Shown piece after piece: positions 1-64,000 of a stretch of DNA of 64,000 nucleotides (positions are counted from its first letter, which is position 1; the number at the start of each line of letters is the position of its first letter). The position numbers were made by a program, and so were the translations under genes. The notes under the pieces are model-generated. The model was not told where the DNA came from. It worked only from the letters and a program-made list of their open reading frames with translations, and did not search any database. The DNA lies in the IMG/VR virus record IMGVR_UViG_3300047320_000285, positions 124,001-188,000 of that record, one strand, 5' to 3'.

Positions 1-1057
1 TGCGATCCAGCACCGTTTCCCGATCCTTGTATTCGTCCATGGTGCGCTTGACCACCGCCTTCCAGAAGTCAATCACTGTGTCGGTCAGCTGGAAGACACC
101 GCTGCGCAGCTGGTCAAGCATCGCCAAAGCCTTCAGGATAGGCTGCAATTCCTTCCAGAACGCCGCATAGCCGTCCAGCATGGTCTTGGCCTTAGTACGG
201 AGTGCCTCATCGGTGCTCGCCCGTTCTGTAGCCTGTGTATGGCGCTGCGCCAGCTCCAGATCTTTCTCGATCAGTTCGATTTCTTTCTCCCACCGCATGA
301 ATGTTTCCACGGTAGCCGAGCCGGAGAGCGTCTGAGCCATCGCCGCCAATACTGCGGCCAGCTTGTCTGGGTTCGCAGGCAGCCGATCAGTGCCTTTGTT
401 CTTGTAGGCCACCGCAATCAGGTCGTGGATGGTCTGTAGTTTCTCAGGCAGACTTTCGAATTGAGCATGCACGGAGTCGATCTGCTTTTGCACGTTCTGG
501 GTATCATCGTCTTGCAACGGGTGGCTGGGTCCGAGCTTGGCGAGTGCCACCAACATCGCACTGGCCTTGACCACTTCGCTCTGGTTGCCGGTGTCGAGCA
601 TCTTCTCGACTGCTGCCACCGTCCCCAAGTAGGCCTTGGGGTCATCCAGCAAGGCGTGAGCGGTCGCAGACAGCTTGGCCGAATACTGCTTATCCAGACC
701 ATCGGCTTTTGCCACTGACTCCATGCGCGAGTCCGGATCAGCATCTTTGAAGCCGCGGATGGTTTCTTCCATCACCTCGTACTGATGGACGATCTCTTTG
801 TTGATCTTGCGACCCCGATCGCCCTTGACCTTGTTGAACAGCCACTTGGCGACACCTTTGATGGTAGCCAGCACCGCAGCGATCAGTTTAGCGATCTTGG
901 CCCAGATGGCGCGAGCCACGCCTTCCACCTTCTCGCCCAACGATTCCGTTGACAGCGCGAGCATGTCTTCCTGCGCACTCAGTGGCACCGCAATAAACAT
1001 CCCTTCAACAATCTCGACCTGCTCGCCTTCCAACGCGAGCTTGAGCAAACGTCCCAT
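1..1057 (-). CDS. Putative internal head (ejection/inner-body) protein, 3' end runs off the window
   Basis: Not in the ORF track because no stop falls in the window. Manual translation from ATG 1057 (SD AAGGA): MGRLLKLALEGEQVE...LALSTESLGEKVEGVARAIWAKIAKLIAAV...; sampled portions are stop-free down to base 1. N-terminal ALE/STE followed by an amphipathic helix is typical of phiKZ-like head proteins cut by the prohead protease. Confidence 0.7.
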   Translation of the reverse strand, partial: MGRLLKLALEGEQVEIVEGMFIAVPLSAQEDMLALSTESLGEKVEGVARAIWAKIAKLIAAVLATIKGVAKWLFNKVKGDRGRKINKEIVHQYEVMEETIRGFKDADPDSRMESVAKADGLDKQYSAKLSATAHALLDDPKAYLGTVAAVEKMLDTGNQSEVVKASAMLVALAKLGPSHPLQDDDTQNVQKQIDSVHAQFESLPEKLQTIHDLIAVAYKNKGTDRLPANPDKLAAVLAAMAQTLSGSATVETFMRWEKEIELIEKDLELAQRHTQATERASTDEALRTKAKTMLDGYAAFWKELQPILKALAMLDQLRSGVFQLTDTVIDFWKAVVKRTMDEYKDRETVLDR

Positions 1058-1070
1058 TATGCGTTATCCT

Positions 1071-1814
1071 TTACCAACGTTGATGTGGGGGGAGCGAGAG
1101 CAGATCGGCGTGGGCCATCTTGGCACTCAGGTAATCTTCCCGGGTGATCGGTTTCACCGTGAATTCTTTGTCATCCTGCCACGAGGAGACGTGCTGCTGG
1201 TAGGGGCCTTCCACTTTCCAGAAGCCGCGGTCCAGATGGTGGTTCTTGCTGAACTTCACCCCGCCTTCTTTGGTGATCTCGGCAAAGAGTTCCACTTCGG
1301 TGTAAGGCTTACGACCCGAGCGGGCAATCATGCGAATCGAGCGAAAGAACATCTTACCCGCATTGATCGCGGCGTACTCGACGGTTTCCGGGCTGTAGGT
1401 GGTGAGCCACGTCTCGTCCGATTGCTTGGCGTCGTACACCAGCTTGTTATTGGGCTTAAGTGCCGCGTCGAACGGAAACGCGTAGAGTTTCCAGCCGCCC
1501 TTGTAGGCTTCTTCTTCCTTGGTGCCATCACTGGCCAGCACCCGGAAGTCACCATCGGCCTGAGCGTAACCAATAAAGCAGCCCAAAATCGTCGGGGCCA
1601 CGGTAATGCGCGGCACCGTACGGTCTTCACTCGGTGCCTGACGACGACCAATCAGCGGGATCCATTTACGGATCGACGTGTTGGTGGACATATGCAGCAG
1701 GAAATCTTGCTCCAGCTCAACCGGAGTAACGATCTCCACATTGCGCTGGACCTTCTCCGACGCATGTTCCAGCCATTTTTCCAGTTGATCAACGGAGTCC
1801 ATAATCACCTGCAA
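1071..1814 (-). CDS. Hypothetical protein, possible ADP-ribosyltransferase-like fold
   Basis: 247-aa ORF with phage-like codon use. Motifs LHMS, EDRTVPRITVAPTILGC and VYDAKQSDETW. CDS is solid; the fold is inference. Confidence 0.7.
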   Translation of the reverse strand: MQVIMDSVDQLEKWLEHASEKVQRNVEIVTPVELEQDFLLHMSTNTSIRKWIPLIGRRQAPSEDRTVPRITVAPTILGCFIGYAQADGDFRVLASDGTKEEEAYKGGWKLYAFPFDAALKPNNKLVYDAKQSDETWLTTYSPETVEYAAINAGKMFFRSIRMIARSGRKPYTEVELFAEITKEGGVKFSKNHHLDRGFWKVEGPYQQHVSSWQDDKEFTVKPITREDYLSAKMAHADLLSLPPHQRW

Positions 1815-1854
1815 GTGAGGAAAATGTGAGAGGATTTACATAAAATCAGGCAAC

Positions 1855-1891
1855 GGCATAAAGCCCGGGGATTTCGCCCCGAGCCTTACGC
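1855..1891 (-). terminator. TATGCC-type hairpin terminator
   Basis: Minus strand reads stem TCGGGG/CCCCGG then GCTTTATGCCG, just downstream of the 1902-3293 gene. Confidence 0.55.
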
Positions 1892-1901
1892 GAGCCACGC
1901 T

Positions 1902-3293
1902 TCAGCGGGCTTGGAAGATCATCCGCAGCGACATGTAGTCGCAGTACTTCGCGCCCTTGATCGAACGAGCCATTTCCTTGGTCGCCGGGGACTTGAAACA
2001 CTCCTCGATGTTTTCCAAGAACTGCTGGACCTGACGAATCATGGCCGCCACTTCACGACCCGATTGCAGCTGATCCGAAGCGGTCTGTTCGAACTTGGTG
2101 AAAGTCGATTCGATCTTCTCGCCTTCTTGCTCGAACGCCTTGGCTTGCTTCAGATACGCGTCGACATGCTCCAGATACTGGAAGCCGGCATCGATAACCG
2201 TACCCACGTCTTCAGTGGTGAACTTGATGGTCATCTGTGCGCCCGACTTGATATTGCTGGCGTACGGAATCGCGTTCTTGGCAATCTTGAGGGCCGTGTG
2301 CTTCCAGCTGCCTGATTCGACCACTTTCTTGGGCGAGGCCAGTTCCGAGAGCTTGGCAAACGACTTGCCGCCAATCGACACGGGCTTGCGCTTGGTGCCG
2401 ACATCGACTTCCAGACCCGTGACCGAGAGGAACGGCTTACCGCCAATCAACGACCGATCGAACAACGCCGCCGGATGTTGCAAGCCTTCGATGGCTTGGG
2501 CAAGCCGAATCGCGTTGGCTTCGTCAGACAGCTTGGCTTGACCCAAGATGCCTTCGGCTTTGCCGTACAGCTCCGAGACCTTCTTCGGGTATTCGATCAA
2601 CACGTACGAGGACATCTTGACATCTTTCTCGATTTCCGGAATCAGGTCCTTCGCATCCCCATTATCGGTGGCAAAGTGATACCACATCTCGACGAGGTTG
2701 CCGGTGTGCTGGCGTTCGTGCCAGTCGTCTTTCTTGTGGTTGTACTCCGCCTTGCCCTTTTCCAGTCGCGTGCGGTACTTGCCGACGCGCGATTCGACGC
2801 TGCGAATCAAGTCGTTCCAGAAGTCACGGCTGTGCTTGCGCGAGACCACCCACTGCGTGGCCATGCGATGGAACCAGTTACGCAGAAACTCCAACGCCAT
2901 CTGGCCGCGTTGAGCCGGGGTGGTGTCGGCTTCCAGTGCCGGCAGCTCCATGGTTTCATCCACCCGGGCCAGTTCGTTGTTGATGCCGGTCTCAACCAGC
3001 TGCAACGCTTGGGGCGTACACTCGTCGGCTTCAAGCATCGACTCCAGTACAATCGCGTAGTCGTCAAGGTGTTCGAGCACGGCCGCAGTGGTTTCGATGT
3101 CGCGGCTTTGTGCAGCCAGTTCTTCGTCGGCATGCAGCAGATCTTCAACGAGGTTGTCGCCCCCGTCGATGAGAGCGGCTTCACCGACGTTGTCAGCGTG
3201 GTCCGTACTGGGTTCATCGCCCATACGGCTCCAAGTGCCACCACCGGGCGGTGGAAACTCTTCGACTGCAGGACGGCGGAGGGAGGAGCGCAT
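1902..3293 (-). CDS. Putative internal head protein (phiKZ-like, protease-processed)
   Basis: 463 aa. Acidic N-terminal region with AVE, PALE and MALE motifs followed by FLRNWFHRM, the propeptide + amphipathic helix layout of phiKZ inner-head paralogs. Confidence 0.7.
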   Translation of the reverse strand: MRSSLRRPAVEEFPPPGGGTWSRMGDEPSTDHADNVGEAALIDGGDNLVEDLLHADEELAAQSRDIETTAAVLEHLDDYAIVLESMLEADECTPQALQLVETGINNELARVDETMELPALEADTTPAQRGQMALEFLRNWFHRMATQWVVSRKHSRDFWNDLIRSVESRVGKYRTRLEKGKAEYNHKKDDWHERQHTGNLVEMWYHFATDNGDAKDLIPEIEKDVKMSSYVLIEYPKKVSELYGKAEGILGQAKLSDEANAIRLAQAIEGLQHPAALFDRSLIGGKPFLSVTGLEVDVGTKRKPVSIGGKSFAKLSELASPKKVVESGSWKHTALKIAKNAIPYASNIKSGAQMTIKFTTEDVGTVIDAGFQYLEHVDAYLKQAKAFEQEGEKIESTFTKFEQTASDQLQSGREVAAMIRQVQQFLENIEECFKSPATKEMARSIKGAKYCDYMSLRMIFQAR

Positions 3294-3332
3294 AAGAGAT
3301 CCTTAAATAGTTGAGTTAATACTCCAGAAGAT

Positions 3333-5357
3333 TTACCACGACAGCCATCTCGGCTTGCCGCGCAACTCCTGTGGATGGACGCCGACTAGATCACGAAACT
3401 CTTCAATCGCAATCGAGGGATCCATGGACTTCTTGCCCATGATTTGTTCCACCTGTTCCCGGCTCCACTGCATGATGTCCTTACTGCGGGTGGAGATATT
3501 GGGCAGGTTACCCGTGTCCAGATAGACGTTCCAGATGGTGCACGGAAACTTCTGGTCAAGTCGGTCGATGCGAGCGGTGGCCTGCTCGTACTCGTAGTCT
3601 CGAAACGGGGCGTTGGTCAGAATCGCGGTGGACGCCTCCACCACCGGCACGGCCGTGGAGAGTGAGTCGTACGTGGCCAGCAACGGATTGGCGTCTTCCT
3701 GTCGCTTAAACCGCTCCATGATCGCGGGTAAGTCCTTGTTGGTCTCACCATACACCACCAGCGGCTTATAACCCTCGCCTTGCAGATACGTCTCCATGGC
3801 TTTCACCACCGCTACGTACGAGGTGAAGATGATGGTCTTGCTGAGCGACGCATCGATCATCTCCGGCAGCCCCATGTGCGGCACCATGTCCACATGGCAC
3901 TGGGCGCGCTTCTTCCCCAGAATCCGACCCAAAGCTTCGCCCTGCACTTTCAGCTCGTAGTACTTCACCACCGAGCGGGCATCTAAGAACTGATGCTTCA
4001 GGTCACGCGGCAGGGTCGGGGCAATCATGCCTTTCTCGTACTTGTTACAGAACACCACCATGTCCTTCATGGTGGCTGGGTCGTAACCCGCGCGGATCGC
4101 ATCGACGTAGGCACGGTAAGTGCGGTACTGCTTGCGCTGCTCCTCGGCGTGCAGGGTCGCTTCAAACACCTGTAAGGCATCCCGGTAGACCTCGATAAAC
4201 AGCTCCATGTGCTCTTCGTAGTACGCCATGCGCTGCAAGATGAAACTCTTCATCTCCTCGCGGATCACGTCCAAGGTGTAGTCGCGACTGTTGGCAATCT
4301 GGATCTTGCGCTCGAAGGTCTGGGTCTGGTTATCGACCACATCCTTTTTCTCCACCTGAAACGTCAGCAGTCCCATGCGGTTACGCAGGATGTCATTGGC
4401 ACGGGCCGCGTTCTTCCCAAAGACGGCGAGGAACCGTTCTTTGGCATCTGCATCGAACAAGGTATCGATGGTCTCGAGCAAGGGCACCACTTCCTTACCG
4501 AGCGCCTTAAGCGGCGTACCGGAGGACCAGACGATATGCTTGGGGGTCAGCATCCGACACAGCTCAACGAACAGCTTGGAGCGGGTCGAATCCATCTCGT
4601 TGAGGTTATGCGACTCATCGAGCAGCACACACGGGTTGGTGACCATGTGGTGGCTGAACAACAGCTGGGCAAACGCCACCGCGCGATCGAGTTGCTCGTA
4701 GTGGAAGATGTAATACTTTTTGCCTGGCTTTAGCTCCTCACCACTCAAGGAATGCCAGTACGTCGGCGCTTTCTTGAAGCGATTCTTAAGCGTGGCTTCC
4801 CACACGTCGATCACCGAGTTCTTCGGCACGATCGCGATAGTGACATCGGCACGGGAGCACAGACTGATCGCCAGACAGCCAATTGTCTTGCCCGAACCCG
4901 GCACCGCCCCCAGCAGGTAGCCAGATAAGCCGTACTGGCTGACCTTCTGGTTGTAGGTCTCGAGGAACTCCTTCTGTTTAGGCAGCAGGTCAACCGTCAG
5001 TTGATCGAGCTGGCTGAAATCCAAGACATCCGGATGGTTCTGTTTAACCGAACGCATCCACGTATTCTGATAGATGAGATCCACGACACGCTGCAAGGCC
5101 CGGTAGTTCCGGACCGGATGCACGCGTTGCTCAAGCACTTGCTCAAGCGTGTAGACCACATCAGGCGCGAAAAACTTGTTGAACGTCAGGGAGCTGCGGT
5201 CATACTTGGTGAACATGTGCTGACCGACCTTGCTGGTCGACCAGATGTCCCGTATATCCCGCTGCACCGTCATCGCTGGCAAGCCTTCCACGACGATCTG
5301 GTCATGCACCTCATGCACCGAGATCGCTCCCACAAACCGCTTGACCGTGGAAAACAC
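3333..5357 (-). CDS. SF2 (SNF2/DEAD-like) helicase
   Basis: Walker A GAVPGSGKT, motif II LLDESH, motif III SSGT, C-terminal helicase motifs (LSTAVP, QATARIDR). Confidence 0.9.
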   Translation of the reverse strand: MFSTVKRFVGAISVHEVHDQIVVEGLPAMTVQRDIRDIWSTSKVGQHMFTKYDRSSLTFNKFFAPDVVYTLEQVLEQRVHPVRNYRALQRVVDLIYQNTWMRSVKQNHPDVLDFSQLDQLTVDLLPKQKEFLETYNQKVSQYGLSGYLLGAVPGSGKTIGCLAISLCSRADVTIAIVPKNSVIDVWEATLKNRFKKAPTYWHSLSGEELKPGKKYYIFHYEQLDRAVAFAQLLFSHHMVTNPCVLLDESHNLNEMDSTRSKLFVELCRMLTPKHIVWSSGTPLKALGKEVVPLLETIDTLFDADAKERFLAVFGKNAARANDILRNRMGLLTFQVEKKDVVDNQTQTFERKIQIANSRDYTLDVIREEMKSFILQRMAYYEEHMELFIEVYRDALQVFEATLHAEEQRKQYRTYRAYVDAIRAGYDPATMKDMVVFCNKYEKGMIAPTLPRDLKHQFLDARSVVKYYELKVQGEALGRILGKKRAQCHVDMVPHMGLPEMIDASLSKTIIFTSYVAVVKAMETYLQGEGYKPLVVYGETNKDLPAIMERFKRQEDANPLLATYDSLSTAVPVVEASTAILTNAPFRDYEYEQATARIDRLDQKFPCTIWNVYLDTGNLPNISTRSKDIMQWSREQVEQIMGKKSMDPSIAIEEFRDLVGVHPQELRGKPRWLSW

Positions 5358-5408
5358 AGTATCCCCTTATGAGTATCGGTGAGTATGATTAATCAGAAGA
5401 TTGAGCAC

Positions 5409-5445
5409 GGCATAGAGCCACCCATAATGGGTGGCCGCTTATGCC
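5409..5445 (-). terminator. GGCATA...TATGCC hairpin downstream of dnaB
   Basis: GGCATA-GA-GCCACCC-ATAAT-GGGTGGC-CGCT-TATGCC. Confidence 0.6.
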
Positions 5446-5447
5446 CC

Positions 5448-7028
5448 TTAGGCAAAGAGTGCTTGCGCGTCTTGCGGTTGCTCGTTTTCCCAGAACGGGG
5501 TTTCCTTACCCGAACCAATCGCGCCACCGCCCGGGCGACGCAGGGTCGTGTCCGGTCCGTTGATGTCGTCCAGAATCCCCAGTTGCGGATGGAATTCATG
5601 CACACAGTACTGGTCGAGGATCGGAGTTTGACCAGTGATCCGGTGCTTGCCACGTTGGTAGGTCTGGAAAGCCCGGCCACCGACTTTCTCGATGTGCAGA
5701 TACAGCTCGCCATCCACCTCTTGGTCGATCTGTCCTGAACCCGCGAAATAGCCCTTACCCGGCAGATCCTTGACGAAGTCGGTCTTGCCCTCACGGATCA
5801 ACTGCTTGCCCCCTGTGGAGATCTGATGTGGGGTCCAGAAGGCAATCTTGCGCGGGTTAAAGAAGTTGCGCACTCGCCGGAACATGTCACGTACGTCATG
5901 ACCGGCCGGGCCTTGTGAGCAACCGGTAGTCGGCAACATGTACAGGTAGTCGGCGAAACACGAATGCACTTCAAAGCCATCGGCTTCCCATTCGAGAATC
6001 TTGTTGCACAGCGACCGGTAGTCCCACTTGGTCGGATCCACCCGCAGCATGGTCGACTCATAGCCCGACACGCGCATCTTCTCGTACACGTACTTGCTGA
6101 TTTCTTCGGCCGACAAAGACTTCAGCTCTTCCTCTGTGACCACCGTGCGATTCTCGTTGGCCTTGAGTTTCATGTAGATGTAGCGCATGTTTTGCTCGAT
6201 GGTGTTCTCAAAACTGAAGAACACATTGAGCGGGGTCTTCTGCCGGTCAATCATCAACGGGGTATTGTACTGATTGATCTGACGGAAGACGTCCAGCGTG
6301 AAACCGGACTTGTTCATGTGCGGCAGTGCCGGCACAATCCATTCTTCGCCCCGTCGCAAGCCACCACGCAACATGCGGTTGATGCCCTGCCAGCCGGTTT
6401 GCAGAATCGACGAGCCATCCGCGTCTTCTTTCACCGAGTTGTAGACCTTGGCGATGGATTCGATATTGCTGAAAGTCACCTGTGAGACAATCGCCGGATC
6501 CTGACTGACCGCGTCTTGCTGGTAGGGTTCCAGCTCGCCGACCAGCTCCGCGACGAACTTGCGCATGTCGGGAATGGTCTCGGGCTTGAATACCAGCGCC
6601 ACGTTGGCTTTGTGCACCAGCGTCTTGACGTTCTCATTACGCAGGTGGTTCATCAGCGTGCGGCGGATATTCAGACAGGCCTTCTTGATCGAGCCTTCCT
6701 TCAGTTCGGCGGAGATGCCGCGCTCGAAGGTTTCGAACAGGGGGAGGTCATCCAGACAGTAGAGCTTGAGCGTCTGGAGGATCTCGAATTCCTCATACGT
6801 GTGATCAGTCGGATCATCCGCCATCGACAGGGCGAGGCGTTTGAGGCCGTCGAGCGTTTGCGAGGTCGGGTCCAGTGTGAGCTGCGTATTGGGAAGTTTC
6901 ACTAGCTGCAAGGCGTTGCGGACCAGCGCGGAAGAACGCTCGGTAATCGAGGGCAGTTGCGATTCACGATACAGCAGTGTAATCGCATTGACCAGCAACA
7001 TCTTGCTATCCAGAGGTTTGTTATCCAT
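5448..7028 (-). CDS. dnaB: DnaB-like replicative helicase (phiKZ gp118-like)
   Basis: GWQGINRMLRGGLRRGE, Walker A ALPHMNKS, FFSFEN, ADYL, TPHQIS, IDQEVD, RGKHR. Sits divergent to the gp119-capsid unit as in phiKZ. Confidence 0.9.
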   Translation of the reverse strand: MDNKPLDSKMLLVNAITLLYRESQLPSITERSSALVRNALQLVKLPNTQLTLDPTSQTLDGLKRLALSMADDPTDHTYEEFEILQTLKLYCLDDLPLFETFERGISAELKEGSIKKACLNIRRTLMNHLRNENVKTLVHKANVALVFKPETIPDMRKFVAELVGELEPYQQDAVSQDPAIVSQVTFSNIESIAKVYNSVKEDADGSSILQTGWQGINRMLRGGLRRGEEWIVPALPHMNKSGFTLDVFRQINQYNTPLMIDRQKTPLNVFFSFENTIEQNMRYIYMKLKANENRTVVTEEELKSLSAEEISKYVYEKMRVSGYESTMLRVDPTKWDYRSLCNKILEWEADGFEVHSCFADYLYMLPTTGCSQGPAGHDVRDMFRRVRNFFNPRKIAFWTPHQISTGGKQLIREGKTDFVKDLPGKGYFAGSGQIDQEVDGELYLHIEKVGGRAFQTYQRGKHRITGQTPILDQYCVHEFHPQLGILDDINGPDTTLRRPGGGAIGSGKETPFWENEQPQDAQALFA

Positions 7029-7086
7029 GTTTGTATAGTGGCAGCGTAAGGGGTATTCGTAGCTGTCAGTGTAAATATCACATCTT

Positions 7087-7090
7087 TATG
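7087..7090 (+). promoter_or_regulatory. Candidate late promoter core TATG upstream of the gp119-like/capsid operon
   Basis: TATG in an AT-rich divergent gap. TATG is the established phiKZ nvRNAP late-promoter core, and the equivalent phiKZ position carries promoter P119L. A 4-mer alone is weak. Confidence 0.45.
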
Positions 7091-7116
7091 ACTGCGATTA
7101 TTTCGCACAGACAGTC

Positions 7117-7788
7117 GTGTCAGGCAATATGACGAGCGGGTTAGTTCTTCCGCCCTGCATAAGAGAAGGCGACTGTGGAAAATTTTCATTCACTTCCTCT
7201 AAGGGCGGACCAGCGATGACCCACAGGAAAGACATCATTATTGTGCCGTACTGGGTGTACGAGTCGTTGCACCGCCACGGCATGAATCTGAGCGACTGCT
7301 TGGATTTCGAAAAGATTCGCGGGGTGTTCTCCCAGTCGGATCTGGTGCAGTTCCTCTGCAACCAAGCCGACATGAAGTACATCACCGGAAACGAGCAGAC
7401 CGGCCTTGAAGCTGATGCCGGGCTGTGGGGTAAGTGGAATCAAACGCTCATGACCGAAGACGCGAAGAAGCTGTTGTACAACGCGGTTTCGCCCATGTCG
7501 ACCGATCCCACCTTCCAACAGGCGGCACGGGATCGCCTGTTCAGCCCGGCCGTTAAACGCGCGCGGGATGAAGAAGCTTTTATTACATATGACATTGCAC
7601 CTGAAGTCGGGGCGATCGTCGTGTATCCCGGGCACTTCACCTCGGCAGTACTCGGAGAGCTTCAGGTCCGCGCCCTGCAGGCTATTCTGAAAGTATTGTA
7701 TGTGTACAACACACAGCACGAGGTGTCGCGCACACCGTGGTTCCGGCAGTATCTGACGGGGCTGTCTCTCAAGCAGGCTGCTGCCTGA
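7117..7788 (+). CDS. Conserved virion-associated protein (phiKZ gp119-like); start may be 7216
   Basis: 223-aa ORF between dnaB and the capsid gene, syntenic with phiKZ. Confidence 0.7.
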   Translation: MSGNMTSGLVLPPCIREGDCGKFSFTSSKGGPAMTHRKDIIIVPYWVYESLHRHGMNLSDCLDFEKIRGVFSQSDLVQFLCNQADMKYITGNEQTGLEADAGLWGKWNQTLMTEDAKKLLYNAVSPMSTDPTFQQAARDRLFSPAVKRARDEEAFITYDIAPEVGAIVVYPGHFTSAVLGELQVRALQAILKVLYVYNTQHEVSRTPWFRQYLTGLSLKQAAA

Positions 7789-7850
7789 GGACGCTGCCAT
7801 TGGCTTCTTTGCCCCAATCAAGCCTCTATTCAACGTTAAGGAAGACGTTC

Positions 7851-10097
7851 ATGTCCAGTCCGTTTCAACTCCGTGACAAATCCAAGGCCGGCACGATCGG
7901 CCACATGGTCCAACAACTCCACTCGGCGCTGAACCGCTCGGGCGCGTCCTTCGCCAGCAACGCTGCTGTGAAGCGTGTGATCTCGATGGAAGGCCTGAGC
8001 GACACGCAACAGACCGAGTTCACGACTTCGCTCGAGTCGTTGCAACTGTCGATCGGCGAAGTCTCGAAGACTTTCGACGAAGGCAAGGGCAAGTACAAGG
8101 TTGCCACCGAAAGCGGTGAAGAACTGCGTTTCTCGTCGCACACGACGGAAGCTCAGAAGTTCGCCGGTATGGTGGCTGGTATGCTCGCCGCTGACGTGCC
8201 GGGTTTCCTCGGTCGCTCGGTGACGCAGCAACCCGCGATGGAGCAGGGCCAGATGTTCGTCCCGGCATCGGGTGCCGACATGCTCGAGAAGCGCACGCAC
8301 GCGCTCGAAGCATACGACGAGAAGGAAAACAAGGAAACGACCGTGTATTCGGTCGCGTACAACATGCAGGCCGCCACGCAGGACGAGTTCGGCGAAGCGC
8401 TGTTCCCGACCTGTATCGTGACGCCGGACCAGTACGGTCTGACGATCTCGATGCGCCTGATCATGGTGATGGACGACCTGCGCCGCAACGCGTCGGGCGA
8501 AGCCATCCGTGACTTCCAGCGCAAGAACATCATCCGCGCAGCGATCGATCCGGCAGTCCTCCGCAACGATCTGACGAAGATCTTCCCGGTCGTGACCGAC
8601 GACGGCGTGGCACTGGGCAACTTCGTCGACGCTGCACTCGTGCCGCCGCAAACGATCGTCCACGAAGGTCAGTCGATCGAAACGGCACCGCTCGCCATTG
8701 GCGCGCAGTTCGACCTGCTGGGCATCTCGCAAACGGAAGCGCTGCTGCAAACGGGCACGCTCGACACGACCGACGCGATCGACCCGAACATCGTGCTCGG
8801 CGCGCTGTACATGTCGATTCAAGGCACGGTGGCCACGGTTGCCACGACGGAAGTCATCAAGTTCGGTAACGTCGGCCTGATGCAAGGTTCGACGATGACG
8901 GCGGCGCCGCAAGGCAACTACCGTCAGCAAATGCTGAACTTCGTGACGGACTCGCTGGCCGTCAACAAGAACACGGTGCTGAACGACGGCGCGGCTTCGG
9001 CCCTGCTGACCTCGCTGGTTACGGCTGGCGCGCAAGTCAAGCTGGCTGTCACGGTGGGCGGTAACGTCAACCTGCAGACGGCTGAAACGTCGATCTGGTC
9101 GGGCAAGGTTCAAGTCGCGGAAGTGCGTGACGCGAACAACAACGTGCTCGACATGACGACCGGCACGGGTCTGGCGTACAAGAACCTGTTCAACGGCGCG
9201 GTGATCTTCGGTTACGACCTCGACGCACGTCGTGTGAACACGAACCGTCGCGAGCGCGGCCAGCTGCTGGACATCACGTATCAAAACGTGATTTACGGCG
9301 TGCCGCTTCTGTCGCCGATCACGGCACCGCGTCCGCCGGCAGGTCCGCAGCAAGACGAAGCGAACTACTTGGCAGGTCTGATCACGGCAACGCGTATCCG
9401 TACGTCGAACGCCGCAGTCGCCAAGCTGCTCGAAGCTGAAGAAGCGCTGAAGGCATTCGTCACGACGAACCTCGGCGACGACCAGTTCGTCAAGCCGGAA
9501 ATCCTCGGCGTGGGTGGCTGGCTGGTGCAGCCGCAGTACCTGCAAGAAGACTACGCTGCACCGTCGGTCGTCGACAGCATCAAGTCGTACGAACGCGCTG
9601 CTGACATTCAGGCTTCGCTGGTCAACATGATCCGCGAAATGGCCTACCGCATGTACCGCGACTCCGGCTACAAGGCCGCAGCCAACGCGATGCACGGCGG
9701 TATCGCGCCGATGCCGACGGTCATCATCGCAACCGACACGTACATCGCGTCGTACCTGCAGGTGACGGGTGACTTCCGTACGCTCGGTAACGAGTTCAAC
9801 GTGAAGGTCGTGTCGACGACGAACAAGCTGATGAAGGGCAAGATCCGCATCACGTTCGGTGAGTTCGGCGAAGGCAAGGAAAACACCCCGAACCCGCTGC
9901 ACTTCGGCGTGATGGCGTGGAAGCCGGAACTGACGCTGATTCTGCCGACGGTGCGTAACGGTTCGAACAGCCGTGAAATCTCGGTTTCGCCGGCATTCCG
10001 CCACATCGTGAACCTGCCGATCATGGCATCGATCGACGTGTCGGGTATCGACGAAGTCGTGAACGCGAAGGTCGCCGTCAACTTCCACACGATCTGA
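7851..10097 (+). CDS. Major capsid protein precursor (phiKZ gp120-like)
   Basis: ATG 7851 with SD AAGGAAG, 748 aa, very strong codon bias. Propeptide with ISME/SLE/ATE/AME ends at THALE (residue 153), followed by AYDEKENKETTVYSVAYN. C-terminal NPLHFG and PAFRHIVNLPI. Confidence 0.95.
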   Translation: MSSPFQLRDKSKAGTIGHMVQQLHSALNRSGASFASNAAVKRVISMEGLSDTQQTEFTTSLESLQLSIGEVSKTFDEGKGKYKVATESGEELRFSSHTTEAQKFAGMVAGMLAADVPGFLGRSVTQQPAMEQGQMFVPASGADMLEKRTHALEAYDEKENKETTVYSVAYNMQAATQDEFGEALFPTCIVTPDQYGLTISMRLIMVMDDLRRNASGEAIRDFQRKNIIRAAIDPAVLRNDLTKIFPVVTDDGVALGNFVDAALVPPQTIVHEGQSIETAPLAIGAQFDLLGISQTEALLQTGTLDTTDAIDPNIVLGALYMSIQGTVATVATTEVIKFGNVGLMQGSTMTAAPQGNYRQQMLNFVTDSLAVNKNTVLNDGAASALLTSLVTAGAQVKLAVTVGGNVNLQTAETSIWSGKVQVAEVRDANNNVLDMTTGTGLAYKNLFNGAVIFGYDLDARRVNTNRRERGQLLDITYQNVIYGVPLLSPITAPRPPAGPQQDEANYLAGLITATRIRTSNAAVAKLLEAEEALKAFVTTNLGDDQFVKPEILGVGGWLVQPQYLQEDYAAPSVVDSIKSYERAADIQASLVNMIREMAYRMYRDSGYKAAANAMHGGIAPMPTVIIATDTYIASYLQVTGDFRTLGNEFNVKVVSTTNKLMKGKIRITFGEFGEGKENTPNPLHFGVMAWKPELTLILPTVRNGSNSREISVSPAFRHIVNLPIMASIDVSGIDEVVNAKVAVNFHTI

Positions 10098-10105
10098 GGG
10101 AATAG

Positions 10106-10211
10106 CTTAGTCACGGTGACAGACTTGAGCGGCTTCCGGGAGTACTCCGCAGGGAGTTCCTGAAGTCAATGGGTCTGTCTGAAATAGGGGGCAGACCCAC
10201 CGTGACCTAAG
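10106..10211 (+). ncRNA. Candidate structured RNA (three-way junction) just after the capsid stop
   Basis: P1 CTTAGTCACGGT (10106-17) pairs with ACCGTGACCTAAG (10199-211). P2 10133-148/10153-165 has a GCAG loop. P3 GGGTCTGTC/GGCAGACCC (10171-79/10190-98). Confidence 0.4.
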
Positions 10212-10245
10212 GTGACTCTCAGCGGTAAGGCTTGTGGTTGGGGCT

Positions 10246-10294
10246 GTCCCACTCCCTCGGGTCTTCGGACTCGGGGGGTGTGGGACTTTATGCC
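10246..10294 (+). terminator. Capsid operon terminator: long stem with cUUCGg loop then TTTATGCC
   Basis: GTCCCACTCCCTCGGGTC-TTCG-GACTCGGGGGGTGTGGGAC-TTTATGCC. Confidence 0.7.
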
Positions 10295-10317
10295 TGTAAA
10301 TTTTCTATCGCATGTTC

Positions 10318-10407
10318 TATGATCTGGAGGCAGTGCGCGAGTGCTGTCTTGCAGGGATCCGAAGGTAGACGGGAGCCTCACGGTTTCCGTCTACTGGGTG
10401 TTATGCC
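10318..10407 (+). ncRNA. Candidate small late RNA: TATG, GNRA hairpin, second hairpin, TTATGCC
   Basis: TATG 10318-21; stem 10327-36/10341-50 with GCGA loop; stem GTAGACGGGAGCC/GGTTTCCGTCTAC 10365-94; TTATGCC 10401-07; no credible ORF. Confidence 0.35.
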
Positions 10408-10430
10408 GTTGCTGCATTTATTTTTGGCAA

Positions 10431-10438
10431 TATATTAC
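10431..10438 (+). promoter_or_regulatory. phiKZ-type early (virion RNAP) promoter TATATTAC
   Basis: Exact match to the established phiKZ early consensus, preceded by an AT tract (TTTATTTTT). Lies 73 nt upstream of the operon leading to an nvRNAP subunit, which must be expressed early. Confidence 0.6.
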
Positions 10439-10510
10439 CAACTAGCATGAGAAGAGCCGGTAACAAGCTGGCCTGATAAGTTAAGCCGTGCAAGCTGTAG
10501 GAGTTTTGCC

Positions 10511-11713
10511 ATGAGTGCCCATTTTGGCCAGAACGTTTTCTTCGGCGCTCCGATTGTACGAGTAGGCGTGTATCCTGCTGAACGTGCGTACGATCTTTCT
10601 CCTGTGGAAATCAAGCAGGAGTTTATCAACGAGCTGCATGAGAACGTCACCATCGTGCTAAGGAATGGGTTGCCCTTTCAGATTCGCGGCAAGAAAGGAC
10701 AAGCCCGCCGAAGACTGACGGTCAATTACACCATCGTTATCAGTGGTGAAGCGGTACATGAGACTGCGAACGTGCTCGCTCAGATCACTTCCCGCAGTCC
10801 GGTGACTATGCGCATCCTGAAGGAGGCTTATGAATCCCACGCAAGGAATTATTCGCCCAACCAACCGATCGTACTCAAACTTGAGTACATCATCACCCGC
10901 GAGGAGTTGAGAAAATACGGCAATTCCCTCTATCATCACGGATTGGATTGCTGGATCAGTACTACCGAGAGCACCAACTACGCAGTGCATCCGTATTCCG
11001 AAGAGGGCATGCTGCAAGGCACGATCTGGAATAACACACCCGATGCAGTCAAAGGTGGGGGTGCGTTGTATGCCGTGGAGATTGTCGATAACCTCGGCAC
11101 GTTTGGCGATCGGTATCTGAATATTGCCAACGAGATCTATCCGGTTCGGGCCAAGAAAGATGCCAAGCGCACCGATGGCGTGTATATCACGCGCACGTTA
11201 CCGAGCGAAGGGGAGTTGGGACGCGGGGAGATTGTGGCAGCGCATTGGCCGTTTAACAAGGCCGATGGTGCAGACTTCGATTTCACTGAGTTCCATCTGT
11301 ATCGGACTTTCACCGATGCCAAGACGCTGGGCGACATTGCGTCGGCCCGCAAGGCGGAGTTGCAGAGCAAAGATCACGAGCTGCAGCTCGGGCGCAAAGA
11401 ACTGGAGGCACTCAAACAGGAGGCGGAACGGAACAAGGCGGACTTCGACAGGGATAAACAAGCGCAAGAACGTGAGAACCAGCGCCTGCAACAGGAGATC
11501 ACTGAAAAGGATCGCCGGTATAAGGAGCTAGAAGTTGAGCGCGAGCGCATCAAGCATGAGTTGGAGTTGGAAAGAATGCGCAAGAAGGATCAGTACGAGG
11601 AACGGTCATCCAAGCGTAAGGATACGAGCGAGATGGTGAAGATCTTACCTGCCTTGATACTGGGGGCAGCCGCGATTATCACCACGCTTATCAGCGTGAC
11701 AAGGTCTAAGTAG
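10511..11713 (+). CDS. Conserved protein with long coiled coil and C-terminal TM anchor (phiKZ gp122-like position)
   Basis: SD AGGAG. E/K/R-rich heptads in the last ~130 aa, then ILPALILGAAAIITTLISV. Confidence 0.8.
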   Translation: MSAHFGQNVFFGAPIVRVGVYPAERAYDLSPVEIKQEFINELHENVTIVLRNGLPFQIRGKKGQARRRLTVNYTIVISGEAVHETANVLAQITSRSPVTMRILKEAYESHARNYSPNQPIVLKLEYIITREELRKYGNSLYHHGLDCWISTTESTNYAVHPYSEEGMLQGTIWNNTPDAVKGGGALYAVEIVDNLGTFGDRYLNIANEIYPVRAKKDAKRTDGVYITRTLPSEGELGRGEIVAAHWPFNKADGADFDFTEFHLYRTFTDAKTLGDIASARKAELQSKDHELQLGRKELEALKQEAERNKADFDRDKQAQERENQRLQQEITEKDRRYKELEVERERIKHELELERMRKKDQYEERSSKRKDTSEMVKILPALILGAAAIITTLISVTRSK

Positions 11714-11729
11714 CGTCGATGTGTAAGGG

Positions 11730-11748
11730 CTGTGTAAAAATACTGCCC
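11730..11748 (+). promoter_or_regulatory. Conserved upstream motif CTGTGnnAAAnTACTGCCC (copy 1)
   Basis: 16/19 identical to 46867-46885 upstream of uvsX. Resembles the phiKZ middle-promoter AAnnnTAC core. Confidence 0.5.
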
Positions 11749-11856
11749 GGCTCCATCTTAGGGAGTGCGGTAAGGTAGTAATGTGGTCTACCGTACATGC
11801 CCGCGTGACGATGCCTTGTTTCTTACTTAAACAATACTTACACTGGAAGGCCGACA

Positions 11857-13509
11857 ATGGACGCAGAACTGGCACGGCTCATAGCCCAGGAAACACCGGA
11901 CCTCAACCCGGATTTGGCCAACGGGTTAGCAGTCAAGCATATCCCGGATGTGGAGCCGTATATTGACTCCATCTTCCGGGCGCTGCAAAAGGGATTTCCG
12001 GATGGGTTTTCTTACGTCACCTCCACCCGTTGCGGGCCACAGGGTGACTTTGATGAGCTGACCAAGAAGAAGAACGGCAGTAAGCGGTACTACGATGTGG
12101 CGACCAGCCAACTGTTCATGACGATGCTGGTGTTCAAGTATCGGGGTGAAGAGATCCGGCGGCCACTGCAACTGCCTTATGTGGAAGACGCAGGGGTCAT
12201 CTACTTGGGCGGTTCGCGGTTTGTGATCTCGCCGGTGCTCTCTGACCGGGTAATGTCAGTGGACCTGAACAGTATCTTTATCCGCTTTAACCGGGGTAAG
12301 GTGACCTTCGAGCGCTCACCGCAGTATTTCCGCGCGAACGACGTGCAGGAAACGGTGGACGTGGTACACGGCAAGATCTATAACCGTCCCACCAAACAGA
12401 CCGGCACAGCCAAGCCCACCGTCAAAGGTAACACGACGCTGGTGCATTATCTGTTCTGCAAGTTTGGGGTGCATGAAACGTTTGAACGGTTCGCTGGCAC
12501 GGTGCCGGTATTTGGCGATGCGGAGACGGTCAATCATCACACGCATCCGCAGGATCAGTGGGTGATCTGCGAAAGCAGCGGTATCAAGCCGCGCGGCGTT
12601 GGCGACAAGATCTGGGTGCCCAGCCCGATTCGACTCGCTGTGCGTCGTGATCAGTACACGGCCACGATGAAGAATTATATCGCTGGTCTGTACTATATCC
12701 TCGATCACTTCCCCCGTCGCGTGGAGCTGAATCAGTTCACCGACGAGAAGTTCCGCAATCACACGGGCCGCTGGCGCGTGCTGATGGGCTATCTGATCTT
12801 TGGTGGTAACATCATGGAAGGTCACCTGCATGATAACGTGACGGATCACATCGGCAGTCTCGATGAGTACGTTGACGAAATCATGCGCGTGAAGTTCCGC
12901 GAGATCAAAGTCCCGGTAGAAGACATCTACCAGTTCTTCGGCATCCTGATCGAGCGCTTTAACCAGTGGTTGCTCGATGGGGCGGACAAGATCAACAGCC
13001 TCTATGACAAGGAACTCGGTGTTCTGTATTACGTCATGGAAGATGTCACGATCATGATCAACACGTTCTATTTCAAGTTGATCGCCAGTGCCAAGAGCAA
13101 GCGGGAAATGGGTAAGGACTTGAAAAAGGACGACATCGTCGACCTGATGAACAAGTTCCTGCGCCCCGGGAAGATCTACTCGGTCACCAAGATGCACCAA
13201 GAGGTGTCGACCACTTCGTGCTCGGGTGACAACAAGGCATTCAAAATCACCTCGATGATGGTGCCTCAAGCCAAGACCTCGCGACGCGCGGGTCGTTCTG
13301 ACAGCGGCGCGATGACCGATCCGGCTAAGATTCTCCACACCTCCGTGGCCGAGATTGGCGGGTATGCCAACATGCCCAAGAGTGATCCGTCGGGTCACTC
13401 ACGGATCAATCTGTACGCGCAGATCGATCGTTTTGGGGTGGTGCTCCAGAATCCGGAGCTGGTGTCGATCCTCAAGCCGACCGAGGAAATGATCCGTCGC
13501 AAGCAGTAA
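11857..13509 (+). CDS. Non-virion RNA polymerase beta subunit, N-terminal part (phiKZ gp123-like)
   Basis: 550 aa. LQLPYVEDAGVIYLGGSRFVISPVLSD matches the RpoB N-terminal LPx(n)GxFIINGxERV region. Synteny after the capsid gene. Confidence 0.85.
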   Translation: MDAELARLIAQETPDLNPDLANGLAVKHIPDVEPYIDSIFRALQKGFPDGFSYVTSTRCGPQGDFDELTKKKNGSKRYYDVATSQLFMTMLVFKYRGEEIRRPLQLPYVEDAGVIYLGGSRFVISPVLSDRVMSVDLNSIFIRFNRGKVTFERSPQYFRANDVQETVDVVHGKIYNRPTKQTGTAKPTVKGNTTLVHYLFCKFGVHETFERFAGTVPVFGDAETVNHHTHPQDQWVICESSGIKPRGVGDKIWVPSPIRLAVRRDQYTATMKNYIAGLYYILDHFPRRVELNQFTDEKFRNHTGRWRVLMGYLIFGGNIMEGHLHDNVTDHIGSLDEYVDEIMRVKFREIKVPVEDIYQFFGILIERFNQWLLDGADKINSLYDKELGVLYYVMEDVTIMINTFYFKLIASAKSKREMGKDLKKDDIVDLMNKFLRPGKIYSVTKMHQEVSTTSCSGDNKAFKITSMMVPQAKTSRRAGRSDSGAMTDPAKILHTSVAEIGGYANMPKSDPSGHSRINLYAQIDRFGVVLQNPELVSILKPTEEMIRRKQ

Positions 13510-13591
13510 CTACGCAGTAGACAAGTAAACACTTTTTTCATACGAGGGCTACAGGGACGCCTGTGGACCAATAAACAAGGAAGATAGCGCT

Positions 13592-15670
13592 ATGAGCAAT
13601 CAACAACTGCCGTTCGATCCCGAGAACTTGATGTGGCCAACCCAGTGGCTGAACATCGAGAATCCTCCGTTCGTCCCGCAGATCAACGTGGACCAACGTG
13701 CCGCGAATTATCTGCCGGTGATCTCGGGTCTGCTGATGCAGGAAATCCAGAACAACGCGCAACCGGGTCGACCGCTGCGCGTGTTCATGTATAACCTGTA
13801 TTCGAACAACGGTTGGGCGAACGAGAACTTCGCTCGTACCGTCGCAGGTATCTGTGACTGGTTCATTATGGCGATGGAGACGAATCAGTATCGCAGTGAG
13901 CAGGACTGTCTGACGGATATCGTGCCGAAGATGGCGGAGTTGGCCGCAGCAACCCAGCTGCGCGACTATCCGGCGTTGGAAGGCTACATCGACGCCAACA
14001 TGCATAACGCGACGGTTCAGCTGATCAACAACTTCGACGGCATCGCCCATCAGATCCAGAGCTACATGTCGCGTCAGCAGCAAGGTAGCCAGTGGGGCAA
14101 CCGCGGACAGCAGCAGCAAGGCGGGGGCTGGCAGGATCGTCAACGTGGTGACTGGCAAGGTCGGCGTCAAACGGGTGGAGGTAGCAACTGGGAAGGTTCA
14201 ACCCAGCGCCAGACCAAACCCCTCGACACGTTTGGCTCGGGTGGTTCCAATCTCTTCAGCGGTCGTCAGGCTGGTGGGGATCGTTGGGGCAAAAGTGGCT
14301 CGCAGGCCGAAGAAGGCAGCACGCGTTTCGATCGGCGTCGTGAAGAGCCGGCCCAATCGCGTTCCTCGGATGTCGAGGTGTCGGGTGGCGCAAAGATGGA
14401 TGACGGCTTTAACACCGGCTGGCGTCGCAAGGAGCAGCAACCGGCGGCGAAACCCACCCACGTCGAGATCGAGCAGACCGGTTCTACGCCGGCGCTGAAT
14501 AAGGGCAAGCTCGTCGAAGCGGTGCAGGAAGCGGTGGAAGTGCTGGCTGACGAAGCGAAGGCGGCCAAGCTGGTATGGAAGCCGAGTATCGATCAGCCGT
14601 ATCCGCTCGCCTACAACCCGCGTACGCAGTTGCTGTATCTGCGTAAGGAAACCAGCCACGCTGCTGTTATTCAAGTCGTCAAGGATCGTCAGGAAGGTTC
14701 CGTGGATTACGAAAAGCACAAGATCGTTCGCAGTTTTGGTCCGGGCGCGCGCAAGCTCTCGCCGGAAGAAAACCAGAAGAAACTCGAAGCCATGCGCCAG
14801 TCGCTGGAGCCGAGGAGCTTGGACGATCCGACCCTCACGGAAGAAGCACGTGCGCTCCTGAAGAACCGCGTGGTGTCCGACGCATGGATCATGGAAACGT
14901 CGCAAGATCTGGCGTGGGTCGTGGGTCTGGTCGGCAAGGAAGTCGACGGCATCGAAGGGACGTTGCCGGATGTCTATCATCGCCGCGCGAAGATCTGCGT
15001 GCCGGTTGTCGGGCTGGAAGATCAGTCCGCGATGATCCGCGAGCTGGGTGAGTGCGATACGTACGAAGCGCTGAAGCTCAAACTGCTGGCACTGGGTTCG
15101 ACAATGAATCCGGAGTTGTGGCAGCTGAGTGAGCTGAAGATGACGGAGGCGGTCAATCGCGTGCTGTCGCAACGCATGTCGATCGACGACATTCGCATCA
15201 CGTCGTTTATCGAAGACGTGACCGATGTGGTGCCGGTGATTGGCAAGGCGTATGGGCGCGTGTTTGTCGACGCGTTCAATGTTTCGGCGCAGGAAACCAT
15301 TGCCCAGACGTTCCAGACGGTGAACGACGGCATGGCCGAAGAGATTCGCCTGATGACCGACAACATCCTCGCGAACTACACGGGCGAAGCGCCCAACAAG
15401 CTCAAGTTCACGTATCTGATCTCGAACGTGACGATGACCTATCTCTCGTGCATGGCACAGGAGTTGGAAATCGAGCTGGATCCGAAGAAGGCGGTACTGG
15501 TGACCATCAACACGCCGTTTGTGCGTGAACTGCTGGCTGACATCCTCGAACGGGTGTCGGATGACTTCGAGTTCGATCGTCATTTCATCCGTACGGCTGA
15601 CGGTCGGGTGCTGGAGCTGACCCAAGGCTTGCTGGGGAGTAACTCGCTGTTGCTGCGCTGCGTGCGCTAA
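13592..15670 (+). CDS. Hypothetical protein with central Q/G/R/W-rich disordered linker
   Basis: 692 aa, SD AAGGAAG, typical codon use. Confidence 0.85.
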   Translation: MSNQQLPFDPENLMWPTQWLNIENPPFVPQINVDQRAANYLPVISGLLMQEIQNNAQPGRPLRVFMYNLYSNNGWANENFARTVAGICDWFIMAMETNQYRSEQDCLTDIVPKMAELAAATQLRDYPALEGYIDANMHNATVQLINNFDGIAHQIQSYMSRQQQGSQWGNRGQQQQGGGWQDRQRGDWQGRRQTGGGSNWEGSTQRQTKPLDTFGSGGSNLFSGRQAGGDRWGKSGSQAEEGSTRFDRRREEPAQSRSSDVEVSGGAKMDDGFNTGWRRKEQQPAAKPTHVEIEQTGSTPALNKGKLVEAVQEAVEVLADEAKAAKLVWKPSIDQPYPLAYNPRTQLLYLRKETSHAAVIQVVKDRQEGSVDYEKHKIVRSFGPGARKLSPEENQKKLEAMRQSLEPRSLDDPTLTEEARALLKNRVVSDAWIMETSQDLAWVVGLVGKEVDGIEGTLPDVYHRRAKICVPVVGLEDQSAMIRELGECDTYEALKLKLLALGSTMNPELWQLSELKMTEAVNRVLSQRMSIDDIRITSFIEDVTDVVPVIGKAYGRVFVDAFNVSAQETIAQTFQTVNDGMAEEIRLMTDNILANYTGEAPNKLKFTYLISNVTMTYLSCMAQELEIELDPKKAVLVTINTPFVRELLADILERVSDDFEFDRHFIRTADGRVLELTQGLLGSNSLLLRCVR

Positions 15671-15676
15671 AGCTAT

Positions 15677-15709
15677 GAGGGCCCGGGGGAAACCTCGGGC
15701 CCTTGTGCC
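15677..15709 (+). terminator. Hairpin terminator (TGTGCC variant)
   Basis: GAGGGCCCGGGG-GAAA-CCTCGGGCCCTT then GTGCCCTTT. Confidence 0.55.
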
Positions 15710-15727
15710 CTTTAACTGGAGAAACGC

Positions 15728-16030
15728 GTGAACAATTACGACCTGCTGAAACAGATTCTCGATGCAAGCGACGAGCACACCGAGCCGTTTGCCGTCGATG
15801 CCCGGATCGACATTCCCAATAACGAAGTGGTGATTCGCCGCACGCTGGGTCCGCTCTCACCGCGCACGCGCGTGGTCCGCTTCGCGCCGCTGGAAGTCGG
15901 TCACCAGATCGAGTACTCGGAAGTCAGCCACGGTGCGCCGCAACCGCCGACCAACGAGACCGCGGACACCACCCACGCGATGGAAGTCTCGCGGCTGGTT
16001 GGTCGGATCTGGACCCATCTGAAGGGATGA
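15728..16030 (+). CDS. Hypothetical protein
   Basis: GTG start with SD GGAGA; ATGA overlap with the next gene. Confidence 0.7.
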   Translation: MNNYDLLKQILDASDEHTEPFAVDARIDIPNNEVVIRRTLGPLSPRTRVVRFAPLEVGHQIEYSEVSHGAPQPPTNETADTTHAMEVSRLVGRIWTHLKG

Positions 16031-16461
16031 TCATGCGCCAAGATCATTTCGTTTATCGCCCGGATTCCACCAAAGTGGGCAAGATGATCGCGATGTTCTT
16101 GGCCGGCAGACTACTGGGACCGGACTGGTCCCGTTATGCCGTCCACCAGTACAGCGAAAAGAACAACGCCTTCGACGGCACGAGCCGGATCCAGCTGCAA
16201 AGCCAGCACGCGACAGGTCCGCAGGAATCCCTACCGTATCTTAAGGTCATGGAACCGGGTGGCAACATCCAGCTCGCTCAAACCATCCGGCTGGAATTCT
16301 GGTCCAATGGCGAGAAGATTTGGGCGCGGCAGTTTCCGTGGGCAGACTTCGACATGGCTGAAGTCGTGGACATCTGGATCTGGCTGCGTTTGTGTGGCAA
16401 AGATGGCAAACTCTGTGGTGCTGAAGAAGGCATCCATCCTGATAATCGCGTTAAACTGTAG
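16027..16461 (+). CDS. Hypothetical protein, paralog of 16474-16926
   Basis: Shared motif F..R.D..K.G.M.AMFLA. Confidence 0.75.
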   Translation: MIMRQDHFVYRPDSTKVGKMIAMFLAGRLLGPDWSRYAVHQYSEKNNAFDGTSRIQLQSQHATGPQESLPYLKVMEPGGNIQLAQTIRLEFWSNGEKIWARQFPWADFDMAEVVDIWIWLRLCGKDGKLCGAEEGIHPDNRVKL

Positions 16462-16473
16462 GAACTTTACACC

Positions 16474-16926
16474 ATGGCCACCAAAGCCGCCGTTATACCT
16501 GAACAAGAAGCCCCCAAGTATCGTTTCCCGCTGCGTGACGACCAGAACAAGGCCGGCCGCATGCTCGCGATGTTCCTCGCGCATTACGCCACCTCAGATA
16601 AGCGCGGCCAAGCACAGGTGCGCTTTGACGTCTACCAGACGATTCACGAGCGGGTTGGTGAGAAAGGCAAATTCGTCACGCTGCCGGTGTTTGTCAGTCG
16701 CATCTATGTGCAGCGCGACATCGACACTGACGATACGTTGCCCGGCCGTCCTTACCTACTGGTGGAAGAAACCCGCGGCGAAGTGATGGAAGACGACATC
16801 GTCATGGTCACCAAGGTCGAAATCGACGGCAAGGGTCGACCCAACCGTGATCGTCCCCATTCGCTCAAGCTCGATGAGCTGATGTTCAAAGCCGGCGAGA
16901 GCTACGAGTTTCTCGTCGGCATGTAA
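16474..16926 (+). CDS. Hypothetical protein, paralog of 16027-16461
   Basis: SD AGGA; RDDQNKAGRMLAMFLA. Confidence 0.75.
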   Translation: MATKAAVIPEQEAPKYRFPLRDDQNKAGRMLAMFLAHYATSDKRGQAQVRFDVYQTIHERVGEKGKFVTLPVFVSRIYVQRDIDTDDTLPGRPYLLVEETRGEVMEDDIVMVTKVEIDGKGRPNRDRPHSLKLDELMFKAGESYEFLVGM

Positions 16927-16935
16927 GGAGGCGCC

Positions 16936-17466
16936 ATGAGCGTACTGGTGTCAGTGACGTCGCCTGATCACGACCAAGACCAGATGAACGCGGTCGCCTC
17001 GGTCATCTTTGCGGATCTGATGGCAGATGGCTTTACCGATGTGCGGCTGGCCTTGGAGTATCCGGAAGGCAACGAAAAGATGATCGCGGAAGGCGGGGAT
17101 GACTATGCGTTTAACCCGCAGACCGTGCTCGAGGAATTGAAGCTGTCGCACGCGGAACTGTTCCAGAAGCCGGTGGTGATCACGGTGCCGGTTTTGGAGA
17201 TGCAAGGGCGGACGTGGGAAGTGATGGCCGATAGCCGGAACCCGGCACCCGAGGACATGGAGCCGGATGAGTATCCGTCCGATTATCTACCTGAGAACCG
17301 CCGCTGGCTGAATCTGGAGCCGAACGGGGATTGGGCACGAGGAATCGAACCTCCGCCGCCACCGCCCGAACCGACCGCGCAAGAGCGGGCACAGGCCGAG
17401 AAAGACAGCCTGATCGCCTACGGTCAGTCAGTCCTCGCCAAGGTCCGCAACAAAACATCGCGTTAA
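16936..17466 (+). CDS. Paralog-array protein 1 (unknown ~90-aa domain)
   Basis: SD AAGGAGG; DGFTDV...TVLEELKLSHAELFQKPVVI. Confidence 0.8.
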   Translation: MSVLVSVTSPDHDQDQMNAVASVIFADLMADGFTDVRLALEYPEGNEKMIAEGGDDYAFNPQTVLEELKLSHAELFQKPVVITVPVLEMQGRTWEVMADSRNPAPEDMEPDEYPSDYLPENRRWLNLEPNGDWARGIEPPPPPPEPTAQERAQAEKDSLIAYGQSVLAKVRNKTSR

Positions 17467-17475
17467 GGAGGCCTT

Positions 17476-18009
17476 ATGGGCATGGTAACGGTAAAGGTCG
17501 AAGGTGACGATCAAGAGCAGGTCAGTGGCGTTGCGGCTGGTGTGATGGTGGGGCTGGAGAACACCGGCTTTAAGAACGTGAAGCTGGGGGTCGAGTACGA
17601 AGCCAGCAACATGGAAGCGATTATCAATCGCGATCGATCGCTGGATGCACCCAGTACCCTACTGGCGACGCTGAAGATGCGTAATCCGGATCTGTTCGAG
17701 CAACCGGTGATGGTGCACGTGCCGGTGGTGAAGCCGACAGGTGGGTTGACGGTGTACGCTACCGAGGACAACATCATCCTCGAGGAAAAGGATGAGCATC
17801 CTCACCATCAGCCGATGCGGCTCGATCCTGCGCCCCAAGACGACATAGCGGAAATCTCGATCAAGTTCGCGGGCCGCAAGCATGTGTGCTGGGTCGGCGA
17901 TACCGAGAACGTGCAAGCCTGCTTTATCGATGGCAAGTGCTACGCACTGCCCGGGGCCTTTGTCGAGGGTCTGACAACCGTACTCGAGCCTCATCTGGCC
18001 AAGGATTGA
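17476..18009 (+). CDS. Paralog-array protein 2
   Basis: SD AAGGAGG; TGFKNV...TLLATLKMRNPDLFEQPVMV. Confidence 0.8.
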   Translation: MGMVTVKVEGDDQEQVSGVAAGVMVGLENTGFKNVKLGVEYEASNMEAIINRDRSLDAPSTLLATLKMRNPDLFEQPVMVHVPVVKPTGGLTVYATEDNIILEEKDEHPHHQPMRLDPAPQDDIAEISIKFAGRKHVCWVGDTENVQACFIDGKCYALPGAFVEGLTTVLEPHLAKD

Positions 18010-18112
18010 ACCCAGATCTCCCAGTGGCTGACGGGGAGATTAAAAAATGACGTCGGCCATCCATCCAATGCATTACCCGTAGTACCTATCTACAATCAAG
18101 GAGAGTAGTAGA

Positions 18113-18397
18113 ATGGACGCAGCAAACATCAACATCACCGCAGAATCCGAAGTCCTCGCTAACGCCATCTCCGTCGCGGTAAGCCAAGGCCTGTCCCAAG
18201 CCGGCTTCACCAACGTGATGAGCGTGACGGAAGTGCTGGAACCGGATTCGTTGCTGGCGCAAGTGCGTAACACCGCACCGGAACTCTTCGACACGGCGAT
18301 CGAGATCACCCAGAACGCGATCATCCCGAACGAAGAAATCGACGACGACGAAGGTCCCACGGCTGACGACCTGCCGGCGGACGAAGTCCCTGCGTAA
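18113..18397 (+). CDS. Paralog-array protein 3 (minimal domain + acidic tail)
   Basis: SD AAGGAG; AGFTNV...SLLAQVRNTAPELFDTAIEI. Confidence 0.8.
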   Translation: MDAANINITAESEVLANAISVAVSQGLSQAGFTNVMSVTEVLEPDSLLAQVRNTAPELFDTAIEITQNAIIPNEEIDDDEGPTADDLPADEVPA

Positions 18398-18414
18398 GCG
18401 GGTTTAAGCAGGAC

Positions 18415-18444
18415 GGCGGGGGCTTCGGCTCCCGCCTCTGTGCC
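18415..18444 (+). terminator. Hairpin terminator with cUUCGg loop
   Basis: GGCGGGGGC-TTCG-GCTCCCGCC-TC-TGTGCC followed by a T-rich run. Confidence 0.6.
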
Positions 18445-18475
18445 GCACCTTTCTTTTATACGAACTAATACGAAC

Positions 18476-18937
18476 ATGAACCAATTTAGCCGTCATCGCA
18501 ATAACATCGTGGGCCAAACGCTGTGCGAACGCGTACGCGCCAGCGTCATGAAAGAGCTGATCGCCGCCCGTGGCCCGGGTAAGCTGTTGCCGGTGTCGCA
18601 ATTCTTGGCGCTCCCCACGGCATGGGGGCCGCCGGAATTCCGTCTCTCGTTTCTGTATGCCAAGGAAACGGGTCAGCGCGAAATCCGCTTTACCGAATAC
18701 GCGGGCGCGAATTTCTTCAGCTGGTCGTTTAACCTGAACGACGACATCCGGCTGGAACACTACGTGCCGGTGACCCTGACGACCGAGCAGCAAGAGATCG
18801 TGCGGCAAGCGATCCACAAATACTTCCTGACGGGCTCGTATGTCGTGCATGGCTACGAAGCGCTCTTCATGACGGGGACGGATTTGTACCACGCATGGAT
18901 GAACAACACGCAAGTCAACGAGGCCCAAGCGGCCTGA
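18476..18937 (+). CDS. Hypothetical protein (start 18476 or 18440)
   Basis: Protein-like composition; interrupts the paralog array. Confidence 0.65.
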   Translation: MNQFSRHRNNIVGQTLCERVRASVMKELIAARGPGKLLPVSQFLALPTAWGPPEFRLSFLYAKETGQREIRFTEYAGANFFSWSFNLNDDIRLEHYVPVTLTTEQQEIVRQAIHKYFLTGSYVVHGYEALFMTGTDLYHAWMNNTQVNEAQAA

Positions 18938-18944
18938 GGAGGCC

Positions 18945-19370
18945 ATGATGGAAGAAGATCAGGATCCGGTCAAGATCACTGTAGCAGGTGGTGGTTATGG
19001 GGCCAACACGCTGGTGTTTGGTGTGGTGCATGACGCGCTGGTGAAAGCGGGCTTTCACAGCGTGCGACCCAGCGAAATGCGCGGCTTTAACGAAGACGCG
19101 GGTCGGATGACTTCCCTGCTCGATGTGGTGCGGTCGATTCATCCGCATCTGTTCTATACGCCCGTCCACGTGCATCAGGATCTGGAGCAGGTGCGCTTTA
19201 CCGATGACGAGACCTTTCCGACGACTGCCGCATTGGAGGAAACTATTCACAAGGTCGTGCGCAAAGACTACGTGGATTACTACTCGGTGGTCACCGATCA
19301 GAATCTCGGCAACAGTCGGCATCTGGAAGAACTCCTAGATGCTCCGCCGATTGAGAGGGGCGTGATATGA
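18945..19370 (+). CDS. Paralog-array protein 4
   Basis: SD GAGGAGG; PVKITVAGG...VHDALVKAGFHSV...SLLDVVRSIHPHLFYTPVHV. Confidence 0.8.
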   Translation: MMEEDQDPVKITVAGGGYGANTLVFGVVHDALVKAGFHSVRPSEMRGFNEDAGRMTSLLDVVRSIHPHLFYTPVHVHQDLEQVRFTDDETFPTTAALEETIHKVVRKDYVDYYSVVTDQNLGNSRHLEELLDAPPIERGVI

Positions 19371-19795
19371 CCAAGCCTTTGAAGATCACCATCGAGGGCG
19401 GGAGTTTCGTCACCAACGTGGCGGCGTTTAATCTGGTCCATGATGCACTCGAAGGCGATGATCGGTTTCGCGACGTACGCTTCGAGCATCCGTTGGGCAC
19501 CGAACGGCCGTTGGTCGGTACGCCCGTTAGTCTACTAAAGACCCTGCAACGGAAGTACTGGGATCTGTTTGACGAGCCGGTGACGATTGTGCAGGACCTT
19601 GCAGGGGTGTCGGGTTACGACGAGGTCGACTGGGGTGAGCGACGTATCTTACTGGATATCGCCTACAAGACAGGCTTCTGTGCGGGTGAGTTAGACAACC
19701 GGGACGCAGTGGAAGCCGCCATCAAAGCAGCCATTGCTGGTTTAAAAGGAGAGCAAGATGGAAAAGAAAGAAGCACTTCAGCCGCTGAAGGTTGA
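19367..19795 (+). CDS. Paralog-array protein 5
   Basis: ATGA coupling; PLKITIEGG...VHDALEGDDRFRDV...SLLKTLQRKYWDLFDEPVTI. Confidence 0.8.
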   Translation: MTKPLKITIEGGSFVTNVAAFNLVHDALEGDDRFRDVRFEHPLGTERPLVGTPVSLLKTLQRKYWDLFDEPVTIVQDLAGVSGYDEVDWGERRILLDIAYKTGFCAGELDNRDAVEAAIKAAIAGLKGEQDGKERSTSAAEG

Positions 19796-20360
19796 AGTTT
19801 CGGGCGGTAGTCAAGTCGCCAACACACTCGTCTACGGGTTGATTCAGACGACCTTGCGAGGCGCTGGGTTCGATGATCTGAAACTGCAGCACCCCTACGG
19901 GTCTGCGGAGTCTGCGGATTCAGACGACATGGTGAGCCTGTTGGAAGTCTTGCAAGTCTCGAACCCGCAGTTGTTCGAAGTCCCGGTAACCTTGGTCCAG
20001 AAGGTCACCGACCGGACCTACGACTGGGGACAGCCGACGCATTTGGTCGAAAGCTTCGTGTACGGTGCTGACGAATACGAAGGTAAAGACTGTTCGAATG
20101 CCGAAATCTATCGCACCGAACAAGCCAAGGCTTTCCTCGCGAAGGTGCATGCCAACCAGACCCCAGCGGATCGTGCAGCGGCTGATGCCGAAGAACTCGC
20201 GATGGAAAGCAAGTTCTTGAAGCACATGAGCAATCCGGCGGTTCGCGAGGTACTGGAAGATCTGTTCGACGAAAAGATCAGCGAGACAGAATTGGCCGAG
20301 TTGCGCGCGAGCGTGGAAGCTAAGCAGAAAGCGGCTAAACAAGAAGCGTCTACGGCATAA
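19758..20360 (+). CDS. Paralog-array protein 6
   Basis: SD AAGGAG; PLKVEVSGG...LRGAGFDDL...SLLEVLQVSNPQLFEVPVTL. Confidence 0.8.
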   Translation: MEKKEALQPLKVEVSGGSQVANTLVYGLIQTTLRGAGFDDLKLQHPYGSAESADSDDMVSLLEVLQVSNPQLFEVPVTLVQKVTDRTYDWGQPTHLVESFVYGADEYEGKDCSNAEIYRTEQAKAFLAKVHANQTPADRAAADAEELAMESKFLKHMSNPAVREVLEDLFDEKISETELAELRASVEAKQKAAKQEASTA

Positions 20361-20402
20361 GCCTCCGAGCCCTCTACCTTTTGGGGTAGAGGGACGTATG
20401 CC
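20354..20402 (+). terminator. GGCATA...TATGCC hairpin
   Basis: CCCTCTACC stem with GGTAGAGGG, flanked by GGCATA and TATGCC, then a T tract. Confidence 0.65.
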
Positions 20403-20453
20403 GTCCTTTCTTTTTTGGCTTAATCTGATGTCCCCCTCATTCCAAGGATCGTC

Positions 20454-20804
20454 ATGTACCTGCCTTTGCAACCCCCGCCGGGCCCTTACGCCAGCCAAGA
20501 GACGCTCTTCGAGTGGCTCAAAGCGAACTGTCGCGACGCCACCTTACCGGCGACTATTTTCGCGCTGTGGAGTTACCCGCTCGCCGTCGTCCTCAAATAC
20601 AAGGTGGCCAAAGTGCGGGACTCTGCCAGTGCCTTAGCTGCTGACCCGACTAACAATCCCGCCCGGGGTGGGCGGGTCGACATTATCGTGCTGGAAGATG
20701 TCGATAACGATTGTGCGTTGTTTCACGTCGTGCTGGATACCGCCTTCAATACCAACCAGACGGGTGAGTGGATTACCGGTATCAACCCCCTGACAAGTGC
20801 CTAG
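20454..20804 (+). CDS. Hypothetical protein
   Basis: SD AAGGA; 116 aa; bounded by two hairpins. Confidence 0.65.
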   Translation: MYLPLQPPPGPYASQETLFEWLKANCRDATLPATIFALWSYPLAVVLKYKVAKVRDSASALAADPTNNPARGGRVDIIVLEDVDNDCALFHVVLDTAFNTNQTGEWITGINPLTSA

Positions 20805-20839
20805 AGCATAAGCCCAGCCCGAAGGCTGGGCGCTATGCC
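20805..20839. terminator. Bidirectional GCATA...TATGCC hairpin
   Basis: GCATA-A-GCCCAGCC-CGAA-GGCTGGGC-GC-TATGCC between convergent genes. Confidence 0.7.
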
Positions 20840-20850
20840 GTTACGCCAGA

Positions 20851-23658
20851 TTACAGCTTGAAACCGCTATCGTCTTCGAGGGGGTTGTCACCCTTGTTCT
20901 CGTCGTTAGCGTTGGCGTCAGGATTCTCTTCAGTCGGACCACCCAAACCGCCCAGACCATCATCCAGACCCCCCAGACCCGTATCCAAGCCACCGAGTCC
21001 GTCGTCGAAACCACCCCCAAAGCCACCGCCACTGCCCGCGCTCGAAGTCGAGGTCGCTTCCGAGGTGGTGGCTTCTGCCCCGCCCTCAGTCGTATCGGCT
21101 TCTTTGCGTTTGGCTTCAGCAGCGTTGGCTTCCTTCTTGAGTTCAGTCATCTTATCCAAGAAGTGGTTGATGGTGGCGCCCATCGCCTTGGCGTGCTCGC
21201 TACTGACGTTGTACAGATCGACCCGCGGCTTGCCTTCTTCGTCGGTGGACACGAGTTCCGACAACTCCGAGAGCATGCCCGTTTCGGCCATGTACTTACG
21301 CGCGTAGTAGGCCTTGATGTTCTCCTTGACCATGTCGACGTGTTCCGACACATCGCCAATCGTATCAGCATTGAGGATGTTGGTCGAGACATAGTAATCG
21401 AGCGCCTTCTCCAGCGTTTCCATGTACTTGTCGAACGCCGCTGCTTGGTTCTCCAGCGACACCGAGTTCGGTCGTGGCAACGAGACCTTAAAGCCCAGCA
21501 CGAAGTCGTACAGCGCCTCGCGGATGATCAGCTCCTTCAGCTGGTCCTTGCTACCCTCAGCCAGCCGCGAGAAGCGTGCTTTCATCTCCTCATCGTTCTC
21601 GTAGCGACGCAAAATCGCGTCGTACTTGGATTCGATGATCTTGCGCAGATCTTTGATGAGACCTTCATCGTTCATCGCCACTTTGTGCAGGTGATCTTCC
21701 ACCAGCGGCACGAACTGATCCTGCAAGCTGATCACGTTCTTCGAGATCAGGATGTTGTTGGTCACGATCGAGGTGGCAAACTCCGCCTCATAGCCCGCAT
21801 CCACCACCTGTGCCGGCAGACCAAACTTCTGGATCGAGCGCTTGCGCAAGTCCTCTTCCAGCTCCGTGTCCGGCTTCACGTAGTTGCTGTTCTTCTCCGT
21901 GAATTCCACCGACGTATCCGGCATCCGGGGGTGACCCGAGAAGCTGAACTCGAATGCGGCCCGCTGCATGTAATCCGTCAGGTCCACCGGTGAGGTGACG
22001 CCGATCGGGAAGGCTTGCTGACGCGTGCGGGCGATTTCGTGCATGTAGCGCTCAATCGTCTTTTGCGGATCCGGATCGGTTTCATCCAGCTTGATCGCCA
22101 CGCCGGTGCGGCCGATGGAGTTCTTCATCGCCGCCATGGTGTTGGAGAACGTCAGCATCGAGCGCAGCGACGACAGGATCTTCATCTCGTCGAGTACCGA
22201 GCGACCGATCCCATCCGGGCTGAACTTGAACGCAAAGTACGTCATCAGCTCAATCGGCAGGAACAGCATCTGCGTGTGCTGTGAGGCCAGCGCGCGTGCC
22301 AGCATGATCCGGTAGACTTCCGGCTTATTCGCCAGTGCTACGCCGTTGGTGTAGATGCCGTTACGCAGACGACTGAGCAGATCCTGCTCCACCATCGCGC
22401 CATACACCTGAGCCGAGTAAGCCAGATGTTGCCGGTTACCGGTATCAAAGCCGCTGATGTTGGCCTTGACCTTGTTCAGCATCGCGGTGGCAAACGAACC
22501 ACCGGAGTTCATCCGGTTCCCCATCTGGGAGTAGATATCTTCCGGATTCTGACGGGTCAAGGGATTGCCGTCTTCGTCGATCAGCACAAAGAAGCCCACC
22601 TGCTGCTTGACGTTGCCCGGCACATACACCGGAATCACCGCTTCGCTGGGCAAGTGCATGATCAGCGGCGCACCCACCGTGCGACGGTTCAGGCGCTCCT
22701 GCGTGACGATCGTATCGATGGGCCGGTACTGACGGTTCGGGCTCTTGTAGAGCAGGTTATGCAGTTCCCGATCCGACAGTTTGGAGGGATCTTCCGCATA
22801 CTTCTCCAGCGCCATGCCGCCTAGCGCGCCCTTGACGCGCTCTTCGCGGATCTTCTGGTTGACCTGCGGGATCTTCAACAGGTTCTGGTTGTCAATTACC
22901 GAGGTGAAGGTATCCTGCGCCTTGCCACCGAAGTGGTCTTCCAGTGCCAGATATGAATCGTACTCCGGACCTTTGCGCCGGGACGGATCGTTAAACGACT
23001 CCATCGACAGCGAGGCTTGCTTGCCGCCGACCACGCTCTGCTGGCCCTTCTTGGTCGGATTACCCAGCAAGCCCTTACACTTGATCGAGCCATCGGCGTT
23101 GATGTCCGAGGACAGACTTTCCATCTTGATAAAGCGATTGTTGTTAATCACTTCATCGATGGCGTTTTCCGGAATCACCGCCACCGGGTAAGAACCCGTG
23201 TGCAGAATCATGTCCTTGAGCCACGAGGACATAAGCGGTTTAATGTTATAGTCGGTCTCGAAATACTTCCCCAACCGATCCACCAAGGCAGCCGCCACGT
23301 CAGGAGGCAAGCTGCCCTCCGGGGCGCTATAATTCACCTCGGTGGTCATCATGTCTTTCGGGGACAGGATACACGAAATCAGGATGGTTGCCGCCAGTTC
23401 CGTTTCCGGCAGCACTTGCATCACGGTCTCGGCGTCCGTAATGTCGCGCCCAATCCGCTCCGACAGATTCCGCAGTTCGAAGACGTTCGGTTCACCCGGT
23501 TGCATTTCGCCACGTTGGCTGAACTTGGCGGGTTCGCGGCCGGGAATCAGCTTGGAAAGCATTGCCGCCAGTTCCGGTTCATTCCGTACCAACGGCATGA
23601 CCGGATACTGTTTCCCCTTGCTCGCCAGGCCGATTGCGGTCTTAAGCGCTTTTGACAT
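20851..23658 (-). CDS. Portal protein (phiKZ gp129-like)
   Basis: 935 aa; YPVAVIPENAID, HLPSEAVIPV, YFAFKFSPDGIGRS. SME/ALE sites in the N-terminal third, acidic Gly-rich tail, divergent from the gp128-like gene as in phiKZ. Confidence 0.8.
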   Translation of the reverse strand: MSKALKTAIGLASKGKQYPVMPLVRNEPELAAMLSKLIPGREPAKFSQRGEMQPGEPNVFELRNLSERIGRDITDAETVMQVLPETELAATILISCILSPKDMMTTEVNYSAPEGSLPPDVAAALVDRLGKYFETDYNIKPLMSSWLKDMILHTGSYPVAVIPENAIDEVINNNRFIKMESLSSDINADGSIKCKGLLGNPTKKGQQSVVGGKQASLSMESFNDPSRRKGPEYDSYLALEDHFGGKAQDTFTSVIDNQNLLKIPQVNQKIREERVKGALGGMALEKYAEDPSKLSDRELHNLLYKSPNRQYRPIDTIVTQERLNRRTVGAPLIMHLPSEAVIPVYVPGNVKQQVGFFVLIDEDGNPLTRQNPEDIYSQMGNRMNSGGSFATAMLNKVKANISGFDTGNRQHLAYSAQVYGAMVEQDLLSRLRNGIYTNGVALANKPEVYRIMLARALASQHTQMLFLPIELMTYFAFKFSPDGIGRSVLDEMKILSSLRSMLTFSNTMAAMKNSIGRTGVAIKLDETDPDPQKTIERYMHEIARTRQQAFPIGVTSPVDLTDYMQRAAFEFSFSGHPRMPDTSVEFTEKNSNYVKPDTELEEDLRKRSIQKFGLPAQVVDAGYEAEFATSIVTNNILISKNVISLQDQFVPLVEDHLHKVAMNDEGLIKDLRKIIESKYDAILRRYENDEEMKARFSRLAEGSKDQLKELIIREALYDFVLGFKVSLPRPNSVSLENQAAAFDKYMETLEKALDYYVSTNILNADTIGDVSEHVDMVKENIKAYYARKYMAETGMLSELSELVSTDEEGKPRVDLYNVSSEHAKAMGATINHFLDKMTELKKEANAAEAKRKEADTTEGGAEATTSEATSTSSAGSGGGFGGGFDDGLGGLDTGLGGLDDGLGGLGGPTEENPDANANDENKGDNPLEDDSGFKL

Positions 23659-23691
23659 TATAAACCCTCTTGAATAATTACTGGAATCGTC

Positions 23692-26052
23692 ATGGCGAAC
23701 TCAAACTATTACCAAATCTACATCGGTAAAGTCCTTCAGCTCGCTGCGACCATTGTGATTAAATCGACAGATTTTGCACAAGCAATCAACGCTGGCTTGC
23801 AGGCGCAGGCCATGGCCGCTGGGCTTTCCGCGGATTCGGCGGTCGATCTGACCGATCCGACAACGTGGAAGTACTATATGAATTTGGCAGGCGCGTATCA
23901 TCCGACCGATACCCCGATGCAAGTGGTGTCCATGGATACGCTGGAAACCATCGATTTTACGGTGGCGAACCTCGCAATCCATCGGGCGACCAATCGCGCC
24001 TACCAGTACGGCACCCGCCAGTACAATGAGTTGCTCTCGCTCTACCCGCAACAGGAAATGCTGATCCGCGGCATTCTCTACCCGGTCGATCTGGCGACGG
24101 CGATTGCCGCGGACGACTACACGATTCTGGGCGGTTACCCGGCGGGGCTGGTGGAAGCGAACGAATACACCCTGATCGAGCGTTTGCAGACGTGGATCAA
24201 CGGCACCATGCTGCGCTGGTACAACCGCGCCTACACGGTGTCGGACAATCTGTACTGTGCGGCGCACTGGGGCAAGGTGTATTTGTTTCTCGTCCCGGCG
24301 ATTTTGAACCTGCGCCTCGAGAAGTGTAAAACCAATGAGGCTCATAGTTTTCACGTACGTCAGTATCTGGCCTCGCATGGCGGGCTGGATGCGTTCTTTG
24401 AACAGCTCACCACCGCCCAATCGCTGGCGCTGTATCGCAACATCGCCTACCTCGAACGCCATCCGGGGCAACAGGCGAGCTTTACGTATCTGGTCCGCAA
24501 GCTGCTCACCGAGCGTAACTTGCCGCTGGCCGAGTACGACATGAAGCACGATACGTCACAGATGGATGGCTTTGATCCGGTGCTCTCCGGCACCGAAGGC
24601 AATCGGGGGAGCGACATCCAACCGACCATCTTCTTTGAACGTACCCCGCTGAACTTGGGCTTTAGCTTCGACACGGCCAACATCGCCACACTCGATCAGT
24701 TGCTGACCAAGGAACAGCCCACCGCTCGGGATAACGCAGAGTTTCAGACCGACGTGGAACCTGCGATCCGCTCGCAGATGGCGTACTCGCTGGGTAACAA
24801 GCTCAAGACCAAGGCGCTGGAATCGGCCATGGTGGACTACACCGATGCGTCGCCCTACACGCTCACCTCGACCCTACTCAATCACTGGTTGTGGCTGGCG
24901 CACTCCGGCTACTACACCGCGGTGGTGAATGTGGCCAATCCGGTCACCGGGGAACGGATCGCCTTACCGGCGCTTGACGCATATGCTTTCATGTGGTACG
25001 CGTTCTGCCAGACCATCGGTCTCGTGCTCGATGAGATCCCACCGGTGTTGGCCACCCACGTCCAGCGGATCCCCACGCCCTCGCCGTCGGACCTGATGAG
25101 CGTGGTGGATACCAGCATGGTGGGGATTGACCGCGCCAAGTGGTTGCTCTCGTATCAGCCGGTGATCACCAACATGATCTCCACCGATGCGTTCTACGCC
25201 ATGTGTCAACAGATCTGGCGTGCGGAGAATATCCAAGCCAATATCGTCGCGCTGGAGGAGCATCAGGTTAAACGCGCCTACGTGGATAACATGATGAATC
25301 GCATCTACGCCGATGTGCTGGTGCCGCTGTCGACACCGGGGGATAATTACAAGGCATGGTTTGCCGCGCGCAACATCGATCTGACCGGCTGGTCGAAAGA
25401 TGACTTCGGGCTGGTGTACACGAGTCTGGTGGCCACCGCCACGGGGCAGGACTTGACCACCAATAACTCGGTGGCGGCGTTGCAAAAGGCCATGATCGGG
25501 ATCATGCAACAGCTCTCGTCCTACAGCGTGCAGTACCTTGCGTACATCAACAGCGGGGCGATTGTACCGCTCGACTGGCCGATGGTGCGACTGGGCGACA
25601 TCAACGCCAAGATCTTGGGCGAGTATGAAATCCCCAACCTGAACGTCCGCCTGCTGGACTTTGGCAGTACCTTGCGCCGCGTGCTGAAGCTGCCGATCTG
25701 GTACAACGACTTTGACATGAGCCTGATGGTCAAGGTCAAGGACGGCTACCGTTACGAGATGAAAGACCTGATCCGGTTCGCCAAAGCACCGGCCACGGTG
25801 TACAAGCAGAAGCTGGACATCCCGGTGGACATCACATGGGAGGGTGCGGAAGCCACCAATGATCTGGGGATTTTCCCGGTACTGGGGATCGACCAATATT
25901 TGCAGTTGACCCCGGATCAGCAGCAGAACTTCAAGGATGTGTATGGCTCGTGCTGGACACCTGAGAATCCGCAATATGTACAACTGTCAACGCTCGTGCG
26001 CGCGACGGACCTCAATGGTCTGGTCTACGTGCAGCCGACACAGCAACCCTAG
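23692..26052 (+). CDS. Virion structural protein (phiKZ gp128-like)
   Basis: 786 aa; WKYYMNLAGAYHPTD and HSFHVRQYLASH motifs; synteny with portal. Confidence 0.75.
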   Translation: MANSNYYQIYIGKVLQLAATIVIKSTDFAQAINAGLQAQAMAAGLSADSAVDLTDPTTWKYYMNLAGAYHPTDTPMQVVSMDTLETIDFTVANLAIHRATNRAYQYGTRQYNELLSLYPQQEMLIRGILYPVDLATAIAADDYTILGGYPAGLVEANEYTLIERLQTWINGTMLRWYNRAYTVSDNLYCAAHWGKVYLFLVPAILNLRLEKCKTNEAHSFHVRQYLASHGGLDAFFEQLTTAQSLALYRNIAYLERHPGQQASFTYLVRKLLTERNLPLAEYDMKHDTSQMDGFDPVLSGTEGNRGSDIQPTIFFERTPLNLGFSFDTANIATLDQLLTKEQPTARDNAEFQTDVEPAIRSQMAYSLGNKLKTKALESAMVDYTDASPYTLTSTLLNHWLWLAHSGYYTAVVNVANPVTGERIALPALDAYAFMWYAFCQTIGLVLDEIPPVLATHVQRIPTPSPSDLMSVVDTSMVGIDRAKWLLSYQPVITNMISTDAFYAMCQQIWRAENIQANIVALEEHQVKRAYVDNMMNRIYADVLVPLSTPGDNYKAWFAARNIDLTGWSKDDFGLVYTSLVATATGQDLTTNNSVAALQKAMIGIMQQLSSYSVQYLAYINSGAIVPLDWPMVRLGDINAKILGEYEIPNLNVRLLDFGSTLRRVLKLPIWYNDFDMSLMVKVKDGYRYEMKDLIRFAKAPATVYKQKLDIPVDITWEGAEATNDLGIFPVLGIDQYLQLTPDQQQNFKDVYGSCWTPENPQYVQLSTLVRATDLNGLVYVQPTQQP

Positions 26053-26104
26053 CGCGTCAATTGTGTGACGTATCCTGTATAAAACTTTAAGCAAGGACCT
26101 TATT

Positions 26105-26974
26105 GTGAAGCTGATCACAAGAACCGCGTATGGTGGCTTTCTGCAAACCACGCAATTGACGGGGCGACCGTTCGCGTTGGTGCCGAACACCACGCTGAAT
26201 GAAAAGTTTGGCGTACTGTCGGGGCAGATTCCGGCCGCTGGTACGATTCCGTTTCTGGATTATTTCGTGATCGGTAACGGCGGTCACAAGTGGTCCAGCA
26301 CAACCACCACCACGGGCCAGATCATCGGTAAGCCTGAGCCTGTGCAACACCGCGCCACCGATGCGGCGCTCTACAACCAGATCCCGTTCGTCTTGCGCGA
26401 GCCGGGTAATGACCTGACGCAAGCCCAGATGCAGGCGTATCGCATCCGGGTGCCGATCGTCATCGCCGGCGTGAACTACATCGCCTACTACGCCAAGGTG
26501 TTTGACTACACCGGGGTGGCGGCGGCGATGCAACTGATCACCACCAACTCGGATGGCTCGACTACCGTGACGCCATTTGTCCCGGACTCGTCGAACCTGA
26601 ACCCGACCCCGCCCGACTTGTCGAGCACCGGGGTGAACGTGGTGACCGGTCAGTACGTGACGTCCAGCGCGAAGCTGCCGCTGAACCTTACGGCTAATGA
26701 CCAGCAAGAGCTGCTCAATGTCGCCAACATTCTGTACGGCGACCCTGAGCTGGCCATCATCTCCGAAATCGGGCTGTGTTCGGGGGTGGACAAAGTGGTG
26801 GCAGGGGGAGGTTCGGGTCAACCGACGTTCAACTACACCGAGGCTCTCGCCTGCCAGATCGTCTCGTTCTTCAACTCGTTCTACGCGATGGAGTTCGCCG
26901 ACGACGGTATTCAAGTGTTGCTCGATGTCGGCGCAACCGAACCGCTCCTGAAGCTTGCAGGAGTGAACGCGTAA
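26105..26974 (+). CDS. Putative virion structural protein
   Basis: 289 aa; YNQIPFVLR, YIAYYAK, AIISEIGLCSGVD, recalled as conserved in phiKZ-like phages upstream of the RuvC-like gene. Confidence 0.7.
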   Translation: MKLITRTAYGGFLQTTQLTGRPFALVPNTTLNEKFGVLSGQIPAAGTIPFLDYFVIGNGGHKWSSTTTTTGQIIGKPEPVQHRATDAALYNQIPFVLREPGNDLTQAQMQAYRIRVPIVIAGVNYIAYYAKVFDYTGVAAAMQLITTNSDGSTTVTPFVPDSSNLNPTPPDLSSTGVNVVTGQYVTSSAKLPLNLTANDQQELLNVANILYGDPELAIISEIGLCSGVDKVVAGGGSGQPTFNYTEALACQIVSFFNSFYAMEFADDGIQVLLDVGATEPLLKLAGVNA

Positions 26975-26984
26975 GAGGTGTAGC

Positions 26985-27566
26985 ATGCTGGTGATTCCTA
27001 ACACCAGCCCGCTCAGCGCTACCTTGGTCGGTCACGACCCGGGTAGTGATACCTTTGGGGTGGGCATCTTGGAATTCAATATCCTCAGTCTGGAGATTGA
27101 ATCCACCGAGGCGTTCACCCTGAAGGGTGCTAAGCTGGGCCGAGGAACGTGGGACACCGAGCTTCAGGGCGATATGATGGGTCGCATCTGGGCGCTCGAG
27201 GAAGAGTTGGGCCAGATCTATCGTCGGTACAATCCGTTTATGGTTGGCAGTGAATCCCCCTTTATCAGTCGCAAGTTCCCACAAGCGGGGCTGGTGCTGA
27301 CCCGGGTGATGTGCTCGATTCATAACGCGCTGTATGACTACGATCGTTGGAAAGTACTGCACACCTACGAACCGGGCGTCGTCAAGAACGCCGCGGGTGC
27401 GTCAGGCCGTGCAGGTAAAGACCCGGTGAGGGATGCGTTACTGGTCCATCCCGGATTACACTATCGCGGTGACGTGGCCCTCAAAGATCTCGACGAGCAC
27501 TCCATCGACGCGCTCGCGGTGTGTCTGGCCATGTTGCAAGAATTAAGAAAAGAGGCCGGACTATGA
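26985..27566 (+). CDS. ruvC: RuvC-like Holliday junction resolvase
   Basis: GHDPGSDTFGVG, GSESPF, VKNAAG..G.A.K..V, and DEHSIDALAV give the four RuvC acidic-site segments. Confidence 0.8.
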   Translation: MLVIPNTSPLSATLVGHDPGSDTFGVGILEFNILSLEIESTEAFTLKGAKLGRGTWDTELQGDMMGRIWALEEELGQIYRRYNPFMVGSESPFISRKFPQAGLVLTRVMCSIHNALYDYDRWKVLHTYEPGVVKNAAGASGRAGKDPVRDALLVHPGLHYRGDVALKDLDEHSIDALAVCLAMLQELRKEAGL

Positions 27567-28087
27567 CACTCCAAGTCAAAGCAATTATCGGGGCAGTACT
27601 CTTCGCCATTATCGCCGGGCTCGGCTGGTTTGGCTACCACATGGTCCACGTGTGGGCGGATCAGAAAATGATTACCGGTGAGCAAACCACGGTGATCAAG
27701 GATCAGAGCCAGACGATCCAGCTCAACGCCTCGAGCGCGGCGATCACGGACGCGGCCACTGCCAACGCGGCGAGTCAAGCGCAAGCGGTGCAAGACACCC
27801 AAGGCAAGATCGATCAGTCGACCGAAGCCCAGATCAAGAACTTGGCGCAGCAGTATGCCGGCCAAACGATGACGCCGAACGTGACTTACACGCCCGTCAC
27901 GCCGAGCACGGCGAGCCCCGCACCGAAACCGGTCCCAGTTACCGTACCTGCAACCACACCCAGCCAACCGACCCCTTACGAGGTCGCGGTCAGTCAAGTG
28001 CGCATCACGGGCGTGTGGCAAACCTACTGTGCAGGCAATCCCTCGGACCCGGACTGCCAAGGCGTCCCGGCGCCGCAAGCCCAGTAG
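27563..28087 (+). CDS. Inner-membrane spanin (Rz-like)
   Basis: ATGA overlap with ruvC stop; N-terminal TM, Ala/Gln coiled coil, Pro/Thr linker, C-terminal WQTYC...PDC. Confidence 0.75.
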   Translation: MTLQVKAIIGAVLFAIIAGLGWFGYHMVHVWADQKMITGEQTTVIKDQSQTIQLNASSAAITDAATANAASQAQAVQDTQGKIDQSTEAQIKNLAQQYAGQTMTPNVTYTPVTPSTASPAPKPVPVTVPATTPSQPTPYEVAVSQVRITGVWQTYCAGNPSDPDCQGVPAPQAQ

Positions 28088-28112
28088 CGACACTACTTTA
28101 CAAGGATGGATC

Positions 28113-28448
28113 ATGAAAAAAACCATACTGAGCGCGCTATGCGTAGCGATGCTCGCGGGGTGTGCTGGGAACATTCAGTACGTGGATAAGCCAGTGTATG
28201 TGCCGATTCCAAAAGCTTTGCTGGGGACCTGCAAGACCGAAGCGCCGCCGGGTCGCGGCACGTATCCTACACTGTCATGGCCGGATAAGGAACAGGCATG
28301 GACGACGTATTCGACCAAACAGATCAACGACAACACGACCTGCAACGCTCGGAGCGCGCAGCTGATCCAGTGGGACAGTCAACAACAGGCACTGTACAGC
28401 GGAGCAAGCGCGCCGGCAGCCGCCTCCGCTCCCGGGGTGGCAAAGTGA
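28113..28448 (+). CDS. Outer-membrane lipoprotein spanin (Rz1-like)
   Basis: SD AAGGA; signal MKKTILSALCVAMLAG-C (lipobox LAGC); PKALLGTC..APP and TCN motifs; directly after the i-spanin. Confidence 0.8.
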   Translation: MKKTILSALCVAMLAGCAGNIQYVDKPVYVPIPKALLGTCKTEAPPGRGTYPTLSWPDKEQAWTTYSTKQINDNTTCNARSAQLIQWDSQQQALYSGASAPAAASAPGVAK

Positions 28449-28906
28449 ATCTGATGGCGACAGTGCTGACCGATATCAACGATGACGCGCTGGTGCTTAA
28501 TCACAAGTCACCCGAGTCCGCCATGGCTCGGCTGGTGCGGGAATACGGCACATACTCCCAGCGCATCGACCGGCTGCCAGACATGTGCGCCACCTCCACG
28601 GGCAAGGATTTGAAAACGGCCATTCTCACGATGGCGCCGGAAGATCAGATCAAACTTGCCTATCACTATTACCTCAATACGGGCACACTGGAAGATGACC
28701 AAGCCGAGGAGGTGGAAGAGCGCAAGCTCAAACACTTCGTCGTGAGGATCATCGTGATCGTCGCGGCTGCGATGGTGCTGCTGCTCGTCGGTGGCGCAGT
28801 GGTCTACACGCACCAGTGCGCCTCAGAAACCGGTGAGCCCGTAATCAATGGTTTCTTGTCGACTGCCGCTGAGATCGCCAAGATTCTGTTGTCTTTTGGA
28901 GAATGA
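28445..28906 (+). CDS. Membrane protein, holin/antiholin candidate
   Basis: GTGA overlap with o-spanin; KLKH then TM FVVRIIVIVAAAMVLLLVGGAVVY and a C-terminal amphipathic helix. Confidence 0.6.
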   Translation: MNLMATVLTDINDDALVLNHKSPESAMARLVREYGTYSQRIDRLPDMCATSTGKDLKTAILTMAPEDQIKLAYHYYLNTGTLEDDQAEEVEERKLKHFVVRIIVIVAAAMVLLLVGGAVVYTHQCASETGEPVINGFLSTAAEIAKILLSFGE

Positions 28907-28909
28907 CCG

Positions 28910-29878
28910 ATGGCTTCCTTGATGCGCCGAGCGCTTGAGAGCGAACTTGTACACCCGGACTCAGCACCGGAAGATGATGACATGATGGTGCTGTTCCAGA
29001 CGCATTTCCCCGAGCACTTCGGTGGGGCGTCTGCTTACTCGCTGGAAGAGCGTTCGGACGGCAAGGCAGGCGATGAATTCGAGCACACGATCTACGCCAA
29101 GCTCACCGACCCGAGCCAGCTCAACCAGTCGAAATCGATGGAGCACCACTCGCAGTGGGAGATCCGCGTCGAGAAGACCGAAAAGAACGCTGGCAAGGGT
29201 TCGTTTCGCGTGCGTAAGACGTGGGTCGACGGTGGCGACCCCGACTACGTCGCCGTGTTGAAGATTCCGCTCGATCCGAATGGCAGCAATGCCAAGAAGA
29301 AAGAGATCCCGATTCCGGCCACGGAAGACTGGTTTATCGGTTTGCAGTTCTTGGCCGATCAGGGCATGATCAAGGATCGTTACCACTTTCCGATCATCGG
29401 TTCCGATCTGGTCTGGGAAGTCGACTGCTATCCGAAAGAAGGCGGTGGCTACCACGAGTGGGTGAAGATCGATCTGGAAGTCAAGGACTTGAGCGCGCCG
29501 TTGCCCGAGTTCCCGATCCAGTTCGAAGAGATCATCCTGCCGGTGGGCGTGGGTAAGCTCAGCAAGGAAGAGCACGATGCGCAAGTCTCCAAGCTGTACG
29601 ACGAGTGCTTTATTTCGCCCAATCCGTTCAAGTCGGGCGCGATCCGCAAGCAGGTCGAACAGACCGGTGTGAACTTGGGCGACGGTGAGGACAGCCAGAC
29701 GCCGCAAGGCGGTGAGCAGCAGCCCGCTCAGACCAACCCACCGGCTGCGCCCAAAGAGGACAACGCGGACACCGAAGGCAAGGAAGGCGGCACCCAAGAT
29801 AAGGAAGGCGTGGAAGACGCGTCGACTGAATCCGGTGGTGACGGCTCCGATGCGGCCGGTGCTTCGGGTGAGCCTTGA
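28910..29878 (+). CDS. CYTH (triphosphate tunnel metalloenzyme) domain protein
   Basis: EFEHTIYAK (ExExK-like), FRVRK, IKDRYHF, VWEVDCY, VKIDLEV; acidic disordered tail. Confidence 0.75.
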   Translation: MASLMRRALESELVHPDSAPEDDDMMVLFQTHFPEHFGGASAYSLEERSDGKAGDEFEHTIYAKLTDPSQLNQSKSMEHHSQWEIRVEKTEKNAGKGSFRVRKTWVDGGDPDYVAVLKIPLDPNGSNAKKKEIPIPATEDWFIGLQFLADQGMIKDRYHFPIIGSDLVWEVDCYPKEGGGYHEWVKIDLEVKDLSAPLPEFPIQFEEIILPVGVGKLSKEEHDAQVSKLYDECFISPNPFKSGAIRKQVEQTGVNLGDGEDSQTPQGGEQQPAQTNPPAAPKEDNADTEGKEGGTQDKEGVEDASTESGGDGSDAAGASGEP

Positions 29879-29907
29879 GCGAGTCGTACTGAGAACGCTG
29901 TAGAAGC

Positions 29908-29954
29908 GTCATAACGCCCTCAGCCGCCCTGACGGGTAGCTGAGGGCTTATGCC
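29908..29954. terminator. Bidirectional CATA...TATGCC hairpin
   Basis: GCCCTCAGC/GCTGAGGGC stem flanked by CATA and TATGCC between convergent genes. Confidence 0.7.
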
Positions 29955-29978
29955 GGTTACCAGCGGCGTGGCGGGGCC

Positions 29979-30479
29979 TTAGGGCGCTTCCACGAATCCT
30001 TCTAGTTCGATCTGGCTCACTGACTGGGTGAGAGCGAGGACCAGCGGATCGGCCACTCCCTCACCATGATAGCAGAGCGAGCCCGGCTGGAAGGTGATCG
30101 TCAGCGGATTGACCAGCGCAAGGTACGTGTAGTTGACCAGATCAGCCTGCGTCCACTGCGTCCCGTAGTACGCATTGAGACTGGGGAGCAACTCGTAGGT
30201 GGTAATCGGGAAGACTGGGACGTTAATACCGGTCCCCACCGGCGTGATTTCATCCAGCCCCACCCGTCGGTACATAAAACCCGTGTCACCTTGGTAGCGC
30301 TTGGCCGTGTCGGGGACAGAGATCGGAATGAAGGTATTGGGGTCACCCGGCGTATCGGCCGTCGCGTCCAGCGCTTGGGGTGACCCAAACTCCACCTCCG
30401 CTTCGTTAAAGCGGATCCCGTTGCTAAAGAAGATCAGGTCGAGCAGAATGTCTTTGGCGGCTTTATTCAGGTCATACAT
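29979..30479 (-). CDS. Putative virion (tail/baseplate accessory) protein
   Basis: 166 aa; SD AAGGA; FMYRRVGL and FQPGSLCYHG motifs of phiKZ-like small tail proteins. Confidence 0.65.
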   Translation of the reverse strand: MYDLNKAAKDILLDLIFFSNGIRFNEAEVEFGSPQALDATADTPGDPNTFIPISVPDTAKRYQGDTGFMYRRVGLDEITPVGTGINVPVFPITTYELLPSLNAYYGTQWTQADLVNYTYLALVNPLTITFQPGSLCYHGEGVADPLVLALTQSVSQIELEGFVEAP

Positions 30480-30496
30480 AACGGTCCTTCACACAA

Positions 30497-30549
30497 GGCA
30501 TAAAAGGTACAACCGATTCCCCACGTGCGGCTGGTGTGAGAAATCGGTT
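30497..30549 (-). terminator. Hairpin + TTTTATGCC after the tail-fibre operon
   Basis: AACCGATT/AATCGGTT outer stem; minus strand ends in TTTTATGCC. Confidence 0.5.
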
Positions 30550-30553
30550 GGTC

Positions 30554-31063
30554 TTAAGGATTGGCAGTCAGCATGATGTTGACCACGACATCAGTGGCAC
30601 CACCCCACGGGTTATCGTCGAAGTGCGCGATACACGCGAAGTTAGGCACCGGTGCGCCCGTCTGGATCGACACGTTCGAGCGTCCCGACACCTTGGCGAT
30701 GCCGGTGCTCCAGCTGGAGTACGCATTGAGGTTGCTCACCGGCGGATAGACCTGCGTGTACGAGCGCAGGCCCGGTCCATGGTCACCGTTAAAGTCATGC
30801 GGATTGAACGCCCCGGTCTGGAAGTTCACGTCTACCGAGCCATTGCGGTCCACGTACACATGAATCTGGGCGAAGACCACATTGTTAATCGGCACCAGAT
30901 GCGTCTTGCCGTACCAGAAACTCCACGCGAAACGGCCACCCGAGCCGACCCCGGCCAGCCCCGACAGCGCGCTGGAACCGGCGTTGTAACGCTGGGGAAT
31001 ACCGATCCCGCACTCAAGCATCGCCTGACCCATGCTGATGGGTCCGGAACTTTGCATGGTCAT
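30554..31063 (-). CDS. Tail-fibre tip adhesin-like protein
   Basis: N-terminus MTMQSSGPISMGQAMLECG...WSFWYGKT resembles fibre-tip adhesin anchor domains; directly follows the S74 fibre gene. Confidence 0.55.
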   Translation of the reverse strand: MTMQSSGPISMGQAMLECGIGIPQRYNAGSSALSGLAGVGSGGRFAWSFWYGKTHLVPINNVVFAQIHVYVDRNGSVDVNFQTGAFNPHDFNGDHGPGLRSYTQVYPPVSNLNAYSSWSTGIAKVSGRSNVSIQTGAPVPNFACIAHFDDNPWGGATDVVVNIMLTANP

Positions 31064-31066
31064 GGC

Positions 31067-32626
31067 TTAGACCTCCGCGTACTGGTACAGATTGATCTCG
31101 CTTTCCAGTTGATCCAGCTCCTGCTGGGCGGCGCCTTCGACGGCGTCCTTCAGGCCCAGATGCTCCAGCAAGATATCCAGCTTCAGATCCGACTCACGAA
31201 TCGCTTCGTTAAGCAGGGCGCAATACTTATCGTACTGGATCGTCAGATAGTTCTTGCCCGACTTGGACTTGCCGGTCACAGGGTCACGGTCAAACGGCGC
31301 CAGCCCGACGATTTCTGGACAGACCTTTTGCACCTGCTGCGCAATAAAGCCTTGGTAGTCGCGGTCTTCCATGCCCAGCTCGAGTTGCCACTGCGGCGTG
31401 TACTGATACACGATCCCCCACACCGCCTTGACTTTCTTGAGCGCGTCCTTGATGCGACCGAAACGATGCTTGAGTCGACCGTCAGAGTTGAACGCCCAGA
31501 TGTCATTGGCCGAGAACATCGTCCCGTTGGCGAAGATGTCCCAGAACGACACCGACTGGTTGACACCGGTCTGCGCGTACGGCCCATTCGGTGCTTTACC
31601 GTTAATCTGGTTTTGCAGGTTGGCGATGTTGTTGTTGAACTCCGTCTGGGCAATCAGGCCACCCAAGTCGGTCGAATCCACCGTAGCCCGCAACCGGGTA
31701 CCGTCCCACCCCAGCTTGACCTTGTTGTTGCCCTGACTGACACCCCCGCCTTGCTGCACCGGCGTAAAGCCCAGTGTCACCGTGGCAATCGCGGCTGCAA
31801 TCGCCGCTTGCGTTTGTGCAATGGTCCACGCCCCCACTTGTGCTGCTGTGGTGTTGTGCGGGTTGGCGGTGTTGCCGACGTGGTTAGCCAGACTCAGCGA
31901 GATCGCATTGGTGATGGCATCGGCCTGCGGGATCGTGTAGACATTCAACTGACTCGCCGAGACTCTGTGCGGGTTGTCGAAGTCGTTCACGTGCGCGGTG
32001 AGCTGCGCCTGAATCCCATTGGCCGTGCCTTGCAGCTGCGCAATCGCGGTGTCGATGTAGGCGTAGATGATGTCGTGCGACGCTTGGTCACCGATCTCGA
32101 TCGCATCGCGAATCCGGTCGAGCGCGTGCACCACGTACTCGAAGCCGTACACGTCACCGATATCGTGCAAGTGCTTGGAGGGCGGGAACTCACTGGGCTT
32201 GCCAATGATGTCGCCCCATGCCACCGGCCGGTTATCCAGCCCCAGCGCATCGATCATCTGGATGATGGCCTGTGCACTGGTGCCGTACGGGCCGCCGAGG
32301 GTCTGGTAGTTGATCGTGACGTTGTTGGACACCGCCGGATCGGTGATCATGATGATCGCACAGATCTCCTGACCATAGCGTTCCGAGGGCAGTTCGTAAT
32401 ATTCGCACGCGTAGTACTGCTGGACGGTCCCGTTGGAGCCGTCGGTCAGCAGCTGGCCGTTGGCCGCATCGTAGACCTTCAGGCTGGCCGTGAAGAAGCC
32501 GCCATAATTCGGCGCAATCGCCCGGAAGGTTCGATTGGCAATCAGCGCATGCGGCTCATTCTGAACGAGGTTGTTCGGATTCACCCCGGTCGGATCGAGC
32601 GGATACTGAATGACTAAAGGCGTCAT
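31067..32626 (-). CDS. Tail fibre with C-terminal intramolecular chaperone (peptidase S74)
   Basis: H..D..NPH repeats; SDGRLKH, GFIAQQVQKVCPEIV, LTIQYDKYCALLNEAIRE. Confidence 0.85.
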   Translation of the reverse strand: MTPLVIQYPLDPTGVNPNNLVQNEPHALIANRTFRAIAPNYGGFFTASLKVYDAANGQLLTDGSNGTVQQYYACEYYELPSERYGQEICAIIMITDPAVSNNVTINYQTLGGPYGTSAQAIIQMIDALGLDNRPVAWGDIIGKPSEFPPSKHLHDIGDVYGFEYVVHALDRIRDAIEIGDQASHDIIYAYIDTAIAQLQGTANGIQAQLTAHVNDFDNPHRVSASQLNVYTIPQADAITNAISLSLANHVGNTANPHNTTAAQVGAWTIAQTQAAIAAAIATVTLGFTPVQQGGGVSQGNNKVKLGWDGTRLRATVDSTDLGGLIAQTEFNNNIANLQNQINGKAPNGPYAQTGVNQSVSFWDIFANGTMFSANDIWAFNSDGRLKHRFGRIKDALKKVKAVWGIVYQYTPQWQLELGMEDRDYQGFIAQQVQKVCPEIVGLAPFDRDPVTGKSKSGKNYLTIQYDKYCALLNEAIRESDLKLDILLEHLGLKDAVEGAAQQELDQLESEINLYQYAEV

Positions 32627-32681
32627 GAAGAAGACTCCGTGTTATTTGCTCGCCCGGAGACCGTAGTCCCCGGGACCGACA

Positions 32682-34505
32682 TTAGCTGGCAGCCAGCGTG
32701 GTGGTGAGGTTGTTGAACATCGTGGTCATCGCCGTCAACACCGCATTGACGTCCGACATCCGGGCGTAGGCATCGGTAGTCGCGTAGGTGATGCTGGCTG
32801 GTGCCACCGCGACCCGGTTGTTGGTGATGATCGTCTCGGAACTGCCTGACAGCGTCGTCACACACAGACCGTCGAGGTTCGGGCCAGTATGCAGCCATAC
32901 ACGTGCGACGAGGTTGCCATTCACCGTTTCAACCGTGTAACCGAACTGGTTCGCAGGGATCGGCGTGTTGCCTTGCGGATCCAGACGCGAGACATCCATC
33001 GTCACTTGGTTCGGCGTCGTACCCCGCACGTTGACGCTCACGTAATACGTAGCGGACTGCAGGGCACCATTCGAATCGCCCCCCGACACCAGCCAGCGGA
33101 CATCGGCAAAGGTCGAGGCCGTGTCACCGCTCAACGGTAACGGCACTTGGGCCAGCTCCGTCCAGTAATCGGTCAGCGCTTCACCCGAGGTCGGCTGATA
33201 CAACGTGGCCTTGGCAAAGCTCCCGCCACCGGAGGCCGCCTGTGCGACGATCTGGTCCACCGTCAACCCTTCCAGCAGACTGGCGTTCGCTGCCGGACCG
33301 TTCTGGGTTAGCACCCACGTGGCAAACGCCGCCGGGCTCATCCCGTTCACGTTGGCGGTGTTGTTGGCCGTGCCGTTGTTGAGTACCCATGCGGCAAAGG
33401 TCGGTGCATCCATGCCGTTGAATTCGAACGTATCGGCGGCTTTCCCGGCGAGTGTATCCGAAATCACTTGGGCATAGGTACGACCACCCAGCTCGTTAGA
33501 GTTCGCTGCCGTGCCTTGCAACACCTGAGCCGCATACGCCGCCGGGCTCAGGCCATCGAACAGCGTCGAGTTCGCCGCGGTCTGGGCCAGTACGAATTGC
33601 GCGTACGCATTCTGGTCCATGCCGTTGAATTTCAGCGTGTCGCCTGCGGTATCATTCGGCCCCAACTTGCCTGCGAGCAGGTTGTTCATGGTCGGAATGT
33701 CGTAGGCATTCACTTGGGCAGCGGTGACCACGTGCGGGTTGGTGTGGTCGTTGATGTGCGTCTGCAGCGCCGCGCCCGGACCGGCTGCACCATTGATCGC
33801 TTGCGCCACCAAGAACGGCGTCACGTACAACTGATTGCTCGTGCCGTTTTGCATGTCGGTGAGCGTCGCAATGCCGTAGTTCTGTACATTGCCCAAGCCC
33901 ACTTGGGTGGACGTGGTGTGGTGCGGATTACCGAAGTCGGCCAAATGCTGCGCCAGCCCGCCACCGTTTTGCGCGAGGATCGCCTGCTGGATCGCAGTCA
34001 GGGCATTGACCACATCGGTTGCGCCCACCAGATCGACGAGATCCCATTCGTGATCGATCGGCGGGAATGCAATCGGTTGCTCGATCACTTCTTCCCACGC
34101 GGTCACCCGCGGATCATGCAGGTTGTAGGCGAGCAGTTCAGCAATCTGTTGTTCGTTGATGGCCCACACACCCCCCAACGTCTGGTACTGCATGATGAGC
34201 ACACCGGAGAGCTGCGTATTGAGCAGACTCACGCCACCCCAGATCGGTGCTGCGCAGGCACGCGAGGCCGAGATAAATTCGAAACAGCCATACCAGTCGA
34301 TACCCAAGACCAACGGCCGGGTGGTCCCGTCGCTGTTCTGGAGGGTGATCCTCATGCTGTCGAGGAAATACGGGGCAAGCTGCGGTACCACGAAATGGTA
34401 GTCTCGGTAGTTCACTGCCGAGATCACGACCTGTTCATTCGTGATAAGGTTGGAAGCAAGCTGACCCGTGGGATCGAACGGATAGCTCAGGGTAGGTGTT
34501 GACAT
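32682..34505 (-). CDS. Tail fibre/virion protein, paralog of the 31067-32626 N-terminus
   Basis: Shared YP.DPTG....NL..NE and YQTLGG; two NPH repeats and six ~23-aa repeats. Confidence 0.8.
   Translation of the reverse strand: MSTPTLSYPFDPTGQLASNLITNEQVVISAVNYRDYHFVVPQLAPYFLDSMRITLQNSDGTTRPLVLGIDWYGCFEFISASRACAAPIWGGVSLLNTQLSGVLIMQYQTLGGVWAINEQQIAELLAYNLHDPRVTAWEEVIEQPIAFPPIDHEWDLVDLVGATDVVNALTAIQQAILAQNGGGLAQHLADFGNPHHTTSTQVGLGNVQNYGIATLTDMQNGTSNQLYVTPFLVAQAINGAAGPGAALQTHINDHTNPHVVTAAQVNAYDIPTMNNLLAGKLGPNDTAGDTLKFNGMDQNAYAQFVLAQTAANSTLFDGLSPAAYAAQVLQGTAANSNELGGRTYAQVISDTLAGKAADTFEFNGMDAPTFAAWVLNNGTANNTANVNGMSPAAFATWVLTQNGPAANASLLEGLTVDQIVAQAASGGGSFAKATLYQPTSGEALTDYWTELAQVPLPLSGDTASTFADVRWLVSGGDSNGALQSATYYVSVNVRGTTPNQVTMDVSRLDPQGNTPIPANQFGYTVETVNGNLVARVWLHTGPNLDGLCVTTLSGSSETIITNNRVAVAPASITYATTDAYARMSDVNAVLTAMTTMFNNLTTTLAAS
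33235..33647 (-). repeat. Six tandem ~23-aa fibre repeats
   Basis: AGDTLKFNGMDQ, AANSTLFDGLSP, AANSNELGGRTY, AADTFEFNGMDA, ANNTANVNGMSP, AANASLLEGLTV. Confidence 0.75.
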
Positions 34506-34592
34506 TCGTTACTCCCGTACGGGTTCGGCGACATTTTATGATCAAAAGTCTAACAGACATAGTATTTCCTTCTTTTTTCCACAGGAGTGGCC

Positions 34593-35852
34593 ATGTACTC
34601 GTTGGTCTCGGCGATTGCCAAATCCTTTTCTTCCCTAGGGCGTTGGGAATCGGTCGATATCAGCCAGATGACCTTCGCTCAGTTGTTTGCTTCTTACACC
34701 CGTGTCACGGCGGTGTTGACCAATCCGTTTATCGACGGACCCGTGGCGCTTGACTTGGCCAGCATTCTCGGTCAGGTGGGGGACACCAACACCACGGTGA
34801 CCGCGTTCTTGACGGCAAACGCTAATAACGCGCTGCCGACCTTCACCCCGGTGCCGGTGCTCAAGCACAAGCATGTCCAGTATCGGGATGCGTTTCGGGC
34901 AGGCTACTCGGTGCAACCGGTCGGTCCGTATCAAGCTCCCGACGCCCAGCTGCCGGCGAAGGACAAGACCTACCTGCACATCACCAACCCGAATGTGGCT
35001 GACTTCCGGGAGTTCTACAAGTACTGTCTGGTCTCGGTCAATGGCTATCTCCATCGTACCGACGCCGATCAGAACGGGGCGTGGGTGATTGACGGCACCA
35101 AGAGCTTGTGGAAGTCGAACCGCAACCAGATTGGCTTTCTGAACTTCCAAGGTGTGTCGACGCTAAATTTCGTCCCGATTACGCCGCAAATGGTCTACAA
35201 GCAATCGTCTAGTCAAGCCTTGGCTAACCAGATGCGGATCGACGTCGGACAGGACCTCAGCAACAAAGGCCTGATGTTGGTGTTGGGTGGCTATCTGCAT
35301 TTCCTTGATGAGCGGACCTTCCGCCGGATCGGCGATCAGCAGATCCTGATCGACTTCAACAACCTGCCGTTGTTCGAACGCTACCACGAGTCGCGTGAGG
35401 TGCTCGATTACAGTGGTTTGCCGTTCCAGACCACGACACGTAATCCGTCGCAGATCGCCGTGGCGGACTTCCTGAGTGACGCCAACCTCACGGCCTACGT
35501 CACCATGAGTCAGTCGTTTCTGGTGATCATGGATAATCCGGAAGTCTATCGGGACAGCGCGTTCGTCCAGACGGTGGCCGGTCCCGGCATGCTGGTGGCG
35601 CATCAGTTCCCGGACAAGCCCCTGATGAACGGCATCGGCAAGCTGGCTGATTACTGGTCCGTGTTTGAGGACCAGCAGTGGTCGGTGCGGGTGGTGGATA
35701 ACAACTGGAACCGGCGCGTCTACGGTACGATGCAGAAGTCCTACTGGACCAACATCGCTGACAGTCGTCTCACGCAGGACCCCGTACGTTACAGTCGGGC
35801 GCAGTTCATGGTGATTGGCACCGATCTGGCGTATCAAGAATCCACGTCGTAA
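34593..35852 (+). CDS. Putative virion structural protein
   Basis: ATG with SD CAGGAG; YCLVSVNGYLH and LVLGGYLH motifs; located among tail genes. Confidence 0.7.
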   Translation: MYSLVSAIAKSFSSLGRWESVDISQMTFAQLFASYTRVTAVLTNPFIDGPVALDLASILGQVGDTNTTVTAFLTANANNALPTFTPVPVLKHKHVQYRDAFRAGYSVQPVGPYQAPDAQLPAKDKTYLHITNPNVADFREFYKYCLVSVNGYLHRTDADQNGAWVIDGTKSLWKSNRNQIGFLNFQGVSTLNFVPITPQMVYKQSSSQALANQMRIDVGQDLSNKGLMLVLGGYLHFLDERTFRRIGDQQILIDFNNLPLFERYHESREVLDYSGLPFQTTTRNPSQIAVADFLSDANLTAYVTMSQSFLVIMDNPEVYRDSAFVQTVAGPGMLVAHQFPDKPLMNGIGKLADYWSVFEDQQWSVRVVDNNWNRRVYGTMQKSYWTNIADSRLTQDPVRYSRAQFMVIGTDLAYQESTS

Positions 35853-35859
35853 CCACAAG

Positions 35860-35896
35860 GGCATAGGACCCCGGGGGCGACCCCGGGGCTTATGTC
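35860..35896. terminator. Bidirectional GGCATA...TATGTC hairpin
   Basis: CCCCGGGG-GCGA-CCCCGGGG between convergent genes. Confidence 0.7.
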
Positions 35897-35919
35897 CCTG
35901 TTGCTTAAGTCGCTCCTGA

Positions 35920-36894
35920 TCAGGGCAGGTTTTCGTAGCTCTGGAAGTCGGCGGTCTGGCCTTGGACCGTACCTTGGGTCGAGATGCCCGCATCCGCGCT
36001 CATATGGCCCTTGGTGCTGAAGTCCCCCGAGCTGACCATGTTACCCGGGGTACCGGAGGTGCCTTCACCGGTATTCAGGTTACCCTTATGCAAGGTCTCG
36101 GTGGTCATTTCGTTGGAGGTGGACTTCAGTGAGCTGCTCTCGGTCTGATGACTGATCGACTGGCTGGCATTGACCGAATACGTCTCCGACTCTACCGAAT
36201 ACGCTTTAGTCTTGAAGTCAATCGAGTCGGCCGCATACCCCGTGATCGCATTCTTGGTCAGGTCGATAAACGAACCGTCGGCATTCTCGAGATGGATCTG
36301 GTGGTCGTCCGAATTGATGTACACCGTGTTGTTGGCGGTGTCAACGATCGTGAAGGTCCCCGCGTCCGTATCCAGCGTGATGTCGTAGCCATAGGGCTCG
36401 CCGTTGGCTTGAGGCGTATGGATCCACAGCTTCTTCTGATGGGTGGAAACGCCGATCACGTAAGTGGTGTCATCGCTGACCGCGTCGCCTTCCGTTTGCG
36501 TGCCACTAAAGCCCCAGATTACCGTCTCCAGTTTGCGCACACTCAGGTCATTACGCATGGTGACCCAGAAGTACTTGCTGGTATCATCCCCGAAGCGATA
36601 CAGCATTACCTGCTCGCCACGGCGCACATCGGGGGCGGTCTGGCGGTTGGCATTACCAATTGGCAGCCATGTGGCGGTCACGGTATTGGACTGGGCGGTC
36701 TGGCTCTGGTAAGCGCTCCCGGATGCATCGGTACCGGACGCTTGGAATTGCGTCAGGTTATCGGTGATCTGACCGTCCAGCATCGGCAGGTCCTCGACCG
36801 GGGTGACTTCTACTTTCCACGTATTGAGCGGTTTGTTCGCCGCCACCACCCCGTATGAATACGGGTGGAACTGACTGAGTCGTAATGTATCCAT
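35920..36894 (-). CDS. Baseplate central spike (OB-fold + beta-repeat; phiKZ gp164-like)
   Basis: ATWLP...PDVRRGEQVMLYRFGD matches the gp5/GpV OB-fold signature, followed by short S/T-rich beta repeats. Confidence 0.7.
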   Translation of the reverse strand: MDTLRLSQFHPYSYGVVAANKPLNTWKVEVTPVEDLPMLDGQITDNLTQFQASGTDASGSAYQSQTAQSNTVTATWLPIGNANRQTAPDVRRGEQVMLYRFGDDTSKYFWVTMRNDLSVRKLETVIWGFSGTQTEGDAVSDDTTYVIGVSTHQKKLWIHTPQANGEPYGYDITLDTDAGTFTIVDTANNTVYINSDDHQIHLENADGSFIDLTKNAITGYAADSIDFKTKAYSVESETYSVNASQSISHQTESSSLKSTSNEMTTETLHKGNLNTGEGTSGTPGNMVSSGDFSTKGHMSADAGISTQGTVQGQTADFQSYENLP

Positions 36895-36951
36895 GTTAAT
36901 TTTGTTCCAAGCGGACTATTGTTTGATGAGAACCAATAAACAGACTATCCC

Positions 36952-39444
36952 ATGCCTATCACAAGCATAGAACTCACCGGATTCAAGCCGTTAAATCCGG
37001 TAGCTCAGATCAAGAAACTCACCATTGTCTTTACGGAGCGTCTGCAGTTGCTGTTGGGTTCGAACGGGGTGGGTAAGTCGGCGGTGATGGGGGAACTCAC
37101 GCCACTACCTGCCGATAAGGACGATTACTACGAAGGTGGCTCCAAACTCGTCCATTACGATCACCTCCGTGCGCACTACGTGCTGCGCAGCACCATGAGT
37201 GCCACCCCGCGTCATAGTTTTCTTAAAGATGGCGAGGAACTCAACAAAGGCGGCACCCAGAGCGTCCAGAAAGAACTGGTGCTGCAACACTTTGGAATCA
37301 CCACCGAGATTCGGGATCTGTTGCTGGGTCGGGAACGGTTCACCGAGATGGAACCGCGCCGTCGGCGTGAGTGGTACACCAAGCTCGCGGAGGTCGATTA
37401 CGACTATGCGCTCGGGGTCTTCAATCGCTTGCGCAAACGGGCCAATGAAATCAGTGGGGCACTGAAGGACAACAAGAAGCGGCTGGTGGTCGAGCAAGCC
37501 CGGATTATCCCGGAAGTTGATCAGGTGCGCCTGCGGCTTGAACTCGAGGCGCTCCACACCGAACTGGAGATCCTGCGCGCCAACCAAGCACCGCTAGTGT
37601 CGGAAGCAGCGGGTTATGCCAATCAGTACGAGCGGCTGACGCAGGACTTGAATGGCTTGTCTGACAACGTGCTGAGGCTGAAAGGGCGGCTCCTCGGGCT
37701 GGAGCAGTTTGACTCGCCCGAAGCCCTGGATGCGACATTAGAAGAGGTGAAGCATGCGGTGACCGCGAAGTCCACCTTGTTGGCGGCCAGCACCAAGCAT
37801 CACGAAGGTTTGCAAAAGCAGTTTGATATCCTTAAGCAAACTGGCGAAGCGGGGCTGGCTGATCTGAAAGCGCGCATGCAAGAGAAACGCACCCAGCGTG
37901 ATGAGCTGCTCAAGGCACGCGCCATGGGGCTGGAGGGCATGGATCCGGATCTGGCGATCTCGGCGCTGAATTCGGTACGCGACGTGCTGGTGGAGGTGTT
38001 TATCCATCTGCCCTCGAATTCGGACCGGACTTTCTCCCGTGAGCGTAACCTCAAGGATCAGCAGGAGCAGGAACGTCTGATGATCCTGAAAGACCAGCAG
38101 ACCCGTCAGTATGCTGAGCTGGTAGCCAAGAAGCAGGTGATGGAGTCCCATAAAGCCATGGGGCATCAGCACTGTCCGAACTGTGGTCACAAGTGGATCA
38201 ATGGCTACAGTGATGAACGCATGGCGGAACACCTCGAAGCCATGGAACGGCTCTCCCGAGCGATCGATGAAACCGACAAACTGTTGGTGGTCAATAAGCG
38301 TGCGCAGGACGATTTCCATGCCTACCTGACCCAGTACATGCTCTTTAGCCGCACCGTCAAGGCGTGGCCGGTCTTGCAACCGTTCTGGGACTTCTTGCTG
38401 GCGGGCAATGTGGTGGTGGATTATCCGCGCAAAGCACAGGGTTGGATGGAAACGCTCGAGCATGATCTGCAACTCGATCTGGCGGCGAAGCGGGTCCAAG
38501 GGGAAATCAACGAGCAGATGCGGCTGATTGAACAGGCGGCGCAACTCGGCGATGTGAACCTGATTAGCGTGCAAGCGCAGCTGCACGATTCGGAGTTTCA
38601 GATCCAGACCTATACCCGGGAACTCACCGCGGCGCATCAGGAACAGCAACGCCTCACCGTACTGCGTCGCCACCTGAATGAGTATCAGGAGCTGGGTAAC
38701 CGGATTGAAGCGCAACTGATTCGCATGGGCGAGCTGACCGATCAGCGGGTGGAAGCGTTGCGGCGGGAAGTCATCCACGAACAGATCCGTCAGACCTCGG
38801 TGGCGATTGGGACCCGCGCCAAGCTGCTCGATGAAGTCGAGTTGCAAAAACGTACGGTCGCGGGACTGGAGTTCCATCTGGAGGAATTGCAGCTGCAAGC
38901 CGAAGCCACCAAGCTGATGATCGACGGACTCTCCCCGACCGATGGCCTGATTGCCGACGGCTTGTTGGGCTCGATCCAGAACTACACGGCGTCAATGAAC
39001 GGACTGATCAAGAAGATCTGGACCTATCCGTTTGAGATTCTGCCGTGTGGAACCTCGACGGAAATCGGTGCCGAGCTGGATTACAAGTTCCCGTTGTATG
39101 TGAACGGTGAACTGGTGCCCGACATCAAGCGCGGGAGCACGGGGCAGCGCGAAGTCATCGATCTGTCGTTCCGGGTCGTGGCGACCACGCGACTGGGCTT
39201 GATCGAGCCGCAACTGATGCTGGATGAGTTTGGCGCTGGGCTGGACTACATGCACCAGCGCGCGGCGGCAAGTGCGATCCAGCATTTGGTCGATTCGGGT
39301 CTATTCAGCCAAGTTTTTATGGTGTCGCACTATGAAGCGAGTTACGGTGCGCTGACGCAGTCTGAAATCGCGGTGCTGTGTCCCGACAATATCGTCGTGC
39401 CGCACAACGTGCCGTTTAATCAACATGTGACAATCGAAAACTAA
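36952..39444 (+). CDS. sbcC: SbcC/Rad50-like SMC ATPase (phiKZ gp165-like)
   Basis: Walker A GSNGVGKS, zinc hook CPNC, signature STGQ, Walker B LMLDE, long coiled coils. Confidence 0.92.
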   Translation: MPITSIELTGFKPLNPVAQIKKLTIVFTERLQLLLGSNGVGKSAVMGELTPLPADKDDYYEGGSKLVHYDHLRAHYVLRSTMSATPRHSFLKDGEELNKGGTQSVQKELVLQHFGITTEIRDLLLGRERFTEMEPRRRREWYTKLAEVDYDYALGVFNRLRKRANEISGALKDNKKRLVVEQARIIPEVDQVRLRLELEALHTELEILRANQAPLVSEAAGYANQYERLTQDLNGLSDNVLRLKGRLLGLEQFDSPEALDATLEEVKHAVTAKSTLLAASTKHHEGLQKQFDILKQTGEAGLADLKARMQEKRTQRDELLKARAMGLEGMDPDLAISALNSVRDVLVEVFIHLPSNSDRTFSRERNLKDQQEQERLMILKDQQTRQYAELVAKKQVMESHKAMGHQHCPNCGHKWINGYSDERMAEHLEAMERLSRAIDETDKLLVVNKRAQDDFHAYLTQYMLFSRTVKAWPVLQPFWDFLLAGNVVVDYPRKAQGWMETLEHDLQLDLAAKRVQGEINEQMRLIEQAAQLGDVNLISVQAQLHDSEFQIQTYTRELTAAHQEQQRLTVLRRHLNEYQELGNRIEAQLIRMGELTDQRVEALRREVIHEQIRQTSVAIGTRAKLLDEVELQKRTVAGLEFHLEELQLQAEATKLMIDGLSPTDGLIADGLLGSIQNYTASMNGLIKKIWTYPFEILPCGTSTEIGAELDYKFPLYVNGELVPDIKRGSTGQREVIDLSFRVVATTRLGLIEPQLMLDEFGAGLDYMHQRAAASAIQHLVDSGLFSQVFMVSHYEASYGALTQSEIAVLCPDNIVVPHNVPFNQHVTIEN

Positions 39445-40763
39445 TGAAACTTGTCTTCTTAAACATACCGTATCGAGAGGATGGCGCCGAAGCTCAGTTT
39501 GTCTGTACCTGTGGCCAGCTAAGCGATGCCGTGGTGGTGCGATCCATCGAGCAGTTTATCTTGGAGTCCAGCCTGGTCTACGATTACGGTTGGCTGGAGG
39601 TGTTCGACTGCCGTGATCAGAAGTGGTATCGCGGCACGCTTCACTACGACCAGTCGTATGAGAATGATGAGTCGGACCAGCGTACGGTGCGTCTCACCCG
39701 TTTCGAGCCGCGTACGCTGCATGCGGATTTCTTTAGTACCTTTACTCTTCAACAAGGAAACAACAAGATGGTTACTGGCCAAGCCCAAGAAGTCATGCAT
39801 GATGCACTGCGTCGTATGGAGAACCTGAGTGCTGCGCTCACCAGCGCTCAGCAAGCGCAGATCGCTGCCCAGAAGGCGGCGACCGAAGCGAGCAAAGCGA
39901 TCGACGCGGTGATGCAAGTGCAAGGTGATGTGGTGTTCCTGCACAACTTGCTGCAGCAATTCAGCGGCATGTTCGGTACGATGGACGCGAGTGCGTCGGG
40001 TCCGACGGAAGATACCCCAGCGGGTCTGCCGCCGGTGAACACCGAACCGGATCCGCGTTTGCCGGTCCGTGGCACGGCGGGTGCCCTGCTCGGTCAGGAA
40101 CCGGCTGTACCGGCGGCTTTCCGTCCGACGACTCAGGCCGCGCCCGCGCGTCGTGCCTTGCCGGCTTCGCCTGCACTGGAAGGCCTGTCGCAAGCCGCCG
40201 AACGGATGGTCACCGAACTCGGCCGACATCGTGCCGCCGTACAAGCTGAGCAGGCTGCGCCGACCCGTCGGGGTCCGCAAGAAGAAGGCGTCACCGAACG
40301 TCGGCATCCGGGCGCAACCGAAGACAACAGCCAGTACATCGGTCACTTCGCCGGTGCGCACAGCCTGTTCGTCCGCTTCCTGCATCCGGAAGTGACCACC
40401 GGTGGGCGTGGCTTCGTCAAGCCCGGCTATGCGGGTCTGAAGCAGTACAAGCAGGACATCTCGCAGATCTCGGCCGATGTGCTCAAAGCGGAACAAGACT
40501 GGTTGACTGGCTTCTACCGCAATGGTACGACCGGGACGCGTCAGCTCTTTGTCCGTCTGGGTTCGGCGATGGTGCTGGTGGATAACCCGATGATGCCGAA
40601 CAACATGCCGCTGGTGGCGTTTACCATTGGGGCTGGACCGGTTACGTGGCGACAGATTCGTTCGCTCAGCGTTGACGAGCTGCAAACCGTGCACGATGAA
40701 ATCCTCGCGGAATTCCACCGTCTGGAACAAGTCGACCAGCAGTTGCCGCAAGCCCGCGCGTAA
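39444..40763 (+). CDS. Hypothetical protein with a probable second in-frame start at 39768
   Basis: TAATG coupling to sbcC; internal AT-rich stretch with SD AAGGAA before ATG 39768. Confidence 0.7.
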   Translation: MKLVFLNIPYREDGAEAQFVCTCGQLSDAVVVRSIEQFILESSLVYDYGWLEVFDCRDQKWYRGTLHYDQSYENDESDQRTVRLTRFEPRTLHADFFSTFTLQQGNNKMVTGQAQEVMHDALRRMENLSAALTSAQQAQIAAQKAATEASKAIDAVMQVQGDVVFLHNLLQQFSGMFGTMDASASGPTEDTPAGLPPVNTEPDPRLPVRGTAGALLGQEPAVPAAFRPTTQAAPARRALPASPALEGLSQAAERMVTELGRHRAAVQAEQAAPTRRGPQEEGVTERRHPGATEDNSQYIGHFAGAHSLFVRFLHPEVTTGGRGFVKPGYAGLKQYKQDISQISADVLKAEQDWLTGFYRNGTTGTRQLFVRLGSAMVLVDNPMMPNNMPLVAFTIGAGPVTWRQIRSLSVDELQTVHDEILAEFHRLEQVDQQLPQARA

Positions 40764-40778
40764 CACCGACGCAGCAAC

Positions 40779-40822
40779 GGCATAAAAAACGGGAGAGGCC
40801 GCGCGCCTCTCCCCAATATGCC
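40779..40822. terminator. Bidirectional GGCATA...TATGCC hairpin
   Basis: GGGAGAGGC/GCCTCTCCC stem between convergent genes. Confidence 0.7.
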
Positions 40823-40827
40823 GCAGT

Positions 40828-41463
40828 TTAACCGGGTGAAGCCGGTGGATTGTTTTTGATGTAATCCTGCAACAACGTGATCTGCTGCTGGGCAGCGGCC
40901 AGTGCGGTTTGTGCCGCGATCAACTTGGCGTTGTCGGTGGTGCTGTTGGTGATGTTGGCTTGGCGCGCGGCTTCGTAGCGTTGCGAGGTCGCCTGATCGA
41001 CCAGCGTGATTTCCGTCAACTGGACTTCGGTGATCGTCGCGTCCATGCCGAGCGTGTCCTTGACAATCGCGATGATCTGCGTTTTGCACGGACCCAGATC
41101 GAGCGACTCCGGAATCGCCGGAATCTGTACCGCCATACACATCACCGCATACGGGACACCCCCAGCAGCCGGGAACGACTGGATATACGTCGAGGGGACG
41201 TAGACCGGCGTACCACTGGCTGAGAACAGCGAGACGATCTGGACCCCCGCCGCCACATCCGCATTGTACGTCGTCCGATCGATCGGCGTGCCGGTCGGGT
41301 TGTAGTACGTCGCATACGGATCCACCCCACTGGCCAGCAAGTCGTCAATCGTGCGGACGGCTTTACAGGTGTAGTTGGTGTTGGGAGTCAGCTTGGTGTC
41401 GAACGGCGCCAGCAGGGTGTAGATCCCCGCTGCGCCGATCTGTGGGACTAAAGAAGCGCCCAT
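40828..41463 (-). CDS. Putative virion structural protein
   Basis: 211 aa; GIYTL..PF and VYVPSTYI.SFP motifs; co-directional with the next virion gene. Confidence 0.7.
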   Translation of the reverse strand: MGASLVPQIGAAGIYTLLAPFDTKLTPNTNYTCKAVRTIDDLLASGVDPYATYYNPTGTPIDRTTYNADVAAGVQIVSLFSASGTPVYVPSTYIQSFPAAGGVPYAVMCMAVQIPAIPESLDLGPCKTQIIAIVKDTLGMDATITEVQLTEITLVDQATSQRYEAARQANITNSTTDNAKLIAAQTALAAAQQQITLLQDYIKNNPPASPG

Positions 41464-41474
41464 CGGTTACCTCC

Positions 41475-42788
41475 TTAACTGCTCGCCGGGAAGTTGAACT
41501 TCGCCGCCACGAGGTAATGGATATTGTCGTAGCTCGCCACGATAAACAGCTGGTTGTTGCGCGTGAGGCGCGTCATACCGGCCGGAATCGAGGTGAACGG
41601 TCCCATGGTCTCGGCTACAATCAGCATCTGTTCGAGCAGCTCTGCCCAGCCTTGCGTGTCTTGCGACATACGGGCGAAGTCGGTGGACTGTGACGACACC
41701 GCGATAAAGTCCGGGAAGATCTGTACCAGTTCGTACAGATTGTCACGATTCTGGTCCGAGCCGACCGCCCCAATCGCCAGCGACTTGTACGGGTGACCAA
41801 AGGCCGCCGCATGCGCATTGATATGGACCGTGGGGTAACTGCTGCAATACGCGATAACCTGGCTCATCATCGCCGTCAGATTAGCGAACGGCGAGTAGAT
41901 GCCCGACTCGACTTCCCGGTTGGGAATCGCATAGTTACCCCAGTTTGGGACGATCGTTACTTCCGTGCGTTTAAAGATGTCCGGAAAGATCTGGGTCCAC
42001 TCGGCTTGCGTATGGGACGTGTTCGCCAAGATGTAAGCGACCAGCGCGTCCTTGATCGAGTCGATGTTGTTGCCGGCCATGCCGTAGATCAGCACGGTCC
42101 ACTGGGCGGGCACCAGATGGGTGGGCTGCAACGGATCGTTCCAGTCGTACTCGTCGGTGCGCATGATGGTTTCAGGGAAACCCTGCTTGGCGGCCTGCGC
42201 GTTGGCCACCAGCTGACTCATCGTCACCGCATTCACTTCCGCTTCCACCGCACTGCCCGTCTTGAAGAAGTCGTCAAGCGGAGTAATCGGTGGCACCACC
42301 ACAATGCTGAACTCGTCGTACTGCGCGGCGAACGACGCATCAGCAAACCAGATGCGCACGAAGTTGCTGCTGTCGGTGGTGTCGAGCGTATCGGACCAGC
42401 TGACCCACTCGGGGATGAAGTGACCCGCGGCATCGCTGACAATTGCCCCGCACTGGAAGTTCGAGGCCTTGCCTTGGAACGCCGCCAACACTTGACCGAG
42501 GAACACGTCGGCAAACATCTGGCCGCTTTCGGTCAGCGCCAAGTTGTAGATCCACTCGATGATGGTCATCGTGCGGGTCGCGAAGTCCGCGTCGATGGGG
42601 ATGGCAGTCCCGTCACGTGCACTGAGGAACGAGAGCAGCGTCACATTCGGGGCTACCGCGTTGACATACTGGCCCAGTTCCTTCGAATAGGTGAGAGACT
42701 GGTTCGAGATCTCACCGATAGCGTTGTTGGAGCCGGGCGTGTTGTTGGCCAGCAACGCATGATTAGCAAAGCCCTTCAGGACGTACAT
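41475..42788 (-). CDS. Virion structural protein (phiKZ gp157-like)
   Basis: ATG 42788 with SD GGAG; MYVLKGF...AIGEIS..S.TY; upstream TATG on minus strand at 42863-66. Confidence 0.7.
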   Translation of the reverse strand: MYVLKGFANHALLANNTPGSNNAIGEISNQSLTYSKELGQYVNAVAPNVTLLSFLSARDGTAIPIDADFATRTMTIIEWIYNLALTESGQMFADVFLGQVLAAFQGKASNFQCGAIVSDAAGHFIPEWVSWSDTLDTTDSSNFVRIWFADASFAAQYDEFSIVVVPPITPLDDFFKTGSAVEAEVNAVTMSQLVANAQAAKQGFPETIMRTDEYDWNDPLQPTHLVPAQWTVLIYGMAGNNIDSIKDALVAYILANTSHTQAEWTQIFPDIFKRTEVTIVPNWGNYAIPNREVESGIYSPFANLTAMMSQVIAYCSSYPTVHINAHAAAFGHPYKSLAIGAVGSDQNRDNLYELVQIFPDFIAVSSQSTDFARMSQDTQGWAELLEQMLIVAETMGPFTSIPAGMTRLTRNNQLFIVASYDNIHYLVAAKFNFPASS

Positions 42789-42894
42789 TGATGATCTCCA
42801 ACTTAAAGGGCACACTCATTCGGGGTTGATGAGTGCGATCAAATCTGGTAAAATAAGACAAGCATAAAATACTGCTGCTTTTGAGGGGTTTCGT

Positions 42895-43320
42895 ATGATT
42901 TTCGAAGTGATGAAGTTACTGTGGCCGTTTCTGAAGGAGTTTTTCCTTGGCAAGGAAGGCTCGATCGGACAAACGGTCAAGAAACGGGAATGGAAGAAGT
43001 TGGGGATGCTGTTCCTGATGACCTTCTCGGTAATCGCAAACCTCTTCCTGTTTCCCAAGTCGATCATGCTGAGCGACCAGGTGATGAAGCTGCAGCATGA
43101 AGTCAAACGTTTGAAGGATGAACTCCCGCCGGCTCCCGATCCGGATCATCCGGATAACACCAGTCGGGATGTGGCGGCACCGCCTCCCGAGCCACCGGCT
43201 CAGCCTACGCAAACGGCGAGTGAGACCGTGGCGGGTCCGCCGCCGTTTAAGGGTGCGGCGTACCAAGAACGCTTGAACAGTATCATGACCCGGGCCCAGC
43301 AGCTCGATCATGGGCGCTAA
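42895..43320 (+). CDS. Membrane-anchored coiled-coil protein (possible second i-spanin-like)
   Basis: TM LGMLFLMTFSVIANLFLF, then a coiled coil and a Pro-rich segment. Confidence 0.65.
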   Translation: MIFEVMKLLWPFLKEFFLGKEGSIGQTVKKREWKKLGMLFLMTFSVIANLFLFPKSIMLSDQVMKLQHEVKRLKDELPPAPDPDHPDNTSRDVAAPPPEPPAQPTQTASETVAGPPPFKGAAYQERLNSIMTRAQQLDHGR

Positions 43321-43337
43321 CACAAAAGGGGTTGACA

Positions 43338-43775
43338 ATGCGCTTTTGGAAATTCATCGGGGGTGTGGCGGTGATGTTCGCGGGCTGCAGCAGCTTTAAT
43401 CGCTACACGTACATTACCCCACAACAACAGCAACAGCAAGCTGAGCAAGCTCAGCAACAACAGCAAGCTCAGCAAGAAGCCAAACAGATCGAACAGAAGG
43501 CCACCGACATCGTCCTGAAGAACGTGTGTCCGAAGGCGGCCTTCAAGAAACTGCCCAAAGAACCGACGATTGATCGTGGGCGCTGGGCAAGCGCGCCGGA
43601 TGACAAAGCTTTAGAGGGGGCGATGATGGACCACATCGCCGCCCAGCAGCGCTACATTGCGTCGCTCAAAGCGCAGGTTATTCAGGAACGCACCGACTAC
43701 AGCGCGAGATGCGAGCAGTTTGCGCGCGAACAAGCCGACCGGAGTAATCCGTCGTTACCGGCGCCACCTCAGTAG
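43338..43775 (+). CDS. Lipoprotein (possible second o-spanin-like)
   Basis: MRFWKFIGGVAVMFAG-C lipobox; poly-Gln linker; CP...LP.EP and a second Cys. Confidence 0.7.
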   Translation: MRFWKFIGGVAVMFAGCSSFNRYTYITPQQQQQQAEQAQQQQQAQQEAKQIEQKATDIVLKNVCPKAAFKKLPKEPTIDRGRWASAPDDKALEGAMMDHIAAQQRYIASLKAQVIQERTDYSARCEQFAREQADRSNPSLPAPPQ

Positions 43776-43840
43776 ACGTCTTTTTACGGATCCTCTCTAT
43801 GGCATAGCAGGCAAACGCCGTAGACTGGAGAAAGGTTAGC

Positions 43841-45433
43841 ATGAGTAAATCAAAAAAGAAAGAGGGTGCAGTGGAAGAAGTCGTCGAACGCCACGGTATC
43901 GTGGTGTGGACTGACGGAGGCGCACGCCCGACTAATCCCGGCCCGGCTGGCTGGGGAGTGCATGGTTACATGTTCAATGCTATCAAGCCGAAGAAGGGCT
44001 CGGGTAACGCCGAGCATTTGTTGACCACCCACGGTTACGTATTGAAAACGGAGGCGGGCAAGATCAACACGGGCGAGTACGCCGAGAAGCATTGGGAAGC
44101 GGTGATCGAGGGTTCCGGCAAGCCCCTCGAAATCACCCCGGTGCACTACATCGACGGGTACGGTTCGTTCACGCAGTATGAATCGAACAACGTGGCGGAG
44201 CTGATGGCTACCACCAAGGCGCTGGAGTACGCGCGCGATTACGATGTCAAGCTGGTGCAGGTCTACACGGACAGCAAGTACGTGCAAGAAGGCATCATGC
44301 AGTGGATCGGGGGTTGGGAGCGCAACAACTGGATCAAGCGCGACGGTACGGAAGTCGCGAACGCGCAACACTGGAAGCACCTGCAAGCCACCCGTAAGAT
44401 GCTCGAGCAGCGCGGCGTAAAGGTGACGGTGTCGTGGATCAAGGGTCACAACGATCACTTGGGCAACGATAGCGCGGACTTGCTGGCGACGATTGGCGCG
44501 GTGACCTCCAAAGAGATCCTCGAGAATCCCAACAGCCCGCATGCGTTGCATCAGTTCATCACCAGCGTCCCGGAAGGCTACTGGAAGTACGATAACAACA
44601 AGCACCCGATGATCTCGCACCGCCGGATGTATTTCAATACCGACCCGGAGTATGTGAAACCCGGTGAGTACTTCCTCGGTGACCATGGCAAGGACGATGA
44701 ACTGCTGGGCAAGCGCGTGGCCACCGGTGCCTTTGCGGTGGTGCGGCTACGGGTACCGGACTCGACCTTGGAGCTGATTCGCAATCGGCAGATCGCGTTC
44801 AGTAAGGGTTCGAACACGGTCATCATGGCGCGACTGGATGAAGCCTTCAACGCCGATACGCATAAAGTCTTGTCGGAGTATGGTGAGCGCGCCATTCAGT
44901 TGTCGTTCCATTCCCGGATCGACACCGTGTGTATCAACAAGCGCCCGCTGACCCGGGAGTTGAATCCGGCCCGACTCGCGCATCGGGTGGCGGAAAGCGT
45001 GGGCGACATGGATTCGGTGCTACAGTTGTACTTGGCCAAGGATCCCAAAATTACGGTCACGGACTTGACGTCTATTCTCTATGAGCAGACGGTGAAAGTT
45101 AAGGTCGTTAAAAAAGGGGAACCGCCTGCTACGCCGGAGCCGCTGTTCAAGCTCTTGCCGAAGTACAACGTCGGCTTTGCTTCGCTACAGGTCGACGCGC
45201 AGTATCTTGCTTCCGAAGGTGACGTAAAATCGGCTCCGGTGATCCTTGTCTTGGGCATCGATCTCGTGGATCGTAACACCTTGAAACGCTTGGAGGAATA
45301 CCAACCCAAGGTCAGTCTGGTCACGTGGATGGAATCGGAGAAGGTCTTTCGATTTGCTACCATCATCGAGGCCGGTGAAGACGTAGGCATCTGGGCGGGA
45401 TACTATTCCAATACGCGCGTCTTGGGTTCCTAG
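43841..45433 (+). CDS. rnhA: Ribonuclease H (phiKZ gp155-like)
   Basis: VWTDGGARPTNPG, SNNVAELMA, VYTDSKYV, WIKGHNDHLGNDSADLLA. Confidence 0.92.
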   Translation: MSKSKKKEGAVEEVVERHGIVVWTDGGARPTNPGPAGWGVHGYMFNAIKPKKGSGNAEHLLTTHGYVLKTEAGKINTGEYAEKHWEAVIEGSGKPLEITPVHYIDGYGSFTQYESNNVAELMATTKALEYARDYDVKLVQVYTDSKYVQEGIMQWIGGWERNNWIKRDGTEVANAQHWKHLQATRKMLEQRGVKVTVSWIKGHNDHLGNDSADLLATIGAVTSKEILENPNSPHALHQFITSVPEGYWKYDNNKHPMISHRRMYFNTDPEYVKPGEYFLGDHGKDDELLGKRVATGAFAVVRLRVPDSTLELIRNRQIAFSKGSNTVIMARLDEAFNADTHKVLSEYGERAIQLSFHSRIDTVCINKRPLTRELNPARLAHRVAESVGDMDSVLQLYLAKDPKITVTDLTSILYEQTVKVKVVKKGEPPATPEPLFKLLPKYNVGFASLQVDAQYLASEGDVKSAPVILVLGIDLVDRNTLKRLEEYQPKVSLVTWMESEKVFRFATIIEAGEDVGIWAGYYSNTRVLGS

Positions 45434-45500
45434 TCTTTTTTATCCACTCCTGTTGGCGGTGCTCTCCCGGGGGGAGCCCTGCTACCACTAGGCCATCGAC

Positions 45501-45938
45501 ATGTCAACTCTTTCTTTGAACCTCAGGGCGACCCTGGGCGCCATTGGCCAGCACATGCTGTCGCGACGAATGAAACGCTTGATCCTCTTTTCCTCGTTGA
45601 CCGCAGTCCTTAAGCAGGACGACGAGCTGGACAAACAGACCCTCGAGAAACTCAATCTCGTGATGGGGCTGTCGAGCGACGTTGAAGCGATGAAGTTTCC
45701 GGTCTATATTCGATCGGCGATCTGGAAGGGTGGCGCACCCATTCAGGTCCCGGGCGAACTGTTTGCGAAGAATCCCTCCGAGCAGACAGTGCAGACCATG
45801 TTGAGCGAGCTAGTCTCGAAGATCCCGCGTTATTTGCGGTTCGGCACTGATGCGGAAATGAAGTCCGATTTCGAACGCTATCTCACGCATGGTCGCGAGT
45901 ATCTCGATCGTCGCCGTGGTTCTCGTGTGAATGCCTGA
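45501..45938 (+). CDS. Hypothetical protein
   Basis: 145-aa ORF with normal codon use. Confidence 0.7.
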   Translation: MSTLSLNLRATLGAIGQHMLSRRMKRLILFSSLTAVLKQDDELDKQTLEKLNLVMGLSSDVEAMKFPVYIRSAIWKGGAPIQVPGELFAKNPSEQTVQTMLSELVSKIPRYLRFGTDAEMKSDFERYLTHGREYLDRRRGSRVNA

Positions 45939-45949
45939 TTTCACAGAGC

Positions 45950-45987
45950 GGCATAGACGCCCGGGGCGACCCCCCGGGCTTTATGCC
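45950..45987. terminator. Bidirectional GGCATA...TATGCC hairpin
   Basis: GCCCGGGG/CCCCGGGC stem between convergent genes. Confidence 0.7.
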
Positions 45988-45995
45988 GCCATCCC

Positions 45996-46826
45996 TTAAG
46001 CGCGCAGCTTGAGGATGTTCTTGGTGGTCCGGTCGATCGAGGTGGTCAGTGCCATGATGCGGTAATAAACAGTCGCGAAAAACTCCACTTCGCTGGCAAT
46101 CTGAAACGCGCCGTCAGCCAGTTCGGAGAGCATCGTCGGGCTGGCGCCTTTGAAGTCATCCTTCTTGGCCGCTTCGATCAGGCGGTCCATCAGGTGCACG
46201 GTGTCTTGCAAGGTCTTGGCCAGCACCTTACGATTGACGCCGTTCATCTTGTCCGACAGTTGCGCGGCGGATGAGAACACCAGCGTCCAGTCATTGTTAC
46301 GTTCCACTACGTCGCCGTAACGGACGTCCGTATCGTGGCTGCCGGTTTGGAAGCACGCACCCAGATCCTTGTTAAAGGTCGCGCGTTGGGCTTCCAGTCC
46401 TTGGTAGACCACCGCACTGTTGGCTGTCGAGAAGCGCTCATCCTTGTTGGTGAGCAACATCGCGATATAGGTGCTGTAGTCCGACAGGCGTTCCTGAATC
46501 TTCGACACGTGTTCGGTGACCGGACCGAGTGCCGCCATGTACGCCAGATAGGTGACTTCCAGACCTTCCGGGACGTACGCGACGATCGGGGCCAAGTCCA
46601 TGTACTTATGCGTTTCCGCCACCCGCATAAACGCACGCTGGTCGCGCGTGAGGACAATGCCTTCGCTGTCCGCATGGAACTTCGACACCAGACCGGCGAA
46701 GACACCCCGGGCGTTGGGCAGAAAACGGTGGATCAGATCCGAGAAGTTGATCGACAGGGAGTGCTCGGACTCGATCGCAATCCATTCACGATCGTGCCGC
46801 AGCGTGTTCATCAAAGTGGCGTCCAT
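45996..46826 (-). CDS. Putative virion protein (phiKZ gp153-like)
   Basis: N-terminal IAIES cleavage-type motif; upstream TATGTAAAA on minus strand; divergent from uvsX. Confidence 0.7.
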   Translation of the reverse strand: MDATLMNTLRHDREWIAIESEHSLSINFSDLIHRFLPNARGVFAGLVSKFHADSEGIVLTRDQRAFMRVAETHKYMDLAPIVAYVPEGLEVTYLAYMAALGPVTEHVSKIQERLSDYSTYIAMLLTNKDERFSTANSAVVYQGLEAQRATFNKDLGACFQTGSHDTDVRYGDVVERNNDWTLVFSSAAQLSDKMNGVNRKVLAKTLQDTVHLMDRLIEAAKKDDFKGASPTMLSELADGAFQIASEVEFFATVYYRIMALTTSIDRTTKNILKLRA

Positions 46827-46866
46827 AGCAACCTTTATTGGGGGTCAAGAGAGTTTTACATAGCAT

Positions 46867-46885
46867 CTGTGAGAAATTACTGCCC
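46867..46885 (+). promoter_or_regulatory. Conserved upstream motif CTGTGnnAAAnTACTGCCC (copy 2)
   Basis: 16/19 identical to 11730-11748. Confidence 0.5.
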
Positions 46886-46944
46886 GCGTCCATTATCTGG
46901 CAAGAATCACCCGTTCATACCTAACACAACAAGCGAGTCAAACA

Positions 46945-48351
46945 ATGGATTTCCAACAACCAGTCATGGAGCAGGCGCCAGCGATTCGACCGATGGTCAA
47001 TCTCGGGGCGACGCTTGACATTATCACTGGCAAGTATCTGATGGGCAAGCACGGCGAGATGATCCTGATTGGGGGAGCGCCGCCGACCGTCGGGGTGGTG
47101 GGGATGCCGAACGCCTTCAAGTCGGCGTTTATCCGTTACATGTCACTGACCATTCTGGCACGTATCAAGGAAGCCTCAGGCGCGACCTATGATACCGAGT
47201 CGACCGTGATGGAAGATCGCTATCGCGAACTGGCCTCGTTTATCGAAGGGCTGGAAGATCAGGACATCTTCGATATGCATCGCTGGTTTATCACCAACAG
47301 CGACGTGTTGCCGGGTGAGAAGTGGTTCGACAAACTGTGTGACTTCTTGAAGTCCCGGATCGATGGTCGCAAGAAGGGCGAGAAGCTGCTGAAGACGCCA
47401 TTTATGGACCGCGACAAGACCAGCAACTTCATGATGCTGCCGCCTTACATTCAGGAACTCGATTCGATCTCCGAGTGGGCGTCGTCGGCCAATCAGCGCA
47501 TGGCTCAGGAAAACGAGATCGGTGAGGGCGGGCAGACGCTCTTCATGCAACAGGGTTTGCACAAAACCCGTTTGATGCAGGAGTTGCCGCGCTTGGCCGC
47601 AGCAGGTCATGCGTTTGTGTTTATCACGGCGCACTTGGGTAAAGAGATCCCGATGGATCCGCGCTCGCCCCCCGCCAAGACCCTGCAGTACCTGAAACAA
47701 GGCATCAAGATCAAAGGTGCGCCGCCCAAGTTTGAATACCTGACGCATCTGTCGTGGCTGGCGAACTCGGCGCCACCGCTGGTGACCAAGGAGAAAACGC
47801 CGCTCTATCCGCGTGACTCGGATGACAACATGGAGGGCGACACCGATCTGGTGTGCGTGACCATGACGATTCTGCGTAACAAGTCGGGTCCGTCGGGTTT
47901 GCAAACGCAGGTGATCTATTCGCAGCTCGAAGGTCTGCTGCCTTCGCTGACTGAATTCCACTACATCAAGGAGTGGGACAAGTTCGGCATTCAGGGCAAT
48001 GACCGCAACTACCAGCTCGAACTGCTGCCGGATGTGAGCCTGTCGCGCACTTCGGTACGGGGCAAGATCGACAGCGATCCGAAGCTGCGCCGGGCGCTGA
48101 ACATCAGCGCTGAGCTGTGCCAAATGCACAATCACTGGCACCATTTGGGTGAGATGCTGTGCACTCCTAAAGAACTCTATGAGGACCTGCGCAAACTTGG
48201 CTACGATTGGGACGTGCTGTTGAACACTCGGGGATGGTGGACAACGGACGAGAATCACCCGCTGCCGTTCCTGTCGACGATGGATTTGCTGAGGATGCGC
48301 AAGGGTCTTTATCACCCGTATTGGATGGAGCCCCTCAAGAAGGCGGCTTAA
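46945..48351 (+). CDS. uvsX: UvsX/RecA-like recombinase (phiKZ gp152-like)
   Basis: Walker A GMPNAFKS, YDTES, ELDSIS, ITAHLG, ILRNKSGPSG. Confidence 0.85.
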   Translation: MDFQQPVMEQAPAIRPMVNLGATLDIITGKYLMGKHGEMILIGGAPPTVGVVGMPNAFKSAFIRYMSLTILARIKEASGATYDTESTVMEDRYRELASFIEGLEDQDIFDMHRWFITNSDVLPGEKWFDKLCDFLKSRIDGRKKGEKLLKTPFMDRDKTSNFMMLPPYIQELDSISEWASSANQRMAQENEIGEGGQTLFMQQGLHKTRLMQELPRLAAAGHAFVFITAHLGKEIPMDPRSPPAKTLQYLKQGIKIKGAPPKFEYLTHLSWLANSAPPLVTKEKTPLYPRDSDDNMEGDTDLVCVTMTILRNKSGPSGLQTQVIYSQLEGLLPSLTEFHYIKEWDKFGIQGNDRNYQLELLPDVSLSRTSVRGKIDSDPKLRRALNISAELCQMHNHWHHLGEMLCTPKELYEDLRKLGYDWDVLLNTRGWWTTDENHPLPFLSTMDLLRMRKGLYHPYWMEPLKKAA

Positions 48352-48388
48352 GCCAAGACGGTCTGAGGGAATCTTTGGGGTCACGGCT

Positions 48389-48583
48389 ATGTTGTATCGC
48401 GCACAAAACACGTTGCTTGATTCGGAAACGGATCAGCGTTTCACGGTCACCGGCACTCCGCGTGATCACTTTCTGGAGGGCTCCTCGAAAGGTGTCTATT
48501 CACTGGAAGATCCGGATGGCAATACCGTGATCTTCCATCGCGACATCGTTGAGAGCGAGCGCTTTACTCTGGTTGCAGCGTAA
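48389..48583 (+). CDS. Small hypothetical protein
   Basis: 64 aa, beta-rich, fills the gap after uvsX. Confidence 0.55.
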   Translation: MLYRAQNTLLDSETDQRFTVTGTPRDHFLEGSSKGVYSLEDPDGNTVIFHRDIVESERFTLVAA

Positions 48584-48660
48584 GCGTTCAACACCACCCT
48601 TCGTTTCAGGCGGGTCCCCACAAGGGGCCCGTCATCCCCTGTATCTTTGAGAGAACTACC

Positions 48661-48990
48661 ATGACTAAGGCAACGGTCATCGCACCTGACGCGAAACTGA
48701 AGGACGTCATTATCAACCGCCTGCAGGAGTTGGGTCACCCCAATCCGCACGCCCCGCTCGAGGGTCTCTTTGAAGACCAGCATTCGGCGATCGATCAAGG
48801 CATCGAGCAGTTCCAGATCAACCGCACGCTGCGACGCTATCTGGGCAAGTTCGAGACCAGTACGCTGGCTGCGCGCACCTGTCTGACCGACGATGCCGCG
48901 CCGACTGACTGGTTCTACAACGTCGAGCGCGCGGTGCTGCCGATCATCGTCGAGCACGACTGCCCGAAGGTCGAAACCGCGCCGGCATAA
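48661..48990 (+). CDS. Hypothetical protein
   Basis: 109 aa, typical codon use. Confidence 0.7.
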   Translation: MTKATVIAPDAKLKDVIINRLQELGHPNPHAPLEGLFEDQHSAIDQGIEQFQINRTLRRYLGKFETSTLAARTCLTDDAAPTDWFYNVERAVLPIIVEHDCPKVETAPA

Positions 48991-49000
48991 AGGAGGCCCC

Positions 49001-49270
49001 ATGGCCCGTGTCAGTTCAGTGTTGGTCTGGGGCACCGAAGTCACGCTCGGCTCACCCGAAGCGTTCGGGGAGGTGATGCGGATAGTCAAGAATATCGGCC
49101 TCGAGCAGGCGGACGACCACAACGCTCACGTGATTTCAGCATACGAAGCGATGGAGCGGCCGTGGGATTGCGGCTATGTCGGCATCTCGGTGGGGCTGAT
49201 GTCGGCCATGGATCGTTATCGGGAGGCAACCGGTGTCGGGATACCAGTGTCAGCTCGCGCGGCTGATTGA
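49001..49270 (+). CDS. Hypothetical protein
   Basis: ATG 49001 with SD AAGGAGG. Confidence 0.65.
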   Translation: MARVSSVLVWGTEVTLGSPEAFGEVMRIVKNIGLEQADDHNAHVISAYEAMERPWDCGYVGISVGLMSAMDRYREATGVGIPVSARAAD

Positions 49271-49730
49271 GCAACGCGAAGCCCGTAAGCATCAGTGGCA
49301 GCAGATCTACGGCTCGATTGTGATCGTAGCTGGCTCCCGCACCTTTCACCATGACTACCCGCTGTTTTGCTCGGTGATGGACGAATGGAAGAAAGACCAC
49401 GGCCACACCTTGGATACGCTCTGGACGTTTCTCTCCGGCGATGCGAGGCGTGGGGCGGACTTTTTGATCAAACGCTACTGTGGTCTGATCGATCAGGACG
49501 GCAACCCGCTGGTTCAGAACGACATGGATGACCGTTGTGAACTGCTTCCTGCTCTATGGAATGAGTATGGCAAACGAGCCGGCATGTTGCGGAACCACGA
49601 GATGGGGGATATTGCGACCCACTTGGTGGTTTTCTGGGACAAGAAGTCCTCAGGTACCAAAGACATGCTCGACTACGGACGTCAGAAAAAGTTACACGTG
49701 ACCGAAGTGTGGGTCAGTCCAGACGAATAG
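49233..49730 (+). CDS. SLOG-superfamily protein (DUF2493/YspA-related)
   Basis: VIVAGSR, LSGDARRGAD, PALWNEYGKRAGMLRNHEM, VVFWDKKSSGTKDM; SD GGAGG. Confidence 0.85.
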   Translation: MSGYQCQLARLIEQREARKHQWQQIYGSIVIVAGSRTFHHDYPLFCSVMDEWKKDHGHTLDTLWTFLSGDARRGADFLIKRYCGLIDQDGNPLVQNDMDDRCELLPALWNEYGKRAGMLRNHEMGDIATHLVVFWDKKSSGTKDMLDYGRQKKLHVTEVWVSPDE

Positions 49731-49742
49731 GAGCGGTGCATA

Positions 49743-50417
49743 ATGGCGGGCAACCGAGACGCTACCGAGCAGTTCATTCTCAAGTGGATTGGGAAGATCA
49801 TGCCCGGTGGCGAAAACGTGAAGATCTACAAAGATCTGTTCGCCTCGATGTCCGATAAGGATTTCGAGGCCTTTATGACCTCGATCGAGTCAGGCGAAGA
49901 GATGCTGGCAGTCATCATGCCGAACCTCGCCGAGGACAAGATCACGGTTGAAAACAACCTGAAGCTGGGCGATGAACTGGGCCACGACTTCTACCAGCGT
50001 ATCTGGATTGACGAAGGTAATGGCGATCCGCCCTACCTGACGCCCAAGCGTTATCTGGTCACCTTGCAGCCCTTGCGCCGACAAGCGCAGTTGCTGATCA
50101 AGAAGATCTCGATTCCGGAAGACAACCGCTCGATTAACGACTTGACGGGTCAACCGTCCAGTACTGGCAAGTCGCGCGGCTCGAAGATCTCCTACCCGGA
50201 AACGCAGATCATGGCGGCCTTGAATCTGGACAACTCGCTGATCGAGATGCTCAAATATCGCGGCGGTGATCAAAAGGGCTTCGTGGCGATGAACAAGGCC
50301 ATCAGCCAGACCGGCGGCGTGTCGCTCGAGGCGCTGAACAAGCTGGGCACGCGGGTCAAGTCGACCGATACGCTGCGCACCTTCCTGACTTGCATGCATT
50401 TCGAAGTCGACCTTTAA
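49743..50417 (+). CDS. Virion RNA polymerase beta C-terminal subunit (phiKZ gp149-like)
   Basis: SRGSKISYPETQIMAALNLDNSLIEMLKYRGGD aligns with RpoB GGQRFGEMEVWALEAYGAA..LQEMLT.KSDD. Confidence 0.85.
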   Translation: MAGNRDATEQFILKWIGKIMPGGENVKIYKDLFASMSDKDFEAFMTSIESGEEMLAVIMPNLAEDKITVENNLKLGDELGHDFYQRIWIDEGNGDPPYLTPKRYLVTLQPLRRQAQLLIKKISIPEDNRSINDLTGQPSSTGKSRGSKISYPETQIMAALNLDNSLIEMLKYRGGDQKGFVAMNKAISQTGGVSLEALNKLGTRVKSTDTLRTFLTCMHFEVDL

Positions 50418-50432
50418 CACTAGGATAACACA

Positions 50433-50978
50433 ATGAGTTATACCAACGCCGATACCGACATTGTCGGGGGCGCGATTCAGGCTGCGTGGCGCACGGTCGA
50501 AGGCCAAGTCTCCCCCGAGACGCGTCTGAAGCTCTACGAGTGGCTGATGAACTTTATCAGCGGGGAGAAGCCGTATCTGTGGGCTTCACCGGAGAACATC
50601 CCCCGCATCGTGCAGATGGTGTACAGCGACGAGCTGGTGCGAGACTTCGTGCATTCGTTGCAGTTTCACTTCATGTTGCGCTGGGGAGAAGCTAGTACAA
50701 AATTTACAGGGTTGGTCGATGTATTGAGCTGGAGCATTGGGTCCCATGGGTTGGATACCGAACACTCCGGTCGGAATCGAAAAGAGGATCACGGTGCTAT
50801 CCCCGAAGACATCCGCATGCGTCTCTCCTCACGCGAAGACGTGAAAGAACTGCTGCTGGACAATCCGTGGATGGTGTGTCTGCTGCTATTGCGCAGCTTC
50901 GTCAGTTTGGTCGATCCGACCAAACTCAAATCGCCTTATGGCGACTCGCCTGATGTGAAGACGATCGAGGCCCCGTAG
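50433..50978 (+). CDS. Hypothetical protein
   Basis: SD AGGA; 181 aa. Confidence 0.7.
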   Translation: MSYTNADTDIVGGAIQAAWRTVEGQVSPETRLKLYEWLMNFISGEKPYLWASPENIPRIVQMVYSDELVRDFVHSLQFHFMLRWGEASTKFTGLVDVLSWSIGSHGLDTEHSGRNRKEDHGAIPEDIRMRLSSREDVKELLLDNPWMVCLLLLRSFVSLVDPTKLKSPYGDSPDVKTIEAP

Positions 50979-51069
50979 AAGAAACGGCGACACGGGGGTG
51001 TCGCTTAACGGGTTTCTTAACTCTTTAGTAGCTCGGTCTCGCCGTGAGACACCGAGCTGAAAGACCCTA

Positions 51070-51903
51070 ATGAATAAACAAGAACAGGCGCTGATGATCG
51101 AGCTTGATTGTTTGCTCGATACTCGCTTAGCGACCATTGCTCGCATTAGCGAGCAGGCAGCGGTAGATGTCTTGAAGAATGACTACCACAAGCGTAAAGC
51201 CGATTGGTTTGAGCCTGTGGTCGATATGGACCAGTACACGAGCTTGTATCGAGCACGTGACGTCGACACGCTAAAACTGGCGCACCCTACTGAAGGGTTC
51301 CGGTTCGTGCGCGAGATGGTCAAGTTGTATCGGGAGCAGGCTGTTGACACCAACAGTCCGTATAGCGGCAAGATCAAAATTGCTGTCAATACGTATCCCT
51401 ATCAGCTCAATGCTGAACTGACCGACCTCATCGGCAGAGCTTTGGCAGTAAGGTTCGGGGCGATCGCGTCCTGTGAACTGGTCAGCCTCTCACCTGCAGA
51501 ATTGACGCCGGAATTAGTTCGCGCGAGATTTTGCATGCTCATGATGTACGAGTACGATCCTTGGTTGAGCATGCACTACGATATTGATCCGTCGAAGCTC
51601 TCGGCGGGTGAAATGAAACAAGTCTTGAAGAGTCTGTTGCTCGATGTGACGCTGTTTGCACCTGCAGTGTATTACAAAAAGCCACCGACACAAGACGAAG
51701 TGGAAGAGGTGATGAAGGATACACATCACCCATTAGAAGTTATCGAAATGATGGGCACGACCGTGATCGGTCTCCATCTGCTCGATGTTACTTCTTTCAG
51801 TGTCATTCGACCTGCGCGGCCACAAATGCCCACCTCCACCACAGCTGCTCCTAGTGAGCCGGCTGTGGTGGAGGAAGGCTTACAGGATCCGATGCAGGAC
51901 TAA
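51070..51903 (+). CDS. Conserved hypothetical protein (phiKZ gp147-like position)
   Basis: 277 aa; IELDCLLDTRLAT N-terminal motif. Confidence 0.7.
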   Translation: MNKQEQALMIELDCLLDTRLATIARISEQAAVDVLKNDYHKRKADWFEPVVDMDQYTSLYRARDVDTLKLAHPTEGFRFVREMVKLYREQAVDTNSPYSGKIKIAVNTYPYQLNAELTDLIGRALAVRFGAIASCELVSLSPAELTPELVRARFCMLMMYEYDPWLSMHYDIDPSKLSAGEMKQVLKSLLLDVTLFAPAVYYKKPPTQDEVEEVMKDTHHPLEVIEMMGTTVIGLHLLDVTSFSVIRPARPQMPTSTTAAPSEPAVVEEGLQDPMQD

Positions 51904-52379
51904 CTGGGTTCAGTCTCGTCAGCTACGGCTGGCTTGAACTGGGCTTGGAAAGCTTCGAATGTCAGCTGAAGCGGCGACTGCGACAATTCCCCTTCCACTA
52001 ACACCGGCTCGGGTACATCACTGCCCAGCTCCGGAGCGACGCGAGTCACTCCGGGGTTTGTGGCCCCTTGCTGAAAGAATGTCGCATCTTTGGAGCGCTT
52101 GAGCATTTCGGCCACCAGCCCCGTCATGGCGGAGCCCGTCTTGTTGGCCTGCTCATCCACCTTGATCCGTTTGCGACCCAGCGCGTTGCGATCCATGCCG
52201 TCGAGCGCGCCGAGAATCAGGTTGACGTCTTTGGTGTCGCCGGGCAGAGCCGTGCCGTTTTGTGTGAGCTTGTCGATCACAAAGCGACGTTGTTGTTGGG
52301 TATAATTGAGGACTTGGTCCTCATCCATCGCAGGCGGCAAGACCTGCACTTCAGTTTGCGGTGCGGTGATTTCAGACAT
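51900..52379 (-). CDS. Hypothetical protein
   Basis: SD GAGG; 159 aa; 4-bp convergent overlap with the previous gene. Confidence 0.7.
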   Translation of the reverse strand: MSEITAPQTEVQVLPPAMDEDQVLNYTQQQRRFVIDKLTQNGTALPGDTKDVNLILGALDGMDRNALGRKRIKVDEQANKTGSAMTGLVAEMLKRSKDATFFQQGATNPGVTRVAPELGSDVPEPVLVEGELSQSPLQLTFEAFQAQFKPAVADETEPS

Positions 52380-52488
52380 AATAGCCTCGTGATGTATTGG
52401 ATTTCAACCACATATCATCCTTTTGTAGTTGCACCATGCTGTGCAGTCAAACTCCCTTATACTGCCACCACCTTACACGGGGTTCCTC

Positions 52489-53013
52489 ATGCGCCTAATG
52501 CGTAGAATCGTTCAGCCGTTGCGATACCAGTATCTGGAATATCGGCAAGCGGCTACGGGCGGGGTCCAGACACCGGATCGCGCGTACATGACAGAGTTGG
52601 TGAAACTGCTCCATCCTGTGGACTTTGAAACCTACCGTACCGAGCACGGCTTGGCGGCCACCGTGACCGTCCAGCATGCCAACATCGGCGAGATGTCGGA
52701 CTTTCTGAAACGCGCCGCCGATCTGTTAGCCGCGGGTCAGATGGTGCCGATTGAAGAGCTGCAGGCGCGCCAGACGACGGTGTCGCTCGACGAGTGGCTC
52801 ACGGTAGCCAATGGCTTTTATGTCAGCCCGGTCGGTGGCTTGACATTGTTTCTGGACCACGCGCGGCGATTACTGAAAGTCGTCGCTGCGCACGAACACG
52901 AGAAGGTTGGTGTCTATACCGCGAGCTGGCGGCAGATGCGCAACTTTTACGTGAGCTTGCAGGCGTTGTTGGTGTGTCTGGTGCAAGCCAGCCACGAGTG
53001 CCTGAAGGCGTAA
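52489..53013 (+). CDS. Hypothetical protein
   Basis: Probable ATG 52489, downstream of motif CTCCCTTATACTGCC. Confidence 0.65.
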   Translation: MRLMRRIVQPLRYQYLEYRQAATGGVQTPDRAYMTELVKLLHPVDFETYRTEHGLAATVTVQHANIGEMSDFLKRAADLLAAGQMVPIEELQARQTTVSLDEWLTVANGFYVSPVGGLTLFLDHARRLLKVVAAHEHEKVGVYTASWRQMRNFYVSLQALLVCLVQASHECLKA

Positions 53014-53058
53014 TTGCCGTAACACTTCCTTATACTACCATGACACTGAGGTAACAAT

Positions 53059-53523
53059 ATGACACGAAGAAAGAATCGCGTCGAGGATATACTCGGCGAA
53101 AAAGACAAGCGTGCAGGTCAGACTTGGGGCATCGGGGGCATCTTGGCCAGTCTGTATCGCACGATTCTCGCTGATTGGAATATCGGCACGATGGAGTGGG
53201 GCAGACTGATGCACCGCTACCTGAATGACCCGACCAACACACGACGGAACAAACCCGGCGCAGATCAGGCCAGTACCCGGGCCAATATCGCTAAAGAGCT
53301 ATTGGACGAGCAGATGACGTGGAAAGTCTTCTGTAAAGGCTTGGTCTTTTTGCGCTTCTCTAAAATGCGTTTTAGCGTCGAGCTGACGCACCGAACGGGC
53401 CGTACCAAAGTGCACTTTATCGACGTGGACTTTGGACTAAAGGAAAACGCGCCCGAGAGCGAGGAACATCATGATAAACGAAACGAAGCGGCGGCCGACC
53501 AACGTGAGGCCCGCGATGAATGA
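53059..53523 (+). CDS. Conserved phiKZ-like hypothetical protein
   Basis: SD GAGGT; YLNDP.N and MTWKVFCKGL.FL motifs. Confidence 0.7.
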   Translation: MTRRKNRVEDILGEKDKRAGQTWGIGGILASLYRTILADWNIGTMEWGRLMHRYLNDPTNTRRNKPGADQASTRANIAKELLDEQMTWKVFCKGLVFLRFSKMRFSVELTHRTGRTKVHFIDVDFGLKENAPESEEHHDKRNEAAADQREARDE

Positions 53524-53593
53524 ACACCAAGCCTGCGCATTGACGCAAACCCGTACGCCGTTCTTTGCGGACGTGCTGAACCGGAGCAACGTG

Positions 53594-54130
53594 ATGGAAG
53601 CCGAGGTGGATATGGTAACGCTGGACGACACGGCCAAGAGCAAGGTAGAACTGGACGGGGTCACCCACATCAACATCGACAAACGCGGTCGCACTGAACT
53701 GGGCCAGATGCTTACGCATATGTCACGGTCGCAGTTTGACCACCCGGAGTTCGGGCCGTTTCAATCGGTGGAAGGCTTTATCGGCTTTATCCGTAGTGGT
53801 GCCACTGACGATCAGTTTCATTACGTGCACGGCATGAACGCACGCTACCGGGCGAAGAATCAGAATTCGGATTTCATCCGGGGCTTTCGCGAGCTGGTGA
53901 TGCAGGCGAACTACCTGAAGATCGTGCAGAACGACTCGTTGCGCCGGGCCTTCAGGGACAGCATGCTGCCGTTCGATCACTACTATCTGCTGGGCAATGG
54001 TCGGCCGGTGCAGCCCCGCAATGCCCAATGGATCATCCCGGGCTTTGAAGAGCTGCGGCGTTTGATCAAGGCCGATCAGCCGTACCCGACCGTGGACTAC
54101 ACGGGTGTGCAGGAAATCGGTCGCGAGTAA
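53594..54130 (+). CDS. NADAR-family (T4 gp30.3-like) protein; start uncertain (53471/53594/53612)
   Basis: DGVTHINI..RG.T.LG..L, F.HP.FG.FQSVEGF, ANYLKI.QN, LPFDHYY. Confidence 0.7.
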   Translation: MEAEVDMVTLDDTAKSKVELDGVTHINIDKRGRTELGQMLTHMSRSQFDHPEFGPFQSVEGFIGFIRSGATDDQFHYVHGMNARYRAKNQNSDFIRGFRELVMQANYLKIVQNDSLRRAFRDSMLPFDHYYLLGNGRPVQPRNAQWIIPGFEELRRLIKADQPYPTVDYTGVQEIGRE

Positions 54131-54145
54131 CTTCGCGCTCGTAGA

Positions 54146-54175
54146 GCGCCCCTTCGGGGGCTGCTCTTTTTTTTT
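54146..54175 (+). terminator. Classical intrinsic terminator
   Basis: GAGCGCCCC-TTCG-GGGGCTGCTC followed by a long T run. Confidence 0.8.
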
Positions 54176-54197
54176 GTTCATTTCAAGGATCGAAGCG

Positions 54198-55592
54198 ATG
54201 GCTGGAACAACTATTGGTACCGCGGTGCAAAGCGCCACTGCGGCGGCGAGTAAAGTGGCCAGTCAAACGGCTGCTGCCGTCAATCAAGCAGCATCCCAAC
54301 TCCCCACGACCCTCGGCGGCTTGACGGCTAACCTGAGTGGCAATACGTGGACTTCCTCCGCGAAAGATGCACTGGCGGTTAAAGACGTCTATACCGGGGT
54401 AGATGGCAAGAGTGTCCTCACCAGTGTCCAGAACCTGTTCAGTGACATCGGCCTGAATCTGTCGGATGTGCTGCGCGGGGGGAAGTGGGTCGCCGCACAG
54501 ATCCCGCTGATTACCTCGCTGGTCAAACAAGGCGAAGCAGTCCTGTCACAAAAAGGCCTTGTGGCCCGGGTGATGAGTGCGTCAGGCTTGGCGACGGGTG
54601 CCTTGTCACGACTGACCGCAGGCGCCACTGATGGCATCTTGGGCGAGATCAAGGACTTCGGGCAGGTGTACGCGTCGTTTAATGGCGTGCTGCAACGGGT
54701 GGCGTCGACCGATCTGACCAACATGAATGCCGTGGGTGGGCTGATCAATTCATGGACGGGTCAGAATGGCTTGTTTGCCTCCGACGACCAAGACGGGAAG
54801 GTCGGCTTTATCACGGGGCTGATCCATGACTGTACCAGCTACGGGATTCCCAATTCGTTTGGTTCGCTGGTGTCTCAGCTGGAGAATACCAATCTGGTGT
54901 CGCAGGTGACCAATCGGGTGCTGCCGTCCGTGATTGGGGCGAGTGACATCAGCTCGCTGAAGTCGATGGCCTTCACCCTCGGCGACAAAGCGATCACCGC
55001 CCTGAACCCGAATGCGGTGTCGCATTTCTCTTCGGCGTTCAGTATGCCACCGCTCTCGACGGCCACGGATAACTCCGCCAAGTTCGATGAACTGATCGAT
55101 GCGTACTCAACGGTGGATTCGACATGGAACACCAATGTCCGCAATACGGCCAACGGTTCGGTGTCGACCCTGAACCTGACCAGTGTGATGAATGGTTCGG
55201 ATGACTTCAATGTAGTGCTCAACCAAGGTTCGATGAGTGCGCCGCCCCCCACTGATCCCGCGCAGGTCAATCCGCAGCTGTATCAGCTGGCCACCAAACT
55301 GTCGACTCCGGACCCGGTGAGTACGCTGATGCAGCAGTTTCCGGCGACCCTGTATCAGCCGAATACGATCGCCGCTCAGCCGAGCACCGATGCCGATACG
55401 ATCGGCGCCAACCCATCCTTGGCCGCCGCGAGTGCCAACCCGACCTCGCAACAGCATATCTTGCTGGGTCACAGCCAAGGGGGCACACCAGTGTATTCGG
55501 ACGACCAGTACCGGGCCGGTATGATGATCGATATCACGCCGCAAGGTAAGGCCTATATCGATTCGAAGATTGCTGCCGGTCAGCCGTGGTAA
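54198..55592 (+). CDS. Putative baseplate/tail structural protein
   Basis: ATG 54198 with SD AAGGA; Ala/Ser/Thr-rich; LAVKDVY motif; convergent with the hub gene. Confidence 0.7.
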   Translation: MAGTTIGTAVQSATAAASKVASQTAAAVNQAASQLPTTLGGLTANLSGNTWTSSAKDALAVKDVYTGVDGKSVLTSVQNLFSDIGLNLSDVLRGGKWVAAQIPLITSLVKQGEAVLSQKGLVARVMSASGLATGALSRLTAGATDGILGEIKDFGQVYASFNGVLQRVASTDLTNMNAVGGLINSWTGQNGLFASDDQDGKVGFITGLIHDCTSYGIPNSFGSLVSQLENTNLVSQVTNRVLPSVIGASDISSLKSMAFTLGDKAITALNPNAVSHFSSAFSMPPLSTATDNSAKFDELIDAYSTVDSTWNTNVRNTANGSVSTLNLTSVMNGSDDFNVVLNQGSMSAPPPTDPAQVNPQLYQLATKLSTPDPVSTLMQQFPATLYQPNTIAAQPSTDADTIGANPSLAAASANPTSQQHILLGHSQGGTPVYSDDQYRAGMMIDITPQGKAYIDSKIAAGQPW

Positions 55593-55602
55593 GTCGCTCA
55601 AG

Positions 55603-55640
55603 GTCATAAGCCCCCTCCCGACCGGGAGGGGGTCTATGCC
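55603..55640. terminator. Bidirectional CATA...TATGCC hairpin
   Basis: CCCCCTCCCG/CGGGAGGGGG stem between convergent genes. Confidence 0.7.
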
Positions 55641-55664
55641 GTTGTTTCTTTTTTCTCTAGGCCG

Positions 55665-57782
55665 CTAACGGACGGTACCGCGATAGAAGGCACTCACGAT
55701 ACGCGACGGCCACATGTCACCGACAAAAGAGGCCATGTGCGAGGGTGACTTCCAGCTGTCGAACGCCACCAGCTTTTGCGTGAGGTTGCGTTTAAAACGC
55801 CGCATCTGGTAGATCTGATCGGCCAGCCCCACACTGCCCAGCACGTTCATATAGTCGGTAAAGACGGTATCTTCGTCAAATACCCCCGCCGCCGCTGCCG
55901 CACCCAGTGCTGCCCCCGCAACGGCGCCGCCCGCGCCCCCTACCAGCGTGCCAGCAGGCCCGCCAAGGCTGCCGATTACACCACCGACACCTCCGCCCCC
56001 AATCGCCCCGGCAACGGCACCCGTGGCCGTATTGACCGCGGTATTGAAGTTAAAGCCGGCGGTAATTGGCATGTGCATCACCGACGACATGTCCACCACC
56101 GAGAAGGTGACTTCCATGCCCAGACATTCCCCATCGGCATTCCAACCCGTGTTACCGACCCCGCGGGTAATCGACAGCTGATCAATCATCCCCAACCGGG
56201 TCTGACAGCGACCCTTGTCGTACAGCTCCACCAAGAACGGCGAGCAGTAGGACTGCTTACCGGAGGACAGCGGCAACGAGCCTGCGAGCAACATCGCCAG
56301 CGGAATGTAGATGTTCATCAACTGCGAGAACGGATTGCCGTAAGGCGAGCGCAACTGGATCGTGTAGCTGGCCCGGGGTAGTGAGGCAGCCGAGGACTGC
56401 CACACCTTGGGGATGTCGACAAACGCGGCTCCACCCAGCACCGCGAGGCCTGAGAGCTGCAACTGATCGGTGACGCCCTTGACCAGATCGCCGACGGCGC
56501 CGAACGCCGCCGAGGCCATCGACCCCAGTGCGCCCCCCACGACGTTGCCGTTCATGAAGTTAAAGCTGGTTGAGCGCGACGAGGAAGCGACGTTGTTGAT
56601 CTTTTGCTGGATCTCCGACTCACCCACCTGATTGCTGAACGACTCAGCGACGCTGCCGGTATGATCGACCCGGAACGACGCAAACGCCCCACCATCATCC
56701 AGTTCACCCTTCAAGAAGTTCATGAAGGCGGACACTGGATTACTCGGATTGGTCATCTGATCCAAGTTTTCAATGCTGGAGTCTGACGCCGGCGGTGCGG
56801 CAGCGCCACCGTCATTGGCAGCATTGGACACCGCGGCCCCGATCTGCGCATCCGAACTCCCAGCCGCCGTTCCGGCAGGCTGCGCCGCTTCCGAGGACAA
56901 CCAGCTATTCAGATAGGTTTGGAAGTCCGCCCCCGGAACCTGCATCTGCTGGCTGTAGATGCGCTGGATATTCGAGGCGATGTCGGCATTATCCGAATCG
57001 TCGAAGGTCTGCAGCAAGGCCTTTTCCTGCGCGCGCACCATCCGCTGTGCCCGCGTGGCCATGGCGTACACGTCGATCGAGCCCGAGGAGGCAAACATCG
57101 CCGGGAACTGTTGATGGAGTTTGTCGATATCGGCTTGCGAGAACTGATACTGCTGGTTCATCACCGACTGCGCCGGGTTGCCTCCCACGCGCGGCACGAT
57201 CCCCTTGTTGACCGCGATTTGGTTGACGATGGTTTGCACCGCGTTCCAGTACAGCGGCATCGCCGGTTTCATGTAGTAATACTTGCTATTGGGCTTATCA
57301 CGCAGCAAGCTCAGGCCAAAGCCCAGCAAGTGCACCGCCAACAGTTTCCACGACAGCAGCGAGACCACGAAGGTCCCCGCGCGCCCAATCGCGTAAAACA
57401 GCCCGGGTGAACGACCCGTGCGGGCCAGCGAACCCGAGTCGGAGTTATAGAACCCCGAGAAGAAGTTCGTCATGCTGTTAAAGGCAGGCTGCCCAAACCG
57501 CATGTAGATAATCTGGTTGTGATCGTCGATGGCTTCCGAGTAGTAACGCCCCATCCCCGAGGAGTTGCTATTACGACTCTTGTTCGCCGGTCGCAAATCC
57601 GCATACCGCGTGAACTGCGGCGGCGGGTTGATACAGATATTGCCCCCGAGCGATGCGTCAGTGAACTTGATCTGGGCGGTACTGAAGGTCCGGTTCTGCT
57701 GGTCCACCGCTTCGAGCTGATCCTGACTCACCAAAAAGGCTTGCCGTACCCATTGCGAGTCAATGGTAAGTGGACTCGGCAT
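55665..57782 (-). CDS. Baseplate hub/tail-tip protein (phiKZ gp182-like)
   Basis: ATG 57782 with SD GGAG; FTDASLGGNICINPPPQFTRYAD, GMGRYYSEAIDD, SITRG.GN; follows the tape-measure gene. Confidence 0.75.
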   Translation of the reverse strand: MPSPLTIDSQWVRQAFLVSQDQLEAVDQQNRTFSTAQIKFTDASLGGNICINPPPQFTRYADLRPANKSRNSNSSGMGRYYSEAIDDHNQIIYMRFGQPAFNSMTNFFSGFYNSDSGSLARTGRSPGLFYAIGRAGTFVVSLLSWKLLAVHLLGFGLSLLRDKPNSKYYYMKPAMPLYWNAVQTIVNQIAVNKGIVPRVGGNPAQSVMNQQYQFSQADIDKLHQQFPAMFASSGSIDVYAMATRAQRMVRAQEKALLQTFDDSDNADIASNIQRIYSQQMQVPGADFQTYLNSWLSSEAAQPAGTAAGSSDAQIGAAVSNAANDGGAAAPPASDSSIENLDQMTNPSNPVSAFMNFLKGELDDGGAFASFRVDHTGSVAESFSNQVGESEIQQKINNVASSSRSTSFNFMNGNVVGGALGSMASAAFGAVGDLVKGVTDQLQLSGLAVLGGAAFVDIPKVWQSSAASLPRASYTIQLRSPYGNPFSQLMNIYIPLAMLLAGSLPLSSGKQSYCSPFLVELYDKGRCQTRLGMIDQLSITRGVGNTGWNADGECLGMEVTFSVVDMSSVMHMPITAGFNFNTAVNTATGAVAGAIGGGGVGGVIGSLGGPAGTLVGGAGGAVAGAALGAAAAAGVFDEDTVFTDYMNVLGSVGLADQIYQMRRFKRNLTQKLVAFDSWKSPSHMASFVGDMWPSRIVSAFYRGTVR

Positions 57783-57829
57783 ATGCACTCCAAGGAAGAA
57801 GTCCGACCCCCGCAGGAGCCGGACTGTTT

Positions 57830-60800
57830 TTAGAACGAAGTCCTGCGCGCCATGCTGATCGGCGCCTTTGACGCTTGTTGCGGGACCTGACGGGCGGCGG
57901 GTTGCGTGGTGGTACCCGCGTCAGCCGTGGCGCCAGCCGTAGCCGGTTGCGCGGCACCTTGCTTGTTCACGGCCTCGAAGATCTTGGACAGCCACGTGTT
58001 GGTTTGCACGGCCTGTTCCAATTGCTTATTCAGCACATCCGACGCTTCAGCTTGGGCCGGTGCTTGCGCAGCGGCCTGTGACTTCTGCTGCGAACTGATC
58101 TGCAAGGAACGCGGGTTGACGCCTTGCGACATGGCGGCCGAGGCCACCGTATTACCGACACTGCCCAGATAGCCACCCCCCGTGCCGCTGGCGGGTGTGG
58201 TGTCCGCCACCGGAATCACCGGCTTACCGGCGCCCGGCTTGGTCGGCGCGGCCGGAGACTGTGCCGGGGTACTGGACGGGGTACCCGTACTGGCGGCTCC
58301 CGGGCCCGTGACAGAACCCGGCGCTACGACACCCGGCGTGTTGCTGGTGTCACCCGGTTTCATGTCCTTGGCAAACTTGGGCGGACCCATGTCGCCAGCA
58401 TTACCTTTGACCGTGCTATCCGGCGCCGCTCCCGCGGAGGCCGCTTGGGCAGCAGCCGAGGCACCCGGCTTCATGCCTTCTGAACCGTCATCCGAGCCCA
58501 GCCCATACTTCGATCCCGCTGAACGCACCCGCCGGTTAATCTCGGCGTACACTTCAGCCACCGTACGAGGCTGGCCGTTGTTCATGAAGATCGGTGCATT
58601 GGCCCGGGCCGCATCCGGCATCAGCTGCACGGCGTTGGCATTCGGGCTGGCACTCAGCAACTTCTTCGCCCCGCCTGCACCCAAGAAGTGAGCCAGATAC
58701 AGATCGGTGTCAGTCAGCTGAGGCTTAACGCCCTTCAGGGCCGCGGCATTCTCCTTGATGAATTCAGCCCCCATCAAAGCAGACGCACGCGGATCGGTGG
58801 GCTGGGTGTTCATCGGAATCCCGTACTTGGGCCCATACTTCTTCAGCATGGTTTGCCACGTACTGTTGATGAACTGGAACAGGCCTGTCGCAGACGATGT
58901 CCCTGCCTTGACCTGCCAGTTAAAGCCCGACTCGATCGCGGCCATGGTCGCCATCAGTTTCGGGTCGACGCCAGCCATTTTAGCGGCCGCGTAGATCAGG
59001 TCCTTGGTGTTGGCCCAGCCAATCCCTTTCGGCATCGGCAGGTTATCGAGCTGGCCGCCGGTGGGCTGACCATTCATGTCCACCATGGACCCGCCTGTCA
59101 TGGCGGCGCCCTGATTGTACTCGGCTGCTCCGACTGCCGTGAAGGCCCGTTGCAGGCCCCCCAGAATTCCGGTGCCCCGCTTATTGCCATCACTCAGGGT
59201 CCCGAAGATCTTCCCCATGATGCTGGTCGGTTCATTGACCTGCGGTGTGGATGATCCCGCCTGATTACCGGCTGCTGAGTTCGCCGCCGAGGTCTTGCGC
59301 TCGAAAGCGGTTTGCTCGGCGAGCTTGTCGGTTTGCGCGGCATCCTTCAGCCCCTTCATGTTCCCGTCGGTGGTGGCGGATTCGGCATTCAGCTCGTAAC
59401 CCGGCCACGGCGACATCGGCAACTGCCAGACACTGGTAACCGTGCCATTGTAACGCGAGGTGGTGGTGAGGACGGCTTGCGCCACGCCCACCGAGTCCTG
59501 CGGCTTGAGTGCCTTGAAGCCTCCATCGGCATCATCCTTACCGGTGGCACTGCGCAAGGCAGTCCGGTAGTTCAAATACGTCGGCAAGAACCGCAAGTTA
59601 AACCAGCTCATCCAGTTATAGCCGTTGGTGTTGTTCACCCCATCGACGCCAAAGGATGGACCCGCCTTCGCGATAATGTCTTCAGGCTTGCCATTCCAAC
59701 CGGCCACCTTCTTGGCCGAGAACGACACGCCCTTATCCACCAGATCTTCCAGCTTGGAGAGCGCACTGACTTTGTCCGCATCCATGTCCTTCAACCCGTA
59801 GGCCTTGAAACGAATCGCGGACACCGCATCCACCCGACCATTCCAGCCTTGGTTCAAGGCACCGGCACCGCCCGCCACATACAGCAAGCCGCGATTACTC
59901 TGCACGCCGTCCACGTCACCGCCCGACAGACTGGCGGTCTTCAGTGCTTGCAGCGCCGGGGAACTCGCCAATGTCGCGCCGGGCTTGGCGGCACCCGGAT
60001 TGGCGAGGTTGGCTTCCGGTATGCCGGCCATCGCAAAGTCTGCGGCCAGTCCAGCTTCGCTGACCTTGGCATCCTTCTTGTCATCCGGCAACTTACCGAT
60101 TACGGCATCGGTTGCAGCGATCACCGCCTTGACTTCTTCCGGACCCGAGGGCAAGGTCTTCAGATCGGCGACCGGTGAAGTCAGTTCACCGTAGGGACCC
60201 GACGCGTACTTGGCCCCCGAGAAGTACTTCTTCTTCTCGGAGTTGTTCAGTTTGCTGTCAACGTCCTTCAGGGCAGTCCCCGGCTTGACGGTATTGAGCA
60301 CCGATACGGCCGTCAGGTACACGGGCTTAAAGCGCTTGGCAAACCACGAGATCCAGTTATTGACTGCTTGGGTGTCCTTGGTATCGACGTCAAAACCTTC
60401 CAACGCTTTCTTCCAGTCCACCTTCTTGTCATTGATCCCTGCCACGCCATTCTTGAACACCAAACCCGGCGCGATAAGATCTTCCAGATCGAACACCTTT
60501 GACACGTAATCCGTCACGTTGCCATCAAAGCCGTACTGCACGTAACGCATTTTCGACAACGTATCGAGGTTGTTCTTGGTGAAGTGCTTGTAGAGCATGT
60601 AGCCTCCGGCACCCACCGCAGCCGTCCCCGCCACCGCCAACAACACTGGTGATGCAGCAATCGCACCAATCGCGGTGAGCAACCCACCCCCGACGGCCCC
60701 GGCCAGTCCGAGCGCACCACCTTCGATGCCCAACAACCCGGCGGCACCAGAAGCCAGTCCCCAGCCGGTGGCCACATCACTACCGACATTCAGCGCTGAA

Positions 60801-63800
60801 CCAATCGTGTCATGTCCGGTGGCATTAGCCAAGCTACTGGCCACTCCCAGCCCGGCGCCGATGCCCAGTCCTTTCCCAAGGCCGGACTTCATCACGCCAC
60901 CCAACGCAGACCGCACCAAACCCTGCTTGGCGGCCTGACCCGCGGCGCCTTCGACGGCGGCTTCCGCCGCTTTGGCCGCACCCTTCTTACCAAACAGACG
61001 ACCGACCCCGGGGATCTTGGAGAGCAGCCGACCGAACTTGCCGGTGGCTTTCTCCCCCAGATACTGCGCGGCACCCGACTCAAGGTCGTCCACCACGCCG
61101 CCTTCGCCGTCTTTCTTCTCGTCGTCCTCGCCTTTCTTTTTCTTGAACATCGAGAACAACTTGCCGAGCGGACCCAAACCCTTGACGCCACCCTCTTCGC
61201 CCTTGAGCTTGGCCTCACGATTCGCATCGTCCTTGGCTTCTTCGTCCTCCCGAGCTTTGCGTTTGTTGTTCAGGTCTTCCACCGACCCCACGCGCAGCTT
61301 ACGACCCGGCAGCCGTTCATCGAGCAGGTCACGGATCTGTTCCACCGTCGAGAGCAATTGCTTGCCCCCGGAGAAGATCAAGCCGTCCTTACCGACAAAC
61401 GTGCCAAACAGCTTGCCCATGAAGGCCTTGACGCCCGAGAGCGCCTGACCGGCTATGCCACCGGCTTGCTGGAGCAAACCAAAACCCCCCATGATGGTGT
61501 CATGCGCAGCCTGCACCAGCTTGTCCATGCCGGTGCGCAGCGGCTTGCCATCGGAACCCAACAGCCCTGCCTTGATATCCGCCGCCGTCAACTGAATCTC
61601 GGGCTTGCCATCCACCATCATCGCCACCGGGCCTTCGATGTCGCCGATCTTCTTGATCTTCTTGTCGGGATTCTTGGCATCGAAATACTCACCGGCACGC
61701 ATCAACCGGGCCAGCAATTGCGGTCCATCCTTACGACCCTTGACGTACACGTCCGCCGGGCCATCCAGATAGTCCTTGATCAACGAGGTGGCCGTCGACA
61801 TCACCATGCCGTAGACACTGCGCGCCCGCGTGATCCCTTCGAGGGCGGTGTCCTTCCCCCACTGCAGGGCGGCACCCATGGCCTTCAAGGTCTTCTCACC
61901 GATACCCGACTTGATGATAGCCTGCTTGGCTTCTTCCGCCGTCATGACGATATTGCCCTGCAGGTCTACCACGGCACCCGAGATGTCGCTCCACTTCTCG
62001 ATCACCTTACCAGTGGCTTGGTCTTTGTACTCACCAGCTTTGAGCTTCCACGCGGTGATACGCGGCAGGACCTCACCCTTGATGTACACGTCCCGGAAAC
62101 CACGGGCTTTGTCCACGCCGACCTTGGCCCAATGCGTGGTCTGGTCTTTCAACCAGCCAGCGGGCTTGCCGAATACCTGCAGGCCACGCGCGCGCACGTC
62201 CTTGAGGGCGTTACGTGCCAAACCAAAGCCCTTGCTGCCAAAGTGCGTGGCGTGCCCCCACAGCGTCCGAGCACCGGCTTTACCCGCGGTGACGCCTGCG
62301 CCCGCCGCCGACATGGCTTTGTCGTACTGGGCCTGCATCTTCTCGAACACTTCGTTCGACACCATCAACGAGGGGATCCCCGTTTCCAGCTTCAACGCAA
62401 TGCGCTCAAGCAGTCCCAGCGCCTGAATGGCCTCCGCTTTGGACGACGCTTCCCGGACGGCTTTGATCAGCGGGTCGTCTTCTTCGTAGCCTTCGTGCGG
62501 CGGCGGAGCCGGAACTTCCATCGTGAAACCCGCGCTGCGGCGAGGAGCCGTTTCGTGCGCCCAACGAATCGGTGCACGGCGTTTGCGACGCGGACCCCGA
62601 TTGATCGTGAACCCTGCCTTAGCCGCAGACGCACCACCCACACCTTCCGACCCCGGCTCATAGCCGTCTCCGTAGTAGTACGAGTAGAGTTTCTCGACGT
62701 CAATCAAGTCTCCCTTCGCATTGACAATCCCCATTTCCTGCAGGGCTTCACCCTGACCCAGATGGACCAACCGTTGCACCAGCTCGCGTGAGTCACCCGT
62801 GTAACGACCGAGTGCGTTAAAACGACTGGACGCTTCGTAGAGTTTACTCTTGTCCGGATCGTTGTCGAGGTGATCCTTAAAGAGATTGGCAAACGTCTTG
62901 GCATGCGCTTCGCCCGGGCCACCCACGTAGGACTGCGGGTTGGTCAAACGTTCCTTGGTGAAACCCTTACCGCCGACGTTGTCATGCAGCATCTGCTTGC
63001 CGAAGGCTTTCTTCTGCTCCGCGGTCAGCTTGTCGCCACCAATCTGCGAGATAAAACGATCGATGTCATCGGTGGTGTATTTCTTGCCGTCATCGGTGAT
63101 GATCGACTTGAACATATTGCGCCGATAGTTGCCGCGCGTATCAAACCGGTTCTTGGTGTGGTCGTACTCGGTCAGCTCGGTTTTCTCATCGCCCGTGCGC
63201 ATTACCTGCAGCTCACGGTAGATCCGGGCCAGATAGCCCGGGATAATGTCGGTGATGCTCTTGCTGACATGGCGGTCAAACGTCGCCGGCTCTTGCAAGC
63301 CCGCAATGTTATCGCGGTCCAGTCCCTTCTCCACCCCGGGCATGCCCTTGATACCTTGCTTCAGGAACGAGATGATCGGGCTGAGTGCCGACCACTTGCC
63401 GCCCTCCTGACGACCGGACTTGGCCCAGTCCTGCAACAACGGTCCCATGTTCTCGATGCCGTACTGCAGCAGGTTGCCGCCCCTGCGGATCTTGGTGTTC
63501 CGGTTCAGATGCGGGTAGAGCTTGCGGGCTAACCACTGACCGGCTTGGTTCGCGCCAAACTGCCCGGCCATCTCGCCACCCATTTCGAGCGGGTCCATCT
63601 CGATGCCCATCTCGCGCGCCATGTCCCGGCTATCGAGCAGCATGTCGGCGGCATTGATCCCTTGACGAAAGCCGCCGGCCGCTTGGACGATCTTTTGCTG
63701 CGCCTGCTTTTGCAAGGAACCCACCAAGTCCCGAGCAAAACCCCGCTTCTGATCAAACGCCGAGCGCATCGCCCCGCCAATAAAGCGGTTACGCATCATC

Positions 63801-64000
63801 TTGCGCTTTTCTGGCGAGTTGTTCAGCTTGACAATGTCGGGCAGCGCCGTGTTCTTCATGATCGCATCGAGATGCGCATGGACGATGGCATTGGCGCGCT
63901 TGGTTTCAGCGAGCATGTCCATCTGCATGAAGTACGAACGGTACTGGATCTCCAGCGACTTGCGCTGGTAGTTCGCGTTGGCCGAGGTGGTATAAGCCGC
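57830..64000 (-). CDS. Tape-measure/tail lytic transglycosylase (phiKZ gp181-like), 5' end beyond the window
   Basis: Frame open from 64000 (AAYTTSANANYQRKSLEIQYRSYF...). SLT domain at ~58650-59000: AAIESGFN, ATGLFQFINSTW, LYLAHFLG. Confidence 0.9.
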   Translation of the reverse strand, partial: AAYTTSANANYQRKSLEIQYRSYFMQMDMLAETKRANAIVHAHLDAIMKNTALPDIVKLNNSPEKRKMMRNRFIGGAMRSAFDQKRGFARDLVGSLQKQAQQKIVQAAGGFRQGINAADMLLDSRDMAREMGIEMDPLEMGGEMAGQFGANQAGQWLARKLYPHLNRNTKIRRGGNLLQYGIENMGPLLQDWAKSGRQEGGKWSALSPIISFLKQGIKGMPGVEKGLDRDNIAGLQEPATFDRHVSKSITDIIPGYLARIYRELQVMRTGDEKTELTEYDHTKNRFDTRGNYRRNMFKSIITDDGKKYTTDDIDRFISQIGGDKLTAEQKKAFGKQMLHDNVGGKGFTKERLTNPQSYVGGPGEAHAKTFANLFKDHLDNDPDKSKLYEASSRFNALGRYTGDSRELVQRLVHLGQGEALQEMGIVNAKGDLIDVEKLYSYYYGDGYEPGSEGVGGASAAKAGFTINRGPRRKRRAPIRWAHETAPRRSAGFTMEVPAPPPHEGYEEDDPLIKAVREASSKAEAIQALGLLERIALKLETGIPSLMVSNEVFEKMQAQYDKAMSAAGAGVTAGKAGARTLWGHATHFGSKGFGLARNALKDVRARGLQVFGKPAGWLKDQTTHWAKVGVDKARGFRDVYIKGEVLPRITAWKLKAGEYKDQATGKVIEKWSDISGAVVDLQGNIVMTAEEAKQAIIKSGIGEKTLKAMGAALQWGKDTALEGITRARSVYGMVMSTATSLIKDYLDGPADVYVKGRKDGPQLLARLMRAGEYFDAKNPDKKIKKIGDIEGPVAMMVDGKPEIQLTAADIKAGLLGSDGKPLRTGMDKLVQAAHDTIMGGFGLLQQAGGIAGQALSGVKAFMGKLFGTFVGKDGLIFSGGKQLLSTVEQIRDLLDERLPGRKLRVGSVEDLNNKRKAREDEEAKDDANREAKLKGEEGGVKGLGPLGKLFSMFKKKKGEDDEKKDGEGGVVDDLESGAAQYLGEKATGKFGRLLSKIPGVGRLFGKKGAAKAAEAAVEGAAGQAAKQGLVRSALGGVMKSGLGKGLGIGAGLGVASSLANATGHDTIGSALNVGSDVATGWGLASGAAGLLGIEGGALGLAGAVGGGLLTAIGAIAASPVLLAVAGTAAVGAGGYMLYKHFTKNNLDTLSKMRYVQYGFDGNVTDYVSKVFDLEDLIAPGLVFKNGVAGINDKKVDWKKALEGFDVDTKDTQAVNNWISWFAKRFKPVYLTAVSVLNTVKPGTALKDVDSKLNNSEKKKYFSGAKYASGPYGELTSPVADLKTLPSGPEEVKAVIAATDAVIGKLPDDKKDAKVSEAGLAADFAMAGIPEANLANPGAAKPGATLASSPALQALKTASLSGGDVDGVQSNRGLLYVAGGAGALNQGWNGRVDAVSAIRFKAYGLKDMDADKVSALSKLEDLVDKGVSFSAKKVAGWNGKPEDIIAKAGPSFGVDGVNNTNGYNWMSWFNLRFLPTYLNYRTALRSATGKDDADGGFKALKPQDSVGVAQAVLTTTSRYNGTVTSVWQLPMSPWPGYELNAESATTDGNMKGLKDAAQTDKLAEQTAFERKTSAANSAAGNQAGSSTPQVNEPTSIMGKIFGTLSDGNKRGTGILGGLQRAFTAVGAAEYNQGAAMTGGSMVDMNGQPTGGQLDNLPMPKGIGWANTKDLIYAAAKMAGVDPKLMATMAAIESGFNWQVKAGTSSATGLFQFINSTWQTMLKKYGPKYGIPMNTQPTDPRASALMGAEFIKENAAALKGVKPQLTDTDLYLAHFLGAGGAKKLLSASPNANAVQLMPDAARANAPIFMNNGQPRTVAEVYAEINRRVRSAGSKYGLGSDDGSEGMKPGASAAAQAASAGAAPDSTVKGNAGDMGPPKFAKDMKPGDTSNTPGVVAPGSVTGPGAASTGTPSSTPAQSPAAPTKPGAGKPVIPVADTTPASGTGGGYLGSVGNTVASAAMSQGVNPRSLQISSQQKSQAAAQAPAQAEASDVLNKQLEQAVQTNTWLSKIFEAVNKQGAAQPATAGATADAGTTTQPAARQVPQQASKAPISMARRTSF
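61538..62070 (-). repeat. Two ~55-aa internal repeats in the tape-measure protein
   Basis: P.I.AW.LKAGEY.D...I.KWSDISG.V and PQL.A.LMRAGEY.D...I.KI.DIEG.V. Confidence 0.65.

Follow-up and report, generated by a model that had tools for sequence, protein, structure and literature searches.

What does a small, unannotated gene among the virion genes of a jumbo phage encode, and could its product be an enzyme that travels in the particle? The question is raised by an open reading frame on the minus strand near one end of the 64,000-nucleotide stretch analysed here (the window), which corresponds to bases 124,001-188,000 of IMG/VR virus record IMGVR_UViG_3300047320_000285. The record is 253,740 bp long with direct terminal repeats and probably derives from a rhizosphere metagenome. 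A preliminary description, made from the letters and their open reading frames, had read the product as a cryptic protein resembling ADP-ribosyltransferases (ARTs), injected or made late and acting on host proteins or nucleic acid.

The gene and its neighbours

The open frame at window positions 1071-1814 (minus strand) was borne out by the ORF list and the translation, which required no alternative genetic code, and the four motifs on which the ART reading had been built occur in the order given for them: LLHMS at residues 35-39, PRITVAPT at 64-71, YAF at 107-109 and DAKQSDETWL at 124-133, with residues counted, here and throughout, from the ATG at 1802. Read directly from the sequence, the TTG at 1814 is the start of the longest frame only, and AGGTGA stands just 5' of the ATG at 1802. 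In the alignment of homologs their first Met coincides with this ATG. Because of the AGGTGA and the equivalent Met of the homologs, the ATG rather than the TTG is the likely start, and the product, which we call the ART-fold protein after its predicted fold, would be 243 aa long (28 kDa, pI 6.2). The features of the locus are as follows.

1..1057, minus strand: downstream neighbour, a helical protein truncated at the window edge, complete length 378 aa, without family match (ORF list, family searches)
1071..1802, minus strand: coding sequence of the ART-fold protein, 243 codons and a stop codon, ATG 1802-1800, stop 1073-1071 (ORF list, translation, homolog starts)
1803..1814, minus strand: extension to the TTG first taken as the start, probably 5' UTR with the ribosome-binding site AGGTGA (sequence, homolog N-termini)
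1856..1891, minus strand: GC-rich 15-bp hairpin resembling a terminator but lacking a strong U tract (RNA folding energy -35.8 kcal/mol, z -2.8)
1902..3293, minus strand: upstream neighbour, a phiKZ-type internal head protein of family PF12699, 463 aa (Pfam E 2.4e-10)

A 343-aa open frame at window 798-1829 on the plus strand runs antisense across the whole ART-fold gene in this DNA of 57.5% GC. We rejected it as a second gene and regard it as a shadow frame; the homologs match the minus strand.

The gene had been placed between two head-protein genes bearing the ALE motif. This holds in part: ALE occurs in both neighbours, and the upstream one is a PF12699 head protein with twelve [SAG]-x-E sites, two of them ALE. 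The downstream protein carries LALE at residues 7-10; it matches neither a Pfam nor a PHROG family and does not resemble the upstream protein, and it is therefore not established as a head protein. The motif carries little weight alone, since it is only three residues long. A PF12699 match was also sought with Pfam in the ART-fold protein, and none was found; only the upstream neighbour matches.

The hairpin at 1856-1891 sits directly after the upstream PF12699 gene, in the spacer before the ART-fold gene, and the equivalent spacer of Burkholderia phage FLC9 holds a GC hairpin too. It may be a terminator that makes the ART-fold gene a separate transcription unit. A promoter in the AT-rich stretch that follows the hairpin (1832-1845) was considered and rejected, as recurrence of the motif in the window was not above chance.

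Directly upstream of the head-protein pair, window 3336-7028 (minus strand) encodes two helicases, one of SNF2/ResIII type (674 aa) and the other divergent and DnaB-like (PF20307, E 2e-115). Replication and head genes here lie on one strand, possibly with one transcription direction. Elsewhere in the window the following large ORFs have PHROG matches.

7737-10094: major head protein
11857-13506: polymerase
20854-23658: virion structural protein
36952-39441: SbcC-like protein
57833-63928: tail fibre/transglycosylase protein, 2032 aa

Unlike the other large ORFs scanned, a 693-aa ORF at window 30536-32614 (plus strand) had no PHROG match at E<=1e-5.

The family, its genomic setting and its conserved residues

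The ART-fold protein has no Pfam match, and its PHROGs match is family 5043, of unknown function (E 1.5e-38). With tblastn, homologs were found in 61 jumbo-phage records, all annotated as hypothetical, from phages of Erwinia, Serratia, Klebsiella, Pseudomonas, Salmonella, Escherichia, Vibrio, Burkholderia, Proteus and Pectobacterium, the best match being Burkholderia phage FLC9 at 57% identity. An exhaustive profile search extended the family to 968 clusters at E<=1e-3, 402 of them at E<=1e-30; in its own genome the gene is matched by the family profile with E 3.3e-111 and is single-copy. Judged by these comparisons, with 73 homologs from the word search besides the 968 profile-search clusters, the gene is far above chance. 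The family profile gave no match in 301 sampled Pseudomonadota genomes, and within the sequences sampled the family is phage-restricted, consisting of accessory genes of phiKZ-like (chimallivirus-type) jumbo phages. phiKZ itself has no full-length homolog; its 154-aa gp283 (NC_004629 257085-257549, an uncharacterised protein) matches the H-x-S...EDR...PR core weakly (profile positions 31-80, E 6.6e-6). Moreover, BFVD contains phage proteins of 110-190 aa that share this domain, and small versions thus make up a wider family. No publication on the family came up in our literature search.

In every genome compared, the ART-fold gene is co-oriented with virion genes and adjoins them. Goslar, RAY, PCH45 and FBKp24 share the order virion RNA polymerase (vRNAP) beta subunit, small gene, ~500-aa gene, ~240-aa gene, ART-fold homolog and head maturation protease. 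In Goslar the ~240-aa gene (gp210) encodes a subunit of the virion RNA polymerase (bioRxiv 10.64898/2026.04.21.720040); it is also core gene cg59 (phiKZ gp176), the protease is core gene cg60 (phiKZ gp175), and the ART-fold homolog of RAY, gp169, is absent from the core gene list (PMC10299810). The homolog follows the head protease in pVa-21 and four virion structural genes in Noxifer, and in this phage and FLC9 the gene adjoins PF12699-type genes. In this phage the vRNAP subunit (the homolog of RAY gp168 and phiKZ gp176) directly adjoins the head maturation protease at record positions 196455-197817, 71 kb away, and the slot of the ART-fold gene between the two is empty. The gene is thus an accessory one that has moved, yet always inside virion modules, and its accessory status points to host-specific conflict, not basic assembly, as the likelier function. 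The RAY and Goslar homologs are annotated in GenBank as 'hypothetical', not as 'virion structural'.

Several metagenomic relatives are fused to further domains: to GNAT on either side (P0066, P0071, P0151 and P0078) and to NUDIX (P0072, a real single ORF on its contig), while P0081 and P0199 are tandem duplications. The sub-lineage typified by P0151 combines a C-terminal GNAT with a 47-aa N-terminal leader that is common to virion structural PHROGs. We rejected the fused NUDIX and GNAT domains as ADP-ribose-specific, both being generic, and the fusions to PhiKZ_VTX and RNAP beta may have arisen by reading through into adjacent genes.

Conservation was counted in 194 representatives of 200-300 aa with less than 50% identity. 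E130, W132 and G193 are conserved in all of them, E59, R65 and P49 in 99.5%, H37 and G103 in 97%, W243 in 95%, D124 in 94% and P238 in ~90%; residue 39 is S or T in 76%. The four representatives without H37 carry Arg there and keep all other conserved residues. ARTs have H-x-[S/T] on strand 1 and a catalytic Glu at the start of strand 5, and His versus Arg at the strand-1 position separates two large ART branches. The candidate functional segments of the protein are as follows.

1686..1700, minus strand: strand-1 motif LLHMS, residues 35-39, with H37 the candidate NAD-binding His of H-x-[S/T] (model strand 34-39, conservation)
1590..1649, minus strand: family-specific loop and strand 2, residues 52-71, with R54, Q55, E59, D60, R61, P64 and R65, then RITVA (conservation, model)
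1404..1433, minus strand: D124...S128-D-E130-T-W132-L133, with E130 the candidate catalytic Glu (conservation, model helix 125-128, model strand 131-133)
1074..1097, minus strand: flexible C-terminal tail, residues 236-243, last residue the conserved Trp W243 (W243 95%, P238 ~90%; pLDDT 56-68)

The His and Glu singled out in the preliminary description, H37 on strand 34-39 and E130, proved to be the most conserved polar residues of the family. E130 lies immediately before the short strand 131-133 of the AlphaFold model, after a loop with a short helix, and the ranges aligned to ScARP and Scabin in the structural alignment are compatible with E130 as the strand-5 Glu. Two other elements of that description stand less firmly: strand 65-69, corresponding to the strand on which ARTs have an aromatic (Tyr) or S-T-S, carries T, C or S at residue 67 as a candidate middle residue of the ART triad and an invariant R65, with no conserved aromatic, and YAF is not conserved among the homologs. 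Strand 65-69 is followed in the model by helix 72-78 with G74, C75 and G78, and residues 52-71 together with this helix form the only part that also matches phiKZ gp283. The W243 tail, with its conserved Pro five residues earlier, resembles a docking peptide. Across the 194 clusters the pattern of conservation is typical of an active site, which makes it fairly probable, on the strength of the residues kept, that the protein is an active NAD-using enzyme.

Predicted fold

The AlphaFold model, built on a 41-sequence alignment, has pLDDT 90.3 and pTM 0.88. A Foldseek search of the model against PDB gave a best E of 0.23, and its weak list already contains cholera, pertussis, LT and pierisin chains. 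The model was also aligned exhaustively with 48,161 PDB representatives; ART-superfamily chains occupy at least 28 of the best 50 rows, among them 12 of the first 13. These chains all cover residues ~1-217, and the non-ART rows, which are weak, cover 148-243. The structural matches comprise AvrPphF ORF2, Scabin, ScARP, Tpt1/KptA, Arr, RES toxins, pierisin, PltA, NatT, CARDS and MTX, together with pertussis and diphtheria toxins, ParT, DarT1, HopU1, LT, MbcT, PARP16 and XopAI; the toxins among them figure solely as matches of fold. The top matches are guanine-specific nucleic-acid ARTs, which we take as a lead only; Z differences among the ART clades are below 1.5, the scores therefore do not discriminate between clades, and we do not commit to a target.

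Two further lines are independent of the AlphaFold model, namely language-model features and the Atlas's own ESMFold model. By language-model features, residues 22-185 lie nearest to Arr-ms clusters (30/30 named matches, score 0.94); once Arr is excluded, a phage cluster that bears the name DarT and has PARP hits (0.90) comes next, with Tox-ART-HYD1 (0.86). The ESMFold model matches RES at TM 0.53. Each line, the structural searches included, is weak by its own calibration, and we conclude on an ART fold because the weak lines agree on one superfamily. The ART-like fold anticipated for the protein is thus upheld by structure-based searches and language-model features alike, and we consider it very probable for the 243-aa protein as modelled.

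Sequence-level searches place the protein in no named ART family. Pfam ART models run against 183 members (the 41 aligned sequences and 142 further representatives) gave no match, only noise and the fused GNAT domains, and we therefore file the protein at the level of fold and superfamily only. Sequence searches of PDB, one with the ART-fold protein and one with the family profile, gave no match at E<=10. When the family was compared by hhalign with Arr, RES, DarT and KptA alignments built from fetched real genes, the probabilities were 0.1-0.3% and not significant; in the control, the four alignments reached only 0.1-1.9% against each other. Since true ART clades are not linked by this comparison either, its failure for the family is uninformative and no evidence against an ART fold. 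In the three longer hhalign alignments the strand-1 His of Arr, DarT and KptA (FHGT, YHIT and YHGT) falls on H37, at scores that are not significant, and we regard this coincidence as suggestive. DUF6886, a weak Atlas lead (TM 0.37-0.42, features 0.85), was set aside: one gene was found in 151 Actinomycetota genomes. Jumbo phages encode several ARTs and KptA-type enzymes, and none like this family is named in the main text of the paper that describes them (PMC7824862). We regard the family as a new, phage-restricted one of ART fold, distinguished by a conserved loop and tail that are its own.

Carriage in the virion, proposed activity and known systems

Experimental data on carriage come from Goslar. 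In its purified virions the homolog gp211 was represented by 4 peptides covering 22.6% and an estimated 3.3-7.7 copies per virion, next to 5.6-13 copies of the vRNAP subunit gp210 and 106-250 of the protease gp212 (bioRxiv 10.64898/2026.04.21.720040, Table S4). The same preparation also held chimallin, PhuZ, dTMP kinase and other non-virion proteins (bioRxiv 10.64898/2026.04.21.720040). The copy number of gp211 lies near the contaminant level of the preparation, and the detection is supportive, not decisive. Prohead proteases of phiKZ-like phages cut at [S/A/G]-x-E. A conserved site of this kind or a propeptide was sought across the family, and none was found besides the active-site S-x-E130; the N-terminal helices of the ART-fold protein belong to the confident part of the AlphaFold fold. 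Thus, the protein is not propeptide-targeted like the PF12699 proteins. For this phage we consider packaging possible, at somewhat short of even chances, and injection rather doubtful.

The explanation that we prefer, and to which we give slightly better than an even chance, is that the protein is a divergent His-type enzyme of the ART superfamily, produced together with virion proteins and probably present in the particle at few copies. NAD+ would bind in the cleft of the split beta-sheet core, where H37 of the strand-1 H-x-S motif would hold a hydroxyl of the ribose. Binding of phosphate or the acceptor would fall to the almost invariant segment of loop and strand 2 (E59, D60, R61, R65), and E130 at the start of strand 131-133 would activate the nicotinamide ribose. 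ADP-ribose would then be transferred to a macromolecular acceptor. The protein would be made late, from the position of its gene within virion and late gene modules, and a few copies in the particle, as with T4 Alt, would become active as soon as the next infection begins.

Among the alternatives, a chance alpha/beta resemblance, with His, Glu, Asp and Arg serving an enzyme of other chemistry for instance a hydrolase, or a transferase that uses a different cofactor, is the one to which we give the least chance. One superfamily, with many mutually dissimilar clades, fills the list of structural matches, whereas chance matches would scatter over folds; the two methods independent of the AlphaFold model agree, and the conserved His/Arg and Glu positions fit the ART topology. 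If the fold is accepted, the protein could instead be a non-catalytic head-assembly or virion accessory protein, a pseudo-enzyme or adaptor with an ART-like beta-sandwich that positions, for example, vRNAP or internal head proteins. We consider this improbable: the near-absolute conservation of E59, R65, D124, E130 and His/Arg37 in 194 clusters with less than 50% identity is typical of catalysis, not of scaffolding, and the family is repeatedly fused to enzymes (GNAT and NUDIX). Moreover, the gene is not a core gene, given that phiKZ lacks a full-length copy and RAY gp169 stands outside the core set, and it therefore cannot be essential for head assembly in general.

An NAD+-using ART-fold enzyme that acts late in the infected cell, and is not a protein-modifying injected effector, appears unlikely, though it stands above the other alternatives. 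Candidates of this kind are NAD+ glycohydrolases or phosphorylases like RES, MbcT and NatT, RNA 2'-phosphotransferases like Tpt1, ARTs that modify nucleic acid like DarT, pierisin and ScARP, and ARTs that modify small molecules like Arr. The small Z differences single out none of these clades, and their motifs (R-S-E, Q-x-E, HGT...DDPN of Arr and R-H-R-R of Tpt1) are absent. The pI of 6.2 provides no basic-surface hint, and hence no hint of nucleic-acid binding; the NUDIX fused in one relative is generic, not of the ADP-ribose type, and the Goslar homolog was found in virions.

An extension of our preferred reading, of a divergent ART carried in the particle, is more specific and correspondingly rather unlikely: the virion-carried ART of nucleus-forming jumbo phages would ADP-ribosylate a nucleic acid or components of transcription while the infecting phage is still enclosed in its vesicle, the earliest stage of infection. 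It would represent a new H-type clade, marked by a conserved loop of its own (E59, D60, R61, R65) and by a docking tail that ends in Trp. It might, for example, place a guanine-type modification on host or phage DNA or RNA, the kind made by its best structural neighbours ScARP and pierisin, or modify the co-packaged virion RNA polymerase, a subunit gene of which adjoins the ART-fold gene in most lineages. In nucleus-forming jumbo phages the first minutes of infection depend on capsid-delivered content, and to our knowledge the list of their delivered enzymes is short and mostly uncharacterised. An active ART in the particle would be the first enzymatic activity for host takeover or self-modification proposed for these phages besides vRNAP, and T4 Alt would thereby have a counterpart in a virus of a very different kind. 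Further, the fold-level assignment and two testable residues, H37 and E130, open an unannotated family of 968 clusters to experiment.

The T4 Alt protein is a mono-ADP-ribosyltransferase that is packaged in the head and injected; it belongs to the R-S-E clade, has ~76 kDa and carries a cleaved capsid-targeting sequence. The ART-fold protein resembles it as a phage protein of this predicted fold that is encoded with virion genes and, in the Goslar homolog, present at low copy in the particle, and by analogy delivery with the DNA before any phage gene expression is plausible. It differs from Alt in its size of 28 kDa, in a strand-1 His instead of Arg and in having no conserved propeptide or protease site, and the two have no detectable sequence similarity. 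With the guanine-specific pierisin, ScARP and Scabin, which act on DNA or nucleosides, the likeness is structural only: these enzymes have a strand-1 Arg, S-T-S and Q-x-E, whereas the ART-fold protein has His37, T/C/S67 and S/T128-x-E130. Unlike Arr (PF12120, NAD+-rifampin ADP-ribosyltransferase), it has no Pfam match and lacks HGT...Y...DDPN, and in hhalign (E 0.33-0.5) only the His aligns; Arr in turn lacks both the conserved loop of 25 residues by which strands 1 and 2 are joined in the family and its C-terminal extension. From Arr and the H-Y-[D/E] branch as a whole (Tox-ART-HYD1, DarT, Tpt1/KptA and PARP) the family differs in having no conserved strand-2 Tyr, with hhalign probabilities of <=0.3%.

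Injected polyvalent proteins of phages and conjugative elements carry ART and GNAT domains (Iyer, Aravind and co-workers, as cited in PMC7824862). The ART-fold protein differs from these in being encoded by a stand-alone gene instead of forming a domain within a giant multidomain protein, and in having no match to ART-PolyVal or any other ART Pfam family. In its metagenomic relatives the family is repeatedly fused to GNAT, the pairing that, according to the same source, has been proposed for injected host-takeover effectors (PMC7824862).

What the first reader, a model, noticed from the sequence alone, without database searches (positions are those of the whole stretch)
1855..55640. Dispersed hairpin family in which TATGCC replaces the U-tract
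Seen: about 14 GC-rich hairpins at gene ends (1855, 5409, 10246, 10365, 15677, 18415, 20354, 20805, 29908, 30497, 35860, 40779, 45950, 55603). Stem sequences differ, but the flank is conserved as TATGCC (variants TGTGCC, TATGTC) on the 3' side of the transcribed strand. All six convergent junctions carry both arms (CATA...TATG); several co-directional ones keep only the sense-strand copy (10246, 10365, 30497; degenerate at 1855). Most lack a proper U-run, whereas 54146 is a normal terminator. Inference: a termination or RNA-processing signal specific to the phage RNAPs. Since TATG is also the phiKZ late-promoter core, the element may couple termination to re-initiation or antisense transcription. 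Similar hairpins may exist in other phiKZ-like genomes; I do not know of a characterised mechanism.
Basis: partly seen in the sequence, partly recalled or inferred. Interest (0 to 1): 0.65.

Follow-up and report, generated by a model that had tools for sequence, protein, structure and literature searches.

The report
phiKZ-type terminator hairpins with TATGCC tail
The hairpins are real and are the GC-rich form of a transcription-terminator motif already mapped in the giant phages phiKZ and 201phi2-1: a variable stem-loop followed by a conserved TATGCCGT word instead of a run of U, a word shared by this whole phage family and unexplained mechanistically.

Summary
Confirmed. The window is part of a 253.7-kb, 57% GC phiKZ-like jumbo phage assembled from a rhizosphere metagenome. 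All 14 listed hairpins exist. Genome-wide there are about 59 strand-specific copies. TATG follows hairpins 69 times against 16 expected, and the consensus tail is YT-TATG-C-C-G-T. The conserved arm lies on the transcribed strand: both arms at convergent gene ends, one arm at co-directional ends, none at divergent junctions.

This matches the terminator motif (hairpin + YTTATKYYGT) found at 61 mapped RNA 3' ends in phiKZ, and a similar motif in 201phi2-1. There, 3' ends fall 1-2 nt after TATG. The element after the major capsid gene (10364-10408) is the positional counterpart of phiKZ terminator T057. TATG is the most enriched word after hairpins in FLC9, RP12, phiKZ, 201phi2-1 and 59 uncultivated relatives (340 against 86 expected), including AT-rich genomes.

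So it is a terminator. Phage-polymerase specificity is not shown, because 201phi2-1 copies also work in an uninfected host. Re-initiation at the terminator's own TATG is not supported by the phiKZ start-site rows read.

My untested hypothesis is that the nvRNAP beta-lobe pocket that reads non-template TATG at promoters also reads it here as a pause signal.

The parts
1855..1885 (-). Terminator element read on the - strand: hairpin then TTTATGCC (GGCATA at 1855-1860 on +). It follows gene 1902-3224(-). The other arm is degenerate.
5409..5445 (.). Two-armed element: GGCATA at 5409, 8-bp stem, TATGCC at 5440. It follows gene 5448-7028(-), a DnaB-like helicase by synteny.
10246..10294 (+). First of two tandem terminators after the major capsid gene (7851-10097). 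Long hairpin with UUCG loop, then TT-TATGCC at 10289.
10364..10408 (+). Second capsid-gene terminator: 14-bp stem, TATGCCG at 10402. It is the positional counterpart of phiKZ T057 (mapped 3' end 120629).
10431..10438 (+). TATATTAC, an early-promoter-like word 29 nt after the terminator TATG. The same terminator-promoter arrangement occurs in FLC9, RP12, RSL2 and phiKZ.
15674..15709 (+). Terminator with 15-bp stem, GAAA loop and variant tail TGTGCC (15704). It follows gene 13592-15670.
18415..18444 (+). Terminator with 9-bp stem, UUCG loop and variant tail TGTGCC (18439).
20354..20403 (.). Two-armed element at a co-directional junction: GGCATA at 20354, TATGCCG at 20397.
20805..20840 (.). Bidirectional terminator at a convergent junction: GCATA at 20806, TATGCCG at 20834.
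29908..29955 (.). Bidirectional terminator at a convergent junction: CATA at 29910, TATGCCG at 29949.
30497..30555 (-). Single-arm element read on the - strand (GGCATA at 30497 on +). The stem is 9 bp with a large loop, the least canonical member.
35860..35896 (.). Bidirectional terminator: GGCATA at 35860, variant TATGTC at 35891.
40779..40823 (.). Bidirectional terminator: GGCATA at 40779, TATGCCG at 40817.
45950..45988 (.). Bidirectional terminator: CGGCATA at 45949, TATGCCG at 45982.
55603..55641 (.). Bidirectional terminator: CATA at 55605, TATGCCG at 55635.
54143..54180 (+). Ordinary intrinsic terminator (hairpin + T9). It belongs to the second, rarer class (at least 13 genome-wide).
11857..13509 (+). 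Homologue of phiKZ GP123, the beta-like nvRNAP subunit whose pocket binds non-template TATG in phiKZ. Of 14 pocket residues, 8 are identical and 2 are aromatic swaps.

Best explanation
These are the phage's main transcription terminators, of the type already mapped in phiKZ and 201phi2-1.

Each is a GC-rich RNA hairpin of arbitrary sequence, often with a UUCG loop. It is followed 0-4 nt later by the conserved word (Y)T-TATG-C-C-G-T on the transcribed strand.

By analogy with the mapped relatives, the transcript ends 1-2 nt after TATG. That is 6-10 nt past the stem, the geometry of hairpin-dependent intrinsic termination.

At convergent gene ends one hairpin serves both directions, so the word appears on both strands as CGGCATA...TATGCCG.

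Inferred, not shown: the conserved word supplies the pause and weak-hybrid function that a long U-tract supplies in ordinary terminators. It offers a short U-rich stretch (UUAU), then a pyrimidine 3' end facing an incoming G.

A further hypothesis, which I put at about 0.25: the non-template TATG is held by the same beta-lobe pocket of the non-virion RNA polymerase that reads TATG at late promoters.
For: - Motif identity. The logo here is T/C, T, TATG, C 54/69, C 53/69, G 41/69, T 34/69. The published phiKZ terminator motif is hairpin + YTTATKYYGT, n=61. Motif A of 201phi2-1 is similar.
- Mapped 3' ends. In phiKZ (101370, 114207, 120629, 133099, 147179) and 201phi2-1 (179552, 183876, 189851) the ends fall at TATG+1 or +2. 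In most of them the next nucleotide after the end is G.
- Orientation rule. The arm is present on the strand whose gene ends there, on both at convergent junctions and on neither at divergent ones.
- Geometry. TATG+2 lies 6-10 nt (mode 8-9) after the stem.
- Synteny. The capsid-gene terminator plus a downstream early-type promoter word is shared by window, FLC9, RP12, RSL2 and phiKZ.
- Family-wide signal. TATG is the top 4-mer after hairpins in 5 of 7 phiKZ-like phages and absent in the control RSL1. In 59 IMG/VR loci it occurs 340 times against 86 expected. 48 of 59 have hairpin + TATG after the capsid gene.
- Not a composition effect. C, C, G after TATG stay 2.6-3x above background in genomes below 43% GC.
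- Positions +6 and +7 (G, T) are conserved although they lie beyond the mapped RNA ends. This points to a signal read during transcription rather than in the finished RNA.
- Pocket. GP123 binds non-template TATG in phiKZ. S144, F151, H331 and Q466 are invariant in 45 distinct homologues against 5% of all positions, P=0.005.
Against: - There is no RNA data for this phage. The only full holder is one rhizosphere DNA run, so no 3' end is mapped here.
- ONT-cappable-seq 3' ends in the relatives could be processed rather than primary ends, and their resolution is about 2 nt.
- 201phi2-1 copies also terminate with host RNAP. The word is therefore not needed for a phage-specific mechanism and may simply be a tolerated, degenerate U-tract.
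- The GP123 pocket is described as closed in the transcribing complex.
- At the mapped end, TATG lies 2-3 nt behind the position it holds at promoters.
- Four pocket residues differ in the window homologue.
- SPN3US, AR9 and largely RSL2 lack the TATG enrichment.
Confidence: 0.8

Rival explanations
1. Terminator fused to a late promoter. The TATG after the hairpin is itself an nvRNAP start site (G = +1), so each element ends one transcript and starts the next, or starts an antisense RNA at convergent junctions.
For: TATG with G = +1 is the phiKZ late-promoter core. The pocket residues are conserved here. In phiKZ some late starts lie just after terminators: P049 starts at a second TATG 3 nt after the terminator's, and P054 starts 20 nt after.
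Against: In the phiKZ rows read (P008-P066 against T001-T076), no start site coincides with a terminator's own TATG. Offsets are 20-59 nt. Bidirectional terminators such as T012/13, T018/19 and T051/52 have no starts on them. At all six convergent junctions here a start would only make antisense RNA into the neighbouring gene. [quoted passage not shown]
Confidence: 0.07
2. An RNA-level signal rather than a termination signal. The hairpin plus UAUGCC tail would be a processing, stability or export tag on mRNAs that must leave the phage nucleus, read by a nuclease or an RNA-binding protein.
For: 3'-end sequencing cannot separate primary from processed ends. Chimalliviruses export mRNA from a nucleus and encode an mRNA-binding protein. 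[quoted passage not shown]
Against: The conserved G and T at +6 and +7 lie beyond the mapped RNA ends. The distance from stem to end is that of intrinsic termination. Cloned 201phi2-1 elements block downstream expression in an uninfected host without phage factors.
Confidence: 0.08
3. Ordinary intrinsic terminators with a degenerate U-tract. TATGCCGT would have no specific role and be conserved only through shared ancestry or mutational bias.
For: They work with host RNAP. UUUAU keeps the hairpin-proximal U's that matter most for bacterial RNAP (my own knowledge). The genome also has normal T-run terminators.
Against: Stems have diverged completely while the tail word is kept in phages sharing only 31-57% capsid-protein identity and spanning 32-59% GC. 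C, C, G are enriched about 3-fold even in AT-rich genomes, where a U-tract would cost nothing. The non-phiKZ jumbo phage RSL1, of similar GC, lacks it.
Confidence: 0.1
4. A DNA-level palindrome: a binding site for a dimeric protein, a recombination or packaging site, or a mobile REP/MITE-like repeat.
For: Two-armed copies are near-perfect DNA palindromes. The phage encodes an SbcC-like protein (37048-39444).
Against: At co-directional junctions only the arm on the transcribed strand is kept. Stem sequences are unrelated, so the copies are not copies of one element. All sit at gene 3' ends and some at syntenic positions across the family. There is no Rfam family match.
Confidence: 0.02

Closest known systems
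Conserved phiKZ terminator motif (Putzeys et al. 2024, microLife, PMC10914365) and motif A of 201phi2-1 (PMC11512511)
   Same: A GC-rich hairpin of variable sequence is followed by YTTATKYYGT. It occurs in bidirectional pairs at convergent genes, sits at the same position after the capsid gene, and belongs to the same phage family with two multisubunit RNAPs.
   Different: In this phage K and YY are almost fixed as G and CC, and the flanking T's are fewer, so no U-tract is left. No 3' ends are mapped in this phage. The published work did not link the word to the late-promoter core or to GP123, and did not survey the family.
Canonical bacterial intrinsic (Rho-independent) terminator, including bidirectional ones with A-tract/U-tract flanks
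   Same: There is a GC-rich hairpin, the RNA end lies 7-9 nt after the stem, one hairpin serves both directions at convergent genes, and the 201phi2-1 copies work with host RNAP.
   Different: The 7-9 nt U-tract is replaced by a specific word with a median of 3 U in 8 nt. The word is conserved as a sequence, including G/C positions, across genomes of very different GC content.
Sequence-specific pausing through non-template-strand contacts of RNAP (sigma-dependent promoter-proximal pauses; core recognition element pocket of bacterial beta; consensus pause with pyrimidine 3' end and incoming G). From my own knowledge.
   Same: A promoter-type word in the single-stranded non-template strand is re-read by the elongating enzyme. 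The YY|G after TATG fits the pyrimidine(-1)/G(+1) rule.
   Different: This is only a hypothesis here. No pausing data exist for any phiKZ-type RNAP.
T7 RNAP class II (sequence-specific, hairpin-independent) termination signal. From my own knowledge.
   Same: A phage polymerase responds to a short conserved word at the end of transcripts.
   Different: T7 RNAP is a single-subunit enzyme, and its class II signal needs no hairpin. Here the hairpin is always present.

Membership tests
phiKZ-type conserved terminator (hairpin + YTTATKYYGT) | GC-rich stem-loop of variable sequence directly followed by TTAT-K-Y-Y-G-T | tested here: met
   The logo of 69 elements is T/C, T, TATG, C, C, G, T. All 14 window sites carry it or a one-base variant.
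phiKZ-type conserved terminator (hairpin + YTTATKYYGT) | Located at gene 3' ends on the transcribed strand; two-armed at convergent genes | tested here: met
   sense arm 29/92 against antisense 8/92 at ++ junctions; both arms in 12/17 convergent; none with both arms at divergent junctions.
phiKZ-type conserved terminator (hairpin + YTTATKYYGT) | Host genome is a phiKZ-like phage with nvRNAP/vRNAP | tested here: met
   The capsid protein hits phrog_3231 and is 56% identical to FLC9. The helicase / gp119 / capsid / gp122 / gp123 synteny is kept. A GP123 homologue aligns.
phiKZ-type conserved terminator (hairpin + YTTATKYYGT) | Transcript 3' ends map 1-2 nt after TATG | not testable with these tools
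   No RNA run holds this genome. Shown only for phiKZ and 201phi2-1.
Canonical intrinsic terminator | U-tract of about 7-9 nt, mostly U, after the hairpin | tested here: not met
   Median 3 T in 8 nt; longest T run 2 or less in 42/56. The consensus scan did not pick these sites.
Canonical intrinsic terminator | Stable GC-rich hairpin ending 7-9 nt before the RNA 3' end | tested here: inconclusive
   The hairpin is present. The distance is 6-10 nt only if the end lies at TATG+2 as in relatives.
phiKZ late promoter (nvRNAP) | TATG with G as the start site, used as a transcription start | tested here: inconclusive
   The word is present. In the phiKZ rows read, no start maps on a terminator TATG. 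No 5'-end data exist for this phage.
REP/MITE-like dispersed repeat | Copies share sequence over their whole length | tested here: not met
   Stems are unrelated in sequence; only the 7-8 nt tail is shared.

The most novel reading that the evidence does not exclude
One four-base word marks both ends of transcription units in phiKZ-like phages. The beta-lobe pocket of the non-virion RNA polymerase fixes the start site by binding non-template TATG. It would also capture TATG when the elongating enzyme meets it just after a hairpin. That capture would hold the enzyme long enough for hairpin-driven release, a core-subunit, sequence-read terminator that lets GC-rich phages do without U-tracts.
Probability: 0.25. 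Interest if true: 0.75.

Novelty: new member of a known kind. Interest (0 to 1): 0.45.

Why it matters
The termination chemistry of the phiKZ-type split multisubunit RNA polymerases is unstudied. This GC-rich genome shows which part of the published phiKZ terminator motif is under selection. It is not U-richness but the word TATGCCGT, kept across about 60 related genomes from 32 to 59% GC while the stems change freely.

This gives a compact, searchable rule for annotating transcription units in uncultivated jumbo phages. It also gives a sharp experiment, because the word contains the nvRNAP promoter core that GP123 binds. If the link holds, it would be a new way for a multisubunit polymerase to recognise terminators. 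If it does not, the elements are still strong, compact, often bidirectional terminators that may work in host cells.

Tried and rejected
- Megablast of 12 kb against the phage collection found no match.
- The single-protein scan of IMG/VR found no relative. The alignment-based scan worked.
- The generic promoter/terminator scan found no more terminator-like sites than shuffles and missed these elements.
- Rfam and tRNA scans of the window found nothing.
- The sequencing-run search found only DNA metagenomes and no RNA. Read laying was therefore not used, because contigs cannot show RNA ends.
- TATG avoidance inside genes: sense TATG is 0.59x and CATA 0.57x of synonymous-shuffle expectation (z about -12 and -8). 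Many AT-rich words are equally depleted, so this is not specific evidence.
- Covariation of the tail word with GP123 pocket residues across phages: the core is invariant almost everywhere. Only the most divergent locus (L051) and AR9 lose both pocket and enrichment. That is too few independent cases and is confounded by phylogeny.
- I looked for a split of TATG-type against T-run terminators by early and late regions. In phiKZ both types occur next to early promoters, and I had no temporal data here, so I dropped it.
- A start-codon reading of TATG (ATG) is rejected, because it cannot apply at convergent junctions.
- One script call returned no answer and was repeated.
Full report
**What the window is.** The window is bases 124,001-188,000 of a single 253,740-bp contig with 56.9% GC. 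Its proteins place it among phiKZ-like jumbo phages.
- The 748-aa product of 7851-10097 matches the phiKZ-type major head protein family at E 1e-184.
- It is 55.9% identical to Burkholderia phage FLC9, about 41% to Ralstonia phages RP12/RP31 and about 30% to Pseudomonas, Erwinia and Klebsiella phiKZ-like phages.
- The gene order DnaB-like helicase (-), gp119-like, capsid, gp122-like, nvRNAP beta-like subunit (gp123-like), gp124-like is the same as in phiKZ, FLC9, RP12, RSL2 and SPN3US.
- The only sequencing run holding the stretch in full is a rhizosphere metagenome. No RNA run holds it. It is therefore an uncultivated phage, and no transcript ends can be read for it.

Every listed site has a stable GC-rich hairpin. 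The stated word follows 0-6 nt (10 nt at 10246) after a perfect inner stem on the transcribed strand.
- Two sites have TGTGCC (15704, 18439) and one has TATGTC (35891).
- Site 54146 is a plain hairpin + T9 terminator.
- My own gene calls give six convergent junctions with intergenic space, and all six carry both arms. A seventh, near 51900, has overlapping stops, atypical codon-position GC and no element.
- Sites 5409 and 20354 are two-armed although co-directional.
- Sites 1855, 10246, 10365, 15677, 18415 and 30497 keep only the arm on the transcribed strand.

The signal is positional rather than a matter of abundance. TATGCC as a word is no commoner in the window than composition predicts.
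- The paired pattern occurs 5 times against 0.71 expected.
- In the whole genome, 50 of 104 TATGCC words sit directly after a perfect hairpin.
- TATG follows hairpins 69 times against 16 expected, with 51 of these at offsets 0-3.

**Orientation rule.** The genome has 118 intergenic hairpins with stems of 7 bp or more.
- At co-directional junctions the arm downstream of the ending gene matches TATGCC with at most one mismatch in 29 of 92. The opposite arm matches in 8 of 92.
- At convergent junctions 13 and 14 of 17 match, and both arms match in 12.
- At divergent junctions no hairpin has both arms.
- About 59 strand-specific signals of this class exist, against at least 13 hairpin + T-run terminators.

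A signal that follows the direction of the gene ending there, and doubles where two genes end, acts on or during transcription. It does not act on duplex DNA. This also argues against a pure promoter reading, which would predict the word at divergent, not convergent, junctions.

**The word.** Aligned on TATG, the flank reads T/C, T, TATG, C (54/69), C (53/69), G (41/69), T (34/69). After the stem there are a median of 3 T in 8 nt, and T runs of 2 or less in 42 of 56 elements. There is thus no U-tract. Loops are often UUCG.

**It is a known motif.** Putzeys et al. (microLife 2024, PMC10914365) mapped 133 transcript 3' ends in phiKZ by ONT-cappable-seq.
[quoted passage not shown] They also reported six bidirectional terminator regions between convergent genes.
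- The 201phi2-1 study (PMC11512511) found a motif (n=59) that 'strongly resembles' it.
- The window's consensus YTTATGCCGT is that motif with K=G and YY=CC.
- A 50-kb piece of phiKZ shows the same anatomy, including CATAA on the 5' side.

I placed published end coordinates on the phiKZ and 201phi2-1 sequences. The ends fall at TATG+1 or +2 (phiKZ 101370, 114207, 120629, 133099, 147179; 201phi2-1 179552, 183876, 189851). The next base is G in most of them. Transferred to this phage, the ends would lie 6-10 nt (mode 8-9) after the stem, the usual distance for hairpin-driven termination.

**Positional homology.** Downstream of the capsid gene, window, FLC9, RP12, RSL2 and phiKZ all have hairpin + T-TATG-(C/T)(C/T)GT. 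An early-promoter-like TATATTAC or close variant follows about 26-65 nt later, at 29 nt in the window. In phiKZ this terminator is T057, with its mapped end at 120629. The window element at 10364-10408 is therefore its positional counterpart.

**Family-wide survey.** I ran an unbiased count of all 4-mers in the 12 nt after hairpins.
- TATG ranks first in the window, FLC9, RP12, phiKZ and 201phi2-1. It is weak in RSL2 and absent in SPN3US and AR9, which show TTAT/TATT instead. It is also absent in the unrelated jumbo phage RSL1 of similar GC.
- An alignment-based scan of IMG/VR returned 59 loci of uncultivated relatives with 31-57% capsid identity and 28-59% GC.
- Pooled, TATG is the most enriched word: 340 observed against 86 expected, Poisson P about 1e-94. 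TTAT, TTTA, ATGC and TGCC follow.
- 48 of the 59 loci have hairpin + TATG within 500 nt after the capsid gene, with unrelated stems.
- In the 16 loci below 43% GC, C, C, G after TATG occur at 47%, 49% and 53% against an 18% background.

The tail is thus a conserved sequence, not a by-product of composition. Positions +6 and +7 are conserved even though they lie beyond the mapped RNA ends.

'Termination signal' is supported by the above. 'Specific to phage RNAPs' is not. Two TATG-tailed 201phi2-1 terminators (ends at 179,552 and 183,876) terminated as well as or better than lambda T0 in a reporter in uninfected P. chlororaphis.

'Coupled re-initiation at TATG' is not supported where data exist. 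In the phiKZ rows I read (starts P008-P066, ends T001-T076), same-strand starts lie 20-59 nt beyond the ends, at separate early, middle or late promoters. None lies on a terminator's TATG, and none on the bidirectional pairs. What does recur is a terminator abutting an early-type promoter.

**Mechanism.**
- Shown: the anatomy, the orientation rule, the identity with mapped terminators and the conservation.
- Inferred: hairpin-dependent termination with the end just after TATG.
- Hypothesis: a 2026 cryo-EM study (PMC12809450) found that in phiKZ the late-promoter TATG (-3 to +1) of the non-template strand is bound base-specifically in a pocket of the beta-like core subunit GP123, not by the sigma-like GP68. 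GP123 travels with the elongating enzyme. A TATG emerging in the non-template strand just after a hairpin could therefore be caught by the same pocket and stall the enzyme, doing the job of a U-tract.

The window's GP123 homologue (11857-13509) keeps 8 of the 14 contact residues and has aromatic swaps at two more. Across 45 distinct homologues S144, F151, H331 and Q466 are invariant, against 5% of all positions (P=0.005). Positions 185 and 406 are aromatic in all but the most divergent locus.

Against the hypothesis:
- The pocket is described as closed in the transcribing complex.
- The mapped ends are 2-3 nt past the register used at promoters.
- Host RNAP also stops at such sites.

I put the terminator reading at about 0.8 and the pocket model at about 0.25.

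**Rivals.**
- A fused late promoter: contradicted by the phiKZ start maps and by the convergent sites.
- A finished-RNA tag for processing, stability or nuclear export: possible, but the conserved bases beyond the RNA end and activity in uninfected cells argue against it.
- A degenerate U-tract with no specific role: hard to square with conservation of G/C positions in AT-rich genomes.
- A DNA palindrome or mobile repeat: excluded by strand asymmetry and unrelated stems.

**Novelty.** The kind is already described for phiKZ and 201phi2-1. This is a new, GC-rich member.
- The conserved part is TATGCCGT rather than U-richness.
- It extends across the family, including uncultivated genomes.
- It contains the word that the polymerase's own core subunit reads at promoters.

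Noticed in passing
genome positions 8256, 48004, 116787, 118192, 177031 (= window 53031), 219197; window 53010-53040: A second conserved upstream word, (T)AACACTTCC followed at once by TTTATACT or TATACTAC, sits just before ribosome-binding sites of several genes. It may be another promoter class, perhaps the counterpart of the phiKZ middle promoters (AAanTTAC).
   Followed up: partly
window 10402-10438; genome 63028-63061, 109931-109966, 116710-116746: Terminator TATGCC and the early-promoter-like TATATTAC recur 26-29 nt apart. A terminator-promoter cassette with looser spacing (about 33-65 nt) is also seen in FLC9, RP12, RSL2 and phiKZ.
   Followed up: partly
window 10239-10246, and the same position in many of loci L009-L049: The word TGGGGCT lies immediately 5' of the first hairpin after the capsid gene in the window and in roughly half of the uncultivated relatives, although the stems differ. 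It may be a conserved piece of the capsid mRNA 3' UTR.
   Followed up: no
window 51070-52379: Two convergent ORFs with overlapping stops, lower third-position GC (0.59 and 0.67 against about 0.78) and no terminator between them. They may be recently acquired genes or wrong calls.
   Followed up: partly
whole genome, coding regions: TATG and its complement CATA are about 0.6x of synonymous-shuffle expectation inside genes, but so are many AT-rich words. The SD-like GAGG is the most depleted word.
   Followed up: yes
window 31067-32626 and 32682-34505 (-): Two adjacent paralogous genes share an N-terminal virion-protein domain (phrog_2163). The first also has tail-fibre-like C-terminal matches. 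This looks like a tail-fibre cassette.
   Followed up: no
window 57830-64000 (-), continuing to genome 188606: A single ORF of about 2,258 aa runs off the window end. It was not examined.
   Followed up: no
genome 188607-188683 (just past the window end): A divergent intergenic region has the inverse arrangement, TATG...weak hairpin...CATA. This is as expected for two back-to-back TATG-type promoters rather than a terminator.
   Followed up: no
L006 (SPN3US), L007 (AR9): These more distant relatives show TTAT/TATT but not TATG after hairpins, and their GP123 homologues have diverged pocket residues. This hints that the terminator tail and the promoter core may change together.
   Followed up: partly

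What the first reader, a model, noticed from the sequence alone, without database searches (positions are those of the whole stretch)
10098..10212. Three-way-junction RNA starting 8 nt after the major capsid stop codon
Seen: a 12-13 bp outer stem with one bulge (10106-17/10199-211) encloses two hairpins. It lies upstream of, and is distinct from, the real terminator at 10246-94, so termination does not explain it. Inference: a 3'-UTR element or processed sRNA from the most abundant late mRNA, possibly a packaging or assembly RNA. Alternative: a UGA read-through stimulator; read-through would add a residue plus GNSLVTVTDLSGFREYSAGSS before TGA 10161.
Basis: partly seen in the sequence, partly recalled or inferred. 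Interest (0 to 1): 0.65.

Follow-up and report, generated by a model that had tools for sequence, protein, structure and literature searches.

The report
Leaky stop extends jumbo-phage capsid protein
The folded RNA just after the major capsid gene is real and conserved, and it sits on a short, conserved in-frame coding extension behind a UGA stop, so a fraction of ribosomes probably read through and make a longer capsid protein, in this phage and apparently in relatives including phiKZ and Goslar.

Summary
The three-way junction exists as described: -53.7 kcal/mol, z -4.97, outer stem starting 8 nt after the capsid stop. Its architecture recurs with compensatory changes in divergent relatives.

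It is not a plain 3'-UTR element. In about 25 distinct relatives whose major capsid gene ends in TGA, about 20 have 15-21 in-frame codons carrying the motif (L)V.V.DL.GF..Y.G, followed by a second stop. None of 41 TAA-ending relatives has it, and it never appears in the other two frames.

- The extension evolves like coding sequence: pN/pS 0.51 in frame 0, against 1.13 and 1.58 in the other frames.
- Proteus phage 10 and Xanthomonas phage LucasX carry the same motif fused inside the capsid ORF.
- Near-identical soil strains keep the TGA, show mostly synonymous changes in the extension, and show a G-C to A-U swap in hairpin 2.
- Sampled chimalliviruses from other hosts (phiKZ-like PA7, PhiPA3, PS119XW, Noxifer, Goslar, Serratia 2050HW and Haymo, Erwinia pEa_SNUABM_54) also pair a TGA stop with an in-frame extension. 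It is conserved wherever two or more members of a group could be compared.
- The phiKZ-type group has a covarying stem from about +13.

Best reading: programmed UGA read-through makes a minor, C-terminally extended capsid protein, and the junction is the likely 3' stimulator. No RNA or protein data were available. I found no prior description.

The parts
7851..10097 (+). Major capsid protein gene (748 codons plus stop). The mechanical ORF starts at GTG 7737, but the alignment to the FLC9 capsid protein begins at ATG 7851, which follows an AAGGAAG ribosome-binding site.
   Evidence: PHROG phrog_3231 major head protein, E 6e-185. 56% identity to FLC9 gp92 from residue 39 of the ORF. PDB relatives are Goslar MCP 11bt and phiKZ gp120 8y6v.
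10095..10097 (+). UGA stop codon of the capsid gene, followed by G. This is the proposed leaky (read-through) stop.
   Evidence: Sequence. A TGA stop goes with the extension in every motif-bearing relative. It is unchanged in four soil-metagenome near relatives.
10098..10163 (+). In-frame read-through extension of 21 codons (GNSLVTVTDLSGFREYSAGSS) plus the second stop, TGA 10161-10163.
   Evidence: pN/pS is 0.51 in frame 0 against 1.13 and 1.58 in frames 1 and 2. Four of the six or seven single-base changes listed here in near relatives are synonymous.
10107..10145 (+). Conserved peptide core LVTVTDLSGFREY, matching the family motif (L)V.V.DL.GF..Y.
   Evidence: The motif D[LIVM].G[FLYW] occurs only in frame 0 and only after TGA, in 17 unique loci. 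Gly uses four codons, Leu four, Phe two. The motif is fused in-ORF in Proteus phage 10 and LucasX.
10106..10211 (+). Three-way junction: outer stem 10106-10117 with 10199-10211, hairpin 1 at 10122-10167 (includes the second stop), hairpin 2 at 10171-10198. Weaker extra pairs are 10103-10104 with 10213-10214 and 10095-10100 with 10216-10221.
   Evidence: Folds. The same outer stem at +12..+23 appears in FLC9-type, L010-type, L028/L039, L029 and L068 loci with different sequences. In the four-sequence alignment 85% of cells are paired, against 27-48% when the partners are slid, and 4 pairs change on both sides. A G10172A + C10197T double change occurs in near relatives.
10238..10294 (+). End-of-transcript module: TTGGGGCT (10238-10245), a GC-rich hairpin (10246-10286), and TTTATGCC (10287-10294).
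   Evidence: There are 44 TTATGCC sites in the genome, and 35 of them are preceded by a hairpin of -15 kcal/mol or stronger, against 8% of random positions. The same module follows the capsid gene in relatives.
10295..10439 (+). Variable spacer with two more hairpins (about 10323-10352 and 10367-10398), a second TTATGCC (10401-10407), and ATATATTACC (10430-10439), ahead of the next gene (10511-11713).
   Evidence: In near relatives 10295-10429 is replaced by 22 nt. ATATTAC(C/T) is conserved in relatives and resembles the phiKZ middle-promoter motif AAanTTACc (PMC4666361).

Best explanation
The capsid mRNA carries a programmed UGA read-through signal. Most ribosomes stop at UGA 10095-10097 and make the normal 748-residue major capsid protein. 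A minority decode the UGA and continue for 21 more codons to the second stop at 10161. By analogy with Qbeta and E. coli, the decoding tRNA is most likely near-cognate tRNA-Trp. The product is a capsid protein with a 22-residue C-terminal tail that carries the conserved motif LV.V.DL.GF..Y.

The three-way junction begins 8 nt after the UGA and overlaps the extension. It is most likely the 3' stimulatory structure: it would sit at the mRNA entry channel while the UGA is in the A site and favour read-through over release-factor 2.

Shown here: the structure, its covariation, the frame-0 coding signature, and the link between TGA and the extension across clades. Inferred: that read-through actually occurs, its level, the residue inserted, that the junction stimulates it, and what the tail does.

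In phiKZ the capsid C-terminal arms meet at the centre of each hexon and move outward in pentons to bind a vertex protein (PMC11297242). A sub-stoichiometric tail at special capsomer positions is therefore plausible, but it is speculation.
For: 1. TGA is linked to the extension. Of about 25 distinct TGA-ending relatives, about 20 have a 15-21 codon in-frame extension with the motif and then a stop. None of 41 TAA-ending loci has it, and the motif is never found in frames 1 or 2.
2. On the capsid tree the TGA+extension state sits in at least 5-6 separated clades, interspersed with TAA lineages that have no extension.
3. The extension looks like coding sequence. Gly uses GGC/GGA/GGT/GGG, Leu TTG/CTG/CTC/CTA, Phe TTC/TTT. 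pN/pS is 0.51 in frame 0 against 1.13 and 1.58, similar to the last 17 capsid codons at 0.67.
4. The same motif is part of the capsid ORF itself in Proteus phage 10 (...KTDLDGLKQPGAKD*) and LucasX (...VYLDGLKYPTP*).
5. Near relatives in soil metagenomes keep the TGA. They show synonymous changes at 10103, 10127, 10136 and 10148, and a compensatory 10172/10197 change in hairpin 2.
6. The outer stem starts at +12 in six lineages with compensatory changes; position 18 shows CG, GC, UA and AU pairs. The Ralstonia RP12 clade has a hairpin starting about 6 nt after the UGA, with a compensatory change in L083.
7. The pattern holds in sampled chimalliviruses of other hosts: all 13 TGA-ending GenBank phages examined have a 15-30 codon in-frame extension. 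It is conserved wherever a group has more than one member (phiKZ type, and 2050HW against Haymo with many synonymous changes). The phiKZ-type group has a covarying stem from +13.
8. The phage genome has no tRNA genes, so no phage-encoded suppressor is needed or available.
Against: There is no direct evidence of translation: no RNA-seq, ribosome profiling or proteomics could be laid on this phage, because one search found only DNA metagenomes. Published capsid structures and virion proteomes of phiKZ and Goslar use the annotated lengths and do not mention an extended form.

A stimulatory role for a 3' structure in stop-codon read-through is established for eukaryotic viruses (PMC3159437) but not, to my knowledge, for bacterial ribosomes.

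The second hairpin is missing in the FLC9-type clade, and the fold differs in the RP12 clade, so the exact three-way shape is not essential. Five TGA-ending relatives lack a recognisable motif: L031, L042, L049, L067 and L079. L079 is probably a frame break, and L049 looks decayed.

The overlap of RNA pairing and coding constraints complicates the pN/pS reading.
Confidence: 0.75

Rival explanations
1. Read-through is real, but the three-way junction does not stimulate it. On this view the junction is a 3'-end stability, processing or ribosome-clearance element of the most abundant late mRNA that happens to overlap the extension.
For: The whole 413-nt gap is unusually structured (z -7.1). Hairpin 2 is dispensable in the FLC9 clade and the fold differs in the RP12 clade. 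UGA followed by A, which most relatives have, lies in a context reported to bias termination in prokaryotes (PMC7026636), so context alone might suffice.
Against: A stem begins at a nearly fixed distance (about +12/+13 in the window clade and the phiKZ group, about +6 in the RP12 clade) in unrelated sequence backgrounds and covaries. TAA sister lineages lack both the extension and this structure, with only about 45-55 nt from the stop to the terminator module in L032 and L075.
Confidence: 0.15
2. The region is an untranslated 3'-UTR element or a processed small RNA, and the peptide-like conservation is a by-product of RNA constraints.
For: The structure is conserved and lies between the stop codon and the terminator. 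No protein data exist.
Against: Wobble-position variation with amino-acid conservation appears in unpaired as well as paired codons. pN/pS is below 1 only in frame 0. The motif is exclusive to frame 0 after TGA. It is fused inside the ORF in Proteus phage 10 and LucasX. No Rfam family matches.
Confidence: 0.06
3. The UGA encodes selenocysteine, and the downstream stem-loop is a bacterial SECIS element.
For: There is a UGA plus an adjacent downstream stem-loop, and bacterial SECIS elements lie immediately 3' of the UGA (PMC7026636). From general knowledge, the likely hosts have selenoprotein machinery.
Against: The shape, spacing and apical loops of the structure differ between clades, unlike a SelB-binding hairpin. 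No SECIS-like Rfam match appeared even at E 10. Lineages swap freely to TAA with loss of the tail, which fits an optional isoform better than a catalytic or structural Sec.
Confidence: 0.02
4. The extension is a relic: an ancestral longer C-terminus cut off by a nonsense mutation, with nothing translated now.
For: Some relatives carry the motif inside the ORF, so a longer ancestor is plausible. L049 looks like a decaying copy.
Against: The TGA and the downstream frame, including the position of the second stop, are retained across lineages with only 38-72% capsid identity, with purifying selection. A 1-nt deletion near the end in close relatives comes with two nearby substitutions that together put a TGA stop back in frame one codon later.
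Confidence: 0.02

Closest known systems
Coliphage Qbeta coat / A1 read-through protein
   Same: A phage capsid gene ends in a leaky UGA. A few percent of ribosomes read through (about 5% in Qbeta) and make a C-terminally extended minor capsid protein needed for infectious particles (PMC7026636).
   Different: Qbeta is a small ssRNA phage and its extension is a whole domain of about 200 residues. Here the phage is a 254-kb dsDNA jumbo phage with an HK97-fold capsid, the tail is only 15-30 residues, and there is a conserved downstream RNA structure.
3' RNA structure-stimulated UGA read-through of alphaviruses, coltiviruses and several plant viruses (Firth et al. 2011, PMC3159437)
   Same: An extended, phylogenetically conserved stem structure lies within the ~150 nt 3'-adjacent to a UGA and overlaps the read-through coding sequence. 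It was detected through covariation and suppressed synonymous variation (abstract read).
   Different: Those cases act on eukaryotic ribosomes and eRF1. Stimulation on bacterial ribosomes with RF2 is not established. Here the structure is a three-way junction or a two-tier stem that reaches beyond the second stop.
Frameshift-derived capsid extensions of dsDNA phages (T7 10A/10B, T3, Listeria phages PSA, A118 and A500; PMC5009743)
   Same: Two capsid protein isoforms come from one gene in a fixed ratio, and the minor form carries a C-terminal extension.
   Different: Those use -1 or +1 frameshifting at slippery sites into another frame. Here the extension is strictly in frame 0 behind a stop codon.
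Intrinsic terminators, and the hairpin+TTATGCC modules of this phage
   Same: GC-rich stem-loops downstream of a late gene.
   Different: The junction has no U-tract or TTATGCC tail. It lies upstream of the real end-of-transcript module at 10238-10294 and overlaps conserved codons.

Membership tests
Programmed stop-codon read-through (recoding) | A specific, conserved leaky stop codon (usually UGA) at the end of the upstream ORF | tested here: met
   TGA is present in all motif-bearing relatives, while lineages without the extension mostly use TAA. TGA is unchanged in near relatives.
Programmed stop-codon read-through (recoding) | An in-frame downstream ORF under purifying selection at the protein level, ending at a conserved second stop | tested here: met
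   pN/pS is 0.51 in frame 0 against 1.13 and 1.58. Synonymous codon variation at conserved residues. The motif is fused in-ORF in two phages.
Programmed stop-codon read-through (recoding) | An extended protein product is made at a set ratio | not testable with these tools
   No RNA, ribosome-profiling or proteome data for this phage. Published phiKZ and Goslar work does not address it.
3' structure-stimulated read-through | A conserved RNA structure a short spacer downstream of the stop, supported by covariation | tested here: met
   The outer stem runs from +12 with an 8-nt spacer. 85% of cells are paired against 27-48% when slid, and 4 pairs have double changes.
3' structure-stimulated read-through | Disrupting the structure lowers read-through and restoring it rescues read-through | not testable with these tools
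   This needs reporter assays.
Bacterial SECIS / selenocysteine insertion | A hairpin immediately 3' of the UGA with a conserved SelB-binding apical loop at a fixed distance | tested here: not met
   Architecture, spacing and loops vary between clades. No SECIS-type Rfam match at E up to 10.
Any curated Rfam RNA family | Score at or above the family's gathering threshold | tested here: not met
   The best hits in 9500-11000 score 10.8-19.1 bits against thresholds of 37-71 bits, with E 0.6-6.8.
Frameshift-type capsid extension (T7 10B-like) | The extension is encoded in the -1 or +1 frame behind a slippery site | tested here: not met
   The conserved motif occurs only in frame 0.
Intrinsic (rho-independent) terminator | A GC-rich hairpin followed directly by a U-tract | tested here: not met
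   The junction is followed by GGUGACUCUCAG rather than a U-run. The terminator-like module lies at 10246-10294.

The most novel reading that the evidence does not exclude
Programmed UGA read-through of the major capsid gene is an ancient trait found across many chimallivirus lineages, including the model phages phiKZ, PhiPA3 and Goslar. It would be driven by a downstream RNA structure acting on bacterial ribosomes, which to my knowledge would be the first such stimulator described in prokaryotes. The resulting few-percent isoform, with a short conserved tail, would mark special capsid positions. For example, the 55 penton subunits of 1,615 (3.4%) have C-terminal arms that are rearranged to bind a vertex protein. 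Alternatively the tail could be a docking handle during assembly or trafficking.
Probability: 0.35. Interest if true: 0.85.

Novelty: new variant of a known kind. Interest (0 to 1): 0.78.

Why it matters
Nucleus-forming jumbo phages are intensively studied, and high-resolution capsid structures and virion proteomes exist. All of that work assumes a single capsid protein species.

A conserved read-through isoform would add a hidden virion component. It could be checked directly by re-searching existing mass-spectrometry data with the extension peptides, and it is open to genetics (TGA to TAA or to a sense codon).

It would also extend programmed read-through from Qbeta to dsDNA phages. And it would give a natural, covariation-supported test case for whether a 3' RNA structure can tune termination on bacterial ribosomes.

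For annotation, it means that capsid genes of this family ending in TGA should carry a read-through feature.

Tried and rejected
- Rfam scan of 9500-11000 at E up to 10 gave only noise.
- The promoter/terminator consensus scan found nothing relevant near the junction.
- tRNA search found none in the window or in the whole 253.7-kb genome, so a phage suppressor tRNA is excluded.
- A single-protein scan of IMG/VR found nothing, and the 8-sequence alignment was too diverse to seed a scan. The 4-sequence alignment worked.
- The sequencing-run search found only DNA metagenomes, so transcript ends, a processed sRNA and expression could not be tested.
- Literature searches on read-through in jumbo-phage capsid genes, on phiKZ gp120, and on the predicted tryptic peptides found nothing relevant. 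The RP12/RP31 proteome paper gives no capsid isoform information in the main text.
- MAFFT could not keep the 3' arms in register across all 11 relatives (A3), so the formal pair count used the 4-sequence alignment A4. There L068 is one column off, which makes the result conservative.
- An independent small ORF was considered and rejected: the position-4 codon is UUA, UUG, AUG or CUG, and the RP12 clade has no start codon there.
- A frameshift was considered and rejected because the motif occurs only in frame 0.
- I did not fold the extended protein or run a complex prediction, because no partner is identified and a monomer model of a flexible tail would not be informative.

Full report
**What the window is.** The window lies in a 253,740-bp genome with 56.9% G+C and no tRNA genes. 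It was assembled from a rhizosphere metagenome. The local gene order is DnaB-like helicase (minus strand), a small ORF, the major capsid protein, a gap, a phrog_7727 protein, and an RNA polymerase subunit. The same order occurs in Burkholderia phage FLC9 and Ralstonia phages RP12, RP31, FLC1-1B and FLC4-3B, which are phiKZ-related jumbo phages. The capsid gene is 7851-10097. The mechanical ORF begins at 7737, but homology to FLC9 starts at ATG 7851 behind a ribosome-binding site. It ends in TGA at 10095-10097.

Bases 10098-10212 fold into an outer stem (10106-10117 with 10199-10211, one bulge) that encloses hairpins at 10122-10167 and 10171-10198. The MFE is -53.7 kcal/mol, z is -4.97, and no shuffle of 200 folds as well. 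In a longer fold the helix extends down to pair the stop codon itself. The whole 413-nt gap is highly structured (z -7.1). Downstream there is a separate module: TTGGGGCT, a strong hairpin at 10246-10286, and TTTATGCC. No Rfam family matches.

**The decisive lead came from the relatives.** In FLC9, RP12 and FLC1-1B the capsid gene also ends in UGA. The in-frame continuation gives a related peptide and then a second stop:

| Phage | In-frame continuation |
|---|---|
| Window | GNSLVTVTDLSGFREYSAGSS* |
| FLC9 | RTRLVEVTDLDGFKVYPG* |
| RP12 | RIGNTSPDGFNEFGA* |
| FLC1-1B | AFRVTDLDGFHEYGS* |

I then collected 77 more capsid loci from IMG/VR and metagenomes, which gave 67 distinct sequences. The results were:

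- Of 25 distinct TGA-ending genes, about 20 carry a 15-21 codon in-frame extension with the motif (L)V.V.DL.GF..Y.G.
- None of 41 TAA-ending genes does.
- The motif D[LIVM].G[FLYW] is found 17 times within 200 nt after the stop, always in frame 0 and always after TGA.
- On a maximum-likelihood capsid tree the TGA-plus-extension state occupies at least five or six separate clades, interleaved with TAA lineages. The pair has therefore been kept over long divergence (38-72% capsid identity) and lost repeatedly, each time together.

**The extension behaves as coding sequence.**

- The invariant Gly uses all four codons, the Leu uses four, and the Phe uses both.
- Summed over pairs, pN/pS is 0.51 in frame 0, against 1.13 and 1.58 in the other frames. 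This is comparable to the last 17 codons of the capsid gene proper, at 0.67.
- Two phages carry the same motif as the ordinary C-terminus of the capsid ORF: Proteus phage 10 (...KTDLDGLKQPGAKD*) and Xanthomonas phage LucasX (...VYLDGLKYPTP*). This is hard to reconcile with a non-translated element.
- Contigs from four soil-metagenome runs, 90-95% identical to the window, keep the TGA. In the extension they show synonymous changes at 10103, 10127, 10136 and 10148, plus R-to-Q and A-to-S changes at variable positions.
- Those contigs also have a 1-nt deletion near the end, together with two substitutions that put a TGA stop back in frame one codon later.

**The RNA structure is conserved too.** In the window, the FLC9 group, the L010 group, L028/L039, L029 and L068, a long-range stem starts at position +12 (counting the U of UGA as 1) and closes beyond the second stop. 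The sequences differ and the changes are compensatory:

- Position 18 forms C-G, G-C, U-A and A-U pairs in different lineages.
- Positions 15, 20 and 21 also covary.
- On a four-lineage alignment, 85% of cells pair, against 27-48% when the partners are slid. Four pairs change on both sides.

The full three-way shape with a second hairpin recurs in L028/L039, L029 and L068. The FLC9 and L010 groups lack hairpin 2. Near relatives of the window show a G-C to A-U double change in hairpin 2, at 10172 and 10197. The RP12 clade has instead a hairpin starting about 6 nt after the UGA, with a compensatory change in L083. TAA sister lineages have neither the extension nor this structure, and only about 45-55 nt separate the stop from the terminator module.

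**The pattern extends beyond this clade.** I examined 29 GenBank chimalliviruses in all.

- All 13 with a TGA stop have a 15-30 codon in-frame extension: FLC9, RP12, RP31, FLC1-1B, FLC4-3B, pEa_SNUABM_54, Goslar, phiKZ-like PA7, PhiPA3, PS119XW, Noxifer, and Serratia 2050HW and Haymo.
- The 13 TAA-ending ones have no conserved extension.
- The phiKZ-type extensions are mutually conserved, with synonymous changes (pS 0.39-0.59, pN 0.19-0.25). PA7 reads AGKGYRYLENGTIRYLEDGNARKLEE*. PhiPA3 and PS119XW are similar.
- The phiKZ-type sequences fold into a two-tier stem from about +13 whose lower helix covaries: UUACCGU/ACGGUAA, CACUCCG/CGGAGUG and UUCCGU/ACGGAG.
- The two Serratia phages share TL.EAFE..L.GFDPA* with many synonymous differences, although the capsid residues just before the stop have diverged.
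- Goslar, 2050HW and pEa_SNUABM_54 share a hydrophobic-x-x-G-F core with the window clade.

**Mechanism.** The best-supported reading is programmed UGA read-through that yields a minor, C-terminally extended capsid protein. The phage has no tRNA, so decoding must rely on a host tRNA. From established knowledge of Qbeta and E. coli, this is most likely near-cognate tRNA-Trp. This step is inferred.

A stem beginning 8 nt after the stop would abut the ribosome's mRNA entrance while the UGA is in the A site. That is the geometry of the 3' stimulators described for eukaryotic viral read-through (PMC3159437). That it stimulates read-through on bacterial ribosomes is also inference.

The function of the tail is unknown. 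In phiKZ the capsid C-terminal arms form a six-helix bundle at each hexon centre, and in pentons they swing out to bind gp244 (PMC11297242). A tail there could be tolerated or useful only in a minority of subunits. Pentons make up 55 of 1,615 subunits, or 3.4% (subunit count from the Goslar preprint), which is close to typical read-through levels. This is a hypothesis, not a result.

**Prior knowledge.** The PDB entries for the phiKZ (8y6v, 747 residues) and Goslar (11bt, 740 residues) capsid proteins use the annotated lengths. The phiKZ capsid paper, the phiKZ atlas and the Goslar structure preprint do not mention read-through. Full-text searches found no report. The library lacks most subscription journals, so a prior description cannot be excluded.

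**Limits.** There is no expression or protein evidence, and only DNA metagenomes hold this phage. Five TGA-ending relatives lack a clear motif. Coding and pairing constraints overlap, so each estimate is imperfect. The GenBank survey covered 29 of about 218 records.

Noticed in passing
window 10246-10294 and 10367-10407; genome-wide in G000: A GC-rich hairpin followed by TTATGCC recurs 44 times in the genome (24 on the plus strand, 20 on the minus). 35 sites have a hairpin of -15 kcal/mol or stronger just upstream, against 8% of random sites. It often appears as a palindrome, GGCATAA-hairpin-TTATGCC. The same TTTATGCC tail follows hairpins after the capsid gene in FLC9, RP12, Eowyn, Proteus phage 10 and many metagenomic relatives. 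It contains TATG, the phiKZ late-promoter consensus for the non-virion RNA polymerase (PMC4666361), so it may be a combined terminator and late-promoter module.
   Followed up: partly
window 10238-10245: TTGGGGCT lies immediately 5' of the post-capsid terminator hairpin. It is conserved at that spot in many relatives, with or without the read-through extension (FLC9, L032, L035, L042, L047, L049, L067, L068). It occurs only 2+2 times in the whole genome, where about 4.7 per strand are expected. Its function is unknown.
   Followed up: no
window 10295-10429: In three soil-metagenome near relatives this 135-nt stretch, which holds two hairpins and the second TTATGCC, is replaced by 22 unrelated bases. 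The second half of the gap is therefore a strain-variable insertion, while the junction and first terminator are kept.
   Followed up: no
window 10430-10439: ATATATTACC lies about 70 nt upstream of the next gene (10511-11713, phrog_7727). It is conserved as ATATTAC(C/T) in FLC9, RP12, FLC1-1B and L032, and resembles the phiKZ middle-promoter motif AAanTTACc.
   Followed up: no
window 23692-26052 (+): A homologue of phiKZ gp128, a baseplate wedge protein, ends in ...LVRATDLNGLVYVQPTQQP*. This tail resembles the capsid extension motif LV.V.DL.GF..Y. It could be chance or a shared short docking motif. Its conservation in relatives was not checked.
   Followed up: no
whole genome G000: ARAGORN detects no tRNA or tmRNA gene in this 254-kb jumbo phage genome.
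   Followed up: yes
L049 2389-2440 (metagenome contig RCUP01000021.1): This is the sister of L046, which has a clear extension. It reads TGA-Ala-Pro-TGA-WVDLGSDSSEPE*, so it has a second in-frame TGA and a degraded motif. It may be an extension caught in decay, or a case of double read-through.
   Followed up: no
L003 and L005 (FLC1-1B, FLC4-3B), gene after the capsid gene: The annotated start of the phrog_7727 homologue lies about 300 nt later than in RP12 and the window, leaving an apparent 600-nt gap. This is probably a start-codon annotation difference.
   Followed up: no

What the first reader, a model, noticed from the sequence alone, without database searches (positions are those of the whole stretch)
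10318..10407. Self-contained ~87-nt non-coding transcription unit (candidate late sRNA)
Seen: immediately after the capsid terminator come TATG (late-promoter core), a 10-bp stem with a GCGA (GNRA) tetraloop, a 13-bp hairpin, and the phage-specific TTATGCC terminator flank, just before the early promoter of the next operon. There is no credible ORF. A second terminator-type element is otherwise redundant here. Inference: a phage sRNA (anti-defence decoy, regulator or structural RNA). Together with the three-way junction this makes the only large non-coding island in the window.
Basis: partly seen in the sequence, partly recalled or inferred. Interest (0 to 1): 0.7.

Follow-up and report, generated by a model that had tools for sequence, protein, structure and literature searches.

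The report
Accessory two-hairpin RNA cassette after capsid gene
Between the capsid gene and the next operon of an uncultivated phiKZ-like jumbo phage lies a 113-base optional cassette that folds into two conserved RNA hairpins, the second a standard phage terminator; it is a plausible small late RNA of a kind already described in phiKZ, but no transcript has been seen.

Summary
The sequence features are real. TATG is at 10318-10321. A 10-bp hairpin with a GCGA loop (P2) is at 10327-10350. A 14+4-bp hairpin (P3) is at 10357-10399, followed by TTATGCC at 10401-10407. An ATATATTAC early promoter follows at 10430-10438.

The window comes from a 254-kb rhizosphere jumbo phage related to Burkholderia phage FLC9 and Ralstonia phage RP12. 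"Hairpin + TTATGCCGT" is not specific to this phage: it matches the published phiKZ terminator motif. It also normally sits about 30 nt upstream of this genome's early promoters, so the second terminator is not redundant.

Positions 10295-10407 form a 113-nt indel bounded by two TTATGCC repeats. Close relatives in four soil samples lack it exactly, one relative carries a diverged version, and FLC9-like phages carry a homologous module. Both hairpins are kept through compensatory and G·U changes across 8 sequences, which indicates a structured RNA on the + strand.

An own promoter is only circumstantial: TATG is not conserved in the FLC9 group, and no RNA data exist. No Rfam family matches and no ORF is credible.

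Verdict: a new member of a known kind, namely the short terminator-bounded RNAs of phiKZ-like phages. It is dispensable, its function is untested, and the interest is moderate to low.

The parts
7851..10097 (+). Major head (capsid) protein gene; its transcript runs into the element
   Evidence: phrog_3231 major head protein, E = 1e-184. 76% nt identity to the FLC9 capsid gene. Same gene order in FLC9, RP12 and FLC1-1B.
10095..10221 (+). Three-way-junction fold in the capsid 3'UTR (context, not part of the cassette)
   Evidence: Fold. In close relatives there is one compensatory pair (10172 G>A with 10197 C>T) and four wobble-preserving changes.
10246..10294 (+). Capsid terminator T1: 18-bp hairpin (10246-10286) plus TTTATGCC (10287-10294). 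Its TTATGCC is the left direct repeat of the indel.
   Evidence: -32.4 kcal/mol, 18 pairs. One of the longest terminator stems in the genome, where the median is 10.5 pairs.
10295..10407 (+). The 113-nt accessory cassette. It is absent from close relatives and bounded by TTATGCC at 10288-10294 and 10401-10407.
   Evidence: Contigs of runs X2, X4, X5 and X6 join 10294 to 10430 through a 22-nt spacer homologous to 10408-10429. The source run X1 carries the cassette with no heterogeneity. A covariance model built from FLC9-like modules hits 10286-10412.
10296..10321 (+). Promoter-like stretch: GTAAATT (10296-10302) and TATG (10318-10321). A putative start would be at G10321.
   Evidence: phiKZ late promoters are TATG with the start at G, and middle promoters carry an A-rich/TTAC box near -22 (PMC4666361, PMC8244752). 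The same spacing of GTAAATT to TATG recurs at genome position 232065. TATG is not conserved in the FLC9 group. This is inference only.
10327..10350 (+). P2: 10-bp hairpin with a GNRA (GCGA) tetraloop
   Evidence: The FLC9-like homologues keep a stem with a GCAA loop. 4 pairs show changes on both sides and 3 vary on one side only (G·U to G-C/A-U changes), which fits RNA on the + strand only.
10357..10399 (+). P3: long hairpin (4 bp + GAA bulge + 14 bp, loop UCAC); the stem of terminator T2
   Evidence: -25 kcal/mol, 18 pairs. In 8 homologues 9 of 10 pairs change on both sides.
10400..10409 (+). Terminator flank G-TTATGCC-GT of T2; right direct repeat of the indel
   Evidence: Matches the phiKZ terminator consensus YTTATKYYGT (PMC10914365). 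Invariant in all homologues.
10410..10438 (+). T-rich spacer and early promoter core ATATATTAC (10430-10438) of the downstream operon
   Evidence: ATATTAC sites with the same context occur about 10 times on the + strand. The distance from TTATGCC to ATATTAC is 31 nt here and 30 nt at three other sites. phiKZ early promoters are described as an extended -10 box with a T-rich motif upstream (PMC8244752).
10511..13509 (+). Downstream early operon: 400-aa protein (10511-11713) and RNA polymerase beta-like subunit (11857-13509)
   Evidence: phrog_7727 and phrog_2943 'polymerase', E = 7e-144. RP12 and FLC1-1B annotate the homologue as RNA polymerase beta subunit.

Best explanation
Positions 10295-10407 are an optional non-coding cassette sitting between the capsid terminator T1 and the terminator-early promoter cassette of the next operon.

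On the + strand it specifies a compact RNA: a GNRA-capped hairpin (P2) followed by a long hairpin that is a phiKZ-type intrinsic terminator (P3/T2, UUAUGCC).

The mechanism I consider most likely is this. Late in infection the phage's non-virion RNA polymerase starts at or near G10321 (TATG, with an A/T-rich GTAAATT box about 22 nt upstream). Most transcripts stop at T2 and yield an RNA of about 85 nt. This is the same 'promoter followed at once by a terminator' arrangement that gives short abundant RNAs in phiKZ and 201phi2-1. The minority that reads through T2 would add late transcription of the polymerase-subunit operon.

The cassette was gained or lost by recombination between copies of the conserved terminator flank TTATGCC.

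Shown: the structure, its conservation, the terminator motif, the indel and the absence of coding potential. Inferred: the promoter, the RNA ends and any function.
For: - Fold is stronger than shuffles (z = -4.2).
- Homologous module at the same locus in FLC9 and in 10 IMG/VR or JGI contigs (9 IMG/VR plus one JGI), giving 7 distinct sequences.
- A covariance model built without the window finds 10286-10412 as its only additional hit in 271 kb (17.7 bits, E about 0.6).
- 96% of pair cells are paired against 40-54% when partners are slid. 13 pairs change on both sides against 5 or fewer in controls, and 0 of 500 shuffles reach this.
- The G·U content of both stems places the structure on the + strand.
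- T2 matches the published phiKZ terminator motif (PMC10914365).
- The genome uses hairpin + YTATGCC at about 42-60 sites.
- phiKZ late promoters are TATG with the start at G.
- GTAAATT lies 22-23 nt before TATG here and at a second intergenic site whose homologue in an FLC9-like genome has the same layout.
- In L006-like phages two terminators precede the module, so read-through alone would supply little RNA.
- Short RNAs bounded by a promoter and a terminator are documented in phiKZ and 201phi2-1.
- The indel is exact and lies between the TTATGCC repeats.
Against: - There are no transcript data. No RNA run was listed, and the one run labelled RNA (X19) is flagged as probably DNA and did not cover the region.
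- TATG is a 4-mer. In the FLC9 group the same position reads TATC, TATTG or AATG.
- The conserved block GTATCTATTGAGG is not repeated elsewhere in FLC9-like genomes, so it does not behave as a promoter class.
- The association of GTAA[AT]T with TATG is no more frequent than for control 4-mers.
- In the window the box reads GTAAATTTTCTATC, not ...TTAC.
- Four samples hold close relatives without the cassette, so any function is dispensable.
- The covariance-model hit is marginal, and the pair counts come from a structure-fitted alignment.
Confidence: 0.42

Rival explanations
1. The cassette has no promoter of its own. It is the tail of a read-through capsid transcript. T2 is a back-up terminator and insulator in front of the early promoter. 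P2 and P3 act as 3' stabilising hairpins, and cleavage in the AU-rich stretch 10295-10326 may release a 3'UTR-derived small RNA.
For: - The capsid gene is the most heavily transcribed late gene, and T1 and T2 are among the longest terminator stems in the genome.
- FLC9-like phages stack 3-4 TTATGCC terminators here.
- A terminator about 30 nt before ATATTAC is the rule in this genome.
- 3'UTR-derived phage RNAs without their own start site are known, for example PAK_P3 ncRNA1 and ncRNA2.
- No robust promoter signal was found.
Against: - T1 alone does the job in the module-less relatives, so a second terminator is not needed for insulation.
- P2 is not a terminator, yet it is kept by compensatory change.
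- In L006-like phages two terminators lie upstream of the module.
Confidence: 0.3
2. The cassette is a decaying remnant. It is either a duplicated terminator-early promoter cassette or an emptied 'moron' slot, and it has no function of its own. The locus is simply a hot spot for cassette shuffling at TTATGCC repeats.
For: - After T1's TTATGCC the sequence parallels the real early-promoter spacer: an A/T run, then TAT, 24-26 nt after the repeat in both.
- Other relatives carry unrelated insertions at this junction (L017, L036, L042).
- Presence and absence vary among near-identical phages.
- The 5' half is mosaic: L040 and L006 are 97% identical in the capsid gene and 100% in P3, but 74-79% in the 5' half.
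Against: Both hairpins persist across phages whose capsid proteins are only 57-58% identical, with compensatory substitutions. That is not expected of neutral debris.
Confidence: 0.15
3. P2 is a cis-acting RNA signal, in the manner of lambda nut boxB or HK022 put. It would modify the phage RNA polymerase so that it reads through T2 into the polymerase-subunit operon late in infection.
For: - P2 is a GNRA-capped hairpin placed directly upstream of a terminator.
- The authors of the 201phi2-1 study proposed antitermination for long-stem terminators in that phage.
Against: - There is a single copy per genome.
- The P2 sequence differs completely between the window and the FLC9 group apart from its shape.
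- No boxA-like partner was identified.
- Module-less relatives express the operon without it.
Confidence: 0.07

Closest known systems
phiKZ-type intrinsic terminators (hairpin + TTAT; consensus BCCYCCCCHWWDGGGRRGGBYTTATKYYGT; Putzeys et al. 2024, PMC10914365; similar motif A in 201phi2-1, PMC11512511)
   Same: T1 and T2 are GC-rich hairpins followed at once by TTATGCC(GT). The motif recurs at about 40-60 sites, mostly at gene ends, and is often palindromic (GGCATAA-hairpin-TTATGCC) between convergent genes.
   Different: The stems of T1 and T2 have 18 pairs, against a genome median of 10.5. Termination at these sites has not been measured in this phage.
Short promoter-proximal-terminated RNAs of phiKZ and 201phi2-1 (for example the 71-nt RNA from P112 to T102, the 141-nt TU237, and 201phi2-1 sRNA005)
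   Same: A promoter-like sequence is followed within about 85 nt by a strong terminator. The RNA is highly structured, has no ORF, and keeps its structure in related phages at the same locus.
   Different: There is no sequence homology and no transcript evidence. The element lies after the capsid gene and upstream of an early promoter rather than in a mapped 5'UTR. It is absent from the closest relatives.
3'UTR-derived phage small RNAs (PAK_P3 ncRNA1 and ncRNA2; Chevallereau 2016, as cited in PMC10914365)
   Same: It lies downstream of a highly expressed late gene, is structured, and could arise by processing without its own start site.
   Different: Here a complete terminator (T1) separates it from the gene.
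PeSL (promoter-early stem-loop) mobile regulatory cassettes of T4-type phages (Arbiol et al. 2010; recalled from memory, not checked here)
   Same: Repeated stem-loop/early-promoter units flank variable inserts, and recombination between them creates presence/absence polymorphism.
   Different: Here the order is stem-loop then promoter, the shared repeat is the 7-nt terminator flank, and the insert is non-coding.
Lambda nut (boxB) and HK022 put antitermination RNAs
   Same: One or two hairpins, one with a GNRA-type loop, lie upstream of a terminator.
   Different: There is no boxA, no second copy and no conserved sequence. The second hairpin is itself the terminator. No test was possible.

Membership tests
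phiKZ-type intrinsic terminator | GC-rich stem-loop followed at once by TTATKYYGT | tested here: met
   T2: the stem ends at 10399, followed by G and then TTATGCCGT at 10401-10409. Consensus taken from PMC10914365.
phiKZ-type intrinsic terminator | The motif recurs genome-wide at the 3' ends of transcription units | tested here: met
   75 YTATGCC sites. 42 follow a hairpin of -14 kcal/mol or better within 3 nt, against 15% of random positions. Under the looser criterion (61 hairpin-bearing sites), 37 lie within 150 nt downstream of a same-strand ORF.
phiKZ-type intrinsic terminator | Transcript 3' ends map to the TTAT tract | not testable with these tools
   No RNA run holds this sequence.
Independent small RNA gene | Own promoter and primary 5' end | tested here: inconclusive
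   TATG and an upstream GTAAATT box are present with the same spacing as at genome position 232065. However, TATG is not conserved in the FLC9 group, the conserved block is not a repeated motif, and the association is not above that of control 4-mers.
Independent small RNA gene | Secondary structure conserved with covariation | tested here: met
   P2 has 4 pairs and P3 has 9 pairs with changes on both sides. 96% of cells are paired against 40-54% in slid controls. The alignment is fitted to the model, so the counts lean towards the structure.
Independent small RNA gene | No conserved ORF | tested here: met
   No Pfam or PHROG hit. Indels of 1-5 nt occur and no start codon is shared among the homologues.
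Independent small RNA gene | Conserved in close relatives | tested here: not met
   The cassette is precisely absent from relatives with 87-96% identical flanks in runs X2, X4, X5 and X6. It is diverged in X7.
Base-pairing regulatory sRNA | Conserved single-stranded seed and a predicted target | tested here: not met
   Only about 6 nt at the 5' end and a partly paired 13-nt linker are unpaired. The duplex with the downstream 5'UTR is no better than shuffles in 7 genomes (z from -1.2 to +0.7).
Any Rfam family | Covariance-model match | tested here: not met
   No hit on 10286-10412 even at E up to 10. The only nearby hit is a chance raiA-hairpin match on the minus strand of T1 (E = 7.4).
phiKZ late promoter | TATG at -3 to +1, needed for initiation by the non-virion RNA polymerase | tested here: inconclusive
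   The motif is present at 10318-10321, but it is a 4-mer with 691 copies in the genome. Initiation cannot be tested here.
nut/put-type antitermination RNA | Hairpin signal plus a conserved linear box, acting on downstream terminators | not tested
   Only the presence of a GNRA hairpin upstream of T2 is established.

The most novel reading that the evidence does not exclude
The cassette is a small RNA 'moron'. It would be a self-contained unit of promoter, hairpin and terminator that moves among jumbo-phage genomes by recombination at the universal terminator flank TTATGCC. Its fast-changing but always-folded RNA would act as a protein-binding decoy or as a modifier of the phage polymerase (nut/put-like), under diversifying pressure.
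Probability: 0.1. Interest if true: 0.65.

Novelty: new member of a known kind. Interest (0 to 1): 0.35.

Why it matters
If transcribed, this would add a conserved, structured small RNA to the few known in nucleus-forming jumbo phages. It is present in a cultured phage (Burkholderia phage FLC9), so it can be tested directly.

The exact presence/absence polymorphism between TTATGCC repeats also shows how the conserved terminator flank can serve as a recombination point for shuffling small regulatory cassettes.

Neither point changes current understanding. Short terminator-bounded RNAs and this terminator motif are already described for phiKZ and 201phi2-1.

Tried and rejected
- Rfam scan at E up to 10: nothing on the element.
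- Near and distant BLAST of the region against phage records: only chance matches on the cassette itself.
- Searches with single proteins (the downstream 400-aa protein; the capsid C-terminus) in viral and metagenome contigs: no relatives found.
- Pattern scans: one module per genome and only one extra metagenome copy, L075.
- RNA evidence: run X19, labelled RNA-Seq, is flagged as probably DNA and covers only coding parts. No RNA run was listed for 10240-10440.
- Promoter-class test: GTATCTATTGAGG is not enriched over its reversed control in FLC9 or in a 311-kb relative. GTAAATTCTTAC is only slightly enriched.
- GTAA[AT]T upstream of TATG: 5 sites, all intergenic, but the rate equals that of control 4-mers.
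- A closing helix GGCGUAAA/UUUAUGCC, proposed by RNAalifold, shows no compensatory change.
- Pairing of the cassette RNA with the downstream early 5'UTR is not better than shuffles.
- MITE-like reading (7-bp direct repeats taken as a target duplication): rejected. There are no terminal inverted repeats, and the repeat is the functional terminator flank.
- Small ORFs, including ATG 10319: no ribosome-binding site, and not conserved.
- tRNA or tmRNA: none in the window.

Full report
**Origin and context.** The window is bases 124001-188000 of a 253,740-bp IMG/VR virus record with direct terminal repeats, from a rhizosphere metagenome. Its nearest named relatives are Burkholderia phage FLC9 (capsid gene 76% nt identity) and Ralstonia phages RP12, RP31 and FLC1-1B. 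All of them share one gene order: DnaB helicase (-), a small gene, the major head gene, a gap, a protein of about 390 aa, and an RNA polymerase beta-like subunit. PHROG matches confirm the major head protein (7851-10097) and the polymerase subunit (11857-13509). This is therefore a phiKZ-like jumbo phage that carries its own multisubunit RNA polymerases.

**Observation.**
- T1: hairpin 10246-10286 plus TTTATGCC.
- TATG: 10318-10321.
- P2: 10-bp stem with a GCGA loop, 10327-10350.
- P3: 14 bp plus a 4-bp extension, loop UCAC, 10357-10399.
- TTATGCC: 10401-10407.
- ATATATTAC: 10430-10438.

The 90-nt stretch folds at -43.2 kcal/mol against -29.2 for shuffles, z = -4.2. The overlapping ORFs match no protein family, and no Rfam family matches even at E = 10.

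**The terminator flank is known.** Hairpin + YTATGCC is a genome-wide signal. TTTATGCC occurs 30 times against about 5 expected. 42 of 75 YTATGCC sites follow a strong hairpin, against 15% of random positions. Many sites are palindromic (GGCATAA-hairpin-TTATGCC) between convergent genes. The flank matches the terminator consensus mapped by ONT-cappable-seq in phiKZ (...YTTATKYYGT; PMC10914365) and seen again in 201phi2-1 (PMC11512511). It is therefore a family trait and not specific to this phage.

**The second terminator is not redundant.** In this genome 7 of 10 promoter-like ATATTAC sites have TATGCC 25-36 nt upstream, and four of them lie at 30-31 nt. T2 lies 31 nt before ATATTAC. A terminator abutting the early promoter is the normal cassette.

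**The unit is an indel.** Contigs from four soil samples in two studies (runs X2, X4, X5, X6) are 87-96% identical to the flanks. All of them join 10294 directly to 10430 through a 22-nt spacer (GTTATTGTATTTGTTTTCAGTG or GTTGCTGTATTTGTTTTCAGTG). That spacer is homologous to window 10408-10429. The difference is therefore exactly 10295-10407, 113 nt, lying between two copies of TTATGCC. In those relatives T1 itself serves as the terminator of the early-promoter cassette. Run X1, probably the source sample, carries the cassette with no heterogeneity. Run X7 holds a relative with 93-94% identical flanks whose cassette interior is too diverged to align at 80%. It still shows a hairpin with the CCTCAC loop start. 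The cassette is thus dispensable and changes faster than its surroundings.

**Homologues.** FLC9 and 10 contigs (9 IMG/VR plus one JGI), seven distinct sequences in all, carry a module at the same locus. It consists of a conserved box GTAAATTCTTAC, a variable spacer, TATCTATTGAGG, a hairpin with a GCAA loop, a linker, a long and highly variable hairpin, and TTATGCCGT. RP12, FLC1-1B and more distant relatives lack it. A covariance model built from the seven FLC9-like sequences alone finds window 10286-10412 as its only further hit in 271 kb (17.7 bits, E about 0.6). The score is marginal, but the hit lies at the syntenic place.

On the resulting 8-sequence alignment, 96% of pair cells are standard pairs, against 40-54% when the partners are slid. 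13 pairs change on both sides (4 in P2, 9 in P3), and no shuffle of 500 reaches these values. The alignment is fitted to the structure, so the counts lean towards it. Many of the pairs are G·U, which fits RNA read from the + strand only. A proposed closing helix (GGCGUAAA/UUUAUGCC) shows no compensatory change. Within the FLC9 group the P2 block is about as conserved as capsid third codon positions, and P3 is far less conserved. L040 is mosaic: 97% identical to L006 in the capsid gene and 100% in P3, but 74-79% in the 5' half of the module.

**Is there a promoter?** phiKZ late promoters are TATG with the start at G (PMC4666361). Middle promoters have an A-rich/TTAC(T) box near -22 (PMC4666361, PMC8244752). 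In the window, GTAAATT lies 22-23 nt before TATG. The same layout occurs at genome position 232065 and at its homologue in an FLC9-like genome (GTAAATTYTTAC-N11-12-TATGGTATAG). GTAAAT also precedes the TATG upstream of the capsid operon.

Against a promoter:
- The FLC9 group has TATC, TATTG or AATG at the aligned position.
- GTATCTATTGAGG is unique in those genomes.
- The association of GTAA[AT]T with TATG is no more frequent than for control 4-mers.
- The window's box has lost TTAC.

Both the late and the middle model place a start within about 6 nt of the base of P2, but this remains inference. In L006-like phages two terminators precede the module. That makes supply by read-through alone less likely.

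**Function.** Very little of the RNA is single-stranded, and its pairing with the downstream early 5'UTR is no better than chance in seven genomes. A classical base-pairing regulator is therefore unlikely. The architecture equals that of the short, abundant, terminator-bounded RNAs reported for phiKZ (17 candidates, two confirmed by Northern blot) and for 201phi2-1 (11 candidates). I take this as the best model (0.42): late initiation near G10321, termination at T2, and minor read-through into the polymerase-subunit operon. The rivals are:
- a read-through 3'UTR tail or back-up terminator (0.30);
- a decaying cassette remnant (0.15), which the compensatory evolution argues against;
- a nut/put-like signal (0.07).

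**Verdict.** It is a new member of a known kind. The most useful outcome is that the homologous module in the cultured phage FLC9 can be tested directly.

Noticed in passing
window 10238-10246; also L001, L006-L008, L015, L017, L019, L020 just 5' of the capsid terminator hairpin: The motif (T)TGGGGCTG directly precedes the capsid terminator hairpin in very distant relatives, including AT-rich ones, although the hairpins themselves differ. It looks like a conserved 3'UTR signal of unknown role.
   Followed up: partly
window 10095-10221: The three-way-junction fold right after the capsid stop codon is kept in close relatives. They show one compensatory pair (10172 G>A with 10197 C>T), four wobble-preserving changes and two disruptive ones.
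   Followed up: partly
genome-wide; in the window e.g. 10401-10438; outside it genome 8172-8214, 109930-109966, 116710-116746, 197986-198022: Early-promoter-like ATATTAC sites are preceded at a nearly fixed 30-31 nt by hairpin + YTATGCC. Together they form a repeated terminator-early promoter cassette. Downstream, a conserved TG lies 5-7 nt after ATATTAC.
   Followed up: partly
L001:5013-5065, L007, L008, L006, L075 (between T1 and the module): FLC9-like phages have an extra conserved stretch of about 45 nt that the window lacks. It is a direct repeat GTCARAAGKTG x2 flanking a small palindrome, and could be a protein-binding site.
   Followed up: no
L040:5421-5545 versus L006:5443-5570: The module is mosaic. 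The capsid gene is 97% and P3 100% identical, but the promoter-like box and P2 are only 74-79% identical. This suggests recombination inside the module.
   Followed up: partly
whole genome (G000): TATG is about two-fold under-represented (691 copies against about 1440 expected from base composition). CCTATG, GTCCTAT and TTATGAY are enriched in intergenic DNA. These could be features of the late promoter.
   Followed up: no
window 11857-13509: The gene two positions downstream is the RNA polymerase beta-like subunit. From the gene order alone (capsid, one gene, then polymerase subunit, as I recall it for phiKZ gp120-gp123; not compared directly) it may correspond to phiKZ GP123, which a 2026 structure shows reading the TATG promoter motif (PMC12809450). 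The capsid late unit and a polymerase-subunit operon are thus immediate neighbours.
   Followed up: no
L017, L018, L036, L042 downstream of the capsid terminator: Other relatives carry unrelated insertions of 300-600 nt at the same capsid/early-operon junction. This indicates a hot spot for insertions.
   Followed up: no
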